Shown: in pieces, positions 1-64,000 of the stretch
Layout of the letters: each line of letters opens with the position of its first letter
How positions within the stretch are numbered: position 1 is the stretch's first letter
Assembly (NCBI GenBank): GCA_963640995.1
Contig: CAVICI010000003.1
Location: 6,754-70,753, forward strand
Direction: 5' to 3'
DNA: 64,000 nt
Origin: Dialister hominis
Lineage (GTDB): Archaea; Thermoplasmatota; Thermoplasmata; Methanomassiliicoccales; Methanomethylophilaceae
Notes under the pieces: model-generated
Database searches by the model: none
What the model was told of the DNA's origin: nothing
The model's input: only the letters and a program-made list of their open reading frames with translations
Made by a program: the position numbers and the translations under genes

Positions 1-4
1 CGCC

Positions 5-346
5 ATGGCCGGGAAGTGCATCATCCTGGTGGAGGGCGCGAACGATGTCGCATCCCTCGAGGACGCGGGCGTGGCCGGGACGTTCCGCTGCGTCCAGAGC
101 ACCGGAGGGCCGGTGCGGGCCGCGGAGCATGTCTGGCATTCCGGCAGGGACGCCGTCATCCTGACCGACTGGGACCGCAGGGGCGACAGCCTGGCGGAAG
201 CACTCGCGGAGAACCTCGCGTCCCTGGACGTTCGCTTCGACACAGGCATCAGGAAGAGGATGGCGTCCGTCTGCAGGCCGTTCTGCAAGGATGTGGAGTC
301 GGTGCATTCCGTGAAGCGGATGCTCGAATCCAGGGCATCCTATTAA
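5..346 (+). CDS. Small TOPRIM-domain protein (possibly 5'-truncated by the window edge)
   Basis: ILVEGAND and ILTDWDRRG TOPRIM motifs. Confidence 0.75.
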   Translation: MAGKCIILVEGANDVASLEDAGVAGTFRCVQSTGGPVRAAEHVWHSGRDAVILTDWDRRGDSLAEALAENLASLDVRFDTGIRKRMASVCRPFCKDVESVHSVKRMLESRASY

Positions 347-372
347 GTCGGTACGGGGATGCAGGTCCCTGG

Positions 373-969
373 ATGAACGGCCGTTTGATTGTATTCGAGG
401 GAATCGACGGGGTCGGCAAGACCACTGTCTGCAGGAAGGCCGCGGAAGCGCTGGAAGCCCGCGGGATGGAGGTAGAGGTCACAGCCGAGCCCACGCACGA
501 GGGCATCGGCGCGTTCATACGCTCCGGCGATGCAGGGAAGATATCGCAGCGCACCGAAGCCCTCCTGTTCGTCGCGGACCGCAACGACCATACCGAGAAG
601 ATGTGCAGGTCCCGCGATGCCGGCAAGGTGGTCCTGTGCGACCGCTACTTCGCATCGACGGTGGCATACCAGTCGGCGAAGCTCGACGGCGACTCCACCG
701 ACCGCGGATGGCTCTTGGAGATCAACAGGCCGTTCGCCGGCGTCCCCGATGCGGTCATACTGCTGGACATGGACCCCGAGAAGAGCCTGGACAGGGTGTC
801 CTCGAGAGGGGAGGCCGAGAGCAAGTTCGAGAGCCTGGAGTTCCTGCGGCAGGTGCGCAGGGAGTACCTCAGGCTCGCCGGCGATTTCGGATTCTGCAAG
901 GTAGATGCTTCGGCCGGGCCCGATGCGGTGCTCGCCGAGGTCATGAAGATCATAGACGAGGTTGTTTGA
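373..969 (+). CDS. tmk: Thymidylate (dTMP) kinase
   Basis: FEGIDGVGKTT P-loop, LCDRY and AYQ motifs; ATG at 373 inside ORF 16..969. Confidence 0.93.
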   Translation: MNGRLIVFEGIDGVGKTTVCRKAAEALEARGMEVEVTAEPTHEGIGAFIRSGDAGKISQRTEALLFVADRNDHTEKMCRSRDAGKVVLCDRYFASTVAYQSAKLDGDSTDRGWLLEINRPFAGVPDAVILLDMDPEKSLDRVSSRGEAESKFESLEFLRQVRREYLRLAGDFGFCKVDASAGPDAVLAEVMKIIDEVV

Positions 970-970
970 G

Positions 971-2173
971 ATGCATCCGTCAGAGGAGATATACTGCGAG
1001 AAGAGCACCAAGCTCAGGGGAAAGACCATCGTGATGGGGATCACGGGGAGCATCGCCGCCGTGGAGTGCTTCGCGACCATCAGGGAGCTCATCAGGCACG
1101 GCGCGGAGGTGTACCCGGTGATGACGCCGGAGGCTCAGAAGCTCGTGACCCCCGATGCGCTGGAGTTCGCCAGCGGGCACAGGCCGGTCACCGACCTGAC
1201 CGGCAGGACGGAGCACATCACGCTGATGGCCAAGAGGTCCGCCGACCTTCTGCTCATCTACCCCGCCACGGCCAACACAATATCCAAGATCGCCAACGGC
1301 ATCGACGACACGCCCGTGACGTCGATGGCCACTGTGGCCATGGGGTCCGGCATCCCGATGGCCATCGCCCCCGCGATGCACGATTCCATGTTCTGCAATC
1401 CTGCGGTGAAGGCCAACCTGGAGAAGCTGGCCTCCTGGGGGGTGTCCCTCATCGGCCCCCGCAGCGACGGGGTCCGCGCCAAAGTGGCTTCCAAGGACGA
1501 GGTCGTGGCATGGACGTTCAGGGTGCTGTCGAGGAACCTCTTCCACGGCAGGAAGCTGCTCGTCGTGGGCGGCAGGAGCGAGGAGCCGATAGACTCCATG
1601 AGGATCATAACCAACAGGTCCACTGGCATGATGGCCGTGGAGCTGGCCAAGCGCGCTTTCGAGAGGGGCGCCGACGTGGAGCTGTGGATGGGCGGATGCA
1701 ACGTGGAGCTCCCCGACTACATCCCGACCCGCAGGTACGCGTCCGTGAAGGACCTGGTCTCGATGGTCGGCTCGATCGACCACGACGTCGTCCTGGTCCC
1801 CGCGGCCCTGGCCGATTTCACGCCGCACGAGATCGCGGAGGGGAAGATCCCCAGCGACAGCGGGTTCAGCCTGGACCTGGACTCGGTCCCGAAGGTGCTG
1901 CCCATGATCCGCGCCAAGTGCCCCGTGGTCATAGGGTTCAAGGCGGAGTCCGGGCTCTCGAAGCACGGCCTGGCGGAGAAGGCCAGGTCCCGCCTGGAGG
2001 AATACGGGCTGTCGGCCGTGGTGGCCAACGACATCGACGTCGTGGGGAGGACATCGTCCTCGGCCATCCTGGTCACCAAGGGCGAGTCGAAGGACATCTC
2101 CGGGACCAAGGCCGAAGTGTCGGATGCGGTCCTGGACTTCTGCGTGAAGTGCCTCCGATGCCGGATACGATGA
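971..2173 (+). CDS. coaBC: Bifunctional phosphopantothenoylcysteine decarboxylase/synthetase
   Basis: GITGSIAA, PATANTISK, APAMH, ITNRSTG, GFKAE and VVAND motifs. Confidence 0.93.
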   Translation: MHPSEEIYCEKSTKLRGKTIVMGITGSIAAVECFATIRELIRHGAEVYPVMTPEAQKLVTPDALEFASGHRPVTDLTGRTEHITLMAKRSADLLLIYPATANTISKIANGIDDTPVTSMATVAMGSGIPMAIAPAMHDSMFCNPAVKANLEKLASWGVSLIGPRSDGVRAKVASKDEVVAWTFRVLSRNLFHGRKLLVVGGRSEEPIDSMRIITNRSTGMMAVELAKRAFERGADVELWMGGCNVELPDYIPTRRYASVKDLVSMVGSIDHDVVLVPAALADFTPHEIAEGKIPSDSGFSLDLDSVPKVLPMIRAKCPVVIGFKAESGLSKHGLAEKARSRLEEYGLSAVVANDIDVVGRTSSSAILVTKGESKDISGTKAEVSDAVLDFCVKCLRCRIR

Positions 2174-3033
2174 TCTCCGCGTTCTGCCCCGGCCACATCT
2201 CCTGCGTCTTCCAGCCCATGTCGTCCTTCGACGGCCTGAGCACGGGCTCCAGGGGGATCGGCATACGCCTGGACAGGGGATGCACCGCCAGCGTGGAGGA
2301 GAGGGACGACGGCGTGGTGAACATCTTCCTCGACGGGAGCCAGTCCGTGGCCCACATAACCAGGATGGCCGTTGAGTCCCTGGCCCCGGGCCAGGGGATG
2401 GACGTCCGCATAGAGAACGACCTGCCCGTGAGCCAGGGCTTCGGGATGAGCGCCGCCGGCGCCATCGCCGCGGCGGTATGCGTCGCGGACCTGCACGGGA
2501 TCCCGAGGACGGACGCCTTCAAGGCCGCGCATTGCGCCGAGGTCATGGGCGGCGGGGGCCTGGGCGACGTGGCCGCGATAGTGGCCGGCCTGGACATCCC
2601 CATCAGGACGCTCCCGGGGATGCCTCCGCTGGGGAAGGTCGCCAACGCCCGCTTCAGGATCGACCATCTCACGCTGGGGGTCATCGGAGGGCAGATGAGG
2701 ACCGACTCCGTCCTCGGCAGCCCCTCGGCGGTGGCGAAGATACGCGATGCGGCCACGGCGGCCATGGACCTGTTCCTGAAGGACCCCTCTTACGAGAGCC
2801 TCTTCGCCGCATCCAACATGTTCTCGTCGGAGTCCGGCCTGGAGACGCCCGCGATCCGCCGCGCGATAGTCGGGCTCAACGACCGCGGATACGGGGCGGG
2901 CATGTGCATGCTGGGCAACAGCATCTTCACCGATGCCCCCGAGGACGTGGTCCGGTCGGTCCTGGGCCGCGGCCACGTGAGGACCTACAGGTGCGCTTCC
3001 AGCAGGAAGGAGATCGTCACTCGTAGAGCGTGA
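2170..3033 (+). CDS. Pantoate kinase (GHMP family)
   Basis: AFCPGHIS, PVSQGFGMSAAG, GLGDV and MLGNSIF motifs; ATGA overlap with coaBC. Confidence 0.85.
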   Translation: MISAFCPGHISCVFQPMSSFDGLSTGSRGIGIRLDRGCTASVEERDDGVVNIFLDGSQSVAHITRMAVESLAPGQGMDVRIENDLPVSQGFGMSAAGAIAAAVCVADLHGIPRTDAFKAAHCAEVMGGGGLGDVAAIVAGLDIPIRTLPGMPPLGKVANARFRIDHLTLGVIGGQMRTDSVLGSPSAVAKIRDAATAAMDLFLKDPSYESLFAASNMFSSESGLETPAIRRAIVGLNDRGYGAGMCMLGNSIFTDAPEDVVRSVLGRGHVRTYRCASSRKEIVTRRA

Positions 3034-3319
3034 ACAGGACATCGTCCCCGTCCACGTCGAAGAGCCCGATCCTGGCGCCGCAGTCTAGCCATGCGTGCGC
3101 ATAGTTCACCGCCGCGAATGCTGTGACGATGTCGCCGGAGTCCCTGAAGTGCTTGGCATCGGCGTAGTAGCAGTTGGCCATCTCGAGGAAGCTGTCGGCC
3201 AGCCTGCGGCCGTAGGACTTCTCCGGAGCGGCGACCTTGATCTTCGCCAGCGCCCTGGCCGTGATGTCCAGGTACTTCTCGATGCGCTCGTCCGTGACTG
3301 TGCTCAGCTTCTCTGCCAT
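3017..3319 (-). CDS. DUF357-family archaeal protein
   Basis: YYADAKHF...AFAAVNYAHAWLDCGARIG signature. Confidence 0.8.
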   Translation of the reverse strand: MAEKLSTVTDERIEKYLDITARALAKIKVAAPEKSYGRRLADSFLEMANCYYADAKHFRDSGDIVTAFAAVNYAHAWLDCGARIGLFDVDGDDVLFTLYE

Positions 3320-3404
3320 GGCGGGCCCATCCCCGTTCCACGATAATTGGGTTGCGGGCGCCCGCGCGATAGTGTAATAAGCAACAGGCGTTTAACATCG
3401 GATC

Positions 3405-4262
3405 ATGATAATCGTAGGCGGGTCGTCATCCAGGGACCTGGCCAAGGAGATGGCCTCGATACTGGATTGCGCATACATTCAGGCTGCTTCCACAAAGTTC
3501 CCCGACGGGGAGTGCTACACCAGGATCGACGTGGAGTCGCTGGACGACGACGTGGTCATCGTCCAGAACACGTACCCCAACGACAACCTGATCGAGATGT
3601 TCCTCCTCCAGGACGCCGTCAAGAGGCTCGGCGCCAAGACCATCACCCTGGTCATCCCCTACTTCGGGTACGCCAGGCAGGACCGCGTCTTCAAGCCCGG
3701 AGAGCCCGAGTCCGCCAAGGTCATGTGCAAGCACCTGGGCCTGCTCTGCGACAGGGTCATCACCATCGACATCCACAAGGAGGCCGTCCTGGACTACTTC
3801 AGCTGCCCCCACATGGACCTGAAGGCCGCCGCCGTCATCGCCGACTACTTCAAGGACAAGAAAATCGACCTGGTCCTCTCCCCCGACATCGGGGCCGCGG
3901 GCCGCGCCAAGGATGTTGGCGAGAGGATGGGCCTGCCCTACGACCACCTGGAGAAGACCCGCCTGTCCGGAGTGGACGTCCGCATAGCCCCCGCCAAGAT
4001 GGACTGCACCGGGAAGAGCGTCCTCATCGTGGACGACATGATCTCCACCGGAGGCACCATCATCGCCGCCGCCCAGGCCCTCAGAGAGGCCGGAGCGGTC
4101 AGCGTTTCCGTCGCGTGCACACACGGCGTGTTCGTGAACAACGCCATCGAGAGGCTCACCGGCAGCTCCCTGGACTCCGTCCTGTGCTGCAACACCCTCG
4201 AGAACGAGGTGTCCCACATCTCCGTGGCAGGCATCATCTGCGAAGCCGTCAGGAGGAACTGA
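3405..4262 (+). CDS. prs: Ribose-phosphate pyrophosphokinase
   Basis: FPDGE, PYFGYARQD, VDDMISTGGT and THGVF motifs. Confidence 0.95.
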   Translation: MIIVGGSSSRDLAKEMASILDCAYIQAASTKFPDGECYTRIDVESLDDDVVIVQNTYPNDNLIEMFLLQDAVKRLGAKTITLVIPYFGYARQDRVFKPGEPESAKVMCKHLGLLCDRVITIDIHKEAVLDYFSCPHMDLKAAAVIADYFKDKKIDLVLSPDIGAAGRAKDVGERMGLPYDHLEKTRLSGVDVRIAPAKMDCTGKSVLIVDDMISTGGTIIAAAQALREAGAVSVSVACTHGVFVNNAIERLTGSSLDSVLCCNTLENEVSHISVAGIICEAVRRN

Positions 4263-4266
4263 TCCT

Positions 4267-5670
4267 ATGCCTATGAAAGAGGACGACTTCGCCGACTGGT
4301 ACCTGGACATCGTCGAGAAGGCCAACCTCTCCGACAAGAGGTACCCGATCAAGGGGATGAACGTCTGGACCCCCTACGGGTGGAAGATCATGAGGCAGAT
4401 CGACACCTACATCCGCCAGGAGTTCGACGCCACGGACCACGACGAGGTCTGCTTCCCCCTGATGATCCCGGAGACCGAGTTCGCCAAGGAGAAAGACCAC
4501 ATCAAGGGCTTCGACGAGGAGGTCTACTGGGTCACCCACGCCGGCCTCAACGAGCTCGATGTCAGGCTCGTGGTCAGGCCCACCTCCGAGACGGCCATGT
4601 ACCCCATGTTCTCCCTTTGGGTCAGGTCGCACCAGGACCTTCCGCTGAAGACCTATCAGATTGTCAACACGTTCAGGTACGAGACCAAGCAGACCCGCCC
4701 GTTCATAAGGGTCAGGGAGATCCACTTCTTCGAGTCCCACACCTGCCACGTGTCCGAGGAGGACGCGCAGGGCCAGATCGAGGAAGACATCCAGATCCTC
4801 GAGAGGATCGCCAGGGCCATCTGCCTTCCGTACATGCTCTGCATACGCACCGAGTGGGACAAGTTCCCCGGCGCGCACTACACCGTCGGGATAGACACGT
4901 CCATGCCCAACGGGAGGACGCTCCAGATGGGGTCCATCCACCATTACAGGACGAACTTCTCCATCCCCTACAACATCACCTACGAGGACGAGAACGGGGA
5001 GCACAAGCACGTCCACCAGACGACTTTCGGGATGAGCGAGCGCCTCGTGGGAGCATTAATCGGAGTGCACGGGGACGACCAGGGCCTTGTGATGCCTCCC
5101 GGCATCGCCCCGTTCCAGTGCGTCGTCATCCCGATCTTCAAGAAGGACAACGCCGAGCAGGTGAACGCCGCCTGCGCCGAGATGGTCAAGGTCCTGAAGG
5201 ACGCCGGCATCAGGGTCAAGCTGGACGACAGCGACGCCCGCCCCGGAGCGAAGTACTACGAGTGGGAGATGAAGGGGGTCCCCCTGAGGCTCGAGCTCGG
5301 AGGAAGGGACATCGAGAACGGAGTCGTCGCCTTCGCCAGGAGGGACACCGGAGAGAAGGGCTCCATCGCCCTCGAGTCCCTCGTGCCCGGGATCAGGATG
5401 CTCCTGGACGACATCTCCGAGAACATGTACAGGAAAGCATGCGAGGTGCAGAAGTCCAGGATCCAGGACATCGACTCCATGGAGGGCATCCCCCAGGACA
5501 AGATCCTCAGGCTCGGATGGTGCGGATGCGAGGAGTGCGGCCACAAGTTCGAGGACACGACCGAGTTCAAGATCCTCGGAAGGCCCTACCACCCCGAGCC
5601 CTACTCGGGCAAGTGCATCATCTGTGGCAAGCCGGTCGACAAGGCCGCCTATGCCGCGCACACGATGTGA
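4267..5670 (+). CDS. proS: Proline--tRNA ligase (archaeal type)
   Basis: RPTSET, FRYETKQTRPFIRVRE, GMSER motifs; C-terminal Zn cysteines. Confidence 0.96.
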   Translation: MPMKEDDFADWYLDIVEKANLSDKRYPIKGMNVWTPYGWKIMRQIDTYIRQEFDATDHDEVCFPLMIPETEFAKEKDHIKGFDEEVYWVTHAGLNELDVRLVVRPTSETAMYPMFSLWVRSHQDLPLKTYQIVNTFRYETKQTRPFIRVREIHFFESHTCHVSEEDAQGQIEEDIQILERIARAICLPYMLCIRTEWDKFPGAHYTVGIDTSMPNGRTLQMGSIHHYRTNFSIPYNITYEDENGEHKHVHQTTFGMSERLVGALIGVHGDDQGLVMPPGIAPFQCVVIPIFKKDNAEQVNAACAEMVKVLKDAGIRVKLDDSDARPGAKYYEWEMKGVPLRLELGGRDIENGVVAFARRDTGEKGSIALESLVPGIRMLLDDISENMYRKACEVQKSRIQDIDSMEGIPQDKILRLGWCGCEECGHKFEDTTEFKILGRPYHPEPYSGKCIICGKPVDKAAYAAHTM

Positions 5671-5676
5671 AACCTC

Positions 5677-5722
5677 GGGGGAGCAATCCCCCTTTCTCTT
5701 TCTCTTTCTCTTTCTCTTTCTC
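5677..5722 (+). terminator. Hairpin followed by a (TTTCTC)5 pyrimidine tract; probable proS terminator
   Basis: GGGGGA-GCAA-TCCCCC hairpin followed by TTTCTC repeats. Confidence 0.6.
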
Positions 5723-5735
5723 ATTGTTCGTTCGT

Positions 5736-5921
5736 AAAGAACTCGGAATCCGTGTATCCAAAGCGGAAAAAGAAGTCTGAATCCGTGTATTGAATGGCTG
5801 AAAAGAACTCGGAATCCGTGTATCCAAAGCGGAAAAAGAAGTCTGAATCCGTGTAAGTTAGTGGCAAAAAGAAGTCTGAATCCGTGTAAGTTAGTGGCAA
5901 AAAGAAGTCTGAATCCGTGCA
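5736..5921 (+). repeat. Six-unit tandem array, 33-bp period, 21-bp conserved core AAAGAA(G/C)TC(T/G)GAATCCGTG(T/C)A with 12-bp variable spacers
   Basis: Cores start at 5736, 5769, 5802, 5835, 5868 and 5901. Confidence 0.95.
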
Positions 5922-5952
5922 ATCTAAATATGGCCAGATTATTCCATTATTC

Positions 5953-7317
5953 ATGGGAGTCGAACTGAAGAGAAAAGCATACCAAAAATTGCTTGATTGG
6001 AAGAAGGAGAGCAACGGCAGATCGGCATTGCTAATCAATGGTATGCGCCGTGTGGGAAAGAGCCATCTGGTGAAACTATTTGGCAAAAATGAGTATAGAA
6101 GTTGCCTGGTGGTAGACTTCTCCACTTTGGATCCAGAACTTCTCGACATATTCTATAGGCACTCGTACGATTTGGACATCTTTTTCGAGAAGCTCTCTAC
6201 CTTTCACGGAGTCAGGCTTTATGTCCGTGACAGTCTCGTGATCTTCGACGAAGTGCAGATGTATCCGCGTGCAAGGCAGATGATCAAAAGGCTGGTTGAA
6301 GATGGGCGTTTCGACTACATTGAGACAGGCTCATTGTTATCAATAAAAGCCAACGTTCAAGATATATTGCTCCCGTCTGAAGAAGAAGGATTCGATCTTT
6401 ATCCCTTGGATTTTGAAGAGTTCCTCTGGGCCATGGGGAACGAGACGGCTGGGCCGTACATGCGCAAATGTCTCGAAGAACTACGTCCGTTGGATGTCGG
6501 GCCTCATAAGATGCTAATGAACCAGTTCCGGAGATACATGCTAGTTGGGGGGATGCCCAGCGCGGTTTCAACATTTGTGGAAACCAAGAGCTTCGAGGAT
6601 GCTGAAAAGGAGAAGAGGAAGATTCTCAAGATTTATCGGAACGACATAGGGAAATTCGCAGGAGACTACAAAGGATCTGTAGACCATGTCTTTGAGAGCA
6701 TCCCAGGCCAGTTGAACAAGAAAGAGAAAAGGTTTCTTCTGTCCAGTATAAGCAAGGATGCACGTACGCGCCAGTACGAAGATGCGTTCATGTGGATTGT
6801 TGATGCGATGGTTGCGAACATATGTATCAATGCCACTGATCCGACCGCAGGTCTGTCTATGAGCGAGGACTCATCGACGATGAAGCTGTATCTGGCCGAC
6901 ACGGGTTTGTTAGTGACTATGGCCATGGACATGGGCGTTGCGACTGAAGAGGATATTTACAAAGGCCTCCTACTGGACAAAATCAGCATCAATGAGGGCA
7001 TGTTCGCAGAGAACATCACTGCCCAGGCTCTGCGCTCGACCGGCAAGAAGCTGTTCTTCTACTCGCGCTATGCGAAGCGGGCAGAGGACGGGTCCGTGAA
7101 AGGCCAAACACTTGAGATAGACTTCCTGATCCGCAAAGGACGGGACATCTGCCCGATTGAGGTCAAATCTTCGAAGTGGGTCAGGCACGACTCTCTCGAC
7201 AGGTTCAATGCGATGTTCAAGAAGCGTCTGGGGAAGTCCTACATCCTGTGCACCAAGGACCTCTCGGTCGAAGGGAACATGGTCTTCCTGCCATTGTACA
7301 TGGCATTCCTCTTGTGA
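5953..7317 (+). CDS. AAA_14/DUF4143-type ATPase with C-terminal PD-(D/E)XK-like motif (subfamily A)
   Basis: GMRRVGKS Walker A, FDEVQ Walker B, ETGS, GGMP, KLYLADTGLL, EIDF...PIEVK; TATA-like TCTAAATA at 5923. Confidence 0.85.
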   Translation: MGVELKRKAYQKLLDWKKESNGRSALLINGMRRVGKSHLVKLFGKNEYRSCLVVDFSTLDPELLDIFYRHSYDLDIFFEKLSTFHGVRLYVRDSLVIFDEVQMYPRARQMIKRLVEDGRFDYIETGSLLSIKANVQDILLPSEEEGFDLYPLDFEEFLWAMGNETAGPYMRKCLEELRPLDVGPHKMLMNQFRRYMLVGGMPSAVSTFVETKSFEDAEKEKRKILKIYRNDIGKFAGDYKGSVDHVFESIPGQLNKKEKRFLLSSISKDARTRQYEDAFMWIVDAMVANICINATDPTAGLSMSEDSSTMKLYLADTGLLVTMAMDMGVATEEDIYKGLLLDKISINEGMFAENITAQALRSTGKKLFFYSRYAKRAEDGSVKGQTLEIDFLIRKGRDICPIEVKSSKWVRHDSLDRFNAMFKKRLGKSYILCTKDLSVEGNMVFLPLYMAFLL

Positions 7318-7321
7318 CTCG

Positions 7322-8149
7322 TCATCCAGACTTCTGCAGCAGGGCCTTCGACTCCCTGTATATCTCATCCATGGGCCACGTGTCGATGTAGTCCGGCGAC
7401 GCCTGCAGGATCCTGAAGTGCATGTAGTCGGCGAAATCCTTCGTGGCCTCGTCGAACTCCTTCCTGTCCTCCAGGCCTGTGTCGATCTGCACCACGGATG
7501 TGTAGCCGCACATCTCCAGGATCTCCTTGATGGTCTCCTTGGACTTGCCGGTCACGCCCTTCATCATGTCGGATGCGCCGATGAAGTCCTCCCAGTTCGT
7601 CGCCACGGCAGGAGTGAACAGCATCACGCCGGTGAACTCCTTGATGAGCCTTTGGTATCCTTTCAGCCCTCCGACGGCCACGCCTATGCAGTCGTCGCAG
7701 ACCCTTCCTTCCCGGTCCCTGAACGTCGTCACGGGGTAGATCAGCTCCTTCTCCGCCCATTTGGAGATGTCCCATCCGTAGTTGCCGCACATGCCGTAGT
7801 AGAGGGCGCATGCGTCTACCCTCCCCTGCATCATGATCAGCTCGTCCTGGATGAAGGCCATCAGGTCCTTGGGCTCCGCGTGGAGGCCGAGGTCGTTCAT
7901 CCTGATCACCACCTTGAACCGGCCGTCCCTCAGGGAACCGCCGTTCAGGAAGGTCCACTCGTCCATCACCGTGTACTTCAGCCCGCAGGCGTCCATCTTG
8001 CGCCTGAGGCTCTTGTTCGGCTCGGTGTCTATGACGATGATGTCCTTCTCTTCCGGGTCTGCATGCAGGCTGTGGATCAGCTCGTCCTCCAGCATGGGGC
8101 AGGCCACTGCGGCCAGCACCCCTTCGGTCCTCGGCCCCTGTCCATCCAT
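7322..8149 (-). CDS. DUF1638-like protein
   Basis: ACPMLEDE, LGLHAEP, YGMCGN and DDCI motifs. Confidence 0.7.
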   Translation of the reverse strand: MDGQGPRTEGVLAAVACPMLEDELIHSLHADPEEKDIIVIDTEPNKSLRRKMDACGLKYTVMDEWTFLNGGSLRDGRFKVVIRMNDLGLHAEPKDLMAFIQDELIMMQGRVDACALYYGMCGNYGWDISKWAEKELIYPVTTFRDREGRVCDDCIGVAVGGLKGYQRLIKEFTGVMLFTPAVATNWEDFIGASDMMKGVTGKSKETIKEILEMCGYTSVVQIDTGLEDRKEFDEATKDFADYMHFRILQASPDYIDTWPMDEIYRESKALLQKSG

Positions 8150-8244
8150 AATGTCGTTTCCTCCTTTCCGTGCCCGCGAAGGCGCAGCAACGCTTCATGA
8201 TTCCGACGGCAAGCGATATAACCTTTGGCTTGTTGACTTCGTGC

Positions 8245-9024
8245 ATGGCATTCGCAGAGGGGGAGACGGTCTTCCTGGAGGATTCTAACGGCAAGCGCCT
8301 GTTCGTGAAGGTCGACTACGGGATGGTCAAGGTCCCTTCGCTCGGAGCCATAGACGGCTCCCGCTTCAAGGACCTGGACGACGGGGACAGGCTGACCATC
8401 GTGGGCAGGAGCTACACGGTGTTCCGCCCGGGGGTCCTGGAGCTAATGGGCTCCCTGGACCGCGGAGCGCAGATCATCTCGTCCAAGGACGCCGCGACGA
8501 TCCTGATGCACTGCGACATCAAGTCCGGCGACAGGGTCATCGAGGTCGGCGCCGGCTCGGGAGGGCTGACGACCGCCCTCCTGCATGCGGTCGCGCCCGG
8601 AGGGCACGTCCATACCCTGGAGCTCCGGGAGGAGTACGCCAAGAAGGTGGAGAAGAACGTGTCCCGCACAGGCCTGGACAGATATTGGTCATATTCTATA
8701 GGAGATGCGAGGGAGATGGACGCAGGCATCGGGTGGCAGGCGGACGCCCTGACCATGGACATGCCCGACCCTTGGCTGGCGCTCCCCAACCTGGAGAAGC
8801 ACCTGAAGAACGGCGGCAGGGTGTGCGCATACGTCCCCAACATGAACCAGGTGGAGTCCATCGTGGTCCTGATGAGGGAATCCGGGTATGCAGACGTCTG
8901 CGCCCTGGAGAACATCCAGCGCTACCTGGAGGTCCACCCCGGAGGCGTCAGGCCGTCCTTCGACACGCTCGGCCACACGGGGTACCTTGTGTTCGGCAGG
9001 AAGAGGGCTCCGAAGGCGGAATGA
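8245..9024 (+). CDS. trmI: tRNA (adenine-58-N1)-methyltransferase
   Basis: RGAQII..KD, EVGAGSG, DMPDPW and GHTGYL motifs. Confidence 0.9.
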   Translation: MAFAEGETVFLEDSNGKRLFVKVDYGMVKVPSLGAIDGSRFKDLDDGDRLTIVGRSYTVFRPGVLELMGSLDRGAQIISSKDAATILMHCDIKSGDRVIEVGAGSGGLTTALLHAVAPGGHVHTLELREEYAKKVEKNVSRTGLDRYWSYSIGDAREMDAGIGWQADALTMDMPDPWLALPNLEKHLKNGGRVCAYVPNMNQVESIVVLMRESGYADVCALENIQRYLEVHPGGVRPSFDTLGHTGYLVFGRKRAPKAE

Positions 9025-9156
9025 CCCGTTCCGGATGCGGATTCTCGCGATTTCTGTGCGGATTCCGCAGAACTTGGGAATCAAAGGGATTCGAGTTATC
9101 ATTAGTATTATATAGGATGAGCTTATCCCAACTAATTACAAGCTTAAACTATCCAC

Positions 9157-9233
9157 GGGCCTGTAGCTCAGCTAGGTAGAGCATCTGACTTTTAATCAGG
9201 TGGTCAAGGGTTCGAATCCCTTCAGGCCCGCCA
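9157..9233 (+). tRNA. tRNA-Lys(UUU)
   Basis: GGGCCTG/CAGGCCC acceptor stem, anticodon loop CTTTTAA, GGTTCGAATCC T-arm, encoded CCA. Confidence 0.96.
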
Positions 9234-9343
9234 TGGACTTCATGAGCGATCGAACGGCGGATCAAGTATGAGGAAAGCATGCAGAGCATTTTCTCAAGAA
9301 ACGATTTCCAGCTGACCGGGCTGGGCAAAAGTAGGTGAATCAC

Positions 9344-9610
9344 TTGGCAGAAATCAACTCGTTCAATGTGCTCAAGCACGAGCTAGTGCCTGAGCACCAT
9401 CTCCTGACAGAGGAGCAGGCAGAGGAAGTCCTTCACAGGAAGGGCATAACCCGCGACCAGCTTCCCAAGATCAGGAAAAGCGATCCCGGAATCAAAGTCC
9501 TGGAGAGCGTGCACGAACACCCTATAGAGGAGGGGAGCGTCGTGAAAATCGTCAGGAAGAGCGAAACCGCCCAGGAATTTGTGGCGTACAGGCTCGTAAC
9601 AAGGGGGTAA
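9344..9610 (+). CDS. rpoH: RNA polymerase subunit H (Rpo5)
   Basis: [24 protein letters not shown] and YRLV motifs; TTG start after AGGTGA RBS. Confidence 0.95.
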
Positions 9611-9614
9611 GCGA

Positions 9615-12600
9615 TTGAGGGATCTAGTCAATCTGTATTTCAACGAGCACAACACCGTGAATCACCACATATCGTCCTTCGATGATTTCCTCTCCACCAA
9701 GAACAACGTCAACAGCAGGATGCAGAGGATCGTCGACGACATCCGCGTCCCCACCGACGACGCCGAGAGGGGAGTCATCAAGCTGGACCCCGAGAGGACC
9801 GGCGGAAGGAACATTGAAATCCGCATAGGGAGGCCCAGGGACGAGGACGGGAACATCGATCCCCAGGCCAAGCCCACCATCCGCATCGAGCCTCCGAAGG
9901 TGATGGAGGCCAACGGATACAGCCACGAGCTCACTCCCATGGAGGCGAGGCTCAGGAACCTGCACTACATGTCGCCCGTGTTCGTCAGGTTCGAGGTCTA
10001 CGAGGACGGCGTCGAGAAGGAGATGCCCGAAGGGGACAAGTGGATCCACGTCGGAGACCTCCCCATGATGGTCAAGTCCTCCGGATGCAACCTGAACAAG
10101 CAGGTCATGGAGAGGAGCCTCGAGCGCTCCCTCACCGACGAGGAGTACCGCGCCGAGCTCATAAAGCAGAAAGAGGACCCCAGGGAGCCCGGAGGATACT
10201 TCATCATCCTCGGTACCGAGAGGGTCCTGATCACGCTCGAAGACCTGGCCCCCAACAGGGTCATGGTCGAGTACAACGAGAAGTACGGGGCCGCAGTGGA
10301 GGTCGCCAAGGTGTTCTCCCAGAAGGACGGCTACCGCGCGCTCACCCTCGTGGAGAAGAAGAAGGACGGCATGGTCATGGTCTCTGTGCCAGTAGCCTCC
10401 GGGTCCATCCCCCTCATCGCCCTGATGAAGGCCCTCGGGATGGAGTCCGACGAGGAGATCTACGAGACCATCGTCTCCGACGAGAAGATGAGCAACATCG
10501 TCTATGCCAACATCGAGGCGTCCTTCGACAAGAAGACCTACGCCCCCAACGGCTACCACAGCAAGGACGATGCCATCCTGTTCCTCGAGAGGAACTTCGC
10601 CGCCGGTCAGGCGAAGGAGTACAGGACGAAGAAGGTCGAGAGCATCCTCGACCGCTCCCTGTTGCCCCACCTCGGAGACACCGAGGCGGACCGCATGAAG
10701 AAGGCCATCTTCCTCGGGCGCATCGCCCGTTCCGTCCTCGAGCTGTCGCTCGGGCTCAGGAAGGAGGACGACAAGGATCACTACGCCAACAAGAGGCTCA
10801 AGCTGTCCGGAGACCTCATGGAGGACCTGTTCAGGACCAGCTTCAGCAGCCTCATGAAGGACCTGAAGTACCAGCTCGAGAGGAACTGGGGAAGGAAGAA
10901 GGCCGAGATGAACATCGCCTCGTCCATCCGCCCCGACCTCCTCACGCACAAGCTGCTCCACGCTCTGGCCACAGGGAACTGGGTCGGAGGGCGCGCAGGT
11001 GTCTCTCAGCTCCTCGACAGGACATCGAACCTGTCCGCCATGTCCCACCTCAGGAGGATCACGTCTTCCCTGACCAGGAGCCAGCCCCACTTCGAGGCGC
11101 GTGACCTGCACCCCACCCAGTGGGGGAGGCTGTGCCCCTCCGAGACCCCCGAGGGTCAGAACTGCGGTCTGGTCAAGAACGCTGCGCTCATCATCGACGT
11201 CTCCGAGGGATTCCCCGAGAGCGACATCAAATGGATGCTCAGGGAGCTCGACCTGGAGTTAGTCAAATCCGGCAACGGGACCCGTGTCTACGTGAACGGG
11301 GACCTCGTGGGAGTGCACTCCGACGCCGCCAAGCTGGTCGCCGAGATCAGGGCGCGCAGGAGATGCGGCCTCATATCCAACGAGATCAACATCCGCCACG
11401 ACGAGGAGATGGGCGAGGTCATCATCAACTGCGACGAGGGGCGCCTCAGAAGGCCGCTCCTTATCCTCAAGAACGGCAGGCTCGCCCTGACCAGGAAGCA
11501 CATCGAGGACATCCGCGAGGGCAATCTCAGGTGGAACGACCTGTTCCGCGAGGGGCTTGTCGAGTGGCTCGACGCCGAAGAGGAGGAAGACTCCCTCGTG
11601 CTCGTCGACCCCTATGACCTGCCTTCCAGGTGCCCCTGCTGCGACCACGCGCTGTCCCCCATGGACGTGGACTGGATGAACCCCGGCAAGGAGGGCGACG
11701 TCACCCTCAAGTGCACATGGTGCGGGAAGGAGTTCGACGTGCCCAGCAAGATCGAGCCCAAGTTCACCCACATGGAGGTGGACCCCATGATCATCCTGGG
11801 AGTCGCTTCCGGCATCGTCCCCTATCCCGAGCACAACTCCGCTCCCCGTGTCACCATGGGAGCGGGAATGGGTAAGCAGGCCCTGGGGATACCCACCGCC
11901 AACTACAGGATCAGGCCCGACACCAGGGGCCACCTGATGCAGTACCCCCAGGTTCCGATGGTGCAGACCCAGACCATGAAGTACATGGGATACAGCCACA
12001 GGCCCGCAGGGCAGAACTTCTGCATCGCGGTCCTCTCCTACCACGGATACAACATAGAGGATGCCCTGGTCATGAACAAGAGCTCCGTCCAGAGAGGCCT
12101 CGGAAGGTCCACCTTCATGAGGTCCTACCGTGCCGAGGAGCGCCGCTACCCCGGAGGCCAGGAGGACCACTTCGAGATCCCCTCCCCCGACATAATGGGC
12201 GCCCGCGCCGACATGGCGTACGCATCCCTCGGAGAGGACGGGCTCATATCGCCCGAGAGCCAGGTCTTCGGGTCCGATGTCCTCATCGGGAAGACCTCGC
12301 CTCCCAGGTTCATCGAGGAGGAGACAGACTTCCTCACGCCTCAGAAGAGGAGGGAGACGTCCGTCACAGTCAGGCCCGGAGAGACCGGATGGGTCGATTC
12401 CGTCATGATCACCGAGTCCGAGAACGGGTCCAGGCTCGTCCGTGTCAAGGTCAGGGACGAGAGGATCCCCGAGCTGGGCGACAAGTTCTGCTCCAGGTTC
12501 GGACAGAAAGGAGTCGTCGGAAGGCTCGTCGACCAGTGCGACATGCCCTTCACCGCAGACGGCGTGACCCCGGACCTCGTGGTCAACCCCCACGGTATAC

Positions 12601-13217
12601 CTTCCCGTATGACCATCGGGCACGTGCTCGAGATGATCGCAGGGAAGGTCGGCTCCATGGAGGGCCGCATCATCGACGGCACCGCGTTCTCCGGAGAGAA
12701 CGAGGAGTCCATCCGCGACGGCCTGGTCAGGAACGGGTTCTGCAACACCGGGAAGGAGGTCATGTACGACGGAAGGACCGGGCGCATGATCCAGGCCGAC
12801 GTCTACACCGGAGTGATTTTCTACGAGAAGCTGCACCACATGGTCAGCGGGAAGATGCACGTCAGGTCCAGAGGGCCCGTGCAGATCCTGACCAGGCAGC
12901 CTACCGAGGGACGTTCCAGGCAGGGAGGGCTCAGGTTCGGAGAGATGGAGCGCGACTGTCTGATCGGCCACGGAGCGGCCATGGTCATCAAGGACCGCCT
13001 GCTCGACGAGTCCGACGGGACCAAGCAGTACATCTGCGGCAACCCCAAGTGCGGGCACATCGCCATCATGGACAGGCACGGATCGCTGTACTGCCCCGTG
13101 TGCAAGAACAACTCCTCGATCTACCTGGTCCAGACCTCGTACGCATTCAAACTGCTCATGGACGAGCTCCTGTCGCTGGGCGTGGCCATGAGGCTTCAAC
13201 TGGAGGACCTGAGATGA
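9615..13217 (+). CDS. rpoB: RNA polymerase subunit B (fused B''B', Rpo2)
   Basis: [25 protein letters not shown] and [11 protein letters not shown] motifs; 1200 aa. Confidence 0.97.
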
Positions 13218-16036
13218 CGGCCCGCGGAATCACCAAAAGAATCGGATCGATCAAATTCTCCTGCGTCTCGCCCGACGAGATCAGGAAGATGTCTGCGACG
13301 AAGATCATCACCGCAGACACCTACGATGACGAGGGATACCCCATCGAGCTCGGTCTCATGGACCCCCATATGGGAGTCATCGAGCCGGGGCTCCGCTGCA
13401 AGACATGCGGATGCAAGGTGGACGAGTGCCCCGGGCACTTCGGCCACATAGACCTGGCCATGCCCGTCATCCATGTCGGGTTCATCAAGGACATCAAGAT
13501 GCTCCTGGAGTCCACCTGCTGCAGCTGCGGCCGCCTGATGCTGTCCGACGACCAGATCCAGGCCCGCAGGGAGAGCATGGAGAGGATGGAGGAGCTGGGA
13601 GGAGGGACGATCGACGTCAAGAACTTCTCCAAGGAGACCGCCAAGGACGCTTCCGGCAAAGGGCAGTGCCCCTATTGCGGCGCCGAGCAGATAAAGATCA
13701 AGCTCGACAAGCCCACCACCTTCCGCGAGGTCGAGGACAACCACAAGCTCACCCCGAAGGAGGTCCGCGAGAGGCTCGAGAGGATCTCCGACGAGGACCT
13801 GGTCACCCTGGGCATCGACCCGTCTACCTGCAGGCCCGAGTGGATGGTGCTCACCGCACTCGCCGTGCCTCCTGTTACAGTCAGGCCCTCGATCACCCTG
13901 GACTCCGGAGACAGATCGGAGGACGACCTGACCCACAAGCTGGTCGATGTCCTAAGGATCAACCAGAGGCTCAGAGAGAACCGTGACGCGGGAGCCCCCC
14001 AGCTGATCGTCGAAGACCTCTGGGAGCTGCTCCAGTACCATGTCACCACCTATTTCGACAACCAGACGTCCGGGATACCCCCTGCGAGGCACAGGTCCGG
14101 GCGCCCCCTGAAGACCCTGGCCCAGAGGCTCAAGGGGAAGGAGGGGAGGTTCAGGTCCAACCTGTCCGGAAAGCGTGTGAACTTCTCCGCGCGTACCGTC
14201 ATCTCGCCCGACCCCCTGCTGTCGATCAACGATGTCGGAGTGCCCATATTCGCCGCCAGGGAGCTCACTGTCCCCGTGCACGTCAACGAGCACAACATCG
14301 AGAAGGTCCGCGAGCTCGTCGCCCGCGGCCCCGAGCCCGCCCAGCAGAAGCCCTACATCCCCGGAGTCAACTACGTCATCCGTTCCGACGGAAGGAGGAT
14401 CAGGGTCACGGACAAGAACGCCGCCGATGTCGCAGAGGGCATAGACATCGACTACACTGTGGAGCGCCAGCTCATCGACGGAGATGTGGTCCTGTTCAAC
14501 AGGCAGCCTTCGCTGCACAGGATGTCCATGATGGCCCACCGCGTCAAGATCATGGAAGGGCGCACCTTCAGGTTCAACCTCACCGACTGTCCTCCTTACA
14601 ACGCGGACTTCGACGGGGACGAGATGAACATGCACGTCCTCCAGTCGGACGAGGCCCGCGCCGAGGCGAGGATCCTCATGCAGGTCCAGGAGAACATCCT
14701 GTCCCCCAGGTACGGAGGGCCGATCATCGGTGCGATCCACGACCACATCACCGGAGCCTACTTCCTGACGCACAACAACCCCAGGTTCGACAGGTTCCAG
14801 GCCATGAACATCCTGTTCAAGCTCGACGACATCAAGATACCCGAGCCCAAGGTCGACGAGAAGGGCGAGGAGTACTGGAACGGCAAGGACCTGTTCTCCA
14901 TAGTGCTCCCCGAGGACTTCAGGATCACGTTCAAGGCGAACATCTGCCAGAACTGCAAGCAGTACGGCAAGCCCTGCCAGAAGGAGGACTGCCCCTACGA
15001 CGCGTACGTCAAAATCCGCGACGGGAAGCTCCTCTGCGGAACCATCGACGTCAAGGCGATCGGAAACAGCAAAGGGAAGATCCTCGACCACATCGCCAGG
15101 GACAAAGGCTCCGACCGTGCGGCCGAGTTCATCAACCAGGTCACCAGGCTCGCTCTTGGCGCTCTCATGAACCACGGGTTCAGCACCGGCATCAGCGACG
15201 AGGACATACCCCCCGAGGCTGTCCTCCAGATAAGCAGCAACACCCAGGAATGCATCAACAAGGTGTCCAGCCTCGTGGAGTCCTACCGCGACGGCACCCT
15301 CGAGCAGATGCCCGGCCGTTCCCTCAGGGAGACCCTGGAGGTCAGCGTCATGGGAACCCTGGGAGAGGCCCGTGACGGTGCGGGGACCATTGCCGGGGAC
15401 CATCTGGGAATTGACAACCCTGCGGTCATCATGGCCAAGGCCGGTGCCCGCGGATCCATGCTCAACCTGTCCCAGATGGCAGGCTGCGTCGGTCAGCAGG
15501 CCGTCCGTGGAGAGAGGCTGTCCAGAGGATACCACGACAGGACCCTGCCCCACTTCGAGAAAGGGGACCTGGGAGCTTACGCCAGGGGATTCTGCTCCAA
15601 CTCGTACAAGTCCGGGCTGTCCCCCACAGAGTTCTTCTTCCACGCCATGGGAGGAAGGGAGGGTCTGGTCGATACCGCCGTCCGTACATCCAGGTCAGGA
15701 TACATGCAGAGGCGTCTCGTCTCCGCTCTGGAGGACCTGAAGCTCACAGCTGACGGAACGGTCAGGAACACTGTCGGGACCATCGTCCAGTTCAGGTACG
15801 GAGAGGACGGGGTCGACCCCGCCAGGTCCGTCAGGGGAAAGGCCGTCGACCTCGACGACGTGTTCACGGCCGTCCTCGGTGACAAGGCCGAGGAGCTGCT
15901 CCGCGTGGACGGCAAGGATGTCGGAGGAGACTACGGGTCCCTCGAGAAGGACGAGATGGAGTACTACGACGAGGACTCGGAGGATTCCGAGGACACCGAC
16001 GGGTACGAGTCCGACTACGACGGCGGAGGTGAGTGA
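13214..16036 (+). CDS. rpoA1: RNA polymerase subunit A' (Rpo1N)
   Basis: CPGHFGH, NADFDGD catalytic motif, RSGYMQRRL. Confidence 0.97.
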
Positions 16037-16038
16037 TA

Positions 16039-17472
16039 ATGGCAAAGAAAGACACGCTCAAAGCGCTCCTGAACAGGGGCGTCAGCGAGGAGATCGCCTC
16101 GCTCGTGCTCACCAAGTACAGCTCCATGACCGCCATCAGCGAAGCCGGGGCCGATGCCCTGGTGGAGATGGGCCTCAGCGACGAGGACGCCGCATCCCTG
16201 ATCGCCAAGATCGGGAAGAGGACCTCGTCCGCCAAGGTGAAGAAGGAGGTCGAGGAGATCGTCCCCGTCGAGAAGATGGAGGAGGTCACCAACTGGTACC
16301 AGTACTCCGAGGGGGAGCTCAGGCTCAAGGGCATGATGGAGAGGCTGGGGCTGAAGCTCCCCATGAAGATCTTGGTGGACATCGCCAAGCGCATCGAGCA
16401 TGCCGACCTGGACGACGAGACCTGCGAGGAGCTCCTGACGGAGGCCAACAGGCAGTACACCGCCCACCTGATGGACCAGAACGAGTCCGCGGGAGTCATG
16501 GCGGCGCACTCAATCGGAGAGCCCGGTACGCAGATGAACATGCGTACTTTCCACTACGCGGGAGTCGCGAACGTGAACGTCACCCAGGGTCTGCCCAGGC
16601 TGATCGAGATCGTGGATGCCAGGCGCGTGCCCAGCACACCGTCCATGGAGATCCCCCTCACCGGCACGGCGGCCCAGGACGAGAACATCGCGAAGTACGT
16701 GGCGTCCAACATCGAGATGACCTCGCTCATCGACGTGGCGAGCATCGAGACGGACCTCACGAACATGAGGCTCGTCATCTCTCCAGATGCAGGGAAGATG
16801 GAGGACAAGGGCATCACCATCGAGGAGATGCTCGAGAAACTGAACAAGGTCAAGGCGGTCCGCGGGCTGGCCAGCATATCGGGCTACGACATCATGGTCA
16901 CAGCCGATGAGCCGTCTTACAAGAAGCTGCAGACGATGTACGACGCCGTGAAAGGCGCGAAGATCAAGGGGATCGACAACATCACGCGTGCCATCCTCTC
17001 CAAGACCGACGGGGCTTGGAAGATCATCACCGAAGGCAGCAACCTCAAAGAGGTCCTGAAGGTCGAAGGCGTGGATGCTGAGCATGTCATGACGAACAGC
17101 ATCCTGGAGGTGGCGGACGTCCTCGGAATCGAGGCAGCCAGAAAATCCATCATCCGCGAGGCCATGATGACCCTCGGAGAGGCAGGTCTGGATGTCGATG
17201 TCAGGCACATCATGCTCGTCGCCGACCTCATGACCAACGACGGATACGTCAAAGCAATCGGAAGGCACGGAGTGTCCGGAAAGAAGTCCTCGGTACTTGC
17301 CAGGGCGGCTTTCGAGATCACGGCCGCGCACCTTCTGCATGCGGCGATGGTGGGCGAGGTGGACCACCTTGAAGGAGTCACCGAGAACATCATCGTCGGA
17401 CAGCCGGTCACGCTTGGTACCGGTGCAGTAAACCTTATTTACGAACCCAAGAAGAAGGGGGATGAAGAATGA
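16039..17472 (+). CDS. rpoA2: RNA polymerase subunit A'' (Rpo1C) with N-terminal extension
   Basis: AAHSIGEPGTQMNMRTFH, GLPRLIEI and ARAAFE motifs. Confidence 0.95.
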   Translation: MAKKDTLKALLNRGVSEEIASLVLTKYSSMTAISEAGADALVEMGLSDEDAASLIAKIGKRTSSAKVKKEVEEIVPVEKMEEVTNWYQYSEGELRLKGMMERLGLKLPMKILVDIAKRIEHADLDDETCEELLTEANRQYTAHLMDQNESAGVMAAHSIGEPGTQMNMRTFHYAGVANVNVTQGLPRLIEIVDARRVPSTPSMEIPLTGTAAQDENIAKYVASNIEMTSLIDVASIETDLTNMRLVISPDAGKMEDKGITIEEMLEKLNKVKAVRGLASISGYDIMVTADEPSYKKLQTMYDAVKGAKIKGIDNITRAILSKTDGAWKIITEGSNLKEVLKVEGVDAEHVMTNSILEVADVLGIEAARKSIIREAMMTLGEAGLDVDVRHIMLVADLMTNDGYVKAIGRHGVSGKKSSVLARAAFEITAAHLLHAAMVGEVDHLEGVTENIIVGQPVTLGTGAVNLIYEPKKKGDEE

Positions 17473-17753
17473 GCGATGAGAAGATCGACATCAGCAGGGC
17501 ATTGAAATCGGCCATCACCACCGGAAAGGTGGAGTTCGGAGTAGACCAGACGCTTAAGGCAGTCAAAGACGGCAAGGCACAGATGATCGTGCTGTCCAGG
17601 AACTGCCCGTCCGTGGAGCTCCGCGACTCGGCAGCGAAGAAGTACGTGTACGACGGGAACAACATGGAGCTCGGCGCGCTGTGCGGAAAACCCTTCTCTG
17701 TCTCTGCCCTTGTGATCATCGACAAAGGTAGCTCCAACATCTTAACGCTGTGA
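17469..17753 (+). CDS. rpl30e: 50S ribosomal protein L30e
   Basis: TGKVEFG and ELGALCGKPF motifs; canonical operon position. Confidence 0.93.
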   Translation: MSDEKIDISRALKSAITTGKVEFGVDQTLKAVKDGKAQMIVLSRNCPSVELRDSAAKKYVYDGNNMELGALCGKPFSVSALVIIDKGSSNILTL

Positions 17754-17758
17754 GGAAC

Positions 17759-18187
17759 ATGTCCGCAGATATCGTACTAACCGAGGACACCCTGAGGTAC
17801 ATCGCGCTCTTCGAGCAGATAACCAAAGCGAACGCCATCGACTGCATGGACACCGAGGAGAAGCTCGTGTTCGTCGTCGAGAAGGGCCAGGGCAACATCG
17901 CCGTCGGAAAGAAAGGCGAGCATGTCATCAAGCTCAAGGAGAAGACCGGGAAGAACATCCAGGTAGTCGAGTACTCTGACGACCCCGAGCAGTTCGTCAA
18001 GAACGTGTTCCACATCTACGGTCCTCAGAAGGTCGTTATCGAGCAGCGCGGCAACATCACGCACGCCACGGTCACCGTGGACCCCAAACTGAAGGGCCGT
18101 GCGATCGGCAAGGCCGGCAAGAATCTGCGCATCGCCAGGGACATCGTGAACAGGCATCACGAGATCCAGAGCATCAGCGTCGATTGA
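17759..18187 (+). CDS. nusA: Archaeal NusA-like KH-domain transcription factor
   Basis: AVGKKG and AIGKAGKN KH motifs; follows rpl30e. Confidence 0.92.
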   Translation: MSADIVLTEDTLRYIALFEQITKANAIDCMDTEEKLVFVVEKGQGNIAVGKKGEHVIKLKEKTGKNIQVVEYSDDPEQFVKNVFHIYGPQKVVIEQRGNITHATVTVDPKLKGRAIGKAGKNLRIARDIVNRHHEIQSISVD

Positions 18188-18287
18188 AGCAGATCGGAGA
18201 CCCCCTACGATCAACTCGTACGGTCGGGAAACATCTTCAGAAACGTCTTCCCGGGCCGGCAGGATCTTCTCTGCCGGTCCGGAGCGC

Positions 18288-19337
18288 TCAGTTCAGCGGC
18301 GTGCGCTCGACTTCCAGCCCGTCTGCCGTTGGATACTGCTCGGACAGGCAGCACTTGTACTCAAGCTTAGGAGCTATCTTCTCGAGGATCCAAGGCGCCA
18401 CCTCGATGCGGTCCTTGCCCTCGTGCATCAGATCGGCCGGGACCTTGGCGGCCTCCAGGGCGGCCTTCGCTCCCGGCAGGTCGGCTGCGAAGACGTATCC
18501 CCTGACGATGGTCCCGTCTTCGGTGACCTGCTGGTACGGCTTGCAGATGTGCGAGGCGCGCCTGATGAGCCTCCTGCGGAGCTGGACGCCGTCTTTGAAG
18601 GGCGAGGAGCAGAAATGCACCCTCATCCTCTTGTTGGCCTTCAGGACCTCCATGGCCGTCTCCGCCGATCCCTTCACCGCGGACGACAGGTCGTCCTTCA
18701 CTTCGTAGCAGTGCGCTTCCATCATGTCCCAGTTGCTCTCGGAGAACTCCAGCTCGTTCAGGTTGACGAACGACACCCCCGCATCCTTGCAGTAGGACAC
18801 CAGGGCATTGAGGGCAGCCGTCTTCCCGGGCAGTGCTGGCACTTCCACTCCGACGGGTATGGAGAGGGCTTCGCAGACCTCCCTGAGCCTCGTCTCGGAC
18901 ATGCGGTCCCACTGCTCTTCGCGGGGATGGAAGCGTATCTCGTCGAGCCCCGCGTCCTGCAGGCGCCTGGCCTTCTCGGGGTCGATGGTGGCGGTGTACA
19001 GGTGGATGTGGTGTTCTCTGCCGAACCTGCCCTTCAGCAGCTCTATCATGTGAATCGTGCGGTCCATCTCCAGCAGAGGGTCCCCTCCCGTGATGCCGGT
19101 CCCCAGCGCGTCCATGGCCTCCGCCTCGGCGAGGATCTCCTCGTCGGTGCAGACGCGCTTCTCGTTCGCGTAGACCACGTCTTTGCCCTTCTTCTCCAGG
19201 GACACGGGGCAGTAATAGCAGTTCCATCCGCATTTCCCGGTGACGAAGAGCACCATCTTGGCGCCTTCTATGCAGCATCTGCACCCGTCGGCGACCTTGC
19301 CGCAGCAGGACGACCCGCATTCCATCTTCTTGAGCAT
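18288..19337 (-). CDS. Radical SAM protein (conserved archaeal family)
   Basis: CGWNCYYC motif, GITGGDP, GLDEIRFHP. Confidence 0.85.
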   Translation of the reverse strand: MLKKMECGSSCCGKVADGCRCCIEGAKMVLFVTGKCGWNCYYCPVSLEKKGKDVVYANEKRVCTDEEILAEAEAMDALGTGITGGDPLLEMDRTIHMIELLKGRFGREHHIHLYTATIDPEKARRLQDAGLDEIRFHPREEQWDRMSETRLREVCEALSIPVGVEVPALPGKTAALNALVSYCKDAGVSFVNLNELEFSESNWDMMEAHCYEVKDDLSSAVKGSAETAMEVLKANKRMRVHFCSSPFKDGVQLRRRLIRRASHICKPYQQVTEDGTIVRGYVFAADLPGAKAALEAAKVPADLMHEGKDRIEVAPWILEKIAPKLEYKCCLSEQYPTADGLEVERTPLN

Positions 19338-19389
19338 GCAAGCTGATGAGCTGATACGGTTAAAAACAATGTCAGGCATCCCGTGGGCG

Positions 19390-20034
19390 ATGAAGAAGAG
19401 CAGCAGGATCATCTTGGCGCTGGACGAGACGGACGGCAAGAAGGCCATGGAGGTGGCCGAGTCCGTCAGCGGGATCGTCGACGCGATCAAAATCAACTGG
19501 CCCCTGGTCCTCTCCGAAGGGCCCGGGATGATCACAGAGCTGGCACGTCATTCGGAAGTGATCTGCGACTTCAAGGTGGCGGACATCCCCAACACCGTGA
19601 GGCTGATCGTGGAGAACGCCGTCTCCCGCGGAGCGTCGGGAGTCATCGTGCACGCATTCCCCGGAGACGATTCGCTGAGGGCCGCCGTGGAGGCCGCCGG
19701 AGGCGCGGACATCTACGCGGTCACGGAGATGAGCCACCCCGGAGGAAGGCTGTTCACGGCGCTTCACGCAGAGGAGATGGCCCGCATGGGAGTGGAATGC
19801 GGCGTCACGGGCTTCATCGCCCCTGCCACCCGTCCGGAGAGGATCGCCGCCATCAGGAAGATCGCCGGCGAGAAGCTGATACTGTCTCCCGGAGTCGGGG
19901 CGCAGGGCGGAAAGGCTTCCGATGCCATCAGGGCCGGGGCCGACTACGCGATCGTGGGCCGCGCCATATACGGCGCCGAGGACCCTCGGGCCGCGGCGGA
20001 ATCCTTCGCGGAAGACGCGCGGCGCGTGCGCTGA
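19390..20034 (+). CDS. pyrF: Orotidine-5'-phosphate decarboxylase
   Basis: DFKVADIPNT, PGVGAQGG and IVGRAIY motifs. Confidence 0.95.
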   Translation: MKKSSRIILALDETDGKKAMEVAESVSGIVDAIKINWPLVLSEGPGMITELARHSEVICDFKVADIPNTVRLIVENAVSRGASGVIVHAFPGDDSLRAAVEAAGGADIYAVTEMSHPGGRLFTALHAEEMARMGVECGVTGFIAPATRPERIAAIRKIAGEKLILSPGVGAQGGKASDAIRAGADYAIVGRAIYGAEDPRAAAESFAEDARRVR

Positions 20035-20160
20035 GCGCTCCGCCAAACGGTTTCTCTCCTATATGCGCGCGTATGCGCGTATCTTTCTCGTCCAACCGTG
20101 AGACCTCTTTTTATATGACCTCGATAATCCTCCGCTATTCTAAAGACGGAGACTTTTAGA

Positions 20161-25818
<5,658 letters not shown>

Positions 25819-25829
25819 AAGCAGGGATC

Positions 25830-26642
25830 ATGGCCTTCGCCATTCTGGCGATGGCTGCTGTATGCCTCGTCGGGGCAGACTCCGATGCGGACTACAGCGA
25901 TATAACCGGAGAGAAGAGCATCATCGGGACCAGCAGCACCGCTGATTACAAGATCGTCTACTCGAACAGCGATTTCAACGACAAGAAGGACATGAACATG
26001 GAGATTGGCTACACCGCGAGCCTGAAGGATTCCTCCGGGACCACTGTCACCAGCGGAGTCAGCCCCAGCTCTGGAACTCTTGACAACGGAGTCGCCACGA
26101 CCCTGACCGTCACCGCGCCCAAGACCGCAGGCGACTGCACCCTTGAGGTCAAGTTCAAGGCCAAGGTCACGTACACCGAGACGGACGACGAAGGGAACGA
26201 CACTACCAAGACCGAGGAGATCACCAAGACCGACACATACCGCATCAAGGTGGTCAACCCTATCACCCTCTCCGTGAAGCTGGTGAACAAGAGCAACGTG
26301 CCTTTCTCCGGATACGGGGTCTACTTCGTGATCGACGGAGAGAGGATCGACGACAGCTACACCACTGTGGACCTCGACAAGGACGGGTCCACGACCGTTA
26401 CCTACAAGTGGATCACCGATTCCGGCAACGGCAAGCACTCCTTCTATCTGGAGGCGGCCGACGGCGGGAACATGGTGAAGATCGAGGGGCTCGGAGATGT
26501 CCATGACTTCTACATCGGGGACAACAGCTACACATGGCTGGTCGCTCTGATGGTCGTCACGGTCATCCTGCTCCTGCTGGTCATGGTCTGGGTATACCGC
26601 AAGCCTGTGAAGAACTACGGAAAGCCCAAGGCCAGGCGCTGA
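25830..26642 (+). CDS. Secreted, C-terminally membrane-anchored Ig-like protein
   Basis: Signal-like N-terminus, beta-rich body, TM helix with basic tail; 11 bp downstream of the previous gene. Confidence 0.65.
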   Translation: MAFAILAMAAVCLVGADSDADYSDITGEKSIIGTSSTADYKIVYSNSDFNDKKDMNMEIGYTASLKDSSGTTVTSGVSPSSGTLDNGVATTLTVTAPKTAGDCTLEVKFKAKVTYTETDDEGNDTTKTEEITKTDTYRIKVVNPITLSVKLVNKSNVPFSGYGVYFVIDGERIDDSYTTVDLDKDGSTTVTYKWITDSGNGKHSFYLEAADGGNMVKIEGLGDVHDFYIGDNSYTWLVALMVVTVILLLLVMVWVYRKPVKNYGKPKARR

Positions 26643-26651
26643 AAACCTTTC

Positions 26652-26678
26652 GGAGGGGGTCTTCCCCCTCCCTTTTCC
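26652..26678 (+). terminator. Hairpin terminator
   Basis: GGAGGGGG-TCTT-CCCCCTCC followed by CTTTT. Confidence 0.6.
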
Positions 26679-26724
26679 AATCCTTGCAGTCTCGGTCCGC
26701 CGGGGCGAGGCCCGTCTCGGATCC

Positions 26725-27498
26725 TCAGAACGATCTGTAGAACGATGATTCCAGTTCCGCGGCGAAGCGTCCGTTGCGGGCTTTCTCTCTCAGAACGGGA
26801 TCCGAATGGTCCTCGAAGGCCATCTCAGGATACTGGATGTCGGTCAGAGTGAGGGCGTCTGCCCTTGCGATGCCGAAATTGATCTCCGCGCCGTTCAGGG
26901 CCGCTTCCACATCGGAAAGGCTCCTCCGCCCGGACGCGACCTCCTCGATGGCGGCGGCGGTCCTGCGGACCATGTTCCAAAGGAAGTACCTGGCGCGATA
27001 CGTCAGGACTATCGCGCCGTCGGACTCCGACACGTCCAGAGAGTCTATCGTGAGCGTCGTGGGCTTGCCGTTCGGCCTGCAGAAGCGGACGAAGTCATGG
27101 GTCCCTTCGAAGAGCCGGGCGCATTCGCGGGTCCGGCCGATGTCGAGCCCTTCCGCGTCGAGGATATACCTGTATCCGCGGGACGAGGCATGCCTCGGAT
27201 TGAAATCATCGTCTACAATGCAGAACCCGTTGTAGAACACGCCGTCGGAGACGGCATTGAGCGCCCTGAGCAGCTCGTGCGGGTCCTCGAAACCGGTACT
27301 GAGCGCGGCGACGTTGCCGAGGGCGTTGACGCCCTTGTCGGTCCTGCTGGCGATCTTCAGCCCGAGACTGTCTGCAGGGCCGCAGACCATCGAGAGGGCT
27401 CTGGCGATCTCCCCCTCGACGGTCCTGGCGCCGGGCTGGACCTGGGAGCCCGAGAATCCTGCTCCCAGGTATGCGAATCTCACTGCCAGGCGCATCAT
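26725..27498 (-). CDS. truA: tRNA pseudouridine(38-40) synthase
   Basis: ASRTDKGVNA, GTHDF and FLWNMVR motifs. Confidence 0.92.
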   Translation of the reverse strand: MMRLAVRFAYLGAGFSGSQVQPGARTVEGEIARALSMVCGPADSLGLKIASRTDKGVNALGNVAALSTGFEDPHELLRALNAVSDGVFYNGFCIVDDDFNPRHASSRGYRYILDAEGLDIGRTRECARLFEGTHDFVRFCRPNGKPTTLTIDSLDVSESDGAIVLTYRARYFLWNMVRRTAAAIEEVASGRRSLSDVEAALNGAEINFGIARADALTLTDIQYPEMAFEDHSDPVLREKARNGRFAAELESSFYRSF

Positions 27499-28817
27499 GC
27501 GGAACGGAGTTCCTTCATGTGGTCCACCCTGCGCTGGACCAGCGCGCGGGTGCCGATGTCGTGGCGGACGGCCATCGCATCGCATCTGACGGACTTCAGC
27601 GCGGCTTCGCAGCCGGCCTCGGCCTCTTCCAGGGTGTCGGCGATGCCGACGATCCCCAGGGACCTGGATGTCCCGGTGACGAGCTTCCCGTCTTTCATGT
27701 CCACGTTGGCGTAGTAGACTACGGCTCCCGCCTTGCGGACAGCTTCCTCGTCCACGGAGATCTCGTGCCCGGCCTCGGACTTGGTGCCATAGCCTCTGGG
27801 CACCACGTATTTGCATACCGTGGCCTTCTTGGCGAACACGGCATCCCCGTCGAGCGTTCCGGAGGCCATCTTCATGCAGATGTCCTCGAAGCTGCTCTCC
27901 AGGATCGACAGAACGTTCATGGCCTCCGGGTCCCCGAACCTGGCGTTGATCTCGATGATCTTCGGGCCGTTCACGGTAAGCATGAACTGGCCGTACATCG
28001 TCCCGTGATAGGGGCATCCCTCTTCGGCCATCGCATCGACGATCTGCTGGAGGATGGCCAATGCATCCTTCCTCTCGGACGCGTTGATGAACGGGAGCAG
28101 GTGGTCGGCATCGGTGTACGACCCCATCCCGCCGGTGTTGGGGCCCACATCGCCTTCGTAGGCGCGCTTGTGGTCCTGCACAAGGGGCAGGGGGACGATA
28201 TGCTTCCCGTCGACGAAGACCATCTGGGTGAACTCCTCGCCCACGGCCTTCTCTTCGAGGATGACTCCTGCGCCGCCGATGTTGTTGTCGAAGATCTCGC
28301 GGATGTACTCCATGGTGTCCTCGAAGGAATGGAGATGCTCCCCCTGGACCTTCACGCCCTTCCCGCCTGTGAGCCCCACGGGCTTCACGACGATCTCGTG
28401 GTCGACGGTCTTCAGATAGGCTTCGGCATCCTCGGCGTTGTCGAAGTGGGCGAACCCCAGGTTCCCGCCGATGCCGTGCTTGTCGACCAGCTCCCTCATG
28501 AACGTCTTGGAGGTCTCGATCCTGGCAGCCGCCTTGGTAGGCGCGGCGCACTTGACGCCGATGGCTTCCAGCGCATCTACGATCCCTGCCTCGAGGGGAG
28601 CTTCCGGGCCGATGAAGGCCAGCTCGACCCCTTTCTCCTTGGCGTATGCGCAGACGCGGCCTATGTCCTTCTCGTCGCAGAGCAGGTGGTCCTTGGACCT
28701 CGAGATGATCCCGGGATTGGCGTTCTTCATAACAGAGTATATCTCGGAACCGGAGCGGAACAGCGCTTCCACAGCGGCATGCTCCCTTCCGCCTCCTCCT
28801 ACGGCGAGGACCTTCAT
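27495..28817 (-). CDS. purD: Phosphoribosylamine--glycine ligase
   Basis: GGGGREHA, GPEAPL, QDHKRAYEGDVGPNTGGMG and NARFGDPE motifs. Confidence 0.96.
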   Translation of the reverse strand: MKVLAVGGGGREHAAVEALFRSGSEIYSVMKNANPGIISRSKDHLLCDEKDIGRVCAYAKEKGVELAFIGPEAPLEAGIVDALEAIGVKCAAPTKAAARIETSKTFMRELVDKHGIGGNLGFAHFDNAEDAEAYLKTVDHEIVVKPVGLTGGKGVKVQGEHLHSFEDTMEYIREIFDNNIGGAGVILEEKAVGEEFTQMVFVDGKHIVPLPLVQDHKRAYEGDVGPNTGGMGSYTDADHLLPFINASERKDALAILQQIVDAMAEEGCPYHGTMYGQFMLTVNGPKIIEINARFGDPEAMNVLSILESSFEDICMKMASGTLDGDAVFAKKATVCKYVVPRGYGTKSEAGHEISVDEEAVRKAGAVVYYANVDMKDGKLVTGTSRSLGIVGIADTLEEAEAGCEAALKSVRCDAMAVRHDIGTRALVQRRVDHMKELRSA

Positions 28818-28827
28818 GTTGGCACCT

Positions 28828-29478
28828 TCAGAGCTTCAGGGCAGCGAGGATCTCGTCGAGCCCCTGGTCTTTCTTGACGCTGCACTTATAGATGTTCTTT
28901 ATGCCGCCGGTGAGCTTGTTGTAGTCCTTGGCGATGATCTCGGGATCCACATCGACAGCGTCGGCGATGTCCACCTTGTTCAGGACGGCCACGTCGGAGT
29001 GGATGAAGATGTCATGGTGCTTCCTGACCATGTCGTCTCCCTCGGTGGTGGACACGACCACCACCCTGTAGTCGGTCCCCAGGGGGAAGTCCGCGGGGCA
29101 GACCAGGTTCCCGACGTTCTCGATGAATATCACATCATAATCGTCCAGGTTGATGGATGCCAGGGTCTTCTTGATGAGGTTGGCGTCCAGGTGGCACTCG
29201 TGGCCGGTGTTGCAGTTCACGGCGTCCAGGCCGGACTTCTCGAACCTGGTGTAGTCGTCGGCGCCGGTGACGTCGCCCGCGATGGCGCAGACGCGGACGC
29301 CCTTCGCCCTGAGCTTCTCTGCGAGCTTGATGATGAGCGCGGTCTTCCCGGCTCCGATGGAGCCCATGAAGTCGACCGACCTGATCCCCTTGCTCTTCAT
29401 GAGGCGGTAGTTCTCGTGGGCGATCTTGTTGTTCTCTTTGAGGACGTCTATCTCCATTCCGGGCTGGACTATGTGCAT
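28828..29478 (-). CDS. hypB: Hydrogenase nickel incorporation GTPase
   Basis: GSIGAGKT, CHLDA, ENVGNLVCPA and NKVD motifs. Confidence 0.94.
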   Translation of the reverse strand: MHIVQPGMEIDVLKENNKIAHENYRLMKSKGIRSVDFMGSIGAGKTALIIKLAEKLRAKGVRVCAIAGDVTGADDYTRFEKSGLDAVNCNTGHECHLDANLIKKTLASINLDDYDVIFIENVGNLVCPADFPLGTDYRVVVVSTTEGDDMVRKHHDIFIHSDVAVLNKVDIADAVDVDPEIIAKDYNKLTGGIKNIYKCSVKKDQGLDEILAALKL

Positions 29479-29573
29479 GCCCGCTGGAATCCCGTGCATA
29501 CTAATAATGTTGTCCGTGCTACCCGCCCGCTTGAGACGGGGCGGAAGCATGATATCCCACTGTCATTGTTAAT

Positions 29574-30740
29574 ATGAGCATGAACTGCAAGCTGATGCAT
29601 CGCGATGAGGAAGTGGCTTCTCTGATTCTCGACGACCATCAGGGAAGCATATTCGATGTCGTATCAGTGCGTAGCACGGATTTGCTCCCGACAGGAACTG
29701 CCCCCAGGGGAGACATCGATGTAAAGCGTCTCAAGGAATGGTGGTCATCCAGGACCATTCCGACGAGCCGTTCAGGACTGAGATTCCTTCTGGACAGTCT
29801 CGATATGGAAATCACCACTGAGCTTGCAGCCAAGTCGATGGGCCTCAGTCTGACAGATCAGTATTGGATGAAGCCTGAGGGTGCTGCTGTATCCTGGGAT
29901 TCGGTGAACTTCTTTGACAATGAGTTCTCGGATGATGTCGGAGATCTGCTATTCGGACTCGAGATCCGGAGAGGCGAATGGGACCTGGTTTCGCCCGATA
30001 CCACTTCGGACGGCGTCCTGAAGAAGAGATGGAAGATCCTCGACGGCAATCGCTGCCTCATCAAGGCGGGCGAGGCGCCGTACCTCCAGGAGCCGTTCAA
30101 TGAAGCCGCTGCGGCGATGATCGCCGATTCGATGGGGATCGACCATGTGGAGTACTCGCTGATCGAGTACGAGGGCGCACCCTGCAGCGTCTGCAAGAAC
30201 ATGATCGACGGGACGGACGAGCTCATATCGGCGCATCAGGCAGCACGCTCGGAGATCCAAGAGCCGGGCGTGCCTCTGTACGACCATCTTGTCGCATGCT
30301 GCTCGCATCACGGCTTGGACATCGTCAAGGATCTGGACAGGATGATCGTGTTCGACTACCTCATCGGCAACATGGACCGTCATCTCAACAATTTCGGCAT
30401 CATACGTGATGCGACGACCCTGGAGTGGAAGCGCTTCGCCCCGCTGTACGACAACGGGACGAGCATGGGCTGCGACTGCTATCCCGACAGGCTGATGTCG
30501 GACGCGGGCCTGGATGCGAAACCGTTCAGCCCCTACTTCCCGAGGCAGATGGAGCTCGTCCGCGACACAAGGTGGATCGACATGGGTGCTATCCGTAAGG
30601 GAATCGGCAGGGCATCGAAGGTGTTCGATGCCGTCCAGCGGTACCGCGAGGACGGCCGCGCCGATGCCGTCCGCGGGTTCCTGATGTCCCGCGCGGACGA
30701 CATCGAGGCATGGATCGAGAGGCGCAGTGGAAACGCTTAA
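29574..30740 (+). CDS. HipA-like kinase-domain protein
   Basis: DGVLKKRW, FDYLIGNMDRHLNNFG and APLYDNG motifs. Confidence 0.8.
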   Translation: MSMNCKLMHRDEEVASLILDDHQGSIFDVVSVRSTDLLPTGTAPRGDIDVKRLKEWWSSRTIPTSRSGLRFLLDSLDMEITTELAAKSMGLSLTDQYWMKPEGAAVSWDSVNFFDNEFSDDVGDLLFGLEIRRGEWDLVSPDTTSDGVLKKRWKILDGNRCLIKAGEAPYLQEPFNEAAAAMIADSMGIDHVEYSLIEYEGAPCSVCKNMIDGTDELISAHQAARSEIQEPGVPLYDHLVACCSHHGLDIVKDLDRMIVFDYLIGNMDRHLNNFGIIRDATTLEWKRFAPLYDNGTSMGCDCYPDRLMSDAGLDAKPFSPYFPRQMELVRDTRWIDMGAIRKGIGRASKVFDAVQRYREDGRADAVRGFLMSRADDIEAWIERRSGNA

Positions 30741-30741
30741 C

Positions 30742-30786
30742 TCTGAATCCGTGTGAATCCACACGTTCCTTAAATCTGAATCCGTG
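30742..30786 (+). repeat. Two copies of TCTGAATCCGTG, 33 bp apart
   Basis: Copies at 30742 and 30775; same core and period as the array at 5736; TTTATATA box at 30791. Confidence 0.85.
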
Positions 30787-30824
30787 ATTATTTATATACT
30801 CCAGACGTTCAGGTCATCATTACG

Positions 30825-32195
30825 ATGTAGCTCCGCAGGAAGGCATACGACAAGCTCCTCCGCTGGAAAGAGGAGAGCGCCGGGGCATCGGCGATGCTGA
30901 TCAACGGCGCGAGGCGCGTGGGCAAGAGCTATCTGGCCGAGGAGTTCGCCAGGAACGAGTACCGCGATCACGTCGTCATCGACTTCTCCAACACGAGCGA
31001 CAGCATCAGGGCGGTGTTCGACGGGTACAACGGCGACATCTCCGATTTCCTGAGCGCATTGTCCACGGCGGTCGGCAGGACGCTGCCTGTCCGCGAGTCG
31101 GTCATTGTCTTCGACGAGGTCCAGCAGTGCCCTCGCGCCAGGCAGATGATCAAGCATCTGGTGAATGACGGCAGGTATGACTACATCGAGACCGGCTCGC
31201 TGATGTCCATAAAGTCGAACATAGCGGACATTGTGATCCCTTCCGAGGAGGATGACCTGCACCTCTTTCCTCTGGATTTCGAGGAGTTCCTGTGGGCCAT
31301 GGGCAAGGACGCGACAGTCCCGTACCTGAGGGAATGCCTGGAGCAGCTCCATCCGGTCGGAGATGCGATGCACAGGACGGTCATGGGGCTGTTCAGGAAG
31401 TACATGCTCGTCGGAGGGATGCCGCAGGCTGTCGCAGAGTTCGCGGAGACGGGGAGCTTCGAGAAGGCGGAGGCCGTCAAGCGCAGGATCCTGGCAGTCT
31501 ATCGCAAGGACATCGCCAGGTTCGCCAAGGGATACGAGATGAGAGTCACAGGGATATTCGACAGGATCCCTTCGGAGCTGAACCGCAAAGAGAAGAAGTT
31601 CCGCATAACCAGCATCGGCAAGAACGCCCGCAACAGGGACTTCGAGGACGCGTTCATGTGGCTGGACGACGCGATGATCGTGAACCCGTGCGTGAACGCC
31701 ACCGATCCCCGCATGGGGCTGTCCATGAGCCTGGACCTGGCCAGGCAGAAGCTGTACATGGCCGACACGGGGCTGCTGGTGACTCAGTGCCTCGAGGACG
31801 ACGAGATGACGGGGGAAGAGATCTACAAGTCCCTGCTCCTCGGAAAGCTGGGGATAAACGAGGGGATGTTCGCAGAGAACGCGGTGGCCCAATGCTTCGT
31901 GGCCAACGGCCGCAGGCTGTTCTTCTACTCCCGCAGCCCCTCGGCCGGCCAGGAGAGCGGTTCCGGGGAGGAAGCCTGGGAATCGTCGATCGAGATAGAC
32001 TTCCTCATACGCTCGGAGCGGAAGATCTGCCCTGTGGAGGTGAAGGTCTCCGACCGTGTGAGGCACGATTCCCTGGACAGGTTAAGGGAGAGGTTCGGGA
32101 AGGCGCTGGGGCAGCCATACATCCTGTGCACGAAGGACGTAGGCACGGAGGACGGGATCGTCTATCTTCCGCTGTACATGGCCGCCGTGCTCTGA
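30825..32195 (+). CDS. AAA_14/DUF4143-type ATPase (subfamily A); in-frame TAG at codon 2 (pyrrolysine read-through, nonsense allele, or internal start at 30894)
   Basis: ATG TAG CTC CGC AGG AAG GCA TAC aligns with ELKRKAY of the 5953 paralog; GARRVGKS, FDEVQ, EIDF...PVEVK. Confidence 0.8.
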
Positions 32196-32259
32196 CTCCT
32201 CGCGCACGCGCTTTAAGAAACCGTGATAAACCACCGCTCCATACGCGATTCCGACAAGC

Positions 32260-33558
32260 ATGAGCTATTCCGAATCGCTTTCAAAGACCCTCGCGGACAT
32301 TGGAGCCAGCGAAGGTGCAAGGATTTCTGTCGAGAAGGACGGCAGGTCTTTCGTGGGCACACTCATGTCCCATCATGAGTTCAGCGCGCCGGACGTCCTG
32401 ATCCTGAAGATGAAATCCGGGTACAACGTGGGCGTGAAGATCACAGGCTCCGCGAAGGTGGCCCTGCTGGAGGCCCCTGCGGTGAAGGTCAGGAAGGAGT
32501 CAGAGGTCGAGCCCAAGAAGGGGCTCCCCAGGATCGTCCTCATCGGGACCGGGGGGACCATCGCGTCCTATGTGGACTACAGGACCGGAGCGGTCCACCC
32601 CGCCCTGTCCACCTCGGACATGGTCAACGCCGTTCCAGAGATCAGGGACCTGGCGAACATCGATGCCCGCGTCCTGTTCTCGATCTTCTCGGAGAACATG
32701 AACGTGGAGCACTGGCAGAAGCTGGCCGAGGCCGTTGCGGATGAGATCAACAACGGCGCTGACGCCGTCATCATCCCCCACGGGACCGACACCATGGGAT
32801 ACACCGCCGCCGCCCTGTCCTTCATGCTCGGCGATGTCCCGAAGCCTGTCGTCCTGGTCGGGGCCCAGAGGTCCTCCGACCGCCCGTCCTCCGATGCCAG
32901 CACCAACCTGATGGCATGCGCCAGGTTCTGCACCAAGGCGGACCGCGCCGGAGTGTACGTGGTGATGCACGACACGTCCGGGGACGATTCCTTCGCGGTC
33001 CACTTCGGGACCCGCGTGAGGAAGATGCACACCTCCGAGAGGTCCGCGTTCCACAGCATCAACTGCGCCCCCGTTGCCCATCTGGACAAGGACGGGAAGA
33101 TGGAGGTCGCCACGGACGGGCCCAAGGTCTCCGGCGGGAAGGCCGTCGCCAGGACCGGCATGGAGAAGGCATGCGTCCTGCTCCAGTACTATCCCGGCAT
33201 GGACCCCGTCCTGTTCGAGGACATATTCATGAAGTCCAAGGGAGTGGTCATCGCCGGTTCCGGGCTCGGGCACGTGAGCGAGGGCATGATCCCCCTGCTG
33301 AAGAAGGCCTGCGACAACGGTACCGTCGTGGTCATGACCAGCCAGTGCCTCAACGGCAGGACCAATCTCAACGTGTACAACACCGGAAGGGACATGCAGT
33401 CCGCCGGTGCCATAACGGTCTTGGACATGCTCCCGGAGACCGCATACGTGAAACTCATGTGGGCCCTGGCCAACACGGGGTCCGCGGAAGAGGCGAAGAA
33501 GCTGATGCAGACGCCTGTCTGCAACGAGATGTCCGACAGGAGGCTCCTCGATGAGTGA
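32260..33558 (+). CDS. gatD: Glutamyl-tRNA(Gln) amidotransferase subunit D
   Basis: TGGTIAS, HGTDT and GAQRSSDRPSSD motifs. Confidence 0.96.
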   Translation: MSYSESLSKTLADIGASEGARISVEKDGRSFVGTLMSHHEFSAPDVLILKMKSGYNVGVKITGSAKVALLEAPAVKVRKESEVEPKKGLPRIVLIGTGGTIASYVDYRTGAVHPALSTSDMVNAVPEIRDLANIDARVLFSIFSENMNVEHWQKLAEAVADEINNGADAVIIPHGTDTMGYTAAALSFMLGDVPKPVVLVGAQRSSDRPSSDASTNLMACARFCTKADRAGVYVVMHDTSGDDSFAVHFGTRVRKMHTSERSAFHSINCAPVAHLDKDGKMEVATDGPKVSGGKAVARTGMEKACVLLQYYPGMDPVLFEDIFMKSKGVVIAGSGLGHVSEGMIPLLKKACDNGTVVVMTSQCLNGRTNLNVYNTGRDMQSAGAITVLDMLPETAYVKLMWALANTGSAEEAKKLMQTPVCNEMSDRRLLDE

Positions 33559-35419
33559 AGATTACGAGATGATGTGCGGCATCGAGATCCACCAGCAGCT
33601 GGACACCAAGAAGCTGTTCTGCGACTGCGAGAGCCGCCTGTGCGATGAAGGGGAGGGGGCCGTCTACAGGAGGCTCAGGCCCACCACCTCCGAGATGGGG
33701 GAGATCGACCGTGCCGCCCTGGCCCAGTTCCAGAGGCACATGGGCTACAGGTACCAGTGCTGCAAGGGCACCAGCTGCCTTGTGGAGCTGGACGAGGAGC
33801 CCCCGCACGACGTCAACGCCGATGCGCTGGCGATCTCGCTGACCTTCTCCGAGATGCTCCACGCCAACGTGATCGATGAGATCCATTTCATGAGGAAGAT
33901 CGTCGTGGACGGATCGAATACGTCCGGTTTCCAGAGGACCGCTCTGGTCGCGACCGACGGGTACGTCGAGGTCGGGGACAGGAAGATCTCCATCCTCTCC
34001 GTGTGCCTGGAGGAGGACGCGGCGAGGAAGGTGGAGACCAAAGGAGACGAGATCCTCTACAGGCTCGACCGCCTGGGGATACCGCTGATAGAGGTGGCCA
34101 CCGGCCCCGACATGAGGACTCCGGAAGAGGTCATGGAGGTCGCATACAGGCTCGGCACGCTCCTCAGGGCCACCCGCAGGGTGAAGAGGGGGATCGGGAC
34201 CATCCGCCAGGACCTGAACATCTCGATCCCGGGCGGGGCCCGCATCGAGCTGAAGGGGGTCGGGGACCTGAAGCTGATCCCGGACTACGTGAGGAACGAG
34301 GTCAGCAGGCAGAAGATGCTCATCAGGATCAAAGGCATCCTGAACGGCAGGGGCACCGCCGCCGCGCCGTTCGATCCCGTGGACGTCACCGATGTGTTCA
34401 AGGACTGCCAGTCCAAGGTCGTCAGGGGGGCGCTGGATGACAAGGGCAAGGTCATCGCCGTCCGCCTGCCGGGGTTCGCAGGCGTGATGAACGGCGATGA
34501 TAAGTCTCTGAGGCTCGGCTCCGAGATGGCCCAGAGGGCCAGGACCCGCGGCGTCAAAGGCATATTCCATTCCGACGAGCTCCCGAACTACGGGATAGAG
34601 CAGGGGACTGTGGACGCGCTCAAGTCGTTCCTCGGGATGACCGGGGAGCTCGATGCGTTCGTGATCTGCGCCGCCAAAGAGAAGAAGGCCCTGGACGCGC
34701 TGGAAGCAGCCGTAGCAAGGGCCAATGAGGCGCTCGAAGGGGTGCCTGAGGAGACCCGCGACCCGCTGCCGGACGGGACCACGAAGTACTCCAGGCCTTT
34801 GCCGGGGGCTGCGAGGATGTATCCCGAGACCGATGTGCCTCCCACGGAGATCACCGAGGAGAGGCTGAAGGCCATCAGGGAGAACATGCCCGAGTTCCCG
34901 GAGCAGATAGAGAAGCGCCTCATGGAGCAGTACGGCATCAACGCCCAGCAGGCCAGGCAGATCGTCAGGCAGAGCAACGACGAGCTCTTCGAGAGGATCG
35001 CCAGGGACCCGGCCATGGCGCCGGTGGCGGCCACGATGTTCCTGAACACCTACGGCGAGCTGGAGCATGACGGCATCGACGTGCATGCGTTCACTGACGA
35101 TGCCATCCTCGGAGCGTTCGCGATGCTGAAGGAGGGCAGGTTCGCCAAGGAGGCAATGCCCGCCCTGCTGAGGGAGATGGCCGTGGGGACTCCTGCGGAA
35201 GAGGCGATCAAGAAGCTGGGGCTCGAAGCGGTGGATGCCGGAGAAGCCGCCGCGATCATCGAGGGCATCGTCAACGAGCGCGCGGACTTCGTGAGGTCCA
35301 AAGGCATGGGCGCCATCGGCCCGCTGATGGGCCCCGTCATGGGCGCGCTCCGCGGGAAGATCGACGGGAAGCAGGCCAACGAGCTTCTGTCCGCCGCGAT
35401 TAAGAAACTAATCGGGTGA
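33551..35419 (+). CDS. gatE: Glutamyl-tRNA(Gln) amidotransferase subunit E
   Basis: GIEIHQQL, DGSNTSGFQRT and RMYPETD motifs. Confidence 0.96.
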   Translation: MSEDYEMMCGIEIHQQLDTKKLFCDCESRLCDEGEGAVYRRLRPTTSEMGEIDRAALAQFQRHMGYRYQCCKGTSCLVELDEEPPHDVNADALAISLTFSEMLHANVIDEIHFMRKIVVDGSNTSGFQRTALVATDGYVEVGDRKISILSVCLEEDAARKVETKGDEILYRLDRLGIPLIEVATGPDMRTPEEVMEVAYRLGTLLRATRRVKRGIGTIRQDLNISIPGGARIELKGVGDLKLIPDYVRNEVSRQKMLIRIKGILNGRGTAAAPFDPVDVTDVFKDCQSKVVRGALDDKGKVIAVRLPGFAGVMNGDDKSLRLGSEMAQRARTRGVKGIFHSDELPNYGIEQGTVDALKSFLGMTGELDAFVICAAKEKKALDALEAAVARANEALEGVPEETRDPLPDGTTKYSRPLPGAARMYPETDVPPTEITEERLKAIRENMPEFPEQIEKRLMEQYGINAQQARQIVRQSNDELFERIARDPAMAPVAATMFLNTYGELEHDGIDVHAFTDDAILGAFAMLKEGRFAKEAMPALLREMAVGTPAEEAIKKLGLEAVDAGEAAAIIEGIVNERADFVRSKGMGAIGPLMGPVMGALRGKIDGKQANELLSAAIKKLIG

Positions 35420-35647
35420 GGCCCCGGGGCGCCCGTGAACGGGCGCCCGAGCCTCGCTCATCTTTTTCTGTATTGCGCTTCCAGAGGCTTACCGCATCCC
35501 CTGGGCTACGCCTATCGCGACGGTCCTGGCGGCCACCAGGTCCGCTTCGGCGAAGACGAGCGCGTCGACACAAACGTTGCGGGCAAGCTGTCTTTTGGCT
35601 GTCGTCTCATGCACATGATATCCAGTTTGCTCAGGGGCTCACAGGAT

Positions 35648-35920
35648 TTACAAGTCATAGACATCATCCAGAGGATTGTTCCATTCAGAAGGTAGAATCA
35701 GCCTCCCGTCGGCGGCACGACGGTCATATACGGGGATCCTGTCGATTGCCGCTTCGAAAAGTGCATCCCGATCCACATTAGATAGATTGGCAGCTGATGA
35801 TGCGATGCAATCCAGGAACATCCTTATTGCCACCTCTGTGGTCAATCCGTACTTGGCGAAAACAACGCTACAAGCGTCTGCTACTCCGGAATCGACTTCC
35901 ACCACTATCTTTGAGGCCAT
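35648..35920 (-). CDS. RelB/DinJ-like ribbon-helix-helix antitoxin (no adjacent toxin seen)
   Basis: IVVEVDSGV...VFAKYGLTTEVAIRMFL pattern with acidic tail. Confidence 0.6.
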   Translation of the reverse strand: MASKIVVEVDSGVADACSVVFAKYGLTTEVAIRMFLDCIASSAANLSNVDRDALFEAAIDRIPVYDRRAADGRLILPSEWNNPLDDVYDL

Positions 35921-36169
35921 GTTGTAGTGATGCGCATCCGATTTCAAAATAGTGGGCATAGATAGGCATAAACGTGACCTCGACAGCACAGGGTGTGGCC
36001 GTCCTGATGTTCAATTGCGTCGGAGATGCAGACTTCCTGACGTCCTCTCGGGCAAGGTCAAATAGCAGGGTGCATAGAGGTCGGTGTTTGACGTTATTAT
36101 CTTTGAAAAACGGGCATTTCTCGTTTCATAAACAAGAATAACAAGATGTTGGTATATCGTTGGAAAAAA

Positions 36170-36238
36170 AATCCTACAATTACCACATCAATAATCCTAC
36201 AATTACCACATCAATAATCCTACAATCCCCACACCATT
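36170..36238 (+). repeat. Three-unit 23-bp tandem repeat AATCCTACAATTACCACATCAAT (third copy degenerate)
   Basis: Units at 36170, 36193 and 36216; followed by TTTAAATA and TTTATATA boxes. Confidence 0.92.
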
Positions 36239-36267
36239 TAAATATTGTTTATATATACAACTATTTG

Positions 36268-37524
36268 ATGAGGTCGTATATTCCTAGGATAGTGGAGACG
36301 AGAATCGATAAGGCTCTTTCACTATTTGGAGGGGTTCTGATCGAGGGTCCGAAATGGTGTGGAAAAACTACGACTGCGAAGAGATATGCAAAGAGTGAGA
36401 TATACTTCGAAGATCCTGATGCATGGCCCGACATCGAGTCAGCGATAAAAACGAAGCCTTCTCGTATCCTCAAGGGTGCCAATCCCAGGCTGATCGATGA
36501 GTGGCAGGAATTTCCTCTTGTTTGGGATTCCGTGAGGATGGATATAGATCGCCGTGACGAGGAAGGCCTCTACATACTGACCGGTTCCACCACGATCGAT
36601 TGGACAAAAGTGCGGCACACCGGTACAGGACGTATTGCCAGGGCAAGGATGAACACGATGTCGTTGTACGAATCGGGATTATCTACAGGCGAAGTAAGGC
36701 TGGCCGATTTGTTCGATGGTCACGATATCGATGGGCTGTCATCGATCTCAATCGAAGAGATGGCAGAGATAATAGTGAGAGGCGGATGGCCCAGAGGTGC
36801 CGGCAAACCGCTGGCCGATGCGCGTCAGATCGTCAAGGACTATTGCGAATCCATAGTAAACTCGAGTAAGCTGGGTGGAAGGGTCGTAGACGGAGACATA
36901 ATGAGTCAATTGATGAGGTCATTAGCTCGGAATACCGCAACTTCGGCCGCAGATACAGTCTTGATCCAGGATATAAGTCGCAATGATGAGACACCGATGC
37001 ACATCAACACTTTGAGAAGCTACGAATCCGTTCTGCGCAATTGTTTCGTCACAGACGATCTGAAAGCATGGAGTCCCAAATTACGTTCAAAGACGGTATT
37101 GAGGCTGTCCGATACCCGTCACTTCTGCGATCCTGCAACAGCCGCATATTTTCTAGGCGCGTCGCCCAGCAGTCTCGTCGATGACCTCAACACATATGGC
37201 TACCTGTTCGAATCTCTGGTCGTCCGCGATCTCAGGATATACGCCGCGGCACTGGGCGGAGAAGTCCGCCACTACCATGATAGCTACGGCCTCGAAGCGG
37301 ATGCTGTGATCCTTCTGGACGATGGTCGCTGGGGCGCCATCGAGATCAAGCTGGGGTCAGGCTATGTGGACGATGCCGCGAAGAACCTGAGGAAGCTGGC
37401 CGAGCGCGTCGACACAGACGTCGCGGGCAAGCCGTCTTTCCTGGCCGTCGTCACATGCACCGCATACGCTTACCGCAGAGAAGACGGCGTCTACGTGGTC
37501 CCAATCGCATGCCTCAGGGACTGA
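36268..37524 (+). CDS. AAA_14/DUF4143-type ATPase (subfamily B)
   Basis: GPKWCGKTT, IDEWQ, GGWP, FESLVVRDL, EADA...WGAIEIKLG. Confidence 0.85.
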   Translation: MRSYIPRIVETRIDKALSLFGGVLIEGPKWCGKTTTAKRYAKSEIYFEDPDAWPDIESAIKTKPSRILKGANPRLIDEWQEFPLVWDSVRMDIDRRDEEGLYILTGSTTIDWTKVRHTGTGRIARARMNTMSLYESGLSTGEVRLADLFDGHDIDGLSSISIEEMAEIIVRGGWPRGAGKPLADARQIVKDYCESIVNSSKLGGRVVDGDIMSQLMRSLARNTATSAADTVLIQDISRNDETPMHINTLRSYESVLRNCFVTDDLKAWSPKLRSKTVLRLSDTRHFCDPATAAYFLGASPSSLVDDLNTYGYLFESLVVRDLRIYAAALGGEVRHYHDSYGLEADAVILLDDGRWGAIEIKLGSGYVDDAAKNLRKLAERVDTDVAGKPSFLAVVTCTAYAYRREDGVYVVPIACLRD

Positions 37525-37610
37525 ACGGGTCGTCGCATCGCGCGGTATAAGTACTCGCTAGCATAGGCAGGTTCATCAGCCGGACGTCGCACGTCCGGTA
37601 GAGGGATACC

Positions 37611-38234
37611 ATGAAGGCGCTACTCATCAACGGAAGCCCGCGCGAGCACGGATGCACATACACCGCACTGAAGGAGCTGGCGGACACCCTGTCCGCCGAG
37701 GGGATCGAATCGGAGATCCTCCATGTCGGTAACGACATCCCCGGATGCAAGGCATGCGGATACTGCGCGAAGAACGGGAAATGCGTGACCGACGATCTCG
37801 TCAACACCATCGGCCCCCGCCTCGGCGAGTTCGATGCCATCGTCCTCGGGTCCCCGGTCTACTACGCCGGCCCGTCGGGGCAGATCTGCGCTTTCGCCGA
37901 CAGGCTGTTCTACACATACGGGAAGAACCTGGGCGGAAAGCTCGGAGCCTCCGTAGTCTCCTGCAGGCGCGGCGGAGCCTCTGCGGCCTTCGACCGCCTG
38001 AACAAGTACTTCACCATCGTCGGGATGCCTGTCGTCTCATCCCAGTACTGGAACCAGGTCCACGGCAACAGGCCGGAGGAGGTCCTCAGGGACGAGGAGG
38101 GCCTGCAGACCATGCGCACTCTCGCCAGGAACATGGCATGGCTGCTCAAGTGCATCGACGCGGGAAAGAAGTCCGGCATCGGGTTCCCCGTCAGGGAGCC
38201 CAAGATCAACACGAACTTCATCAAGCTCGAGTGA
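37611..38234 (+). CDS. Iron-sulfur flavoprotein / NADPH-dependent FMN reductase family
   Basis: NGSPR, CKACGYC...C, GSPVYY and CRRGG motifs. Confidence 0.88.
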   Translation: MKALLINGSPREHGCTYTALKELADTLSAEGIESEILHVGNDIPGCKACGYCAKNGKCVTDDLVNTIGPRLGEFDAIVLGSPVYYAGPSGQICAFADRLFYTYGKNLGGKLGASVVSCRRGGASAAFDRLNKYFTIVGMPVVSSQYWNQVHGNRPEEVLRDEEGLQTMRTLARNMAWLLKCIDAGKKSGIGFPVREPKINTNFIKLE

Positions 38235-38323
38235 CGGAAGGCGGATGGCAGGCAGGATCCGCCGGTCCTGTCCGCCAGCATTATCCTGCGGTCAAGGCAA
38301 TAGGGGTCCTGTCCCGGCGGCCC

Positions 38324-38893
38324 TTAGAACCCCCTTATCTCCAGGACCGACAGCTTCTCGAAGAACAGCTTCAGTTCCCCGATGGAGCGGACAACATAGC
38401 CTTCCAGGGCATCTTCCAAGGATTTGTGCTCCATCAGCGACGAGACGACGATGACGGCCCTCCCATCGGGAAGGAGGTGCTCCGGTGCTCCCGAGAGCAG
38501 TTCCGGCAGCGGCCCCAGGCCGTCCGGGCCTCCAGACCAGGCCTTGGCGAGGAGACCTTCCTCGTCCACCGGCAGATAAGGGAGATTGAACAGGATGGTG
38601 TCGAACCTTCCTTCTATGTTTGAATACACGTCGGTCTCGCGGATGTCTATGCAGGCGCCGTTGGCTTCGGAATTCTTCTTTGCGAGGGCCACGGCGCAAG
38701 GGTTGATGTCACCCGCGGTCACATCGCATCCGTTCTTAGCGCAATGGATGGACACGATGCCGGATCCGCATCCAATCTCCAGAACCTTCTCTCCCGGGCG
38801 CACGTTCAGCGATTCTATCAGAAGGGCGCTATCTTCGGAAGGAGGGTAGACGTCGGGGTCTGATCCGATGGAGATGTCGAGATCGTACTGCAT
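38324..38893 (-). CDS. HemK2/PrmC-like SAM methyltransferase
   Basis: VYPPSEDS, EIGCGSG and FNLPY (NPPY variant) motifs. Confidence 0.85.
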   Translation of the reverse strand: MQYDLDISIGSDPDVYPPSEDSALLIESLNVRPGEKVLEIGCGSGIVSIHCAKNGCDVTAGDINPCAVALAKKNSEANGACIDIRETDVYSNIEGRFDTILFNLPYLPVDEEGLLAKAWSGGPDGLGPLPELLSGAPEHLLPDGRAVIVVSSLMEHKSLEDALEGYVVRSIGELKLFFEKLSVLEIRGF

Positions 38894-39050
38894 CTTATCA
38901 TGCAGTGGATGCGGCGGATGATGATGACCTTATCGCATGTCCGGCAGCAGAAAATGTTCGGCGGTCCGAGTTGATCGGGAATAGCGGCAGGTAAGATGTA
39001 TAGAAAAATACATTATAGCAGTATATCGGGTAATTTCTTCAATCTACAAT

Positions 39051-39081
39051 GGAAATTATTATATACTATTCCGTGGAATAG
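39051..39081 (+). promoter_or_regulatory. BRE/TATA promoter with adjacent palindrome CTATTCC-GT-GGAATAG
   Basis: GGAAATTATTATATA followed by a perfect 7-bp inverted repeat at 39066-39081; no credible CDS downstream. Confidence 0.55.
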
Positions 39082-39396
39082 GGGAATTAACCAAGAATGT
39101 TACCTCACACAAAGAGATGACAGCAGTTCGGCGTGCAAAAGCACAACGGAAGCTTGGAAGTGTGTTCCGCCCAGCAATGGGTCGGTTCGGAGAAATCCGA
39201 GTCAGACAGGCACACCTGGCTACGATTTAAAAATCGCGGTTGGCGTACGAATATCAGCAAAAGCATCACGTATAGCACCTGGCGTTAAAAAACCGGGGTG
39301 TTGTAAATGGTGAAGATCCTGTTGGCGCAGCTCTTTGCAAAAAAGCGAAGCCCAGTGCCAAGAGTGACGCTCGTTGCAAAAAGCAATGCAATCCCG

Positions 39397-39950
39397 AAAA
39401 GGAAAAAGAAGCTCCATGTAAAAAATGAAGCTTCTGTAAGCTAAGCTCCTGGGGTAAAAAGCTAAGCTCAAAAAGCTAAGCTCCTAGGGAAAAAAGCATA
39501 GTGATCCTGTAAAAGGAAAAAGAAGCTCCATGTAAAAAATGAAGCTTCTGTAAGCTAAGCTCCTGGGGTAAAAAGCTAAGCTCAAAAAGCTAAGCTCCTA
39601 GGGAAAAAAGCATAGTGATCCTGTAAAAGGAAAAAGAAGCTCCATGTAAAAAATGAAGCTTCTGTAAGCTAAGCTCCTGGGGTAAAAAGCTAAGCTCAAA
39701 AAGCTAAGCTCCTAGAAAGGAAAAGAAGATCCATGTAAAAAGTGAAGCTTCTGTAAGCTAAGCTCCGAGGGAAAAAAAGCAAGGCTCCTGTAATAGGAAA
39801 AAGAAGCTCCATGTAAAAAATGAAGCTTCTGTAAGCTAAGCTCCGAGGGAAAAAAAGCAAGGCTCCTGTAATAGGAAAAAGAAGCTCCATGTAAAAAATG
39901 AAGCTTCTGTAAGCTAAGCTCCGAGGGAAAAAAAGCAAGGCTCCTGTAAG
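39397..39950 (+). repeat. Six-copy composite tandem repeat (spacings 114, 114, 89, 78, 78 bp)
   Basis: AGAAGCTCCATGTAAAAAATGAAGCTTCTGTAAGCTAAGCTCC at 39407, 39521, 39635, 39724 (variant), 39802 and 39880. Confidence 0.95.
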
Positions 39951-40069
39951 GGAAACAGACTCCATGCAAATAACGGCAATAGGAATGCTGATATGGCTCT
40001 GATTAATCAGGCAAACGGGCGAAAGCACGTTTGTTGTCAGACAACACCGCCTAGGAAACTAGGCTCAGT

Positions 40070-40111
40070 CCAAGGGCGTTTACGCCCTTGGCATTTTTTT
40101 TTTATTTTTTT
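40070..40111 (+). terminator. Strong hairpin plus poly-T terminator on the + strand
   Basis: CCAAGGGCGT-TT-ACGCCCTTGG followed by a long T tract. Confidence 0.8.
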
Positions 40112-41487
40112 CATTTGGTACCGTCCATTCTGTGGACTGTGCATTTCATACAGTAGTGCTTGAATCCGGTCTTCGCCAGCCAGAGCATCAGCGACCCGCC
40201 GATGATCTCTGCCACGACCAGGCTCCAGTATATGGCATCCAGCGAGATTGAGCTGCCTAAGAACAGCAGCACTACAATCAAGATGTTCCTGGCGAACGAC
40301 GAGAACATCGAGATCTGCGCCATGCGCAGGGATTGGAGGATCGACGATCCGATGTCAATCATCCCGACGAACGGGATCAGCAAGGCATAGATCCTCAGCA
40401 CATGTGCGAACTCCGGGCGGAGCTCGGCCATGGTGGGGGAGTATGTGAACGGGATGATCGCCCAGTCCGCGAATATGAACAACACTGCGGCGATGACGAT
40501 CATCCAGAGCATCGTCACAGCGAGGGAGTAGCGATATCCTTTCTGGGCTTTCTCTGCATTCCCGGATCCAAGGGCTGCCGAGCATACAGGTATGAGCGCT
40601 GAGCCCACGGCCTGAGAGACCACCTCAGCCAAAGTGACGAACCTCCATGGTATGTTGTAGAACGTGGCCGCTACCGTGCCTCCGCATGCGATCACGAAGA
40701 TCCTCTGGACCATGGACATGACGCTGATGAGCATGGATTCCGTGGCGCGGGGGATGCCCACGAACAGGATCTCCTTCATGTCTCCGAGGTTCGGGCGCAT
40801 GTCCGATATCCTGAGCTTGAGGAAGAGCGCTCTGCGCCTGTACCACCATATGCCTATCCCTGCAGAAGCTGCTGACGATATGACCGTCGCCCACCCGGCA
40901 CCGGCCAGTCCCATGTGCAGGCCGTAGATCATCACCGGGTCCAGGGCGATGTTCATTGCCGCACCGGCCAGGAGCATGATCATGGATTTCTTGGCGGCCC
41001 CTTCCGCACGGATGATGCCGGATACGGTCTCGCTGAGGATGACCAGCGTCCCGGCAAGGACCTGGGGGTAGATGTATGACTTGCAGAGGTCCATGATGTC
41101 CCATGCGCCCATCATCTCCACTGCCGGGACGACGGCGATGAAGAGGATCGGCGTCGTAGCGGCCCCTATCATCAAAGACAGCACCAGGGTCTGCGATGCC
41201 AGCCGGTCGGCCGATGCATGGTCGTGCCTGCCGAGGCATCTGGCGATGGCCGTTGTCGCGCCGATCCCGATCCCTATCCCCAGACCGGACACGATCCAGT
41301 AGAACGGAGATATGGTGGACACCGCGGATGACGCGTCCGATCCCAGCCCGGAGCACCAGGACGTGTCCGCGAAGAGGTTGATCTGCACCACCAGATAGGA
41401 CACGATCAGCGGGAGGAGCATGGAGCGGATGGCCTGGCCCGGCTCCCCGAGCATGCGATCCAGGTCCTCGCTTTCCTCCTCAGGCAT
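40111..41487 (-). CDS. MATE-family efflux transporter
   Basis: Multi-TM protein; RAEGAAK, NIALDP and GLAGAGWAT motifs. Confidence 0.9.
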   Translation of the reverse strand: MPEEESEDLDRMLGEPGQAIRSMLLPLIVSYLVVQINLFADTSWCSGLGSDASSAVSTISPFYWIVSGLGIGIGIGATTAIARCLGRHDHASADRLASQTLVLSLMIGAATTPILFIAVVPAVEMMGAWDIMDLCKSYIYPQVLAGTLVILSETVSGIIRAEGAAKKSMIMLLAGAAMNIALDPVMIYGLHMGLAGAGWATVISSAASAGIGIWWYRRRALFLKLRISDMRPNLGDMKEILFVGIPRATESMLISVMSMVQRIFVIACGGTVAATFYNIPWRFVTLAEVVSQAVGSALIPVCSAALGSGNAEKAQKGYRYSLAVTMLWMIVIAAVLFIFADWAIIPFTYSPTMAELRPEFAHVLRIYALLIPFVGMIDIGSSILQSLRMAQISMFSSFARNILIVVLLFLGSSISLDAIYWSLVVAEIIGGSLMLWLAKTGFKHYCMKCTVHRMDGTK

Positions 41488-41573
41488 GCAGATGCCATGG
41501 GCCGCCGGGATATTTCATTCCTCTGAGCGCGCGCATGCGAAAGGAGGATATCCCATATCGGGATTCACTTGCC

Positions 41574-42200
41574 ATGATCCAACTCGACATCCTTTGCGTG
41601 GGCGCTCTGGAGCGCGATGCGGACGGGAACATATCAAAAGCCGACTCCACGTCGGTCCTGATACGCACGGACAGGCATCTGATCGTGGTCGACCCCAGCA
41701 CGAAGTACATGAAGCCCGCCGTGAAGACGTCGTTCAAGCAGATCGGCGTGTTCCCCCACGATGTCGACATCGTCGTCCTGACCCATACGCACAGCGACCA
41801 CATCGAGAACCTGGACCTGTACAAGAATGCGAAGGTCTACGTCCACAAGGGCGGGAAGACGGAGATCCCGGGCGCGACCATAGTGGAATCGGACGAGCTG
41901 GAGATCTGCCCCGGAGTCCGCATGGTCCATACGCCAGGCCATTGCACCGAGGAGTCCAGCGTGTTCGTGGAGGCCGACAGGAGGTATGTCATCGCTGGCG
42001 ACGCCATCCCTCTGGAGGACAACTTCAGGAAGAACGTGCCGCCCGCCCTGAACACCGATGCCCGCCTGGCCAAAGAGAGCATGGACCGCATCGGGAGGTT
42101 CGCCGATGTCATCGTCCCCGGGCACGGGTTCCCGTTCATGGTGCGATATCGGCAGAAATCTTTAAGCGCGGAGCAGGCTACGAGTCGGATATCAAGGTGA
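41574..42200 (+). CDS. Metallo-beta-lactamase-fold hydrolase
   Basis: THTHSDH, TPGH, AGDA and PGHG motifs; alternative start 41535. Confidence 0.85.
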   Translation: MIQLDILCVGALERDADGNISKADSTSVLIRTDRHLIVVDPSTKYMKPAVKTSFKQIGVFPHDVDIVVLTHTHSDHIENLDLYKNAKVYVHKGGKTEIPGATIVESDELEICPGVRMVHTPGHCTEESSVFVEADRRYVIAGDAIPLEDNFRKNVPPALNTDARLAKESMDRIGRFADVIVPGHGFPFMVRYRQKSLSAEQATSRISR

Positions 42201-42219
42201 GGCCGTGATTCAGAGGGAG

Positions 42220-42885
42220 ATGCCCGACACCATCGTCTACGAGTGCCCCGACTGCGGGGAGGAGACAGACCACCAGATACTGAAAGGAAGGATGGGGAAG
42301 GCTACTCTGGAGGGGACCTTCAGATGCAACGTCTGCGGGAAGGTCTCCAGCGAGACCATCAAGATCCCCGAGCTCATCCAGGTCCCCGTGATCTACAGCG
42401 ACGGAGACGTGTCCGAGCCCAGGACCGCCACCCTCGAGAGCAACGACATCGTCGCCATCGACGACGAGTTCGAGCTGGACGACGGGATGCTGGTGTGCAT
42501 CACCCATATCGATGTGGACGAGGGCAAGAAGGTCAAGAAGGCCCTGGCCACCGATGTCAGGAAGCTCTGGGTTAAGAGGTTCGACGTCCTCAGCGTGAAA
42601 GTCTCCGTCAACGACAACAGGAAGACGTACCCTCTGAGGATCGAGGCCGAGCCCGATGACGAGTTCGTCGTGGGCACACAGCTCCAGTTCGAGGATTTCG
42701 ACTGTCTCATCCATGCCATCAAGACCAAGCACAGCCTGGTCAGGCGCGGCTCCGCCGAAGCCCGGGACATCACGAGGATCTACGGGAAGATCCGCAAGAA
42801 GAGGTACGATGTCCTCGCTTTCGATGACGACGAGGAGTTCGACGAGTCCGATTACATCATCGATGATGGCGACGATGCCGAGTGA
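42220..42885 (+). CDS. Archaeal Zn-finger protein (HVO_0476-like)
   Basis: CPDC...H..LK...CNVCG; acidic tail. Confidence 0.7.
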   Translation: MPDTIVYECPDCGEETDHQILKGRMGKATLEGTFRCNVCGKVSSETIKIPELIQVPVIYSDGDVSEPRTATLESNDIVAIDDEFELDDGMLVCITHIDVDEGKKVKKALATDVRKLWVKRFDVLSVKVSVNDNRKTYPLRIEAEPDDEFVVGTQLQFEDFDCLIHAIKTKHSLVRRGSAEARDITRIYGKIRKKRYDVLAFDDDEEFDESDYIIDDGDDAE

Positions 42886-42890
42886 TTTTT

Positions 42891-43574
42891 TCAATGGCCT
42901 TCGGCGAGGACTCTCGGAAGTCGCTCATCGCCCAGGATCGGGTCCAGGATGTCCGCGATGTTATCGGATTCTATCGTCAGGTCCGCGGCTTCAGACGTGT
43001 AAGGGTCCGTGGGGTTGAATGCTATCGACAGTCCCGACGCCTTGAACATCCCTATGTCGGTGAAGGAGTTCCCCACTGACACGGTCCTCTCCTTCGTGGT
43101 GCCGTACTTCTCGATGAACTGCCTCACGTTGATGCCCTTGTCGCGGAGGTCCACGTTCATCTTGCCTTCTCCGGTCAGGCGGCCGTCCTCATAGGCGCAC
43201 AGCTCGTCGGCGATGTAGGCATCGAAGCCGAACTCCTTAGCGAGCATCTCCGCGGCCAGGTCGATCCCTCCGCTGATGATGACGCATCTGATCCCGTTGT
43301 CAGCGAGGCAGGCTATGGTCTCCTGTATGCCTTCTATGAGGGGCATATCCCTGAACGTGCGGGCGATGTCGGCCAGGCACGTGCCCGGCTTCTTGCCGGT
43401 CCACAGGGCTATGTCCCTGCGCATGAACTCGGGCTCATCGATCTCGCCGTTGATGAATGCCTGATATGCAGGCTCGTTGTCCACTTCATAGCATTGGTGG
43501 ACCCAGCACCACGAGCTCCTGACCCTGGTCAGCGTGCCATCCATATCGAAGCAGACGAGATCGTACTTCCTCAT
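42891..43574 (-). CDS. HAD-IB phosphatase (phosphoserine phosphatase-like)
   Basis: FDMDGTL, ISGG and GNSFTD motifs. Confidence 0.85.
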   Translation of the reverse strand: MRKYDLVCFDMDGTLTRVRSSWCWVHQCYEVDNEPAYQAFINGEIDEPEFMRRDIALWTGKKPGTCLADIARTFRDMPLIEGIQETIACLADNGIRCVIISGGIDLAAEMLAKEFGFDAYIADELCAYEDGRLTGEGKMNVDLRDKGINVRQFIEKYGTTKERTVSVGNSFTDIGMFKASGLSIAFNPTDPYTSEAADLTIESDNIADILDPILGDERLPRVLAEGH

Positions 43575-43632
43575 AGCACAGGACATGCGCCGGAGATAGA
43601 TAAGGCGGTCGCATGCCGACCGGGGCCCATGC

Positions 43633-44496
43633 TCAAGAGGATCGGCGCCGCCTCATCCCGATGACCGCAATCACGAAGAAAGCGGCAGTTAGGCCCAGGA
43701 CCAGGGCCATGCTCGAAGCCCCATTGAACGAGAATCCCCCTAGGGACATGTCGAACCCCATGTCGCTCCTGAAGCCTGCCAGGGCCTCCGGGGAGGCGCC
43801 TGCGAACACAGAGTCCAGGGCATCTCCCGCCAGGCTGTTGCGGAACAGCGATGCCATGTGGCTCGCGGGGACGATCCCGGAGACGGCCTGCATCCCCGAG
43901 GGCATTGTGCCCGTGGGCATGTATATGCCTGCTAGGAACCCGATCAGGACGCTGACGACGGTGAAGAACCCCGAGAACGCGCCTGTGCTCCTGAAGAACG
44001 ATGTGATCGCATAGATTATGATGGATCCCGACAGGGAGGACGGGACCAGCAGCACGGCGGTCGCCGCCAGCCCGGATGCGCTGAGGGGGCATCCCGTGGC
44101 CGCAAGGTATGCGACGCAGACTGCCATCGCCATGGCGCTCATGGCCAGCCCTACGATGAACGTGCTGAGGATGTACCCGCAGGCGATCTCCGAAGAAGGC
44201 ATCGGAGTCACCAGGACGTCCCTTATCCTGCCCGTGGACCTGTCCTCGACCATCGTCTGGAGGGAGCCTGCGGATGCCGTCACCGGGACTATGCCGAGTA
44301 TCCCCGCCATCACCCATGCGTCGATGAGGTTTGACATGCCGTTCATGTCCGGGTAGGACTCGATCAGCATGTTCCTGAGGAACAGGAGGTACAGCATGAT
44401 GACGATGATCACCGCCATCATCGAGAACACGACCGCGGCGCGGTCCCTGAAGTAGCAGAGGACGTTCCTCTTCGCGAGCGACACGGCCCCGTTCAT
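43633..44496 (-). CDS. ABC-2 type transporter permease
   Basis: Six TM segments; FRDRAAVVFS and GFLAGIYMP motifs; overlaps the ATPase stop. Confidence 0.85.
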   Translation of the reverse strand: MNGAVSLAKRNVLCYFRDRAAVVFSMMAVIIVIMLYLLFLRNMLIESYPDMNGMSNLIDAWVMAGILGIVPVTASAGSLQTMVEDRSTGRIRDVLVTPMPSSEIACGYILSTFIVGLAMSAMAMAVCVAYLAATGCPLSASGLAATAVLLVPSSLSGSIIIYAITSFFRSTGAFSGFFTVVSVLIGFLAGIYMPTGTMPSGMQAVSGIVPASHMASLFRNSLAGDALDSVFAGASPEALAGFRSDMGFDMSLGGFSFNGASSMALVLGLTAAFFVIAVIGMRRRRSS

Positions 44497-45395
44497 TCCC
44501 TGCGGCCTCCCGTTATCGCGATGAACGCGTCGTCCAGGGTCCCCGACCTGACCTCGAAGGAGCCGATCAGGGAATCCAGGGCCTTGACTATCGGGACGGC
44601 GTCGGCGGTGGAGCCCAGCTCCACGGTGACGGTCCCGCTGCCGACGGCATATCCGATGCCGAGGGAGCTCAGGACCTCCGTCGCCGCGTCCATGTCCGTG
44701 GGCTCGAACGTCATCCTGTCCCTGCAGTACCGGTCTTTGAGAGCCGAAGGCGTCCCGTGGGCCGCGATGGACCCGCGGTCGATCACCACGATGTCGTCCG
44801 CCCCGGAGGCCTCCTCCATGTAGTGGGTGGTCAGGAGCACGGTCATCCCATGCTCGCGGTTGAGGTCCTTCACCGTCTCCCAGATCTTGGCGCGGGTCTG
44901 AGGGTCCAGACCGGACGTGGGCTCGTCCAGCAGGAGCAGCCTGGGGCTGTGGACCAGCGCCCTGGCGATGTCCGCCCTGCGCCTCTGGCCTCCAGACAGC
45001 TTCCCGTACATCCTGTCTGCGAACTCCGCAGCATCGGCTGCGGACAATGCGGACGAGACCGAATCCTCCAGGGCATCCCCTGACAGGCCGTACATGGCGC
45101 CGCGGATGCGGACGTTCTCCCTCACGGTGAGCCTGGCATCCATCATGGGGTCCTGGAAGACCACTCCCATGTCCGATCTCACCGACGGGTCCGAGACATC
45201 TTTCCCGAAGATCGAGACCTCTCCGGAGTCCGCCTTGAGGAGCGAGCATATTATCGATATCGTCGTGGACTTTCCGGCGCCGTTGGGGCCCAGGAATGCG
45301 AAGAACGCGCCTTCCGGGACGGAGAACGAGATGCCTTTCACGGCTTCGATGTCGCCGAAGCTCTTGCGCAGTCCATCGACGGATATCGCATCCAT
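44493..45395 (-). CDS. ABC transporter ATP-binding protein
   Basis: GPNGAGKST, LSGGQ, LLLDEPT and TTHY motifs. Confidence 0.93.
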   Translation of the reverse strand: MDAISVDGLRKSFGDIEAVKGISFSVPEGAFFAFLGPNGAGKSTTISIICSLLKADSGEVSIFGKDVSDPSVRSDMGVVFQDPMMDARLTVRENVRIRGAMYGLSGDALEDSVSSALSAADAAEFADRMYGKLSGGQRRRADIARALVHSPRLLLLDEPTSGLDPQTRAKIWETVKDLNREHGMTVLLTTHYMEEASGADDIVVIDRGSIAAHGTPSALKDRYCRDRMTFEPTDMDAATEVLSSLGIGYAVGSGTVTVELGSTADAVPIVKALDSLIGSFEVRSGTLDDAFIAITGGRRE

Positions 45396-45470
45396 GCCGC
45401 CGCATCCCAGTTCCGCGATATAACAGGGAGGTCGTCGGAACTTATTATAGCAGTCTTCCATACACGGGGC

Positions 45471-46181
45471 ATGATCACGATCATCGGCACAGGGCACGTC
45501 TTCAACCTGACGGAGCCCGTGTCGTTCATCGTGAAGAACACCTGGCCCGATGCGGTCCTCATCGAGCTGGACATGGCCCGCTACCAGTACCTCATGAACC
45601 TCCAGGAGGGGCCTGTGCGGGAGGACGATGCGGCAGGCGCGTCTGCGATCTACAAGCAGACCGCCAGGTACCAGCAGAAGATGTCCGAGGAGAACGGCGC
45701 CCAGGTCGGAGGCGAGTTCCTGGCGGCCGTCAACGCCGGGCGGCTCGCCGGAGCCGAGATCATCCCGATAGACACCAACGCCATGGAGGTCCTCGACCAG
45801 ATGTGGGACGAGATGTCCTTCAAGGAGAAGGTCCGCTACAGGATGTCGGGCATATCGGACCGCATCGGCGGCATGAGGAAGGTGGAGGACGTCCAGGCGC
45901 AGTTCGCGCAGGACGAGGACCGCTACATCGAGGGCATGCGCAGGAAGTACCCCACATTGGTGAGGAAGCTCATCGACGAGCGCAACGAGCATATGGCCGA
46001 GCAGATCAACAAGGCGTCCGAGACGCATTCCAACATGGTCGTGGTGGTCGGCGACGCGCACGTCGAGGGGATCTGCAGGCTGCTCGAGGACCCGGAGATC
46101 AGGAAGGTCCGCCTGGCGGACCTGAGGGACAAGGAAAGGATGGACAAGGTCAGGTCCATGGTTTGGAAGGGAGAGGAATGA
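45471..46181 (+). CDS. TraB/PrgY-family protein
   Basis: IGTGHV, IELD..R, LIDERNEHMA and VVGDAHVEGI motifs. Confidence 0.8.
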   Translation: MITIIGTGHVFNLTEPVSFIVKNTWPDAVLIELDMARYQYLMNLQEGPVREDDAAGASAIYKQTARYQQKMSEENGAQVGGEFLAAVNAGRLAGAEIIPIDTNAMEVLDQMWDEMSFKEKVRYRMSGISDRIGGMRKVEDVQAQFAQDEDRYIEGMRRKYPTLVRKLIDERNEHMAEQINKASETHSNMVVVVGDAHVEGICRLLEDPEIRKVRLADLRDKERMDKVRSMVWKGEE

Positions 46182-46831
46182 AGGTCATACTGCTCGCATC
46201 GACTCAGAACGCAGACGCCATATGCGCGGCGGCAGGGAACTCCTGCTACTCGCCGCGCCCGTCCTACGAGATAGCGGAGGACGTGGACTCGGAGAAGATC
46301 CTGTCGAGGATAGTCGGGATGGGCCACCATTCCGTGCTGGAGCATGCTGTGTTCACTTTTTCGGTGGAAGGCGTCTCTCGCGCGCTCACGCACCAGCTCG
46401 TCAGGCACAGGATCGCATCCTACTCCCAGCAGAGCCAGAGATACGTGTCCATGAAAGAGCCGTCCTTCGTCACACCTCATACCGTGGAGGGGGACCCAGA
46501 GGCCCTGAAGGTCTTCGGCGAGACCATGGATGCGATCTGGAACGCCTACGCCAAGCTGGAGTCCATGGGCATCCCCGCAGAGGATGCGAGGTACCTCCTG
46601 CCCAATGGATGCACCACCAACATCACCATAACGATGAACGCGCGCGAGCTCCTGCACTTCTTCTCGCTGAGGTGCTGCAACCGCGCCCAGTGGGAGATCC
46701 GCGAGATGGCCGACGAGATGCTCAGGCTGTGCCGGGAGGTCTCGCCCGTGATTTTCAGGGATGCCGGCCCGCCGTGCGCTAGGGGCCCCTGTCCAGAGGG
46801 GAAGCTCACTTGCGGCCACCCCCGCAGATGA
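46178..46831 (+). CDS. thyX: Flavin-dependent thymidylate synthase
   Basis: GHHSVLEH, RHRIASYSQQSQRY and RAQWEIR motifs. Confidence 0.95.
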   Translation: MKVILLASTQNADAICAAAGNSCYSPRPSYEIAEDVDSEKILSRIVGMGHHSVLEHAVFTFSVEGVSRALTHQLVRHRIASYSQQSQRYVSMKEPSFVTPHTVEGDPEALKVFGETMDAIWNAYAKLESMGIPAEDARYLLPNGCTTNITITMNARELLHFFSLRCCNRAQWEIREMADEMLRLCREVSPVIFRDAGPPCARGPCPEGKLTCGHPRR

Positions 46832-46891
46832 TTGCATTCCGCACGAAGCATCGTTACGCCCTTGCTTATATACATTGAGCGATAAGAGGGC

Positions 46892-47347
46892 ATGAGTTCA
46901 TTCAACGACCTCTGCAAGATCATGGAATCCCTTGACCCTGCCACCTACAGCAAGGTCATGGTCGAGAAGACCGCCGACGTCCTCGTCGGGCTCAAGGGAG
47001 TGACATGCGACGGGCTCGACGCCCTGGCGATCTACACGAACTTCGTCCTCTGCGCCGTGGCGGCGGACGGGAAGCTGTCCGAAGAGGAGTTCCTGCTGAT
47101 CAAGCCTGTGATGGACCTGGTCGCTGGCGCCGACGTCTCTTACGATGAGGCCAAGGCGGTCTTCAAGGCTGCGGGCCTGGACAAGCCTAAGGAATACAAG
47201 GCCGCCATGGACAAGACCGTGGACCTCCTCGGACTGGTGTCTCCCCAGCTGAAGGACGACATCATCCTGGTCTGCATGCTCATCTGCGCCGTGGACGGGA
47301 AGATCTCCTTCAAGGAGAAGCGCTGGATAAAGAAGCTCATCGCCTGA
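46892..47347 (+). CDS. TerB-like protein
   Basis: Two repeats: AADGKLSEEE and AVDGKISFKE. Confidence 0.65.
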   Translation: MSSFNDLCKIMESLDPATYSKVMVEKTADVLVGLKGVTCDGLDALAIYTNFVLCAVAADGKLSEEEFLLIKPVMDLVAGADVSYDEAKAVFKAAGLDKPKEYKAAMDKTVDLLGLVSPQLKDDIILVCMLICAVDGKISFKEKRWIKKLIA

Positions 47348-47493
47348 GCTCTTCAAACCTCGGGCTGCGCCGGGCATCGGAGCTCCGGCACGGCCCGCCT
47401 TTTCCGACTCTGTTTTCCGACGTCGGACGGCCGTGGCCGTTGACCAATCTTTAAATATAAAATCCCCTTAATCGGGTTCACTCGGTGAATGAT

Positions 47494-47685
47494 ATGGGAA
47501 GAATAAGACCCACCTACATCAAGAGAGTGTCCATCGACCTCGTCAACAAGTACCCTCAGGCCTTCAGCAAGGACTTCGAGGCTAACAAGGAAATGGTCAG
47601 CACGCTCACTGATGTCTCATCGGTGACTATGAGGAACAGGATCGCAGGGTACATCACCCGCTACCTGTCTCACCCTGAGGCATAA
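47494..47685 (+). CDS. rps17e: 30S ribosomal protein S17e
   Basis: MGRIRPTYIKR and RNRIAGYITR motifs. Confidence 0.96.
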   Translation: MGRIRPTYIKRVSIDLVNKYPQAFSKDFEANKEMVSTLTDVSSVTMRNRIAGYITRYLSHPEA

Positions 47686-47717
47686 ACGCCTTAAACCCAA
47701 TAATTTCCGCAGCTTTT

Positions 47718-47794
47718 GCCCGCGTGGGGTAGCTTGGATATCCTGTGAGATTGCGGATCTCTTGACCCGGGTTCGAATCCCGGCGCGGGCACCA
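47718..47794 (+). tRNA. tRNA-Arg(GCG)
   Basis: GCCCGCG/CGCGGGC acceptor stem, loop TTGCGGA, GGTTCGAATCC, encoded CCA. Confidence 0.93.
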
Positions 47795-47912
47795 TACCTT
47801 ATGGTCGTTGGTGTCTATCTTCCGTCATCGGACGGTGATGTCATTGTCGGACGCCATGTCCGCCGTCTGATTTTATAGAGAAGGAAATCGGGGCCGGAGC
47901 CCCTGAGAAGTT

Positions 47913-48425
47913 TCAGCAGTTCTTCTTGGCGATATCTGCGATCCCGCCGACGACCATGAGAAGTGCCCCGACGATGCCGATGTAGACTCCGTAGGATGCG
48001 CTGATGACGGTCTTGAATATGTCATAGAATCCGGACGTGTTCGACAGGTCTCTGATGCAGAGTACCATGAGGACTATCGAGACGACTGCGAGGATCAGAG
48101 CGATGATGCCGAGGCCTTTGCTGGCCGCCTCGCTCTTCACGAACATGGGGATGACAGTGGCGATGATGCCGATGATCCCGCTGATCAGCACGACGATGGG
48201 CGCGTAGCTGTAGTTGCTGATGTTCAGATCGCTGATCTTGATATCATGGATGAAGATGCCATCGTAGACAGTGGCATCCGAATAGAGGCCCCATCCGCTG
48301 AAGGTGAACTTCTGCGTTTCTGAGACGAGAGTGAACTCCATAGACCCCCACTCCAAGAACACGCACACGACCATCAGGATGGCTCCGATGATTCCGAATG
48401 CTCCGATTATCTTTGCGATTGACAT
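47913..48425 (-). CDS. 4-TM membrane protein, paralog 1
   Basis: Hydrophobic helices; similar to 48657-49193 (FSGW, YAPIV, KGLGI, ASYG.YIGIVGALLM). Confidence 0.7.
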   Translation of the reverse strand: MSIAKIIGAFGIIGAILMVVCVFLEWGSMEFTLVSETQKFTFSGWGLYSDATVYDGIFIHDIKISDLNISNYSYAPIVVLISGIIGIIATVIPMFVKSEAASKGLGIIALILAVVSIVLMVLCIRDLSNTSGFYDIFKTVISASYGVYIGIVGALLMVVGGIADIAKKNC

Positions 48426-48656
48426 AGGATGCATCTCCTGCATTTCTGCAGGTGATGGAATCTGCAGGCCAGATATTTATTTGATGCTCGGCAACCACGG
48501 GTACGCTCTAGCAATAATGTACAATCGTGTTGCCCTCCAGTCTCCTTTAGGCTTCAGGTCGTCTGCGTTTGGAAAGATAATGCCGAGCATACGCATAGTC
48601 TCGATATCGGGCATCAAAGCTATCGATAAGATAATGGGGGCCGAAGCCCCCAGGTT

Positions 48657-49193
48657 TCAATATTCTGTGGTTTCCGTACTTTCGTCGGCGATGCCTGCAT
48701 CATCTGTCTTGCTAGTGATGCCGAGAATGCCGTATATGATCATGAGCAGTGCACCGACGATGCCGATGTAAGCTCCGTAGGATGCGCTTGATGTGAGGAC
48801 TATGCCTTCTTCGGAGTAGCTGTCGGACACGTTTACGGTATAGAGGACAATGACGACGATTGAGATGACGGCAAGGATCAGAGAAAGGATGCCGAGGCCC
48901 TTGTTGACCGTTTTGTTGTCCTTGAACATGGAAAATGCAGCCGCTATCACTCCGACGATCCCACAGACGAGCGCCACAATCGGCGCGTATTTGTAGGCGA
49001 CATCGTCGAGCGGTACCTTCTCGCCGTAGAAATTCATTTCTCCGCCGGTTCCGAGGGTCCATCCAGAGAAATCGCCTTTTATCGGCAGTATGAACGCAGT
49101 CCCCTCTATGTGTCCCCACGCAAGGAAGACACTGAGAATCATCACGATTGCTCCGATGATTCCGAATAAGCCAAAGATCTTGTTGAATGACAT
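48657..49193 (-). CDS. 4-TM membrane protein, paralog 2
   Basis: Tandem paralog of 47913-48425; GAGG RBS upstream. Confidence 0.7.
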   Translation of the reverse strand: MSFNKIFGLFGIIGAIVMILSVFLAWGHIEGTAFILPIKGDFSGWTLGTGGEMNFYGEKVPLDDVAYKYAPIVALVCGIVGVIAAAFSMFKDNKTVNKGLGILSLILAVISIVVIVLYTVNVSDSYSEEGIVLTSSASYGAYIGIVGALLMIIYGILGITSKTDDAGIADESTETTEY

Positions 49194-49285
49194 TGTAATG
49201 CCTCGCATTTCTGCAATCGAAGAACCTACGTGTGATATATTTATAGCTAAGTCTAGTAGAAACACGAAAGAGTTTAATTCTGACA

Positions 49286-51223
49286 TCAACCTTCCGTACA
49301 TTCTTCGGGCTTCGGCCAGACTTCCCTGGAGATCTCGAAGTCTCCCGGCGGAAGTATCCTTGAGATCTCCTCTTCGGGCACGTCGAAGCGCTTGGCCATC
49401 TCGTTGGACATGCGCCCGGTCTTCTTCCCGGGCCTTATGACGAGATACCTCTCCGAGCTGCCGAAGCACTCGACAGGGCCGCACATGACCTTCCTCGATC
49501 CCTGATAGCAGATCTCTCCGACGGCCAGCTCTATGGGCAGGTGATGCTCGTAGTTCCTCTTCCCACGGATGATGAACGCCCCCCTCGGAACGAACTCTCC
49601 GGGGTTGGGGGTCTTGCTGACCTGGTCGGGATACACCCAGAACGCCGTCCCCTCGGACAGGGCGGCGATCCACGACTTGGACTGGGCCAGGGCGAACTGG
49701 CAGCTCTCGCGCAGCTCCTGCTCCGAGGCCTTGGCGCCCTCTTTGACGATCACCGACGGCGCCCCGTGGACATCTGCGTGCGCGTAGAGGTCACCGTCCT
49801 TCAGGTGCTTCTTCACCACGTTGTCGTTGGTGTGCGCATCCCTCCCTGCGATGACCAGCCTGCCTCCGGTGGTTATGAACCACTTGTAGCGCTCGAACCA
49901 GAACTGCTTGGTGGGCTGGGCCTTGCCGGCAGCCTCCATCTTGGCCTTGTCTATGCCCTTCTGCACTTTCGCGAGCTCGGCGCGGCTCTCTGCCAGGGCC
50001 TCCTCTGCGCGCTTGGCCTTCTCCCCCACGTCCTTCCCTTTCTGGTAGAGGTCCGATGCGTTGGAGTCCAGGCTCTTGGTGTAGTCCAGCGTGATGCTGC
50101 GACCCCCGAAGGTCCCCGTGACAAGGTTCCTCGAAGGGTCGATAGACGTGACGTAGGGGATCTTGGACGCGCCCTCCTTCAGCTTCTCCCAGGTTATCTT
50201 CGAGGACTGGTCCAGCAGGACCGCCAGGAGCTCGCTGACCTTGGCATAGTCGGTGTAAAGGGCTTCCGCTTTCAGGCGCAGGTCCTCGCACTGCTCCCTG
50301 TACTCCTCCAGGGTCTCCTCCTGCTTGCCGATCCTCTTCTGGAGCTTCTCCACCCTGGGATCGACGAACGCCTCCTCTTCGGCATCCCCGATCTGCCGCA
50401 GGTAGGCGTCGACAGCGTCGGATATCGTGGCGAACGCCTTCTTCTCCAGGCCGGAGTGGGACACCAGGTCCACGGGGGCGAAGTCCTCGATCATGCCGTC
50501 TTTGAGGAAAGCGGTGGGCTCGGGGACGCTCAGCACCTTGGCGACGATCTCCTTCATGGACGCGTACATGCGGACGAGGGTCTCATCATCCACTTGAGAC
50601 GACGGCGTGGACTTGTCTATGCCGACCCTGTCGCAGATCTCCTCGGCGTACTGGCCTCCGAGGTTGACGGACGTCGCCAGGGTCCTGACGGCATCGGAAT
50701 CGGACGATCTGAAAGAGGCGATGAAATCCTCCTGGGATGACTCGGTGGGGTCGAACCTGCTCTTCGGCATGAGGTACGGCTCTCCGGGGCGGGTCTTCCT
50801 GTCCCTCCATGTCTTCTGAATCAGGCAGTTCAGGATGGTGCCGTCTTTCACAAGGAGCACGTTCCCGCCGCCGAACATCTCGAAGATCAGCTGGTAGTCG
50901 CCGTCGGACTTGGAGAGGCTCATCTCCACTATGCGGTCGAACCCGATCTGCCTGACGCCGTTGACGCGGGCGTTGTCCAGGTACTTCCTGAGGAACGACG
51001 CGAAGGACGTGGGCAGCGTCGGAGTCTCCGGCTTCGCCGAGGGGCAGTAGAGCCATTTCTTGTCCTTGAAGAAGAGCTCCTTCTTCCCCGAGCCCTGGAC
51101 GTTGATCCTGAACAGGACATTCCCTGCGCCCCAATGGTAGATCTTGTCCATGTGGGCGCCTTCGAGACCGGAGAGCTCGGTGACGACCGAACGAACATCG
51201 AAGGAACTCATCTCTTTCTTCAT
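49286..51223 (-). CDS. rqcH: NFACT/Rqc2 (RqcH)-family ribosome quality-control protein
   Basis: MSSFDV, FDRIV, WFERYKWF, GRDAHTN, HADVHGAP and RGAFIIRGKRN motifs. Confidence 0.88.
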   Translation of the reverse strand: MKKEMSSFDVRSVVTELSGLEGAHMDKIYHWGAGNVLFRINVQGSGKKELFFKDKKWLYCPSAKPETPTLPTSFASFLRKYLDNARVNGVRQIGFDRIVEMSLSKSDGDYQLIFEMFGGGNVLLVKDGTILNCLIQKTWRDRKTRPGEPYLMPKSRFDPTESSQEDFIASFRSSDSDAVRTLATSVNLGGQYAEEICDRVGIDKSTPSSQVDDETLVRMYASMKEIVAKVLSVPEPTAFLKDGMIEDFAPVDLVSHSGLEKKAFATISDAVDAYLRQIGDAEEEAFVDPRVEKLQKRIGKQEETLEEYREQCEDLRLKAEALYTDYAKVSELLAVLLDQSSKITWEKLKEGASKIPYVTSIDPSRNLVTGTFGGRSITLDYTKSLDSNASDLYQKGKDVGEKAKRAEEALAESRAELAKVQKGIDKAKMEAAGKAQPTKQFWFERYKWFITTGGRLVIAGRDAHTNDNVVKKHLKDGDLYAHADVHGAPSVIVKEGAKASEQELRESCQFALAQSKSWIAALSEGTAFWVYPDQVSKTPNPGEFVPRGAFIIRGKRNYEHHLPIELAVGEICYQGSRKVMCGPVECFGSSERYLVIRPGKKTGRMSNEMAKRFDVPEEEISRILPPGDFEISREVWPKPEECTEG

Positions 51224-51410
51224 GGGAACCCGATTGTCCGACGATTCAGATAAAGGTTGTTCGGCATCTACATTTTGCTGGGCGCTCACGTATCGGATAC
51301 TATGATGCCCTTTTTGAGATGTAGGATGGAAAATCTCCTGAAGAAGAACTATTCATCCGTTGGAAGCCAGTATCTAATGTATATATATGAGTAGAAACAC
51401 TTTCAGGGTG

Positions 51411-51548
51411 ATGTTCAAGAAGTCCGAAAAGAAACCCAATCCAAGGGATGTTCCACCGTTCGGTGGTCTCGAATTCATTACCGATGAAGAGATAATGAAG
51501 AACATCAACGACTATCCATATGTGATGGGAAAGCTCAAAGATTGCTGA
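51411..51548 (+). CDS. 45-aa small protein, putative antitoxin partner of Doc
   Basis: MFKKSEKKPNPRDVPPFGGLEFITDEEIMKNINDYPYVMGKLKDC; upstream TATATAT and GGTG; below the ORF-track cutoff. Confidence 0.5.
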   Translation: MFKKSEKKPNPRDVPPFGGLEFITDEEIMKNINDYPYVMGKLKDC

Positions 51549-51981
51549 TGTGTGTGTTTGATCTCAGCCACATCTCGATTTCTTCTCCGCTGATTTTTCC
51601 CCAAGCTACGTTCTTTATGAACATGAATGTTTCATAATCGTCATTTGGTTCATACCCCCCAGTTCTTAGAATGGCAACTGCTAATTGAAATGCAGTTCTT
51701 TTGTTTCCCTCGACGAACGGATGGAAGTTGGCGATATAGTCGATTGCCATTGCGGCTTTTGAGAAGCAATCTGGGCAAGTTTCAACCCACTCGCAGAAGC
51801 CCTCAATCGCAGCTGGGCTTATGAGTGCATCTTCCAGACCTTCTTCCCGTTCTTCGTTAGAGTTCAAAATCACCATGCGATGTATAGCCAAGACGTGCTG
51901 GATGCACGAATTGTAAGCAGCCTCGCGGTTATATGACGCAATTAATTTCTGTTCTTTTTTTGCTTTCAGTTTCTCAAACAT
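51535..51981 (-). CDS. Fic/Doc-family (death-on-curing-like) toxin
   Basis: HPFVEGNKRTA Doc-type motif; AT-rich. Confidence 0.85.
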   Translation of the reverse strand: MFEKLKAKKEQKLIASYNREAAYNSCIQHVLAIHRMVILNSNEEREEGLEDALISPAAIEGFCEWVETCPDCFSKAAMAIDYIANFHPFVEGNKRTAFQLAVAILRTGGYEPNDDYETFMFIKNVAWGKISGEEIEMWLRSNTHISNL

Positions 51982-52079
51982 TAATGACCCTGGTTCACCT
52001 GGTTGCTATATAATGGTTTCGAAATGTTTTCTTTTGATGCCACCCTTGTTCTCTCAAACGGAGGCGAGAGCGTATCTGG

Positions 52080-52365
52080 TAGTATTGCACCTCGCAGAAC
52101 ACGTTGATCGTCTCGTCCGGGGACATCAGCGGCCAGAACTTGAAGTAGGCGAGGCTCTCCAGGAACGTGTCCGCATCCGTGCCCCTGCCGAACAGCTCCG
52201 AGTATTCCGGCTTGGTGTCGAAGTTGATGGATATGACGTTCTGGTAGCTCTTGCGTGCGAACTCCAGAACGGAATATGTCTTCCCGATTCGGTGGCATCC
52301 TTTGACGAGGGGCGCCGTCTTCGGGCCGTTCTCCTTTCAGCGGAAGAATTGTTCCCGGCCTTCTT
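52080..52365 (-). pseudogene. Decayed N-terminal remnant of an AAA_14/DUF4143 ATPase (subfamily A)
   Basis: Minus frame reads R*KENGPKTAPLVKGCHRIGKTYSVLEFARKSYQNVISINF...VFCEVQ; TGA at 52337-52339 replaces the conserved Trp. Confidence 0.7.
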
Positions 52366-52397
52366 ATCCCTGGAGATGGATATATGTGTACACATCG

Positions 52398-52454
52398 TTT
52401 GCAAACATTGACATTGTTTGCATGTTTTATTTGCAAACATTGACATTGTTTGCA
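52398..52454. repeat. Two copies of TTTGCAAACATTGACATTGTTTGCA (32-bp period, internally palindromic)
   Basis: Copies at 52398 and 52430, upstream of the ATPase remnant. Confidence 0.9.
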
Positions 52455-52503
52455 AAAAACAACGGGGAAACAGTCGTTTTCAAGCAGCTTCATCGTTTCC
52501 GCA

Positions 52504-53193
52504 TCATATCTCGATGCCGCAGATGCTTATGTCTCTGGATTCCAAGGCAGGGATTATCTCATCGACGAAGCTTTCGGAGCAGCTCTCGTCGAACCCGAAT
52601 ACCCTGAGCTCCTCTGAGCACATGAGCTTCATGCATTCCGTTTCGGACAGCGGCAGCTGCCCTTCGGCGATGGTCTTGAGCACGCTCCCCATGGACCCGG
52701 AGAACGCTATGAGCTTCAGCTCGAATCCTGGCTTCTCGGTGAGGCCCTCCCAGAGATGGGGCCTGTCTTTCAGGCATGCCTTGTAGAATCCCAGCGCGGT
52801 CTGGAAGATCTCCCATCTGGTATGGGCGACGGACAGCAGCTCGGCGATGCGGGGAGACCGGAAAGAAGCGTATATCTGGATGCATGCCGGGAAGCACATG
52901 ACCTTCTCTGGAGGAGCATCCGGGCCCAGGACATCGTCCATCAGGGCGCTGGCCTCTTTGAACGCCATCTGAGTGATGTCGATGAAGATCTCGTCCTTGC
53001 TCTTGTATATGTTGTACAGGCTGCCGTTGAGGATCCCGGACTTGAGGATGATCTGCCTGATGGTGGTCTTGTCGTAGCCCTGCTCTATGAACAGCTTGAG
53101 GGACTCTTCCAAGATGCGATGCTTGGTCTCGTCCGTCTTCTCGCTCCTGGTCTTGGCGCGTGCGTTGATGCGCTCTCTGGCGATGCGGTCCAT
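52504..53193 (-). CDS. TetR/AcrR-family transcriptional regulator
   Basis: ILEESLKLFIEQGYDKTTIRQI...GSLYNIYKSKDEI HTH; AAGGAG RBS. Confidence 0.9.
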   Translation of the reverse strand: MDRIARERINARAKTRSEKTDETKHRILEESLKLFIEQGYDKTTIRQIILKSGILNGSLYNIYKSKDEIFIDITQMAFKEASALMDDVLGPDAPPEKVMCFPACIQIYASFRSPRIAELLSVAHTRWEIFQTALGFYKACLKDRPHLWEGLTEKPGFELKLIAFSGSMGSVLKTIAEGQLPLSETECMKLMCSEELRVFGFDESCSESFVDEIIPALESRDISICGIEI

Positions 53194-53288
53194 GCTCCTT
53201 CCACCCTCTGGAATCTCCGATTCCTCATCTGATTGTCCCGTATATATCGCCACCGCGGGCTTCCGAGCCCTATGCTTCGATAGAAAAC

Positions 53289-53339
53289 TTGAGCATGTTC
53301 AAAATATTTAAATATCCCGTTAAATTTGAGCATGTTCAA
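53289..53339 (+). promoter_or_regulatory. Two TTGAGCATGTTCAA quasi-palindromes flanking a TATA box (putative TetR operators)
   Basis: Copies at 53289 and 53326; TTTAAATA at 53307. Confidence 0.75.
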
Positions 53340-53354
53340 AGGTGAATGAAAACC

Positions 53355-55970
53355 ATGTTTGAGAAATATGCTCAGCATGTCCAGAAGCACCCCAAGGCGA
53401 TCATCGCCGTATGGGTCGTCGCCCTTCTGATCGCGCTGCCGTTCGCGGCGAAAGCAGGGGACGTCCTCAACTACGACATGACCTCCATGGAGGGGCTAAA
53501 CTCGGAATCTAACAACGGGCAGGATCTCGTTGACAAGTACTTCGATGCCAGCCTGAACACGGACACTATCCTTGCGATACCCTATGTGAATATCGCAACG
53601 GACGATGAAAAATACGATCAACTGCACGATATTGAGACATATTTTGTGCCAGATTTGGAATCTGCGCTTAAGAATCGTTACGGGAATGGAATCACATGCG
53701 ATGTCATGGGTGCTTTCACTGGAGATAACTCCGATGAGGGCGTGTATCTGATTTCCTTTGTTGTGGGTGATGGCTACACAGCTATGGACGAGATTGGACA
53801 CATCAGAGATGTTGTGTCTTCTGCAGTAACTGAATATAAGGGAGCTACAGAGCAGACGGCAAAATATGGCATAACCACATACGTTACAGGCACTACGCCC
53901 ATCGCATACGACACCCTCGAGGGCGCTGATTCCGACATGACGAAGATCGATCCCCTGTCGATCCTCCTGATCCTCGTGATCCTCGGGCTGTTCTTCTACA
54001 CCCTGGTCACAGCGCTGGTCCCGCCCATAGTCGTCGGAACCGCTTACGGGATCATCCTCGCCCTGACCTTCGGTCTGGGGCAGTTCCTCGATATATTCTA
54101 TATCACCAAGACCATCGTGCTGGTCTCGATGCTCGGTGCCGGATGCGACTACTCTGTCTTCATCATCGCGCGTTACAGAGAGGAGCGCATCTACAACAAC
54201 AAGGACAAGGAAGGCGCTCTCACCGAGGCCATCAAGTGGGCCGGGGAGTCCGTCTTCACTTCAGGTCTTGCTGTCATCATCGGATTCGCGGTCATGTCCT
54301 TCTGCTCGTTCAGCCTGGTGTCCACCATGGCCATCGTGCTGGCGCTCGGAATTGTCATGGCGATGCTCGCAGCCCTTACGCTCATACCTGCCGTCATAGC
54401 CATCGTCGGAGACAAGATCTTCTGGCCCAGGAAGATCGAGGACTACTCCGGGCAGAGCAAGATGCGCTCCGGGTTCTACGGACGCTGCGTTTCGGCCTCT
54501 CGCAGGTACTTCTCGTTCGCGGGAAAGTTCTCCACCAAGCATGCCGTGCCCATAGTCATCGTCGCTGTCCTGCTGACAGTCCCTCTGGGATATGTTGCTG
54601 TCACCTCCGAGGACTCGTTCGATATGATCAGTGTCATGCCCGATTCAGAAGCGAAGAGCGGAGTCGATGCCATTACCAGCAACACTGACGGAGGGTATCT
54701 CATGCCCACTTATGTGCTGATAGAATCCAAAGATGCTTTGGCTCATACAAATCAAGTACCCGTTCCCGGAACAGAGGTAACGCTCAACGTCCTTGAGTGG
54801 GATGATATGACCGCCATAAATTCCATCCTTGGAAGCTTGGTTGGAACAAAGATTCTCGGAGGTTCCGAAGGCCTTCTTCAGCAGGCAGACGATAACATCA
54901 GTCTCGCGTTCGGACCTACGCCTTGGGCCACTCTCTACGAAGGGGCTAAGGCTATAGTCATACAGAAGGCTATTGCGGCCGGTATGAGTCCTGAGGCTGC
55001 CGCGGCTTATGCTACTCCAGAGGTTGTCAACAAGGCGATAGTGACTAATGAGAAGCTTCCCGACATGATAACTTCGCCTCTGGCGCAGTTCTTCGAATCG
55101 AACAACGCTTGGAACAAGGCTCCTTCCGACCAGCTTATAACGGGGATTCCCGCAACAATCTCTGGCCTTATTGACTACAAGCTGAACATCGGTGCCGGAC
55201 TCATTTCCTTCAACGGGAGCGAGGGCGACGGAATGTATGCCAAGGTCATGGTGATCGTCAAGGACGAGCCCATGTCCGCAAAATCCATGGACTCTATCGG
55301 GACCGCCAGGGGCGTCATGTCCGACTTCGCCAAGGATAACGACTGGGTCAAGGGCACTTGGGTCCTTGGTACCGGAGCCATCCTGTACGATATCTCAGAG
55401 ACCGTCAACAGCGAGTTCCATCTGATCGAGCTCGCGGTCATCGTGCTGATCTACGTCCTGCTGCTCTTCGTGCTCGGAGTGTACTTCACCCCCATCAGGT
55501 CCCTCGCGACCATCATGATGAGCGTCGTCTGGACCCTCGGGATGCTGAACATCGTGTTCGGAACGCTCCTGGGCCTGGAGGTCATCTGGATCGTCCCGAT
55601 CGTGCTGTTCGTCATCTGCCTCGGGCTCGGAATGGACTACGATATCCTGCTGACCACCCGTATAAGGGAAGGGAAGCTCAAGGGGCTGTCCAACGACGAG
55701 GCCATCCAGAACGCCCTGTCCTGGTCCGGGTCCATCATCACCCTCTGCGGGCTGATCATGGGCGGAACATTCCTGACCCTCCTGATGTCCGGGTCCAGCA
55801 TGCTCCAGGAAATCGGGTTCGCCCTCGGGTTCGCCATCCTCGTGGATGCCCTGTTCGTCGTGCCTTACGTGGTCCCCGCTCTGATGCACCTCATGGGAGA
55901 CTGGAGCTGGAAGGGCCCCAAGTTCCTCGCCAAGCGCAGGGAAGCCGAGGCCACTGAGGCCGAGGAGTGA
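53355..55970 (+). CDS. MMPL/RND-family transporter
   Basis: Duplicated TM-loop-TM architecture; GAGCDYSVF and GLGMDYDIL motifs; alternative start 53346. Confidence 0.9.
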   Translation: MFEKYAQHVQKHPKAIIAVWVVALLIALPFAAKAGDVLNYDMTSMEGLNSESNNGQDLVDKYFDASLNTDTILAIPYVNIATDDEKYDQLHDIETYFVPDLESALKNRYGNGITCDVMGAFTGDNSDEGVYLISFVVGDGYTAMDEIGHIRDVVSSAVTEYKGATEQTAKYGITTYVTGTTPIAYDTLEGADSDMTKIDPLSILLILVILGLFFYTLVTALVPPIVVGTAYGIILALTFGLGQFLDIFYITKTIVLVSMLGAGCDYSVFIIARYREERIYNNKDKEGALTEAIKWAGESVFTSGLAVIIGFAVMSFCSFSLVSTMAIVLALGIVMAMLAALTLIPAVIAIVGDKIFWPRKIEDYSGQSKMRSGFYGRCVSASRRYFSFAGKFSTKHAVPIVIVAVLLTVPLGYVAVTSEDSFDMISVMPDSEAKSGVDAITSNTDGGYLMPTYVLIESKDALAHTNQVPVPGTEVTLNVLEWDDMTAINSILGSLVGTKILGGSEGLLQQADDNISLAFGPTPWATLYEGAKAIVIQKAIAAGMSPEAAAAYATPEVVNKAIVTNEKLPDMITSPLAQFFESNNAWNKAPSDQLITGIPATISGLIDYKLNIGAGLISFNGSEGDGMYAKVMVIVKDEPMSAKSMDSIGTARGVMSDFAKDNDWVKGTWVLGTGAILYDISETVNSEFHLIELAVIVLIYVLLLFVLGVYFTPIRSLATIMMSVVWTLGMLNIVFGTLLGLEVIWIVPIVLFVICLGLGMDYDILLTTRIREGKLKGLSNDEAIQNALSWSGSIITLCGLIMGGTFLTLLMSGSSMLQEIGFALGFAILVDALFVVPYVVPALMHLMGDWSWKGPKFLAKRREAEATEAEE

Positions 55971-56109
55971 TCCAAAACAAGGGGGCGTCAGCCCTCTTCC
56001 CTTTCAACGATCCCGGGTGCCGGAACCAGTCCGGGGCCCGGGTTCCCAGCAGAAAAACGTTCAACAGTAATCTTTATCAATGAGTTCAGGATACGCTGAC
56101 TTACACATT

Positions 56110-56184
56110 GCCGCCGTGGCTAAGGGGTATAGCGACGCCTTGGTAAGGCGTAGGTCGTGGGTTCGATTCCCATCGGCGGCTCCA
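56110..56184 (+). tRNA. tRNA-Thr(GGU)
   Basis: GCCGCCG/CGGCGGC acceptor stem, ACGCC-TTGGTAA-GGCGT anticodon arm, GGTTCGATTCC, encoded CCA. Confidence 0.95.
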
Positions 56185-56232
56185 TGCTTTCTTCAACCCG
56201 ATTCTGGATTCCGATGCTTTGTCGGTGCCTTC

Positions 56233-56720
56233 TCATGGTCCGAGGCACCCGATCGGCACAACGATGACTCCGTCATCGCGCTTGTAAGTGTATCTGGTCG
56301 ATGTGAGCACCATTTTGAACACCGGGGGCTTGCCATCGCCCTTGACGATCTTGTCTTCGAGGCGGTTGAGGTTCTTGGCCCCGTCGTCGGCGTACCCTCC
56401 TCCGAGCTTCATCTCCACAGCGCCCCATCTGCCGTCTCTCGTTTCCACTATCGCATCGACCTCCAGATCGTTGCTGTCATGGTAATGTCCGACCGTGCCT
56501 CCGAAGGGCTCCGCATAGGCTCTGAGGTCCCTGTCGCAGAGCGATTCGAAGACAGCTCCGAATGCCTGAAGGTTTTCCATCAGCCCGTCTGCGTCAAGGC
56601 CGAGGAGCGATGCTATCAGCGACGGGTCTGCCAGCTGCCTCTTCGCGGATTCTCTGACAGGTGTCTTGGAGCGTGCCGGGCTCCCGCAAGGGGGCACATC
56701 TTCGCAGACGTAGAAAATGT
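56233..56720 (-). pseudogene. C-terminal remnant (DUF4143 plus nuclease-like tail) of a subfamily B ATPase
   Basis: RSKTPVRESAKRQLADP, FESLCDRDL, EVDA...WGAVEMKLG; ATPase domain absent. Confidence 0.8.
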
Positions 56721-56752
56721 AGAAAACGCCCCCGAAGGGGCAGGGTTTCAGA

Positions 56753-57940
56753 TCAGGCCATGCGGTAGAACACGAACCCGGACCAGATCTTCGGGAAGAA
56801 GAACGTCGTCTTCTTCGGCATGCGCTTCCCGATCATCGACAGGTCCCAGATCTTCTGGAGGCTGGGCGCGTTCAGGATTATCGCCAGGTCGTATTCCTTG
56901 GCGTCCATCTTCGCCAGCGCGGACTCGGTCTCTGCGTCGTATGCGATGTCCGCCTTCCCCTCGTCCGACTTGTAGACGCCCTTGAGGATCTTCTCCTGAG
57001 CGACATAGGTGTCCAAAGTCCACATCGGGTCGTCCTTCCCGTCATAGTCTGCGAGGTAGCAGGCGCCGGTCTTGAACACGAGCCCCATCATGTGCTCTCC
57101 CAGGCGTGCGAGCATGTCCTCGCGGGACGCCTCGGTCAGGCTCAGGGACTTCGATATTCCCTTGACGGCGTTCTTCTCGGATATGTCGCCCGCTTTCACC
57201 AGCCTGTGGGTGGGCCATATCACAAGGCCCTCGTCGTCTGCAGGGACCAGGGTGGCCAGGACGTACTGCTTCTTCTCGTCTTCCGGGTTCTCCAGGGCGT
57301 AGTTCAGCGCGGTCTCGTACCTGTGGTGGCCGTCTGCGATGAGCATCTTCTGGCCCGACAGCTCTTCCGTTATCCTGGACGTTATCGCGGGGTCGGAGAG
57401 CCTGTAGTACCTGTGCTCCACGCCGTCCGGGTCGACGTACCTGTAGACGAGGGACTCGCTGTTCCTGACGTCGCGGTCGAGCTCGGGGGACAGGCCGGGG
57501 ACGATCCCGAAGATGGACTCAAGGTGGGCCTCCATGTCCCTCAGCAGGTTCAGGCGGTCCGCCTTGACCTTGGAGAACGTCTCCTCGTGGGGGATGATGT
57601 TGCCCTGGTCGTACTTCTCGGTCTTCAGGATCCCGACGATGCCCCTGCGGACACGGGAGGTCCCCTCGTCGTCGAAGGTCTGCTCGTAGATGTAGAACGA
57701 ATCGGGGTCCTGCTTCAGGCTGCCGTCGGCGATCCAGGAATCGAGTTCGGCACGGGCTCCATGGTACCTCTTGTCCGCATCGGGGCGGAGCGTGAGCCTC
57801 GTCACGTTATGCTCCTTGGACTGGAGCTCCTTCAGAGCTTCTGGCCCTATGACGTCATAGGGCGGGGAGATGCGGTCTCCGACGTGTTCTCCTGCCCTGA
57901 TGCTGGGCCGGTATCCTGGGAAAGGCTGGAAAGTTACCAT
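56753..57940 (-). CDS. DUF1015-family protein
   Basis: SPPYDVI, PHEET, IADGHHRYETA and MPKKTTFFFPK motifs. Confidence 0.88.
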   Translation of the reverse strand: MVTFQPFPGYRPSIRAGEHVGDRISPPYDVIGPEALKELQSKEHNVTRLTLRPDADKRYHGARAELDSWIADGSLKQDPDSFYIYEQTFDDEGTSRVRRGIVGILKTEKYDQGNIIPHEETFSKVKADRLNLLRDMEAHLESIFGIVPGLSPELDRDVRNSESLVYRYVDPDGVEHRYYRLSDPAITSRITEELSGQKMLIADGHHRYETALNYALENPEDEKKQYVLATLVPADDEGLVIWPTHRLVKAGDISEKNAVKGISKSLSLTEASREDMLARLGEHMMGLVFKTGACYLADYDGKDDPMWTLDTYVAQEKILKGVYKSDEGKADIAYDAETESALAKMDAKEYDLAIILNAPSLQKIWDLSMIGKRMPKKTTFFFPKIWSGFVFYRMA

Positions 57941-58045
57941 GTCCGACTGACCTCTGGCTATCCGATGTAATGCCGATATATGAACGCGCGCGTTAGGACG
58001 AAGGGTGTTTAAGCGCAGGCTGATGGGATAGAGCGCAGATGCTAT

Positions 58046-58134
58046 ATCATCCCAAACGTGCGATAAACGACCTTTCACATCATCCCAAACGTGCGATAAA
58101 CGACCTTTCACATCATCCCAAACGTGCGATAAAC
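58046..58134 (+). repeat. 33-bp tandem repeat ATCATCCCAAACGTGCGATAAACGACCTTTCAC x2.7
   Basis: Units at 58046, 58079 and 58112. Confidence 0.95.
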
Positions 58135-58185
58135 ATACATCTGGCTTCGATTGGATTTAATACGTCTTTTGTTATTATGAAAATC

Positions 58186-59520
58186 ATGTTCAGACGCAAG
58201 GTCCGTGACGAACTCAAGGAGTGGAAGGACAAGTGGTCCAGAAGATATGCTGTCCTCGTCGAAGGCCCTCGTCGCGTGGGGAAGACCACTCTGGTGAAAG
58301 AGTTTGTCGCGTCAGAGTATAAGACGTCTATATTCATCGATTTCTCGGAGAACAATCCTAAGTTGATTTCCATGTTTGAGGTCAGCAGTTCCTTGGACGC
58401 GTTCTTTAAAACCTTGCAGGACTGGACTGGTGTCGCATTGTATGAGCATGAGAGCGCAATAGTGTTCGACGAGGTGCAGCTTTATCCGAAAGCCAGGCAG
58501 ATGATCAAGCATCTGGTCAAAGATGGCAGGTACGACTACATAGAAACCGGCTCCCTTATTTCCATAAGGCAGAATGTCAAAGACATACTGATTCCCTCTG
58601 AAGAAATGTCCATCCAGATGCGCCCTATGGATTTCGAGGAGTTCATGTGGGCTGTAGGGGCTCCGTTCCCGATGGATTATCTGAAGGAATGCTTCCGTAA
58701 TGGAACTCCTGTGGCCCGTGTCATCCACGAGGAGATTATGCGCAGTTTTGTCACGTATATGATTGTCGGAGGGATGCCTCAGAGCGTGGATGAGTACATC
58801 AGGTCGGGTAGCTTTTCTCAGGTCGATATGGTCAAAAGGGAAATACTCAAGATTTACGCGTCAGATCTTTCTAAAGTGCGTGAGCCGACCGGGAGCAAGG
58901 CTCGTGCGATATTCAAGAAGATACCTGCCATGCTGTCTAGTCACGAGAAGACCTTTTCGCCGTCGGAGTTTAAAGCGGATTCGAAAAGTAGAGATTATTT
59001 GAACGCGATAGACTGGCTGTCTGAGTCCAAGATTGTGAATATATGTTATCGTTGCACCGATCCCGATCCGGCTCTGGATCTGTATCTGGATGCCAATTCA
59101 TTCAAAATCTACATGGCTGACACAGGTCTGCTGATGGCGGCAGCGTTCATGTCCAATGCAGTCAAGGAAGAAGCATATGACATGGTGCTGAATAACAAGC
59201 TCTCTAGCAACCGCGGGATGATGTTCGAGAACGTCGTAGCCCAGGAGCTGGCAGCTCACGGACATGCGCTGGCCTTCAGCAAGCGCAGGTCGGAGTCCAA
59301 CACATACGGGTTGGAGGTAGATTTCATATTGGCCGACGGGAAGCATCTGATCCCGGTCGAAGTGAAGTCGGGCGAGAAGTCTTCCAGCCACAAGTCCTTG
59401 GACGTCTTCATGGAGACATACGGCCGCAAGATCGAGAGGGCCTACGTCGTGCATTCCAAGAACCTGAGGGTTGACGGCAAGGTCGTCTACATCCCGATAT
59501 ACATGACGATGTTCATCTGA
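58186..59520 (+). CDS. AAA_14/DUF4143-type ATPase (subfamily A)
   Basis: GPRRVGKTT, FDEVQ, ETGS, GGMP, EVDF...PVEVK; alternative start 58177. Confidence 0.85.
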   Translation: MFRRKVRDELKEWKDKWSRRYAVLVEGPRRVGKTTLVKEFVASEYKTSIFIDFSENNPKLISMFEVSSSLDAFFKTLQDWTGVALYEHESAIVFDEVQLYPKARQMIKHLVKDGRYDYIETGSLISIRQNVKDILIPSEEMSIQMRPMDFEEFMWAVGAPFPMDYLKECFRNGTPVARVIHEEIMRSFVTYMIVGGMPQSVDEYIRSGSFSQVDMVKREILKIYASDLSKVREPTGSKARAIFKKIPAMLSSHEKTFSPSEFKADSKSRDYLNAIDWLSESKIVNICYRCTDPDPALDLYLDANSFKIYMADTGLLMAAAFMSNAVKEEAYDMVLNNKLSSNRGMMFENVVAQELAAHGHALAFSKRRSESNTYGLEVDFILADGKHLIPVEVKSGEKSSSHKSLDVFMETYGRKIERAYVVHSKNLRVDGKVVYIPIYMTMFI

Positions 59521-59867
59521 GGCCTCGGCAGGTTCTTCAGCAACGGGTGTGAAAGGCATTGCAGGAGAAGCGGTTCCATCGGGACCGGACGCATGAGGTG
59601 CATCGGCTCATGACTTTTGTCGATGACGATTGTGCACCAAGAGGTCATAATCGCCAAACGGAGGTCGCGGACACGGTGATCGGAGGATCGTTACAATCAT
59701 TCTCGTCTCATGCCGGGACGGTATCCGATCGGCCGCGAATGGGAATCATGGCTGGCACAGGGATCTCCGCATTGCGGCAAGGTCCCAACAGCCGTCCCAT
59801 TTCTAACAACAATGGTGGTTAGAGGCTCCCGGCTGTCCGCAGGGAGCCATAAGAACTCCAGATGGAA

Positions 59868-60368
59868 TCACTTCTTGGGGCTGTACAGCCCGACGACGGT
59901 GCTATGCGCTAGGACATGCCCCATCATGGCGAAGTGGAGCTCGTTCAGGAGGAACCCTCTCTTCAGGCCGAGCTCGGTGTCGAGCGCATATACGGTGAGG
60001 GTGTATCTGTGCTCCTTGTCCGGCGGGGCGGGACCGCCGTAGCCTGTGGCCTCCTCCACCGTGTTCGGGGAAGCTATGCTGTGCCAGCTGTTGCACCCCT
60101 CGGTGAAGTCCTTGGACTTATGGGACTCCCCCTCCCTCAGCTCGGTGCGCTTCAGGTCGCAGAGCGTCCAGTGGACCCAGTTGAACCCGCTGACCGCCAC
60201 CGCGTCGTAGTCATCCATGATGACGGCGAAGCTCTTCGTGCCCTCGGGGGCGTCCTCTATCCTCAGCGGGACGGACAGTCCCGGCATGCCGTTGACGGTC
60301 ACGTCGCCTTTGGCTCCGAACCTGTCTTCGATCCATCCGTCCTTTATCGCGTTGCATATGACCTTCAT
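59868..60368 (-). CDS. YbhB/YbcL (PEBP) family protein
   Basis: DDYDA, WVHW, YGGPAPP and HRY...YALD motifs. Confidence 0.9.
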   Translation of the reverse strand: MKVICNAIKDGWIEDRFGAKGDVTVNGMPGLSVPLRIEDAPEGTKSFAVIMDDYDAVAVSGFNWVHWTLCDLKRTELREGESHKSKDFTEGCNSWHSIASPNTVEEATGYGGPAPPDKEHRYTLTVYALDTELGLKRGFLLNELHFAMMGHVLAHSTVVGLYSPKK

Positions 60369-60378
60369 TTTAATCGCC

Positions 60379-61425
60379 TCAGCAGATCCTCGGGACGGGG
60401 TCTCCCGCGGGGGCCTCCAGGATCCTCCTGCCTCCGACCTCTGTCCTCATGACCACTCTCTCGGGCCCGCTCACCGCATGGCCTATGATTGCGGCATCCT
60501 TCCCTTCAGGTGTCCTCCTGATGGCCTTGAGGACCTCCTCCGCCATCTCGGGGACCACTCCGATGACAGCTTTCCCCTCGTTCCCTATGCTCAGGGCATC
60601 GATTCCAAGCAGGTCGCAGGCGTTGACCACGCCGTCCCTCAAGGGGATGGCGCTGTAGTCGATCTCCATCCCGACATGGGATTTGGAGCACCATTCGTTG
60701 AGCGTGTTGGCCAGGCCTCCGCGGGTGGGGTCCTTCATGGCCACGATCCCTCCGGCCTTCAGGCCCTCGGCGATCATCTTGTTGAGAGGCACCACATCGC
60801 TCTGGACCTCGCTCTCGAACCCGTATCCCTCGCGGAACGAGAGGAGCGCGATCCCGTGGTCGCCCATGTATCCCGAGACTATGATGGCGTCCCCCGGCCT
60901 CACGCTGGAGTCCGTGCACCATCTGTTCTCCACCTTCCTGTACTCGGATGCTTTGGCGAGGTCCGAGTCGAGGTAGGGGGACCTCTTGCCGATGGCGGAT
61001 GTGGCCATGACCATCTGGTCCACCGCTCCGGCCTCGACGACCTTGGTGTCGCCGGTGGCGATTGGGACCCCGCATCCCGCGGCGGTCTTCCCCATGGAGT
61101 CCATGACCTTGTCCACGGTGTCTATGTCCAGGCCCTCCTCCATGATGACGGAGCAGGCCAGGGCGATCGGCGATGCGCCCATGACAGAGATGTCGTTGAC
61201 CGTCCCCGCCACAGAGATCTTCCCGATGTCCCCTCCGGGGAAGAAGAGCGGCTTGACGGTGTGGCCGTCGATGGTGAACACCACATCGTCCACGACTGCG
61301 GAATCGTCCATGGAATCGAGCGGGACGTCCGCGTTCATCTTCGGGAAATGATTGGTGATATGCTTGGACAGGAACTCCTGCATGAGCTCTCCGCCTGCCC
61401 CGTGGTTCAGGACTACCTTCGACAT
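60379..61425 (-). CDS. hypE: Hydrogenase maturation protein HypE
   Basis: HGAGG, GTVND, GDTKVV and DPTRGG motifs; C-terminal PRIC. Confidence 0.95.
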   Translation of the reverse strand: MSKVVLNHGAGGELMQEFLSKHITNHFPKMNADVPLDSMDDSAVVDDVVFTIDGHTVKPLFFPGGDIGKISVAGTVNDISVMGASPIALACSVIMEEGLDIDTVDKVMDSMGKTAAGCGVPIATGDTKVVEAGAVDQMVMATSAIGKRSPYLDSDLAKASEYRKVENRWCTDSSVRPGDAIIVSGYMGDHGIALLSFREGYGFESEVQSDVVPLNKMIAEGLKAGGIVAMKDPTRGGLANTLNEWCSKSHVGMEIDYSAIPLRDGVVNACDLLGIDALSIGNEGKAVIGVVPEMAEEVLKAIRRTPEGKDAAIIGHAVSGPERVVMRTEVGGRRILEAPAGDPVPRIC

Positions 61426-61513
61426 GCGGGGTGAATCATGGAACGGGGATATCATTGTTGGGTCTGGCGCATTGTTCGACGGTGCGGGGGCGGGAATCGA
61501 GGGGCAGCCGTAT

Positions 61514-61581
61514 CCCTCAACTCACCCAATGAAAATACCCTCAACTCACCCAATGAAAATACCCTCAACTCACCCAATGAA
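61514..61581 (+). repeat. 24-bp tandem repeat CCCTCAACTCACCCAATGAAAATA x2.8
   Basis: Units at 61514, 61538 and 61562; abuts ATATAAAT box. Confidence 0.95.
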
Positions 61582-61609
61582 TATAAATGAAGACGTATTT
61601 TTTCTACTC

Positions 61610-62872
61610 ATGGCGCAATATCGCCCACGTATGGTTGATGACGAAATCGAACGTAAGATGAAGGTTTTCGGTGCCGTTGTTATCGTAGGGCCAAAGTGGT
61701 GTGGAAAGACAACTTCCGCGAGGCGTCTATCCAAGAGTGCTCTGTTCATGCAGGATCCTGATAAGGAGTCATTGTACAAGGAAACCGTGAAGGAGAAGCC
61801 TTCTGTGCTCCTCAGAGGGAACAAGCCAAGGTTGATTGATGAGTGGCAAGAGGCGCCAAGACTTTGGGATGCAGTCAGGTTCGCTGTCGATCAGGGTGCA
61901 GGTCCAGGGGCATTCTTGCTCACCGGTTCGGTTACACCATCGAAAGATTCTGTGATGCATACTGGAACTGGGAGAATCGTTAAGGTCGTCATGAGGACCA
62001 TGAGTCTCTTCGAATCCGGAGATTCGACGGGTGAGGTCTCGTTGCTCGATCTGTTTAACGGCAGTTCGGACATCTCCGGAGAGTCACGTCTGGACTACGC
62101 ATCCATGGCGGAAGTCCTTGTACGTGGGGGGTGGCCCGCATCGATTGGAAAGACACGGGAAGGGGCCAAAGATCTAATCAAAGGCTATTGTGAATCGGTT
62201 CTTGATTCAGAAATAAATCTGCCCGAAGGCCGTCGGCGTGATAGGGAGCGGATGAGGTGCATTCTCAGATCGCTTTCAAGGCATACTGCAACCGGCGTTT
62301 CCAACACTACGGTAATGGCTGACATCAATGCATCTGCGAATGAGTCGACGATAAACACTGTATCAGATTATATCTCCGCCTTGAAGAGCATATATGTCGT
62401 TGAAGATTTGAATGCGTGGAATCCAAAATTGCGCTCCAAGACGGCGATAAGGACCTCTGATGTCAGGCATATGTCTGACCCTGCTATTGCGACCTATTTC
62501 TTGGATGCGGGTCCAGAGGATCTGGAAGCGGATCCGAACACATATGGCCTTCTATTCGAGTCTTTGGTCATCAGAGACCTTAGAATCTACTCACAGAAAA
62601 TCGGGGGCACAGTCCATCATTATCGGGACGCTGACGGGCTGGAGGCGGATGCCATAGTCCATCTCGATAATGGTCGCTGGGCGGCCTTCGAGGTGAAGCT
62701 GGGCGCCCATGCGGCTGACGAGGGCGCCAAGAGCCTCAAGAAGCTCGCAGGGAAGGTGGACGGGGACATCACGAAGCTCCCTGCGTTCCTGGCGGTCATA
62801 ACGGCTTCGGGGTATGCGTACACCCGCGAGGACGGCGTCCACGTCATCCCGCTCGGATGCCTGAAGGACTGA
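61610..62872 (+). CDS. AAA_14/DUF4143-type ATPase (subfamily B)
   Basis: GPKWCGKTT, IDEWQ, GGWP, FESLVIRDL, EADA...WAAFEVKLG. Confidence 0.85.
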   Translation: MAQYRPRMVDDEIERKMKVFGAVVIVGPKWCGKTTSARRLSKSALFMQDPDKESLYKETVKEKPSVLLRGNKPRLIDEWQEAPRLWDAVRFAVDQGAGPGAFLLTGSVTPSKDSVMHTGTGRIVKVVMRTMSLFESGDSTGEVSLLDLFNGSSDISGESRLDYASMAEVLVRGGWPASIGKTREGAKDLIKGYCESVLDSEINLPEGRRRDRERMRCILRSLSRHTATGVSNTTVMADINASANESTINTVSDYISALKSIYVVEDLNAWNPKLRSKTAIRTSDVRHMSDPAIATYFLDAGPEDLEADPNTYGLLFESLVIRDLRIYSQKIGGTVHHYRDADGLEADAIVHLDNGRWAAFEVKLGAHAADEGAKSLKKLAGKVDGDITKLPAFLAVITASGYAYTREDGVHVIPLGCLKD

Positions 62873-62929
62873 CGGGCCTGTGTAAATCTTAATATCCGTG
62901 AGGGCATGGGCAGGTCAGAGGAATACGCG

Positions 62930-64000
62930 ATGGTATCCAAGAGGCTTCAGGAGATCCCGGCATCGGGCACGATAGCAATTTCGAATCTGGTCAGCCAGAT
63001 GAAAGCGGACGGTGTCGACATCGTCTCGTTCTCCATGGGGGAGCCCGACTTCACGACGCCTCGGAACATCATCGACGCATGCTGCGACTCTCTGGAAAGG
63101 GGGTTCACCCATTACACGCCGTCCCTCGGCATACCCGCTCTCAGGAAGGCCGTCGCAGACGTGACCCGTAAGACCGACAACGTCCCGTGCCAGGCGTCCA
63201 ACGTCCTCATCACGCCCACCAAGCAAGCCATCTTCATGATCGCGCTGGCCTACATCGATCCCGGAGACGAGGTCATCCTCCCGGACCCCTCGTGGGTGTC
63301 CTACGAGGCCTGCATCCGCCTCGCCGGAGGAGTGCCCGTCTACATCCCGACGAAGTACGAGGAGGAGTTCGTGGTGGATCCGGCGCTCATCGAGGCAGCC
63401 ATCACGCCCAAGACGAGGATGATCATCCTCAACACCCCGTCCAACCCGACGGGAGGGGTCATCCCCGGAGAGGTGCTGAAGCAGATTGCCGACATCGCGC
63501 TGGCTCATGACATCCTGGTGCTGTCCGACGAGATCTACGAGAGCATCATCTACGAGGGGAAGCACACATCCATCGCATCCTTCCCCGGGATGTTCGACAA
63601 CACGATCCTCGTGTCCGGCCTCTCCAAGACCTATGCCATGACCGGCTGGAGGATCGGGTGGGCCATCGCCCCCGAGCAGATGATCAAGGACATCAACAAG
63701 CTGCAGTCCCACTCCATCTCCTGCTGCGTCTCGTTCGTGCAGGAGGCCGCCGTGGAGGCCCTGACCGGGCCCCAGGACTCCAAGCTCGCGATGGTCCGCG
63801 AGTTCAAGAAGCGCCGCGATCTGGCACTGGACCTCATCGACGAGATCCCGGGCCTGGAGTGCAACGTCCCCAAGGGAGCCTTCTACGTGTTCCCGAAGTA
63901 CGACGCGGACATGCCTTCCGCCAAGCTCGCCGAGACCCTTCTGAAGGAGGGCCATGTCGCGGTCACTCCGGGAACGGCCTTCGGCCCCGGAGGCGAGGGA
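62930..64000 (+). CDS. Class I PLP-dependent (aspartate-type) aminotransferase, runs off the window end
   Basis: MVSKRLQEIPASGT, GEPDF, NTPSNPTG, SDEIYE and SKTYAMTGWRIG motifs. Confidence 0.9.
   Translation, partial: MVSKRLQEIPASGTIAISNLVSQMKADGVDIVSFSMGEPDFTTPRNIIDACCDSLERGFTHYTPSLGIPALRKAVADVTRKTDNVPCQASNVLITPTKQAIFMIALAYIDPGDEVILPDPSWVSYEACIRLAGGVPVYIPTKYEEEFVVDPALIEAAITPKTRMIILNTPSNPTGGVIPGEVLKQIADIALAHDILVLSDEIYESIIYEGKHTSIASFPGMFDNTILVSGLSKTYAMTGWRIGWAIAPEQMIKDINKLQSHSISCCVSFVQEAAVEALTGPQDSKLAMVREFKKRRDLALDLIDEIPGLECNVPKGAFYVFPKYDADMPSAKLAETLLKEGHVAVTPGTAFGPGGEG

Follow-up and report, generated by a model that had tools for sequence, protein, structure and literature searches.

Clade-specific repeat arrays upstream of PDC-S01 ATPase-nuclease genes in a Methanomassiliicoccales archaeon as predicted cognate operators

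PDC-S01 proteins and described systems of similar design

The genes analysed here lie in a window, by which we mean the whole analysed stretch of 64,000 nt from a Methanomassiliicoccales archaeon (GCA_963640995.1, contig CAVICI010000003.1, positions 6,754-70,753), and belong to the same protein family as PDC-S01 of PADLOC, a single-gene, unvalidated defence candidate that corresponds to COG1373 and is defined by the AAA_14 and DUF4143 domains (PF13173+PF13635). In the parts of the literature considered here, PDC-S01 is described as an ATPase fused to a PD-(D/E)XK nuclease, with validation pending (PMC12988326), and as ranking fourth in frequency among defence calls in prokaryotes and first among single loci of rumen genomes (PMC12988326, PMC13356809); DUF4143 is placed in the PD-(D/E)XK superfamily (PMC3424549), and one PDC-S01 in E. 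coli B is not among the systems reported to protect against T4, T5 and T7 (bioRxiv 2024.09.26.614923). In the same parts, the published accounts deal with the protein only, without an array, a subfamily-specific period or a recognition residue. The open literature surveyed on DUF4143, COG1373, PDC-S01 and STAND yielded no description of cognate arrays.

Several described systems resemble PDC-S01 in design. Cdc6/Orc1 (2qby, 1fnn) combines an AAA+ domain with a winged helix and direct-repeat boxes of fixed spacing, as does PDC-S01, and iterons are direct repeats located beside the gene of the Rep protein that binds them, an arrangement that the PDC-S01 arrays share, binding being predicted in their case. 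Plasmid Rep initiators also autoregulate. Unlike Cdc6 and Rep, PDC-S01 proteins carry a fused nuclease and occur in dozens of chromosomal copies with differing boxes, and, in contrast to replicons, no unwinding element or replicon context was seen at their loci, which are rare on plasmids; no Rep Pfam match was found among the proteins of the window, and the family loci sit between chromosomal housekeeping genes. Ss-LrpB has three regular sites, spaced by two or three turns, within its own control region beside the BRE, but the Lrp protein is unrelated, has neither an ATPase nor a nuclease, and binds palindromic sites as a dimer (PMC2995911, in the sections consulted). The STAND antiviral ATPases (Avs, bacterial NLRs) are described, in the portion of the preprint used here, as combining a STAND-Cdc6-Orc AAA+ domain, a winged helix and REase effectors (bioRxiv 2022.07.19.500537), and the STAND immune structures 9jap and 8dgc were matched by fold; by contrast, no C-terminal sensor repeats (TPR, LRR or WD) were detected by Pfam or in the models of the PDC-S01 proteins, which, at 418-454 aa, end in the nuclease motif. 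The two ends with binding sites that characterise transposons and IS elements were not found in a search of 31 genes.

The first-pass annotation had recognised an AAA_14 ATPase, DUF4143 and a PD-(D/E)XK-like tail, and Pfam confirms the first two, both above the cut-offs in all five long ORFs; genes A, B and F match the PDC-S01 HMMs PDLC04786/04792 at E <=1e-98, C and G match PDLC04790 at E <=4e-55, and E values go down to 1e-109. The Walker A Lys is retained in 42/42 proteins, and so are most residues of the nuclease motif E...D...(E/D)xK (E345 in 40/42, D347 in 42/42, E361 in 37/42, K363 in 37/42, with Arg in 4). Structure models predict a STAND/Cdc6-like AAA+ domain, a helical domain, a winged helix and a PD-(D/E)XK tail. 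Their best fold matches are 2qen and 2fna (Z 14.8/13.7 and 17.2/15.8), followed by NLR, Avs5 and Cdc6/Orc1 chains, and the matches to 2qen, 2fna, NLR and Cdc6 span about 300 residues. These closest solved relatives are about 15% identical to the PDC-S01 proteins, their chains do not extend over the C-terminal nuclease, and we know of no DNA target for them. A PDB sequence search gave no match at E <0.06 and NCBIfam no family for the five ATPases; a clade III relative has weak HTH Pfam matches, and an atlas search with the winged-helix region (best score 0.88) provided a lead only. The PDC-S01 winged helix appears to read DNA, as it does in Cdc6/Orc1.

The seven loci and the arrays that precede them

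All seven family loci of the initial annotation were confirmed (Table 1), although not the count of five full-length genes: gene B, located 3' of a HipA-like gene, reads ATG-TAG where a 95%-identical ortholog in G013 reads ATG-CAG and, because of the stop at codon 2, is not cleanly full-length. Tandem arrays were located with TRF and the boxes then mapped individually. The six copies that retain a 5' end are indeed preceded by arrays with periods of 33, 33, 23, 33, 24 and 32 bp, array B consisting of two boxes only and hence undetected by TRF, and the TATA-like words directly follow the last box, ~21-34 bp 5' of the start codons. Array A lies directly 3' of a terminator-like hairpin of proS. 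Remnant E adjoins a tRNA-Thr gene (56110-56184), and the same site in G046 holds a whole gene. The claim that repeats differ between distant paralogs needs a qualification: genes A and B, whose proteins are 57% identical, have the array core TGAATCCGTG in common.

Table 1. Features of the PDC-S01 loci in the window (positions are those of the window)
Feature	Position	Strand	Description
Array A	5736..5919	+	TRF 33 bp, 5.6 copies; six GAATCCGTG boxes, exact 33-bp spacing
Array A boxes	5746, 5779, 5812, 5845, 5878, 5911	+	
TATA-like word of array A	about 5925-5931	+	TAAATAT
Gene A	5953..7317	+	clade II PDC-S01, 454 aa
Gene A, predicted parts (models)			AAA+, helical, winged helix (helix about 272-284), PD-(D/E)XK tail
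Array B	30741..30787	+	two GAATCCGTG / TCTGAATCCGTG boxes, 33 bp apart (30745, 30778), then TTATTTATATA
Gene B	30825..32195	+	clade II; codon 2 a stop; next in-frame ATG 30894
Array C	36170..36233	+	TRF 23 bp; three AATCCTACAAT boxes (36170, 36193, 36216)
Word after array C	about 36237	+	TTTAAATA
Gene C	36268..37524	+	clade I PDC-S01, 418 aa; Asn at the 249-equivalent position
Array D	52398..52456	-	32-bp period; CAAACAATGTCAATGTTTGCAAA at 52452 and 52420
Remnant D	52080..52372	-	5' part of a clade II gene, with in-frame stops ahead of Walker A; hmmsearch E 3.5e-15
Remnant E	56233..56715	-	3' third of a clade I gene; no array
Array F	58046..58134	+	TRF 33 bp; three CCCAAACGTGCG boxes (58051, 58084, 58117)
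Gene F	58177..59520	+	clade II PDC-S01; start 58177 or 58186
Array G	61514..61585	+	TRF 24 bp; three CCTCAACTCACCCAAT boxes (61515, 61539, 61563)
Word after array G	about 61582	+	TATAAA
Gene G	61610..62872	+	clade I PDC-S01, 420 aa
Gene G, predicted domains			AAA+ about 1-130, helical about 131-200, winged helix about 205-290, nuclease about 310-420
Gene G, winged-helix helices			212-224, 232-241, 248-260; Asn249
Gene G, nuclease residues			E345, D347, E361, K363

The comparison of upstream regions with controls, proposed as a test by the first-pass annotation, revealed strong enrichment. The genome encodes 61 PF13635 matches (2-46 in congeners); of 52 family loci, 6 without a 5' end and 3 with too little upstream DNA were dropped, and the remaining 43 were scored against 1459 control genes and 209 low-GC intergenic regions, the starts of the control genes being approximate because gene calling in this genome was crude (1598 genes). 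At an upstream repeat score of at least 14, arrays precede 33/43 family genes compared to 15/1459 control genes and 8/209 intergenic regions (Fisher p 6e-25), and 7/43 family genes have no clear array. Upstream arrays are not exclusive to the PDC-S01 family: the top-scoring controls include two Schlafen-HATPase-wHTH genes and one ATPase_2 gene.

A typical array comprises three non-palindromic boxes of ~15 bp each just 5' of the TATA region (median position of the last box, -46). Near-perfect arrays number 12 and imperfect ones 93, and roughly 40 distinct boxes coexist in one genome, where phased clusters of 15 tested cores were found only 5' of family genes. Within arrays, boxes are more uniform than spacers (0.76-0.94 vs 0.52-0.65), a comparison that is partly circular and carries little weight. 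A CRISPR array was considered and rejected, given the unit of only 23-34 bp in 2-8 copies and the Rfam scan of the window, which returned three tRNAs only and no CRISPR repeat match.

Array period, protein clade and residue 249

The period of the array follows the clade of the protein. Counting only arrays that score at least 12, the period is 22-24 bp in 17/17 clade I and 32-34 bp in 19/19 clade II loci of this genome, and it fits the clade in 38/38 and 29/30 loci, respectively, of the congeners (45 and 42 scored). The same holds for 85/86 fresh clade I loci (93 scored) and for 64/67 bacterial relatives of gene A (77 scored), the downstream control being 4/73. Judging by these sequence comparisons, the period is fixed by the protein clade across archaea and bacteria. 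The originally suggested helical phasing is only rough, as 23 and 33 bp correspond to ~2.2 and 3.1 turns and are not integral. Among orthologs boxes are conserved and spacers drift; for instance, array F and its counterpart at the 71%-identical ortholog in G046 have the same core but not the same spacers.

In clade I, the letters of the box also track a residue of the protein. Residue 249 (gene G numbering) opens the recognition helix, which is helix three of the predicted winged helix, and box columns were aligned without protein information. The association of Asn249 with a phased CAAT ranked top of 20,062 column-by-4-mer tests (9/11 vs 1/33) and was replicated out of sample (11/28 vs 3/65, p 7e-5). 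Box column 13 is C in 31/33 Asn, G in 21/24 Asp and G in 8/13 Glu proteins, and the triplet seen most often is CAC with Asn, CCG with Asp, CGG with Glu and GGA with Lys. Among 9 independent pairs on a tree from which the winged helix was left out, 5.7 agree and 0.1 are opposite (median p 0.03); an earlier test with 3 pairs only was underpowered (p 0.25), and the separate pair tests of Asn vs Asp/Glu and Lys remain above 0.05 (p 0.125 and 0.25). In a held-out pair, C84 (Asn) and L139 (Lys), the 23-bp units differ solely in the 5-bp core, and the outermost unit of C84 retains the Lys-type core; two named plasmid genes conform to the rule as well. In a permutation-normalised MI scan, five other column pairs exceed 249/13 by z, and 249/13 has the highest raw MI among the 25 pairs listed; APC-corrected MI gave artefacts and was set aside. 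Sliding-window partial correlation of box similarity with protein windows places the winged helix at or near the top, but weakly (z about 2.3) and tied with other regions. Taken as a sequence-level rule, residue 249 predicts one box base in clade I. A similar code for clade II was rejected: the Arg271-CGTG link (18/29 vs 1/33) was not significant under tree control (pair test p 0.5).

A putative autoregulatory module and the alternatives

The pairing of each protein with a cognate array, postulated at the outset, is supported by the clade-fixed period, the conserved boxes amid drifting spacers and the residue-base covariation, which together suggest that the proteins bind and regulate the genes that encode them. 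With a probability of roughly 0.68, we consider the locus to be a self-contained one-gene module in which the PDC-S01 protein binds its own TATA-side array and autoregulates its nuclease. Of the four functions originally offered for the arrays, an autoregulatory operator fits best, given that the array's final box directly adjoins the TATA region. The winged helix would read the box, and the ATP-bound AAA+ domains would stack head to tail along the array, analogously to initiators on iterons or origin boxes, so that the footprint of one protein unit would set the period. The assembled complex would cover BRE/TATA (in bacteria, -35/-10) and limit its own transcription, holding the intact nuclease at a low set level, and the distinct boxes would stop most of the dozens of paralogs from cross-regulating in one cell. 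Boxes just 5' of TATA could also mediate activation rather than repression, for which the Lrp study, in the sections consulted, offers a precedent (PMC2995911). The nuclease itself would most likely serve to defend against invading DNA or to maintain the module by addiction. Modules would be gained by horizontal transfer into intergenic sites and frequently lost through deletion, and the long perfect arrays would be secondary slippage products that re-homogenise an array after a change of specificity.

The proposal that the cassette is a selfish mobile unit, cut and moved or copied by the ATPase-nuclease from an iteron-like loading site, finds little support and seems unlikely. The copy number of 2-61 within one genus, the minimal flanks, the Cdc6/MuB-like fold and the derivation of STAND ATPases from transposase ATPases (PMC8195603, citing Zhang 2016, in the part considered) would all suit such a unit, and empty sites exist: site A is empty in 13/13 congeners that have sequence there, and no copy lies within 1.5 kb of site B in 14 congeners or of site G in 15. 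At sites A (in G005) and C (in G046), however, the array and promoter persist without the ORF, a pattern that resembles deletion rather than excision of a unit; moreover, 31 genes have no own box within 400 nt downstream that could mark a second end (best 9 of 11), paralogs are <=61% identical (median 21%), with no recent duplicates, and only 12/72,556 plasmid and 14/50,697 phage records match. The genomes with empty sites are too diverged for target-site duplications to be read.

It is similarly improbable that autoregulation is incidental and that the array serves to license or assemble an ATP-driven site-specific nuclease, the complex forming on the box clusters as a self-mark or as a tripwire released upon disturbance of host transcription or replication. 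The intact nuclease and Walker motifs, a fast turnover of specificity as is typical of conflict systems, the fold common to NLR and Avs5 switches and the classification as a defence candidate (PMC12988326, in the part seen) accord with this view, but a self-mark would be expected chromosome-wide, not solely before cognate genes, and the fixed TATA-side position is what a transcriptional operator needs. The notion of slippage-prone contingency repeats or neutral VNTRs, with copy number tuning the promoter and the protein unbound, is very improbable and already largely refuted: site A occurs with 6 units (here) or with 8 alongside an identical protein, and several arrays are near-perfect, but the mode is three boxes (19/36 arrays), most arrays have diverged spacers and are unable to slip, and a period fixed by clade across domains of life, together with the covariation, contradicts it. 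A copy-number switch would hence be at most secondary. The least probable of the explanations is a separate host regulator; archaeal Lrp proteins do bind near promoters at sites spaced by two or three turns (PMC2995911, as far as consulted), yet here some 40 non-palindromic box types move with the gene among archaea and several bacterial phyla and vary in step with a residue of the protein encoded downstream.

A broader reading, tentative and doubtful as a whole, is that PDC-S01 and its relatives make up a very large natural library of orthogonal, ATP-assembled, sequence-specific nucleases. Each subfamily would be a molecular ruler, with direct repeats of 23 and 33 bp and, in two further subfamilies, palindromic ones of about 39 and 29 bp; a few residues of the recognition helix would reveal the target, and the array would serve both as operator and as a nuclease-arming platform (a DNA-bound tripwire against invaders or the one-ended origin of a selfish element). 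If true, it would tie Cdc6/Orc initiators to STAND immune switches in evolution.

For each member of the family, these results predict a cognate DNA site, together with rules for the spacing and for the base that goes with a given residue. The family thereby becomes directly testable, as the DNA for binding, cleavage and structural studies and the residue to swap can be chosen. Native promoters would matter when PDC-S01 is cloned for phage assays. Orthogonal regulators for use in archaea and gut bacteria might also be drawn from the family, and cognate arrays may explain how about 60 paralogous nucleases are maintained in a single 2.2-Mb genome.

Family loci and their upstream arrays

The genome holding the window (2.22 Mb, 157 contigs) carries 52 loci of the AAA_14 (PF13173) plus DUF4143 (PF13635) ATPase-nuclease family by tblastn and 61 PF13635 matches, against 2-46 such matches per genome in 18 congeners. 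The window spans C3:6754-70753; its archaeal housekeeping genes, together with the names given to close homologs, suggest a member of the Methanomassiliicoccales. The first-pass annotation had called five full-length genes and two remnants in the window. The loci stand, and all five long ORFs contain AAA_14 and DUF4143 and match PADLOC PDC-S01; copy B (30825) is not clearly intact, its codon 2 being a stop that is absent from the ortholog in the congener G013. As for the six arrays described earlier, four are detected by TRF, and a motif search with autocorrelation verified that of remnant D and, before copy B, only a pair of boxes.

The anticipated genome-wide enrichment of arrays upstream of homologues was borne out: a local direct repeat score of at least 14 was reached at 33 of the 43 family loci with 220 nt upstream, whereas control genes reached it in 15 of 1459 cases and low-GC intergenic controls in 8 of 209. 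The control set is conservative because other winged-helix or ATPase genes follow some of its best-scoring repeats. The highest control scores include direct repeats with a 21-bp period upstream of a pair of Schlafen(AlbA_2)-HATPase_c_4 genes (a wHTH match occurs in one of them); a second single-gene family may use this operator logic too. Box pairs with a 33-bp period, located upstream of an MMPL gene as well as in an intergenic region, with no ATPase gene called, are possible orphan arrays or trans targets.

Typically, an array comprises three boxes (19/36). Relative to the start codon, the last box begins at -46 (median), and TATA-like words follow it immediately, near -28. Where the tested cores form phased clusters, they do so only upstream of family genes; genes A and B have one common core. 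According to the accessible text of PMC2995911, three-site arrangements of Lrp regulators can repress or activate; therefore, the array could act either way, and repression or activation of its own gene is predicted. One clade II gene without a 32-34 bp array has the same GGAATTTCC...GGGATTTCCAGAAA element upstream and just downstream, the only bracketing of this kind seen.

The sites of copy B and remnant D gather conflict-type genes (HipA-like and Fic/Doc-like); in the congener G046, a PDC-S27-like gene (Walker A region judged by eye) lies between B and gatD.

Coordinates of features (window positions unless a contig is given; G000, own genome; other G numbers, congeners; C, contig; L, single locus)
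Feature	Position	Strand	Remark
Remnant D	52080-52372	minus	32-bp array
Remnant E	56233		3' fragment adjoining tRNA-Thr
HipA-like kinase gene	29574-30740		directly before copy B
Fic/Doc-like gene	51535-51981		directly after remnant D
(CTTTCT)5 run	5692-5722		between proS terminator hairpin and array A; also in 8-unit allele
Short 11-bp tandem runs (ATCACATTAGC-type)	G046:C3 ~43900-44400 (L365)		site of remnant D, in place of gene
570-bp nested repeat	39397-39970		AAGCT-containing units (114-bp unit x2.8 perfect, then 78-bp units); ORF-free, low-GC, between methyltransferase and MatE genes; no link to ATPase gene
180-200 bp preceding nested repeat	~39083-39290		found again in G005 (two contigs) and G013
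Bracketed clade II gene	G000 C87 ~3039-4325		
Schlafen(AlbA_2)-HATPase_c_4 genes	G000 C35:8130-9260, C12:25903-27306 (L398, L396)		
MMPL gene	G000 C17:411-3011		
Intergenic box pair	C8 ~16800-17020		
Orphan array A	G005:C18 ~24800-25000 (L383)		four A boxes and promoter retained, ORF absent
Orphan array C	G046:C3 ~58050-58230 (L372)		run of perfect C boxes and TATA, ORF absent
Third PDC-S01 subfamily genes	G000 C1:92728, C89:2370, C124:1909, C13:40072		and six more
PDC-S27-like genes	G000 C20:15427, C3:78430, C3:1506		and three more

Repeat period and protein clade

The tree of 42 paralogs comprises a 17-row clade I (proteins of ~420 aa, GPKWxGKT type), a 24-row clade II (~445-460 aa) and one long-branch row beside clade I. 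The repeat-protein covariation proposed for checking was found as a period that tracks clade: among own-genome arrays scoring at least 12 (7 of 43 loci fall below), clade I has 17/17 at 22-24 bp (one scored at 44) and clade II 19/19 at 32-34 bp (p = 1e-10). The relatives were sampled as 80 regions around 150 listed of 356 PF13635 matches, with 7 partial or short loci removed; among the matches listed, the threshold of 12 was reached by 38 of 45 clade I loci, all 38 at 22-24 bp, and by 30 of 42 clade II loci, 29 of them at 31-35 bp. A fresh set of clade I loci (124, cut to 93 by the removal of 14 and dereplication at 85%) has arrays at 86 loci, 85 of these at 22-24 bp. Bacterial relatives of gene A (titles Bacillota, Bacteroidota, Spirochaetota) have arrays in 67/77 cases, 64 at 32-34 bp, vs 4/73 downstream controls.

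Weak signals, with period windows picked after the data were seen, come from two other own-genome groups with palindromes: ten genes of a third PDC-S01 subfamily (membership checked for 3) lean to 38-41 bp and six PDC-S27-like genes (assignment checked for 2) to 28-30 bp.

Residue 249 and the box sequence

Within clade I, an unbiased scan of 20,062 column-by-4-mer pairs over 44 loci ranked top a pattern previously seen by eye, Asn249 (start of the predicted recognition helix) with phased CAAT (9/11 vs 1/33), which was replicated in the fresh set (11/28 vs 3/65). Alignment of boxes from DNA alone (121 arrays of 136 dereplicated) yields a 5' part that stays constant (roughly CCAA/CAAA) and a triplet that varies, most often CAC with Asn, CCG with Asp, CGG with Glu and GGA with Lys; column 13 is C in 31/33 Asn proteins and G in 21/24 Asp proteins. 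On a tree built without the winged helix, there are 15 Asn changes, and nine independent pairs favour the prediction by 5.7 to 0.1 (median p 0.03); two pair tests of narrower scope gave p above 0.05, and five column pairs rank above 249/13 by permutation z. Two plasmid genes agree with this residue-base rule, one from Bacteroides ovatus (Asp, CCG) and the other from Collinsella aerofaciens (Asn, CCC). C84 (Asn), a held-out gene, and L139 (Lys), a relative 61% identical to it, differ in their repeat units by a 5-bp core alone. In C84, the farthest unit keeps the Lys-type core, the trace that a specificity switch with subsequent array homogenisation would be expected to leave. In clade II, Arg271 accompanies CGTG in 18/29 vs 1/33, a link with no independence from the tree; a window test across the whole protein gave a weak signal in each clade.

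Proposed mechanism and gene turnover

The best structural matches to models of G and A (pLDDT 92.6 and 84.9) are the archaeal ATPases 2qen and 2fna, followed by NLR, Avs5 and Cdc6/Orc1 chains. The modelled architecture is an AAA+ core, a helical domain, a winged helix, common to STAND and Cdc6/Orc in the accessible parts of bioRxiv 2022.07.19.500537 and PMC8195603, and a PD-(D/E)XK tail, whose residues are conserved in most of the 42 paralogs. We infer that the predicted winged helix lets each protein bind its cognate array, that AAA+ stacking would set the repeat period and that the complex would autoregulate a nuclease, its task probably being defence or addiction; we give this scenario as a whole a probability of roughly 0.7. 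Binding by itself, the part of the first-pass annotation that persists as the cognate pairing of protein and array, is very probable, with support from the period and residue-base rules. That the boxes are instead bound by a host regulator seems highly improbable. Nearly as improbable is a contingency repeat; at L026 and L382, which do not differ over the array and count as one, array A occurs as an 8-unit allele beside an identical protein. A licensing site for the nuclease is unlikely, albeit less remote.

Just as unlikely is a selfish mobile unit. At the syntenic sites suggested for a presence/absence check, A is empty in 13/13 congeners with sequence; for G and B, 15 and 14 congeners, respectively, show an empty site within 1.5 kb, and the nearest relatives a filled one. 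Orphan arrays A and C have lost the ORF, and in G013 gene C is reduced to its final 40 codons. Given these empty sites and orphan arrays, the lack of an own box within 400 nt downstream in 31 family genes, the divergence of paralogs (at most 61% identical in the own genome) and the rarity of the gene on plasmids and phages, a costly gene that is gained and deleted time and again fits better than active transposition.

PDC-S01 is known as an unvalidated defence candidate (accessible parts of PMC12988326, PMC13356809, PMC3424549 and PMC4158269); in the accessible part of bioRxiv 2024.09.26.614923, the systems that protected do not include a member tried in E. coli B, and the accessible part of the Payne preprint does not name S01. 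No description of upstream arrays was found in the openly accessible portion of the literature on the family. The analysis adds a second (32-34 bp) class of period, the rule linking period to clade, that linking residue to base, the relic unit of C84 and the orphan arrays.

Follow-up and report, generated by a model that had tools for sequence, protein, structure and literature searches.

A region of about 1 kb separates two protein genes in the window analysed here, a 64,000-nt stretch of contig C3 of its source genome (G000). What does it encode? The preliminary description took it for a structured RNA of about 1 kb outside the known families, and this holds in part: the region is structured, bears a promoter and belongs to no Rfam family, but the conserved RNA amounts to about 280 nt, and the roughly 730-nt middle is a hypervariable insert. 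The element is one copy of a multi-copy, modular non-coding RNA (ncRNA) gene family, apparently a real, conserved and undescribed archaeal class. An abstract-level literature search found no description of such a family (candidate lists in supplements could contain the motif). The window copy and its neighbours are laid out as follows.

38324..38893, - strand: gene for a HemK2/MTQ2-family methyltransferase, the divergent neighbour; marks the insertion site and lies outside the RNA
39059..39065, + strand: archaeal TATA box, TTATATA (sequence and family-wide TATA spacing)
39090..39157, + strand: leader domain, the most conserved part of the RNA, in all 28 aligned copies
39091-95/39153-57, + strand: leader helix P1, enclosing hairpins P2 and P3
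39098-39122, + strand: leader hairpin P2
39123-39153, + strand: leader hairpin P3
39160..39259, + strand: 5' half of the core (folding and homologue comparison)
39160-66, + strand: P4 strand, with a local (39209-15) or a distal (40043-47) partner
39170 and 39187, + strand: GNRA-capped hairpins P5 and P6, in the 5' half of the core
39201-09/40034-42, + strand: helix P7, 5' strand in the 5' core half and 3' strand in the 3' domain
39216-43, + strand: hairpin P8
39251-59/39986-94, + strand: closing helix P9, whose two strands flank the insert
39264..39312, + strand: first insert hairpin (predicted fold; requires G-U pairs on this strand)
39317..39367, + strand: putative degenerate tRNA-like unit, aligning to the start of the paralogues' first tRNA-like unit
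39397..39715, + strand: 114-nt tandem repeat, 2.8 copies at 100% identity; hairpins with A-rich loops and linkers
39721..39954, + strand: 78-nt tandem repeat, 3 copies (repeat scan), related to the 114-nt unit
39986..40064, + strand: 3' domain, with the P9 3' strand, P10, P11, the P7 3' strand, the distal P4 partner and P12
40049-64, + strand: hairpin P12
40070..40111, + strand: terminal 9-bp hairpin (40070-40091) and T tract (40094-40111)
40111..41487, - strand: gene for a MATE transporter, the convergent neighbour; marks the insertion site

Much of what had been read from the letters is borne out. The TATA box is present at 39059, GNRA-capped hairpins occur at 39170, 39187, 40019 and 40049, and the proposed hairpin and T-tract terminator does lie on the + strand. 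The sequence of the terminal hairpin is kept in g1-type copies, and it probably belongs to the RNA besides signalling termination; at the other end, transcription would start at about 39085-39090. The region had also been called A-rich and free of credible reading frames. A makes up 37% of it (43% in the repeats) against 22% of the whole window, and the four ORFs of 83-110 aa that overlap it are not conserved, because homologues carry 1-nt indels in the 5' domain. Further tandem repeats lie elsewhere in the window, at 5692-5919 (33/66-nt units), 36170-36233 (23), 58046-58134 (33) and 61514-61585 (24).

Folding was scored against 200 dinucleotide shuffles. The argument that G-U pairs favour the + strand is upheld at 39260-39396, with z -4.2 on the + strand versus -1.4 on the - strand, and several homologues have a hairpin in the place of the window's first insert hairpin when aligned. 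The 3' domain scores -4.9 on + and -4.4 on -, the 5' domain on its own folds in an ordinary manner (z -1.5), and for the window repeats the - strand folds at least as well (z -4.8 versus -3.5 on +). Family-wide, 18 of 21 inserts have the lower folding energy on the + strand.

No Rfam model matched the region at its gathering score in the cmscan that the preliminary description had proposed; the best hit reached 21.5 bits (E 0.38), and weak nrdJ and Qrr matches were terminator-like only. The reported lack of RNase P and intron hallmarks is likewise confirmed. There is no RF00373 match in the region, and the RNase P RNA of the genome is encoded on C17. A group I intron would show the G-site consensus; the P7-like helix here has a variable central pair or a bulge in place of the G site, and the region has its own promoter, no exon and no Rfam match. 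A CRISPR or TIGR array was also rejected, as the units are identical head to tail and lack spacers.

How widely is the element distributed? By BLAST both ends, and never the middle, were found again at other sites of G000 and in 7 of the 173 remaining genomes of the family. A covariance model of the 5' part built on 10 sequences (R1) reached a third genus, and an iterated model of 28 sequences (R2) was run on 151 family genomes and on all 62 genomes of the genus, two sets that between them take in all 174 of the family. It gave 30 leader matches, one of them a leader remnant, in 12 of the 174 Methanomethylophilaceae genomes, with up to six per genome and three genera represented (g1, 7/62; g10, 1/12; g12, 4/21). 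Homologues with compensatory changes, by which the preliminary description had proposed to judge the RNA, therefore exist in Methanomethylophilaceae genomes. G000 itself holds five copies of the leader, and two of its contigs start with an orphan 3' end. These starts (C18:1-90 and C54:1-98) are near-identical to the 3' end of the C10 RNA gene and then run into different DNA, with a methyltransferase-like ORF following in C54; they could be further copies, an attachment-site duplication or the product of a strain mixture.

Outside the family, samples searched with strict filters gave no match in 134 genomes of the class (R1) or 87 of the order (R2), and one phylum genome of 134 had a 26-nt match at E 0.024, which was taken as chance. 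Four pattern scans of viral contigs produced 27 loci, none of which passes the model; one of them (L025) is a coding region. Phage and plasmid records held no real match, and none of 26 loci from a metagenome scan was convincing (best E 0.017). A GTDB-wide pattern scan returned 40 loci, of which 20 pass R1; all 20 are titled from a single assembly series, and the titles of those passing, in the range L083-L116, name assorted gut bacteria. Among these, flanking ORFs of the 15 loci compared match G000 proteins, often at 60-96%, so the bacterial titles look mislabelled, and the 20 loci were discounted as bacterial occurrences. Since they come from one series, the distribution may reflect a common host or dataset, and remote homologues may exist.

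Is the element a gene for an RNA? In 28 of 29 copies a regular expression finds a TATA-like box 28-32 nt upstream of the conserved 5' end; in the 29th a similar one is visible by eye. The spacer between box and 5' end is not conserved. The RNA would be transcribed from this TATA promoter of its own. The leader of about 68 nt, a three-way junction, is the only part common to all copies. Its helices P1-P3 pair in 96-98% of cells of the 28-copy alignment, and the first P1 pair is C-G in 12 copies and U-A in 15. Across the alignment as a whole, pairing is seen in 94% of cells and two-sided change in 33 of 51 pairs, a figure that none of 500 shuffles reaches; the alignment had been fitted to the model, can be trusted chiefly in the leader and is poor in the g12 core. 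RNAalifold on unfitted alignments gave two-sided changes in 6/51 and 8/32 pairs. Loop letters vary among homologues yet stay GNRA. Several g1 copies (in L009, L010, L011, L016, L021 and L004) share a CATCCA-type repeat motif some 20-80 nt before the TATA box; it is weak ahead of the window copy, and may be a regulator site or mark where the wzt trailer ends.

Long forms continue from the leader into a core, the 5' half of which pairs with its 3' half around a tandem-repeat insert of 150-950 nt. Among eight g1 copies (G021 was left out for its misaligned 3' domain) P9 pairs in 69/72 cells, P7 in 62/68 and distal P4 in 40/40. Column shuffles of these eight copies were not beaten (352 of 2000 as good for P9, 368 of 2000 for P7), because variation among g1 copies is low. 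An alignment-free swap test on nine long copies, with kinship uncontrolled, was also applied: a copy's own two strands paired better than exchanged strands did, both for P9 (62 of 20000 permutations did as well) and for P7 (10 of 20000). The earlier proposal that the ends enclose the repeat domain through the 39251/39986 pair thus gains support from homologues. A second complement proposed there, 39118/40032, does exist in the window, but homologues pair in only 51/66 cells, 273 of 500 shuffles equal that, and own partners did no better in the swap test (2144 of 20000 as good; nine copies, kinship uncontrolled). This long-range pair is probably wrong; more likely, the 40032-side strand pairs with 39201-39209 and the 39118-side strand forms a local hairpin. 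Eight g12 copies have the same nested long-range helices in different letters, and the leader and clasped core are thus a predicted fold that homologue comparison supports. In predicted folds of both subfamilies, g1 and g12, the P4 strand pairs either locally or with the 3' end; these alternatives may perhaps form a folding switch, and the clasp would confer stability on the RNA.

How did the family spread? On a GatE tree of 30 genomes, 11 of them carriers (a quick search, with G128 left out for its three partial matches), carriers fall in four groups and the RNA trait needs four changes, all forced by well-supported branches. The carriers share a gene cassette. A close subfamily of a Wzt-like ABC ATPase with Sel1 repeats is present in 11 of 12, with 62-100% identity; 25 other genomes reach no more than 45%. 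A BspA-type LRR protein is encoded upstream in 12 of 12 (41-100%, versus no more than 34% in 12 others). In the Wzt tree, drawn without G126 (truncated) and G127 (not found), the 10 included carriers form one side of a branch with support 100, and G021 and G125 are nested among g1 sequences. The RNA directly follows wzt in seven of 11 genomes, lies at 2.5 kb in one and is absent there in two, and one contig ends in the gene. By phylogeny and gene order, the RNA family has been co-transferred with the BspA-LRR/wzm/wzt-Sel1 cassette; the linkage may be functional or hitch-hiking. Neighbours of the RNA copies are chromosomal or cassette genes, and the linked genes (BspA-type LRR protein, Wzm, Wzt-Sel1) have no known tRNA connection. 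At distant Wzt loci, no RNA was found in 22 searched with filters off (best E 0.16).

The site of the window copy fits such a history. One contig of G130 reads HemK, LRR, wzm, wzt, RNA, MATE; G000 and G126 retain the RNA alone at the HemK-MATE site; and HemK and MATE abut in the non-carriers G113, G122 and G084. On this series the window copy most likely came with the cassette and remained when the proteins moved or were lost. Other genes were seen near RNA copies. A YafQ-like toxin ORF (G000 C41:3018-3536) lies between the two C41 copies, and a homologue follows a G126 copy. By Pfam the window encodes a HipA-like kinase and an AAA_14/DUF4143 ATPase (29574-30740, 36160-37524); the ORF at 30894-32195 looks like a second ATPase of that type, and similar ATPases flank several RNA copies.

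Could the element simply be a DNA-level repeat or a non-autonomous mobile element (MITE, SINE-like or REP-like) without a functional RNA? Its patchy, multi-copy occurrence at unrelated sites and the empty HemK-MATE site of the three non-carriers would suit such an origin. This is nevertheless highly improbable: the promoter is held at a fixed spacing outside the transcribed part, G-U and GNRA conservation is seen on one strand, the repeat scan found no terminal inverted repeats and no target duplication was seen by eye, and the protein cassette explains the spread. A retroposon was rejected, as no RVT_1 reverse transcriptase was found in G000.

What, then, does the insert carry? Inserts range from about 150 to 950 nt and contain unrelated tandem repeats from copy to copy. 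tRNA cloverleaves occur in the inserts of both C41 copies and the C10 copy of G000 and of the G130 copy, so that only four of 17 full-length long copies have units called as tRNA by Rfam or ARAGORN. In nine short-form copies the 3' domain is missing and tRNA-like units form the end of the RNA; seven of these copies have complete units and two have partial ones, and little is present besides leader and units. In the shortest variants, L034 and L021, the leader is followed by a single small hairpin and then by a tRNA-like domain whose D arm is reduced and which has a long stem at the anticodon position; the L034 copy is convergent with an ORF that resembles ribosomal protein L15e.

The tRNA-shaped units score 37-61 bits on RF00005 and retain acceptor, D and T arms, with non-standard anticodon arms. 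A regular expression that demanded D and T motifs collected 22 units in 17 regions, many of them tandem duplicates and not independent. The T stem is fully paired in 21 of these 22 and the acceptor stem has at least 6 of 7 pairs in 17; both stems stay paired with changed letters, while anticodon arms are altered in unit after unit. Anticodon loops have 3-8 nt, or C33/C37, and are almost never canonical. By our reading, a 7-nt loop with U33 and purine 37 is seen in one unit of 22, its anticodon being AUC, and to our knowledge A34 anticodons are not used in archaea; the units were accordingly rejected as functional tRNA genes, for which a standard anticodon in such a loop was the yardstick. ARAGORN called the units of C41:2110-4959, C2:47917-47989 and C10:652-725 as four tRNA-Phe(AAA), two tRNAs with 8-nt loops, an Asp(ATC) and a Leu(AAG). 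Annotation pipelines would miscall such units as tRNA-Phe(AAA), Asp(ATC) or Leu(AAG), creating false tRNAs with odd anticodons.

The best host tRNA match differs between loci (Thr, Ala and weakly Lys), which suggests that host tRNAs were captured repeatedly. Two units at L041:1614-2128 resemble, anticodon arm excepted, a tRNA-Thr(CGT) gene about 250 nt downstream, the likely donor of these adjacent units. In the window copy the insert appears to have decayed to A-rich hairpins with one decayed tRNA-like unit. ARAGORN and Rfam called no tRNA at 39317..39367, which would have retained an acceptor-like stem and a 5' D-arm motif and lost its T arm. Many cloverleaf-free inserts are still rich in T-loop-like or D-arm-like 5-mers, and the D-arm-like 5-mer occurs 21 times in the window insert against 0.7 expected. 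The A-rich repeats of the L046 insert, a g12 copy, share a motif with window 39698-39725 despite the different genera.

Our best guess, a tentative one that falls somewhat short of an even chance, is that the RNA is a stable scaffold displaying tRNA-derived decoys. A stand-alone gene would be transcribed from its own promoter and the transcript would fold into the leader, to which long forms add a core that closes the insert off as one large loop. This loop may act as a cargo bay in which host tRNA genes or pieces are captured and amplified in tandem; as far as the units themselves can tell, both capture and tandem amplification of tRNA sequence have taken place. Because captured units keep the elbow formed by acceptor, D and T arms and lose the decoding anticodon arm, the RNA could serve as a multivalent decoy, binding proteins that are specific for the shape of tRNA or for motifs derived from it, candidates being tRNA-cleaving or tRNA-modifying toxins and processing enzymes. 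The window cargo would have drifted to A-rich hairpin repeats on a D-arm-like motif, through another binding partner or decay, and the family would have spread horizontally with the surface-protein/polysaccharide-exporter cassette and then duplicated within genomes. A fuller version is possible though doubtful: a new class of modular RNA in archaea, a horizontally spreading scaffold that repeatedly captures host tRNA genes, alters their anticodon arms and presents tandem decoys to tRNA-targeting proteins (toxins, defence/counter-defence nucleases), with several scaffolds per genome bearing different cargo. Against a decoy role, the window copy has no callable tRNA unit; with units called in so few long copies, tRNA cargo is evidently not required. 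No binding partner of the RNA was found, and the perfect repeats suggest recent slippage, which can be neutral.

It is somewhat unlikely, by comparison, that function resides in leader and core only, as an RNP or a ligand-binding or catalytic RNA, with the insert a tolerant loop of neutral tRNA pseudogenes and repeats; the RNA might possibly act with the Wzm/Wzt-Sel1 exporter, as OLE does with OapA. Such a reading draws on the leader as the sole universal part, on inserts of such unequal length and unrelated repeats, 13 of 17 long copies lacking a callable unit, and on the match between carriers and the close cassette subfamily. It does not account for stems that stay paired through letter changes beside anticodon arms altered time after time, nor for short forms with hardly anything beyond leader and units, related cassettes exist without a nearby RNA, and in G000 and G046 no copy adjoins the cassette.

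A further possibility is that RNase P and RNase Z cleave a precursor wherever it has a tRNA-like unit, as they do in releasing the tRNA-like mascRNA from MALAT1; the active products would then be the leader, small tRNA-like RNAs and hairpins from the spacers. The host has RNase P RNA, many units have intact 7-bp acceptor stems, and two terminal units (L044:1380-1450 and L045:600-670) have an acceptor stem like that of tRNA-Ala (G3-U70 by our numbering), U at 73 and an encoded CCA at the end; the two are possible aminoacylation substrates. As far as the cited account describes it, M. smegmatis YrlA with its 7-bp acceptor stem is cleaved and CCA-tailed (PMC4201824). Processing is still quite unlikely as the main function, since the window copy and most long copies keep the clasping 5' and 3' helices and have no unit to cut, and the acceptor stem of several internal units runs past position 73.

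The decoy scaffold, if true, would be a new way to protect or regulate tRNA metabolism. Natural variants separate its parts (the leader with a single tRNA-like unit, and the full clasp around either tRNA arrays or other repeats), so the purpose of variable tRNA-containing linkers is directly testable. A clasp that tolerates 150-950 nt of cargo could also serve as a stable expression scaffold in methanogens. The novelty would lie in the RNA class, and the mechanism is a proposal.

How does the class compare with known RNAs? CsrB and RsmZ sponge RNAs carry repeated protein-binding hairpins on one RNA, with a fixed GGA as the CsrB motif; here the repeated motif varies between copies and there is no Rfam match. 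OLE was considered as a large RNA acting with a membrane protein, OapA, and likewise gave no Rfam match. YrlA (RF02553) is closer in that, in the cited description, a stem module of protein-binding type is joined to a tRNA-like domain mimicking D, T and acceptor arms (PMC4201824). A domain with these arms is found in the paralogues and homologues, not in the window copy, and differs from that of YrlA in its full, altered anticodon arm and its arrangement in arrays. RF02553 scored 30.4 and 24.3 bits over tRNA-like units, below the cut-off of 69. Y RNAs are 80-130 nt long and encoded beside Ro60, whereas TROVE (PF05731, Ro60) was found in neither G000 nor five of five other carriers, the control being positive in 2 of 14 genomes; membership among Y RNAs was rejected on these grounds.

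The likeness in style to GOLLD and ROOL that had been noted at the outset is a fair comparison. ROOL (RF03087), as far as its published descriptions go, is a large gut and rumen RNA whose 5' and 3' regions intertwine and whose linker is not conserved (PMC12286853, PMC5737381). Its conserved fold of about 580 nt has six junctions and three pseudoknots, against about 280 nt of mainly nested helices here; RF03087 gave no match in G000, with control genomes silent too, and none by cmscan at E<=10 or E<=1. GOLLD (RF02032) is described, in the same limited sense, as a pair of conserved domains, 5' and 3', flanking a variable linker in which a tRNA is sometimes found (PMC12286853, PMC12990946), a plan that is shared here in architecture only. 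RF02032 had no match at E<=10 in G000 and none by cmscan of the region or of 23 homologue loci, and neither a phage or prophage nor a tRNA-island context was seen, so membership was rejected. In the accounts consulted GOLLD is bacterial, phage-associated and 700-830 nt long, with a universal 3' domain and an embedded tRNA-Phe; the present RNA is archaeal, has about 280 conserved nt and a universal 5' leader, does not occur in the viral contigs scanned, and forms tandem unit arrays with non-standard anticodon arms in several copies per genome.

Both of these RNAs are reported to hold variable linkers inside RNA cages (PMC12286853, PMC12990946, PMC5737381). An RNA-only oligomer or cage of this kind, enclosing its variable linker, is distinctly improbable here. 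The plan of conserved ends around a linker is the same in the parts described (PMC12286853, PMC12990946) and several GNRA loops are conserved, yet the conserved part is far smaller than in either RNA, no covariance model matches, no complementary loop pairs for kissing contacts were seen by eye, and the short forms have no 3' domain. GOLLD, ROOL and OLE are, as their accounts present them, large ornate RNAs of bacteria; the family described here would be an archaeal class with a different fold.
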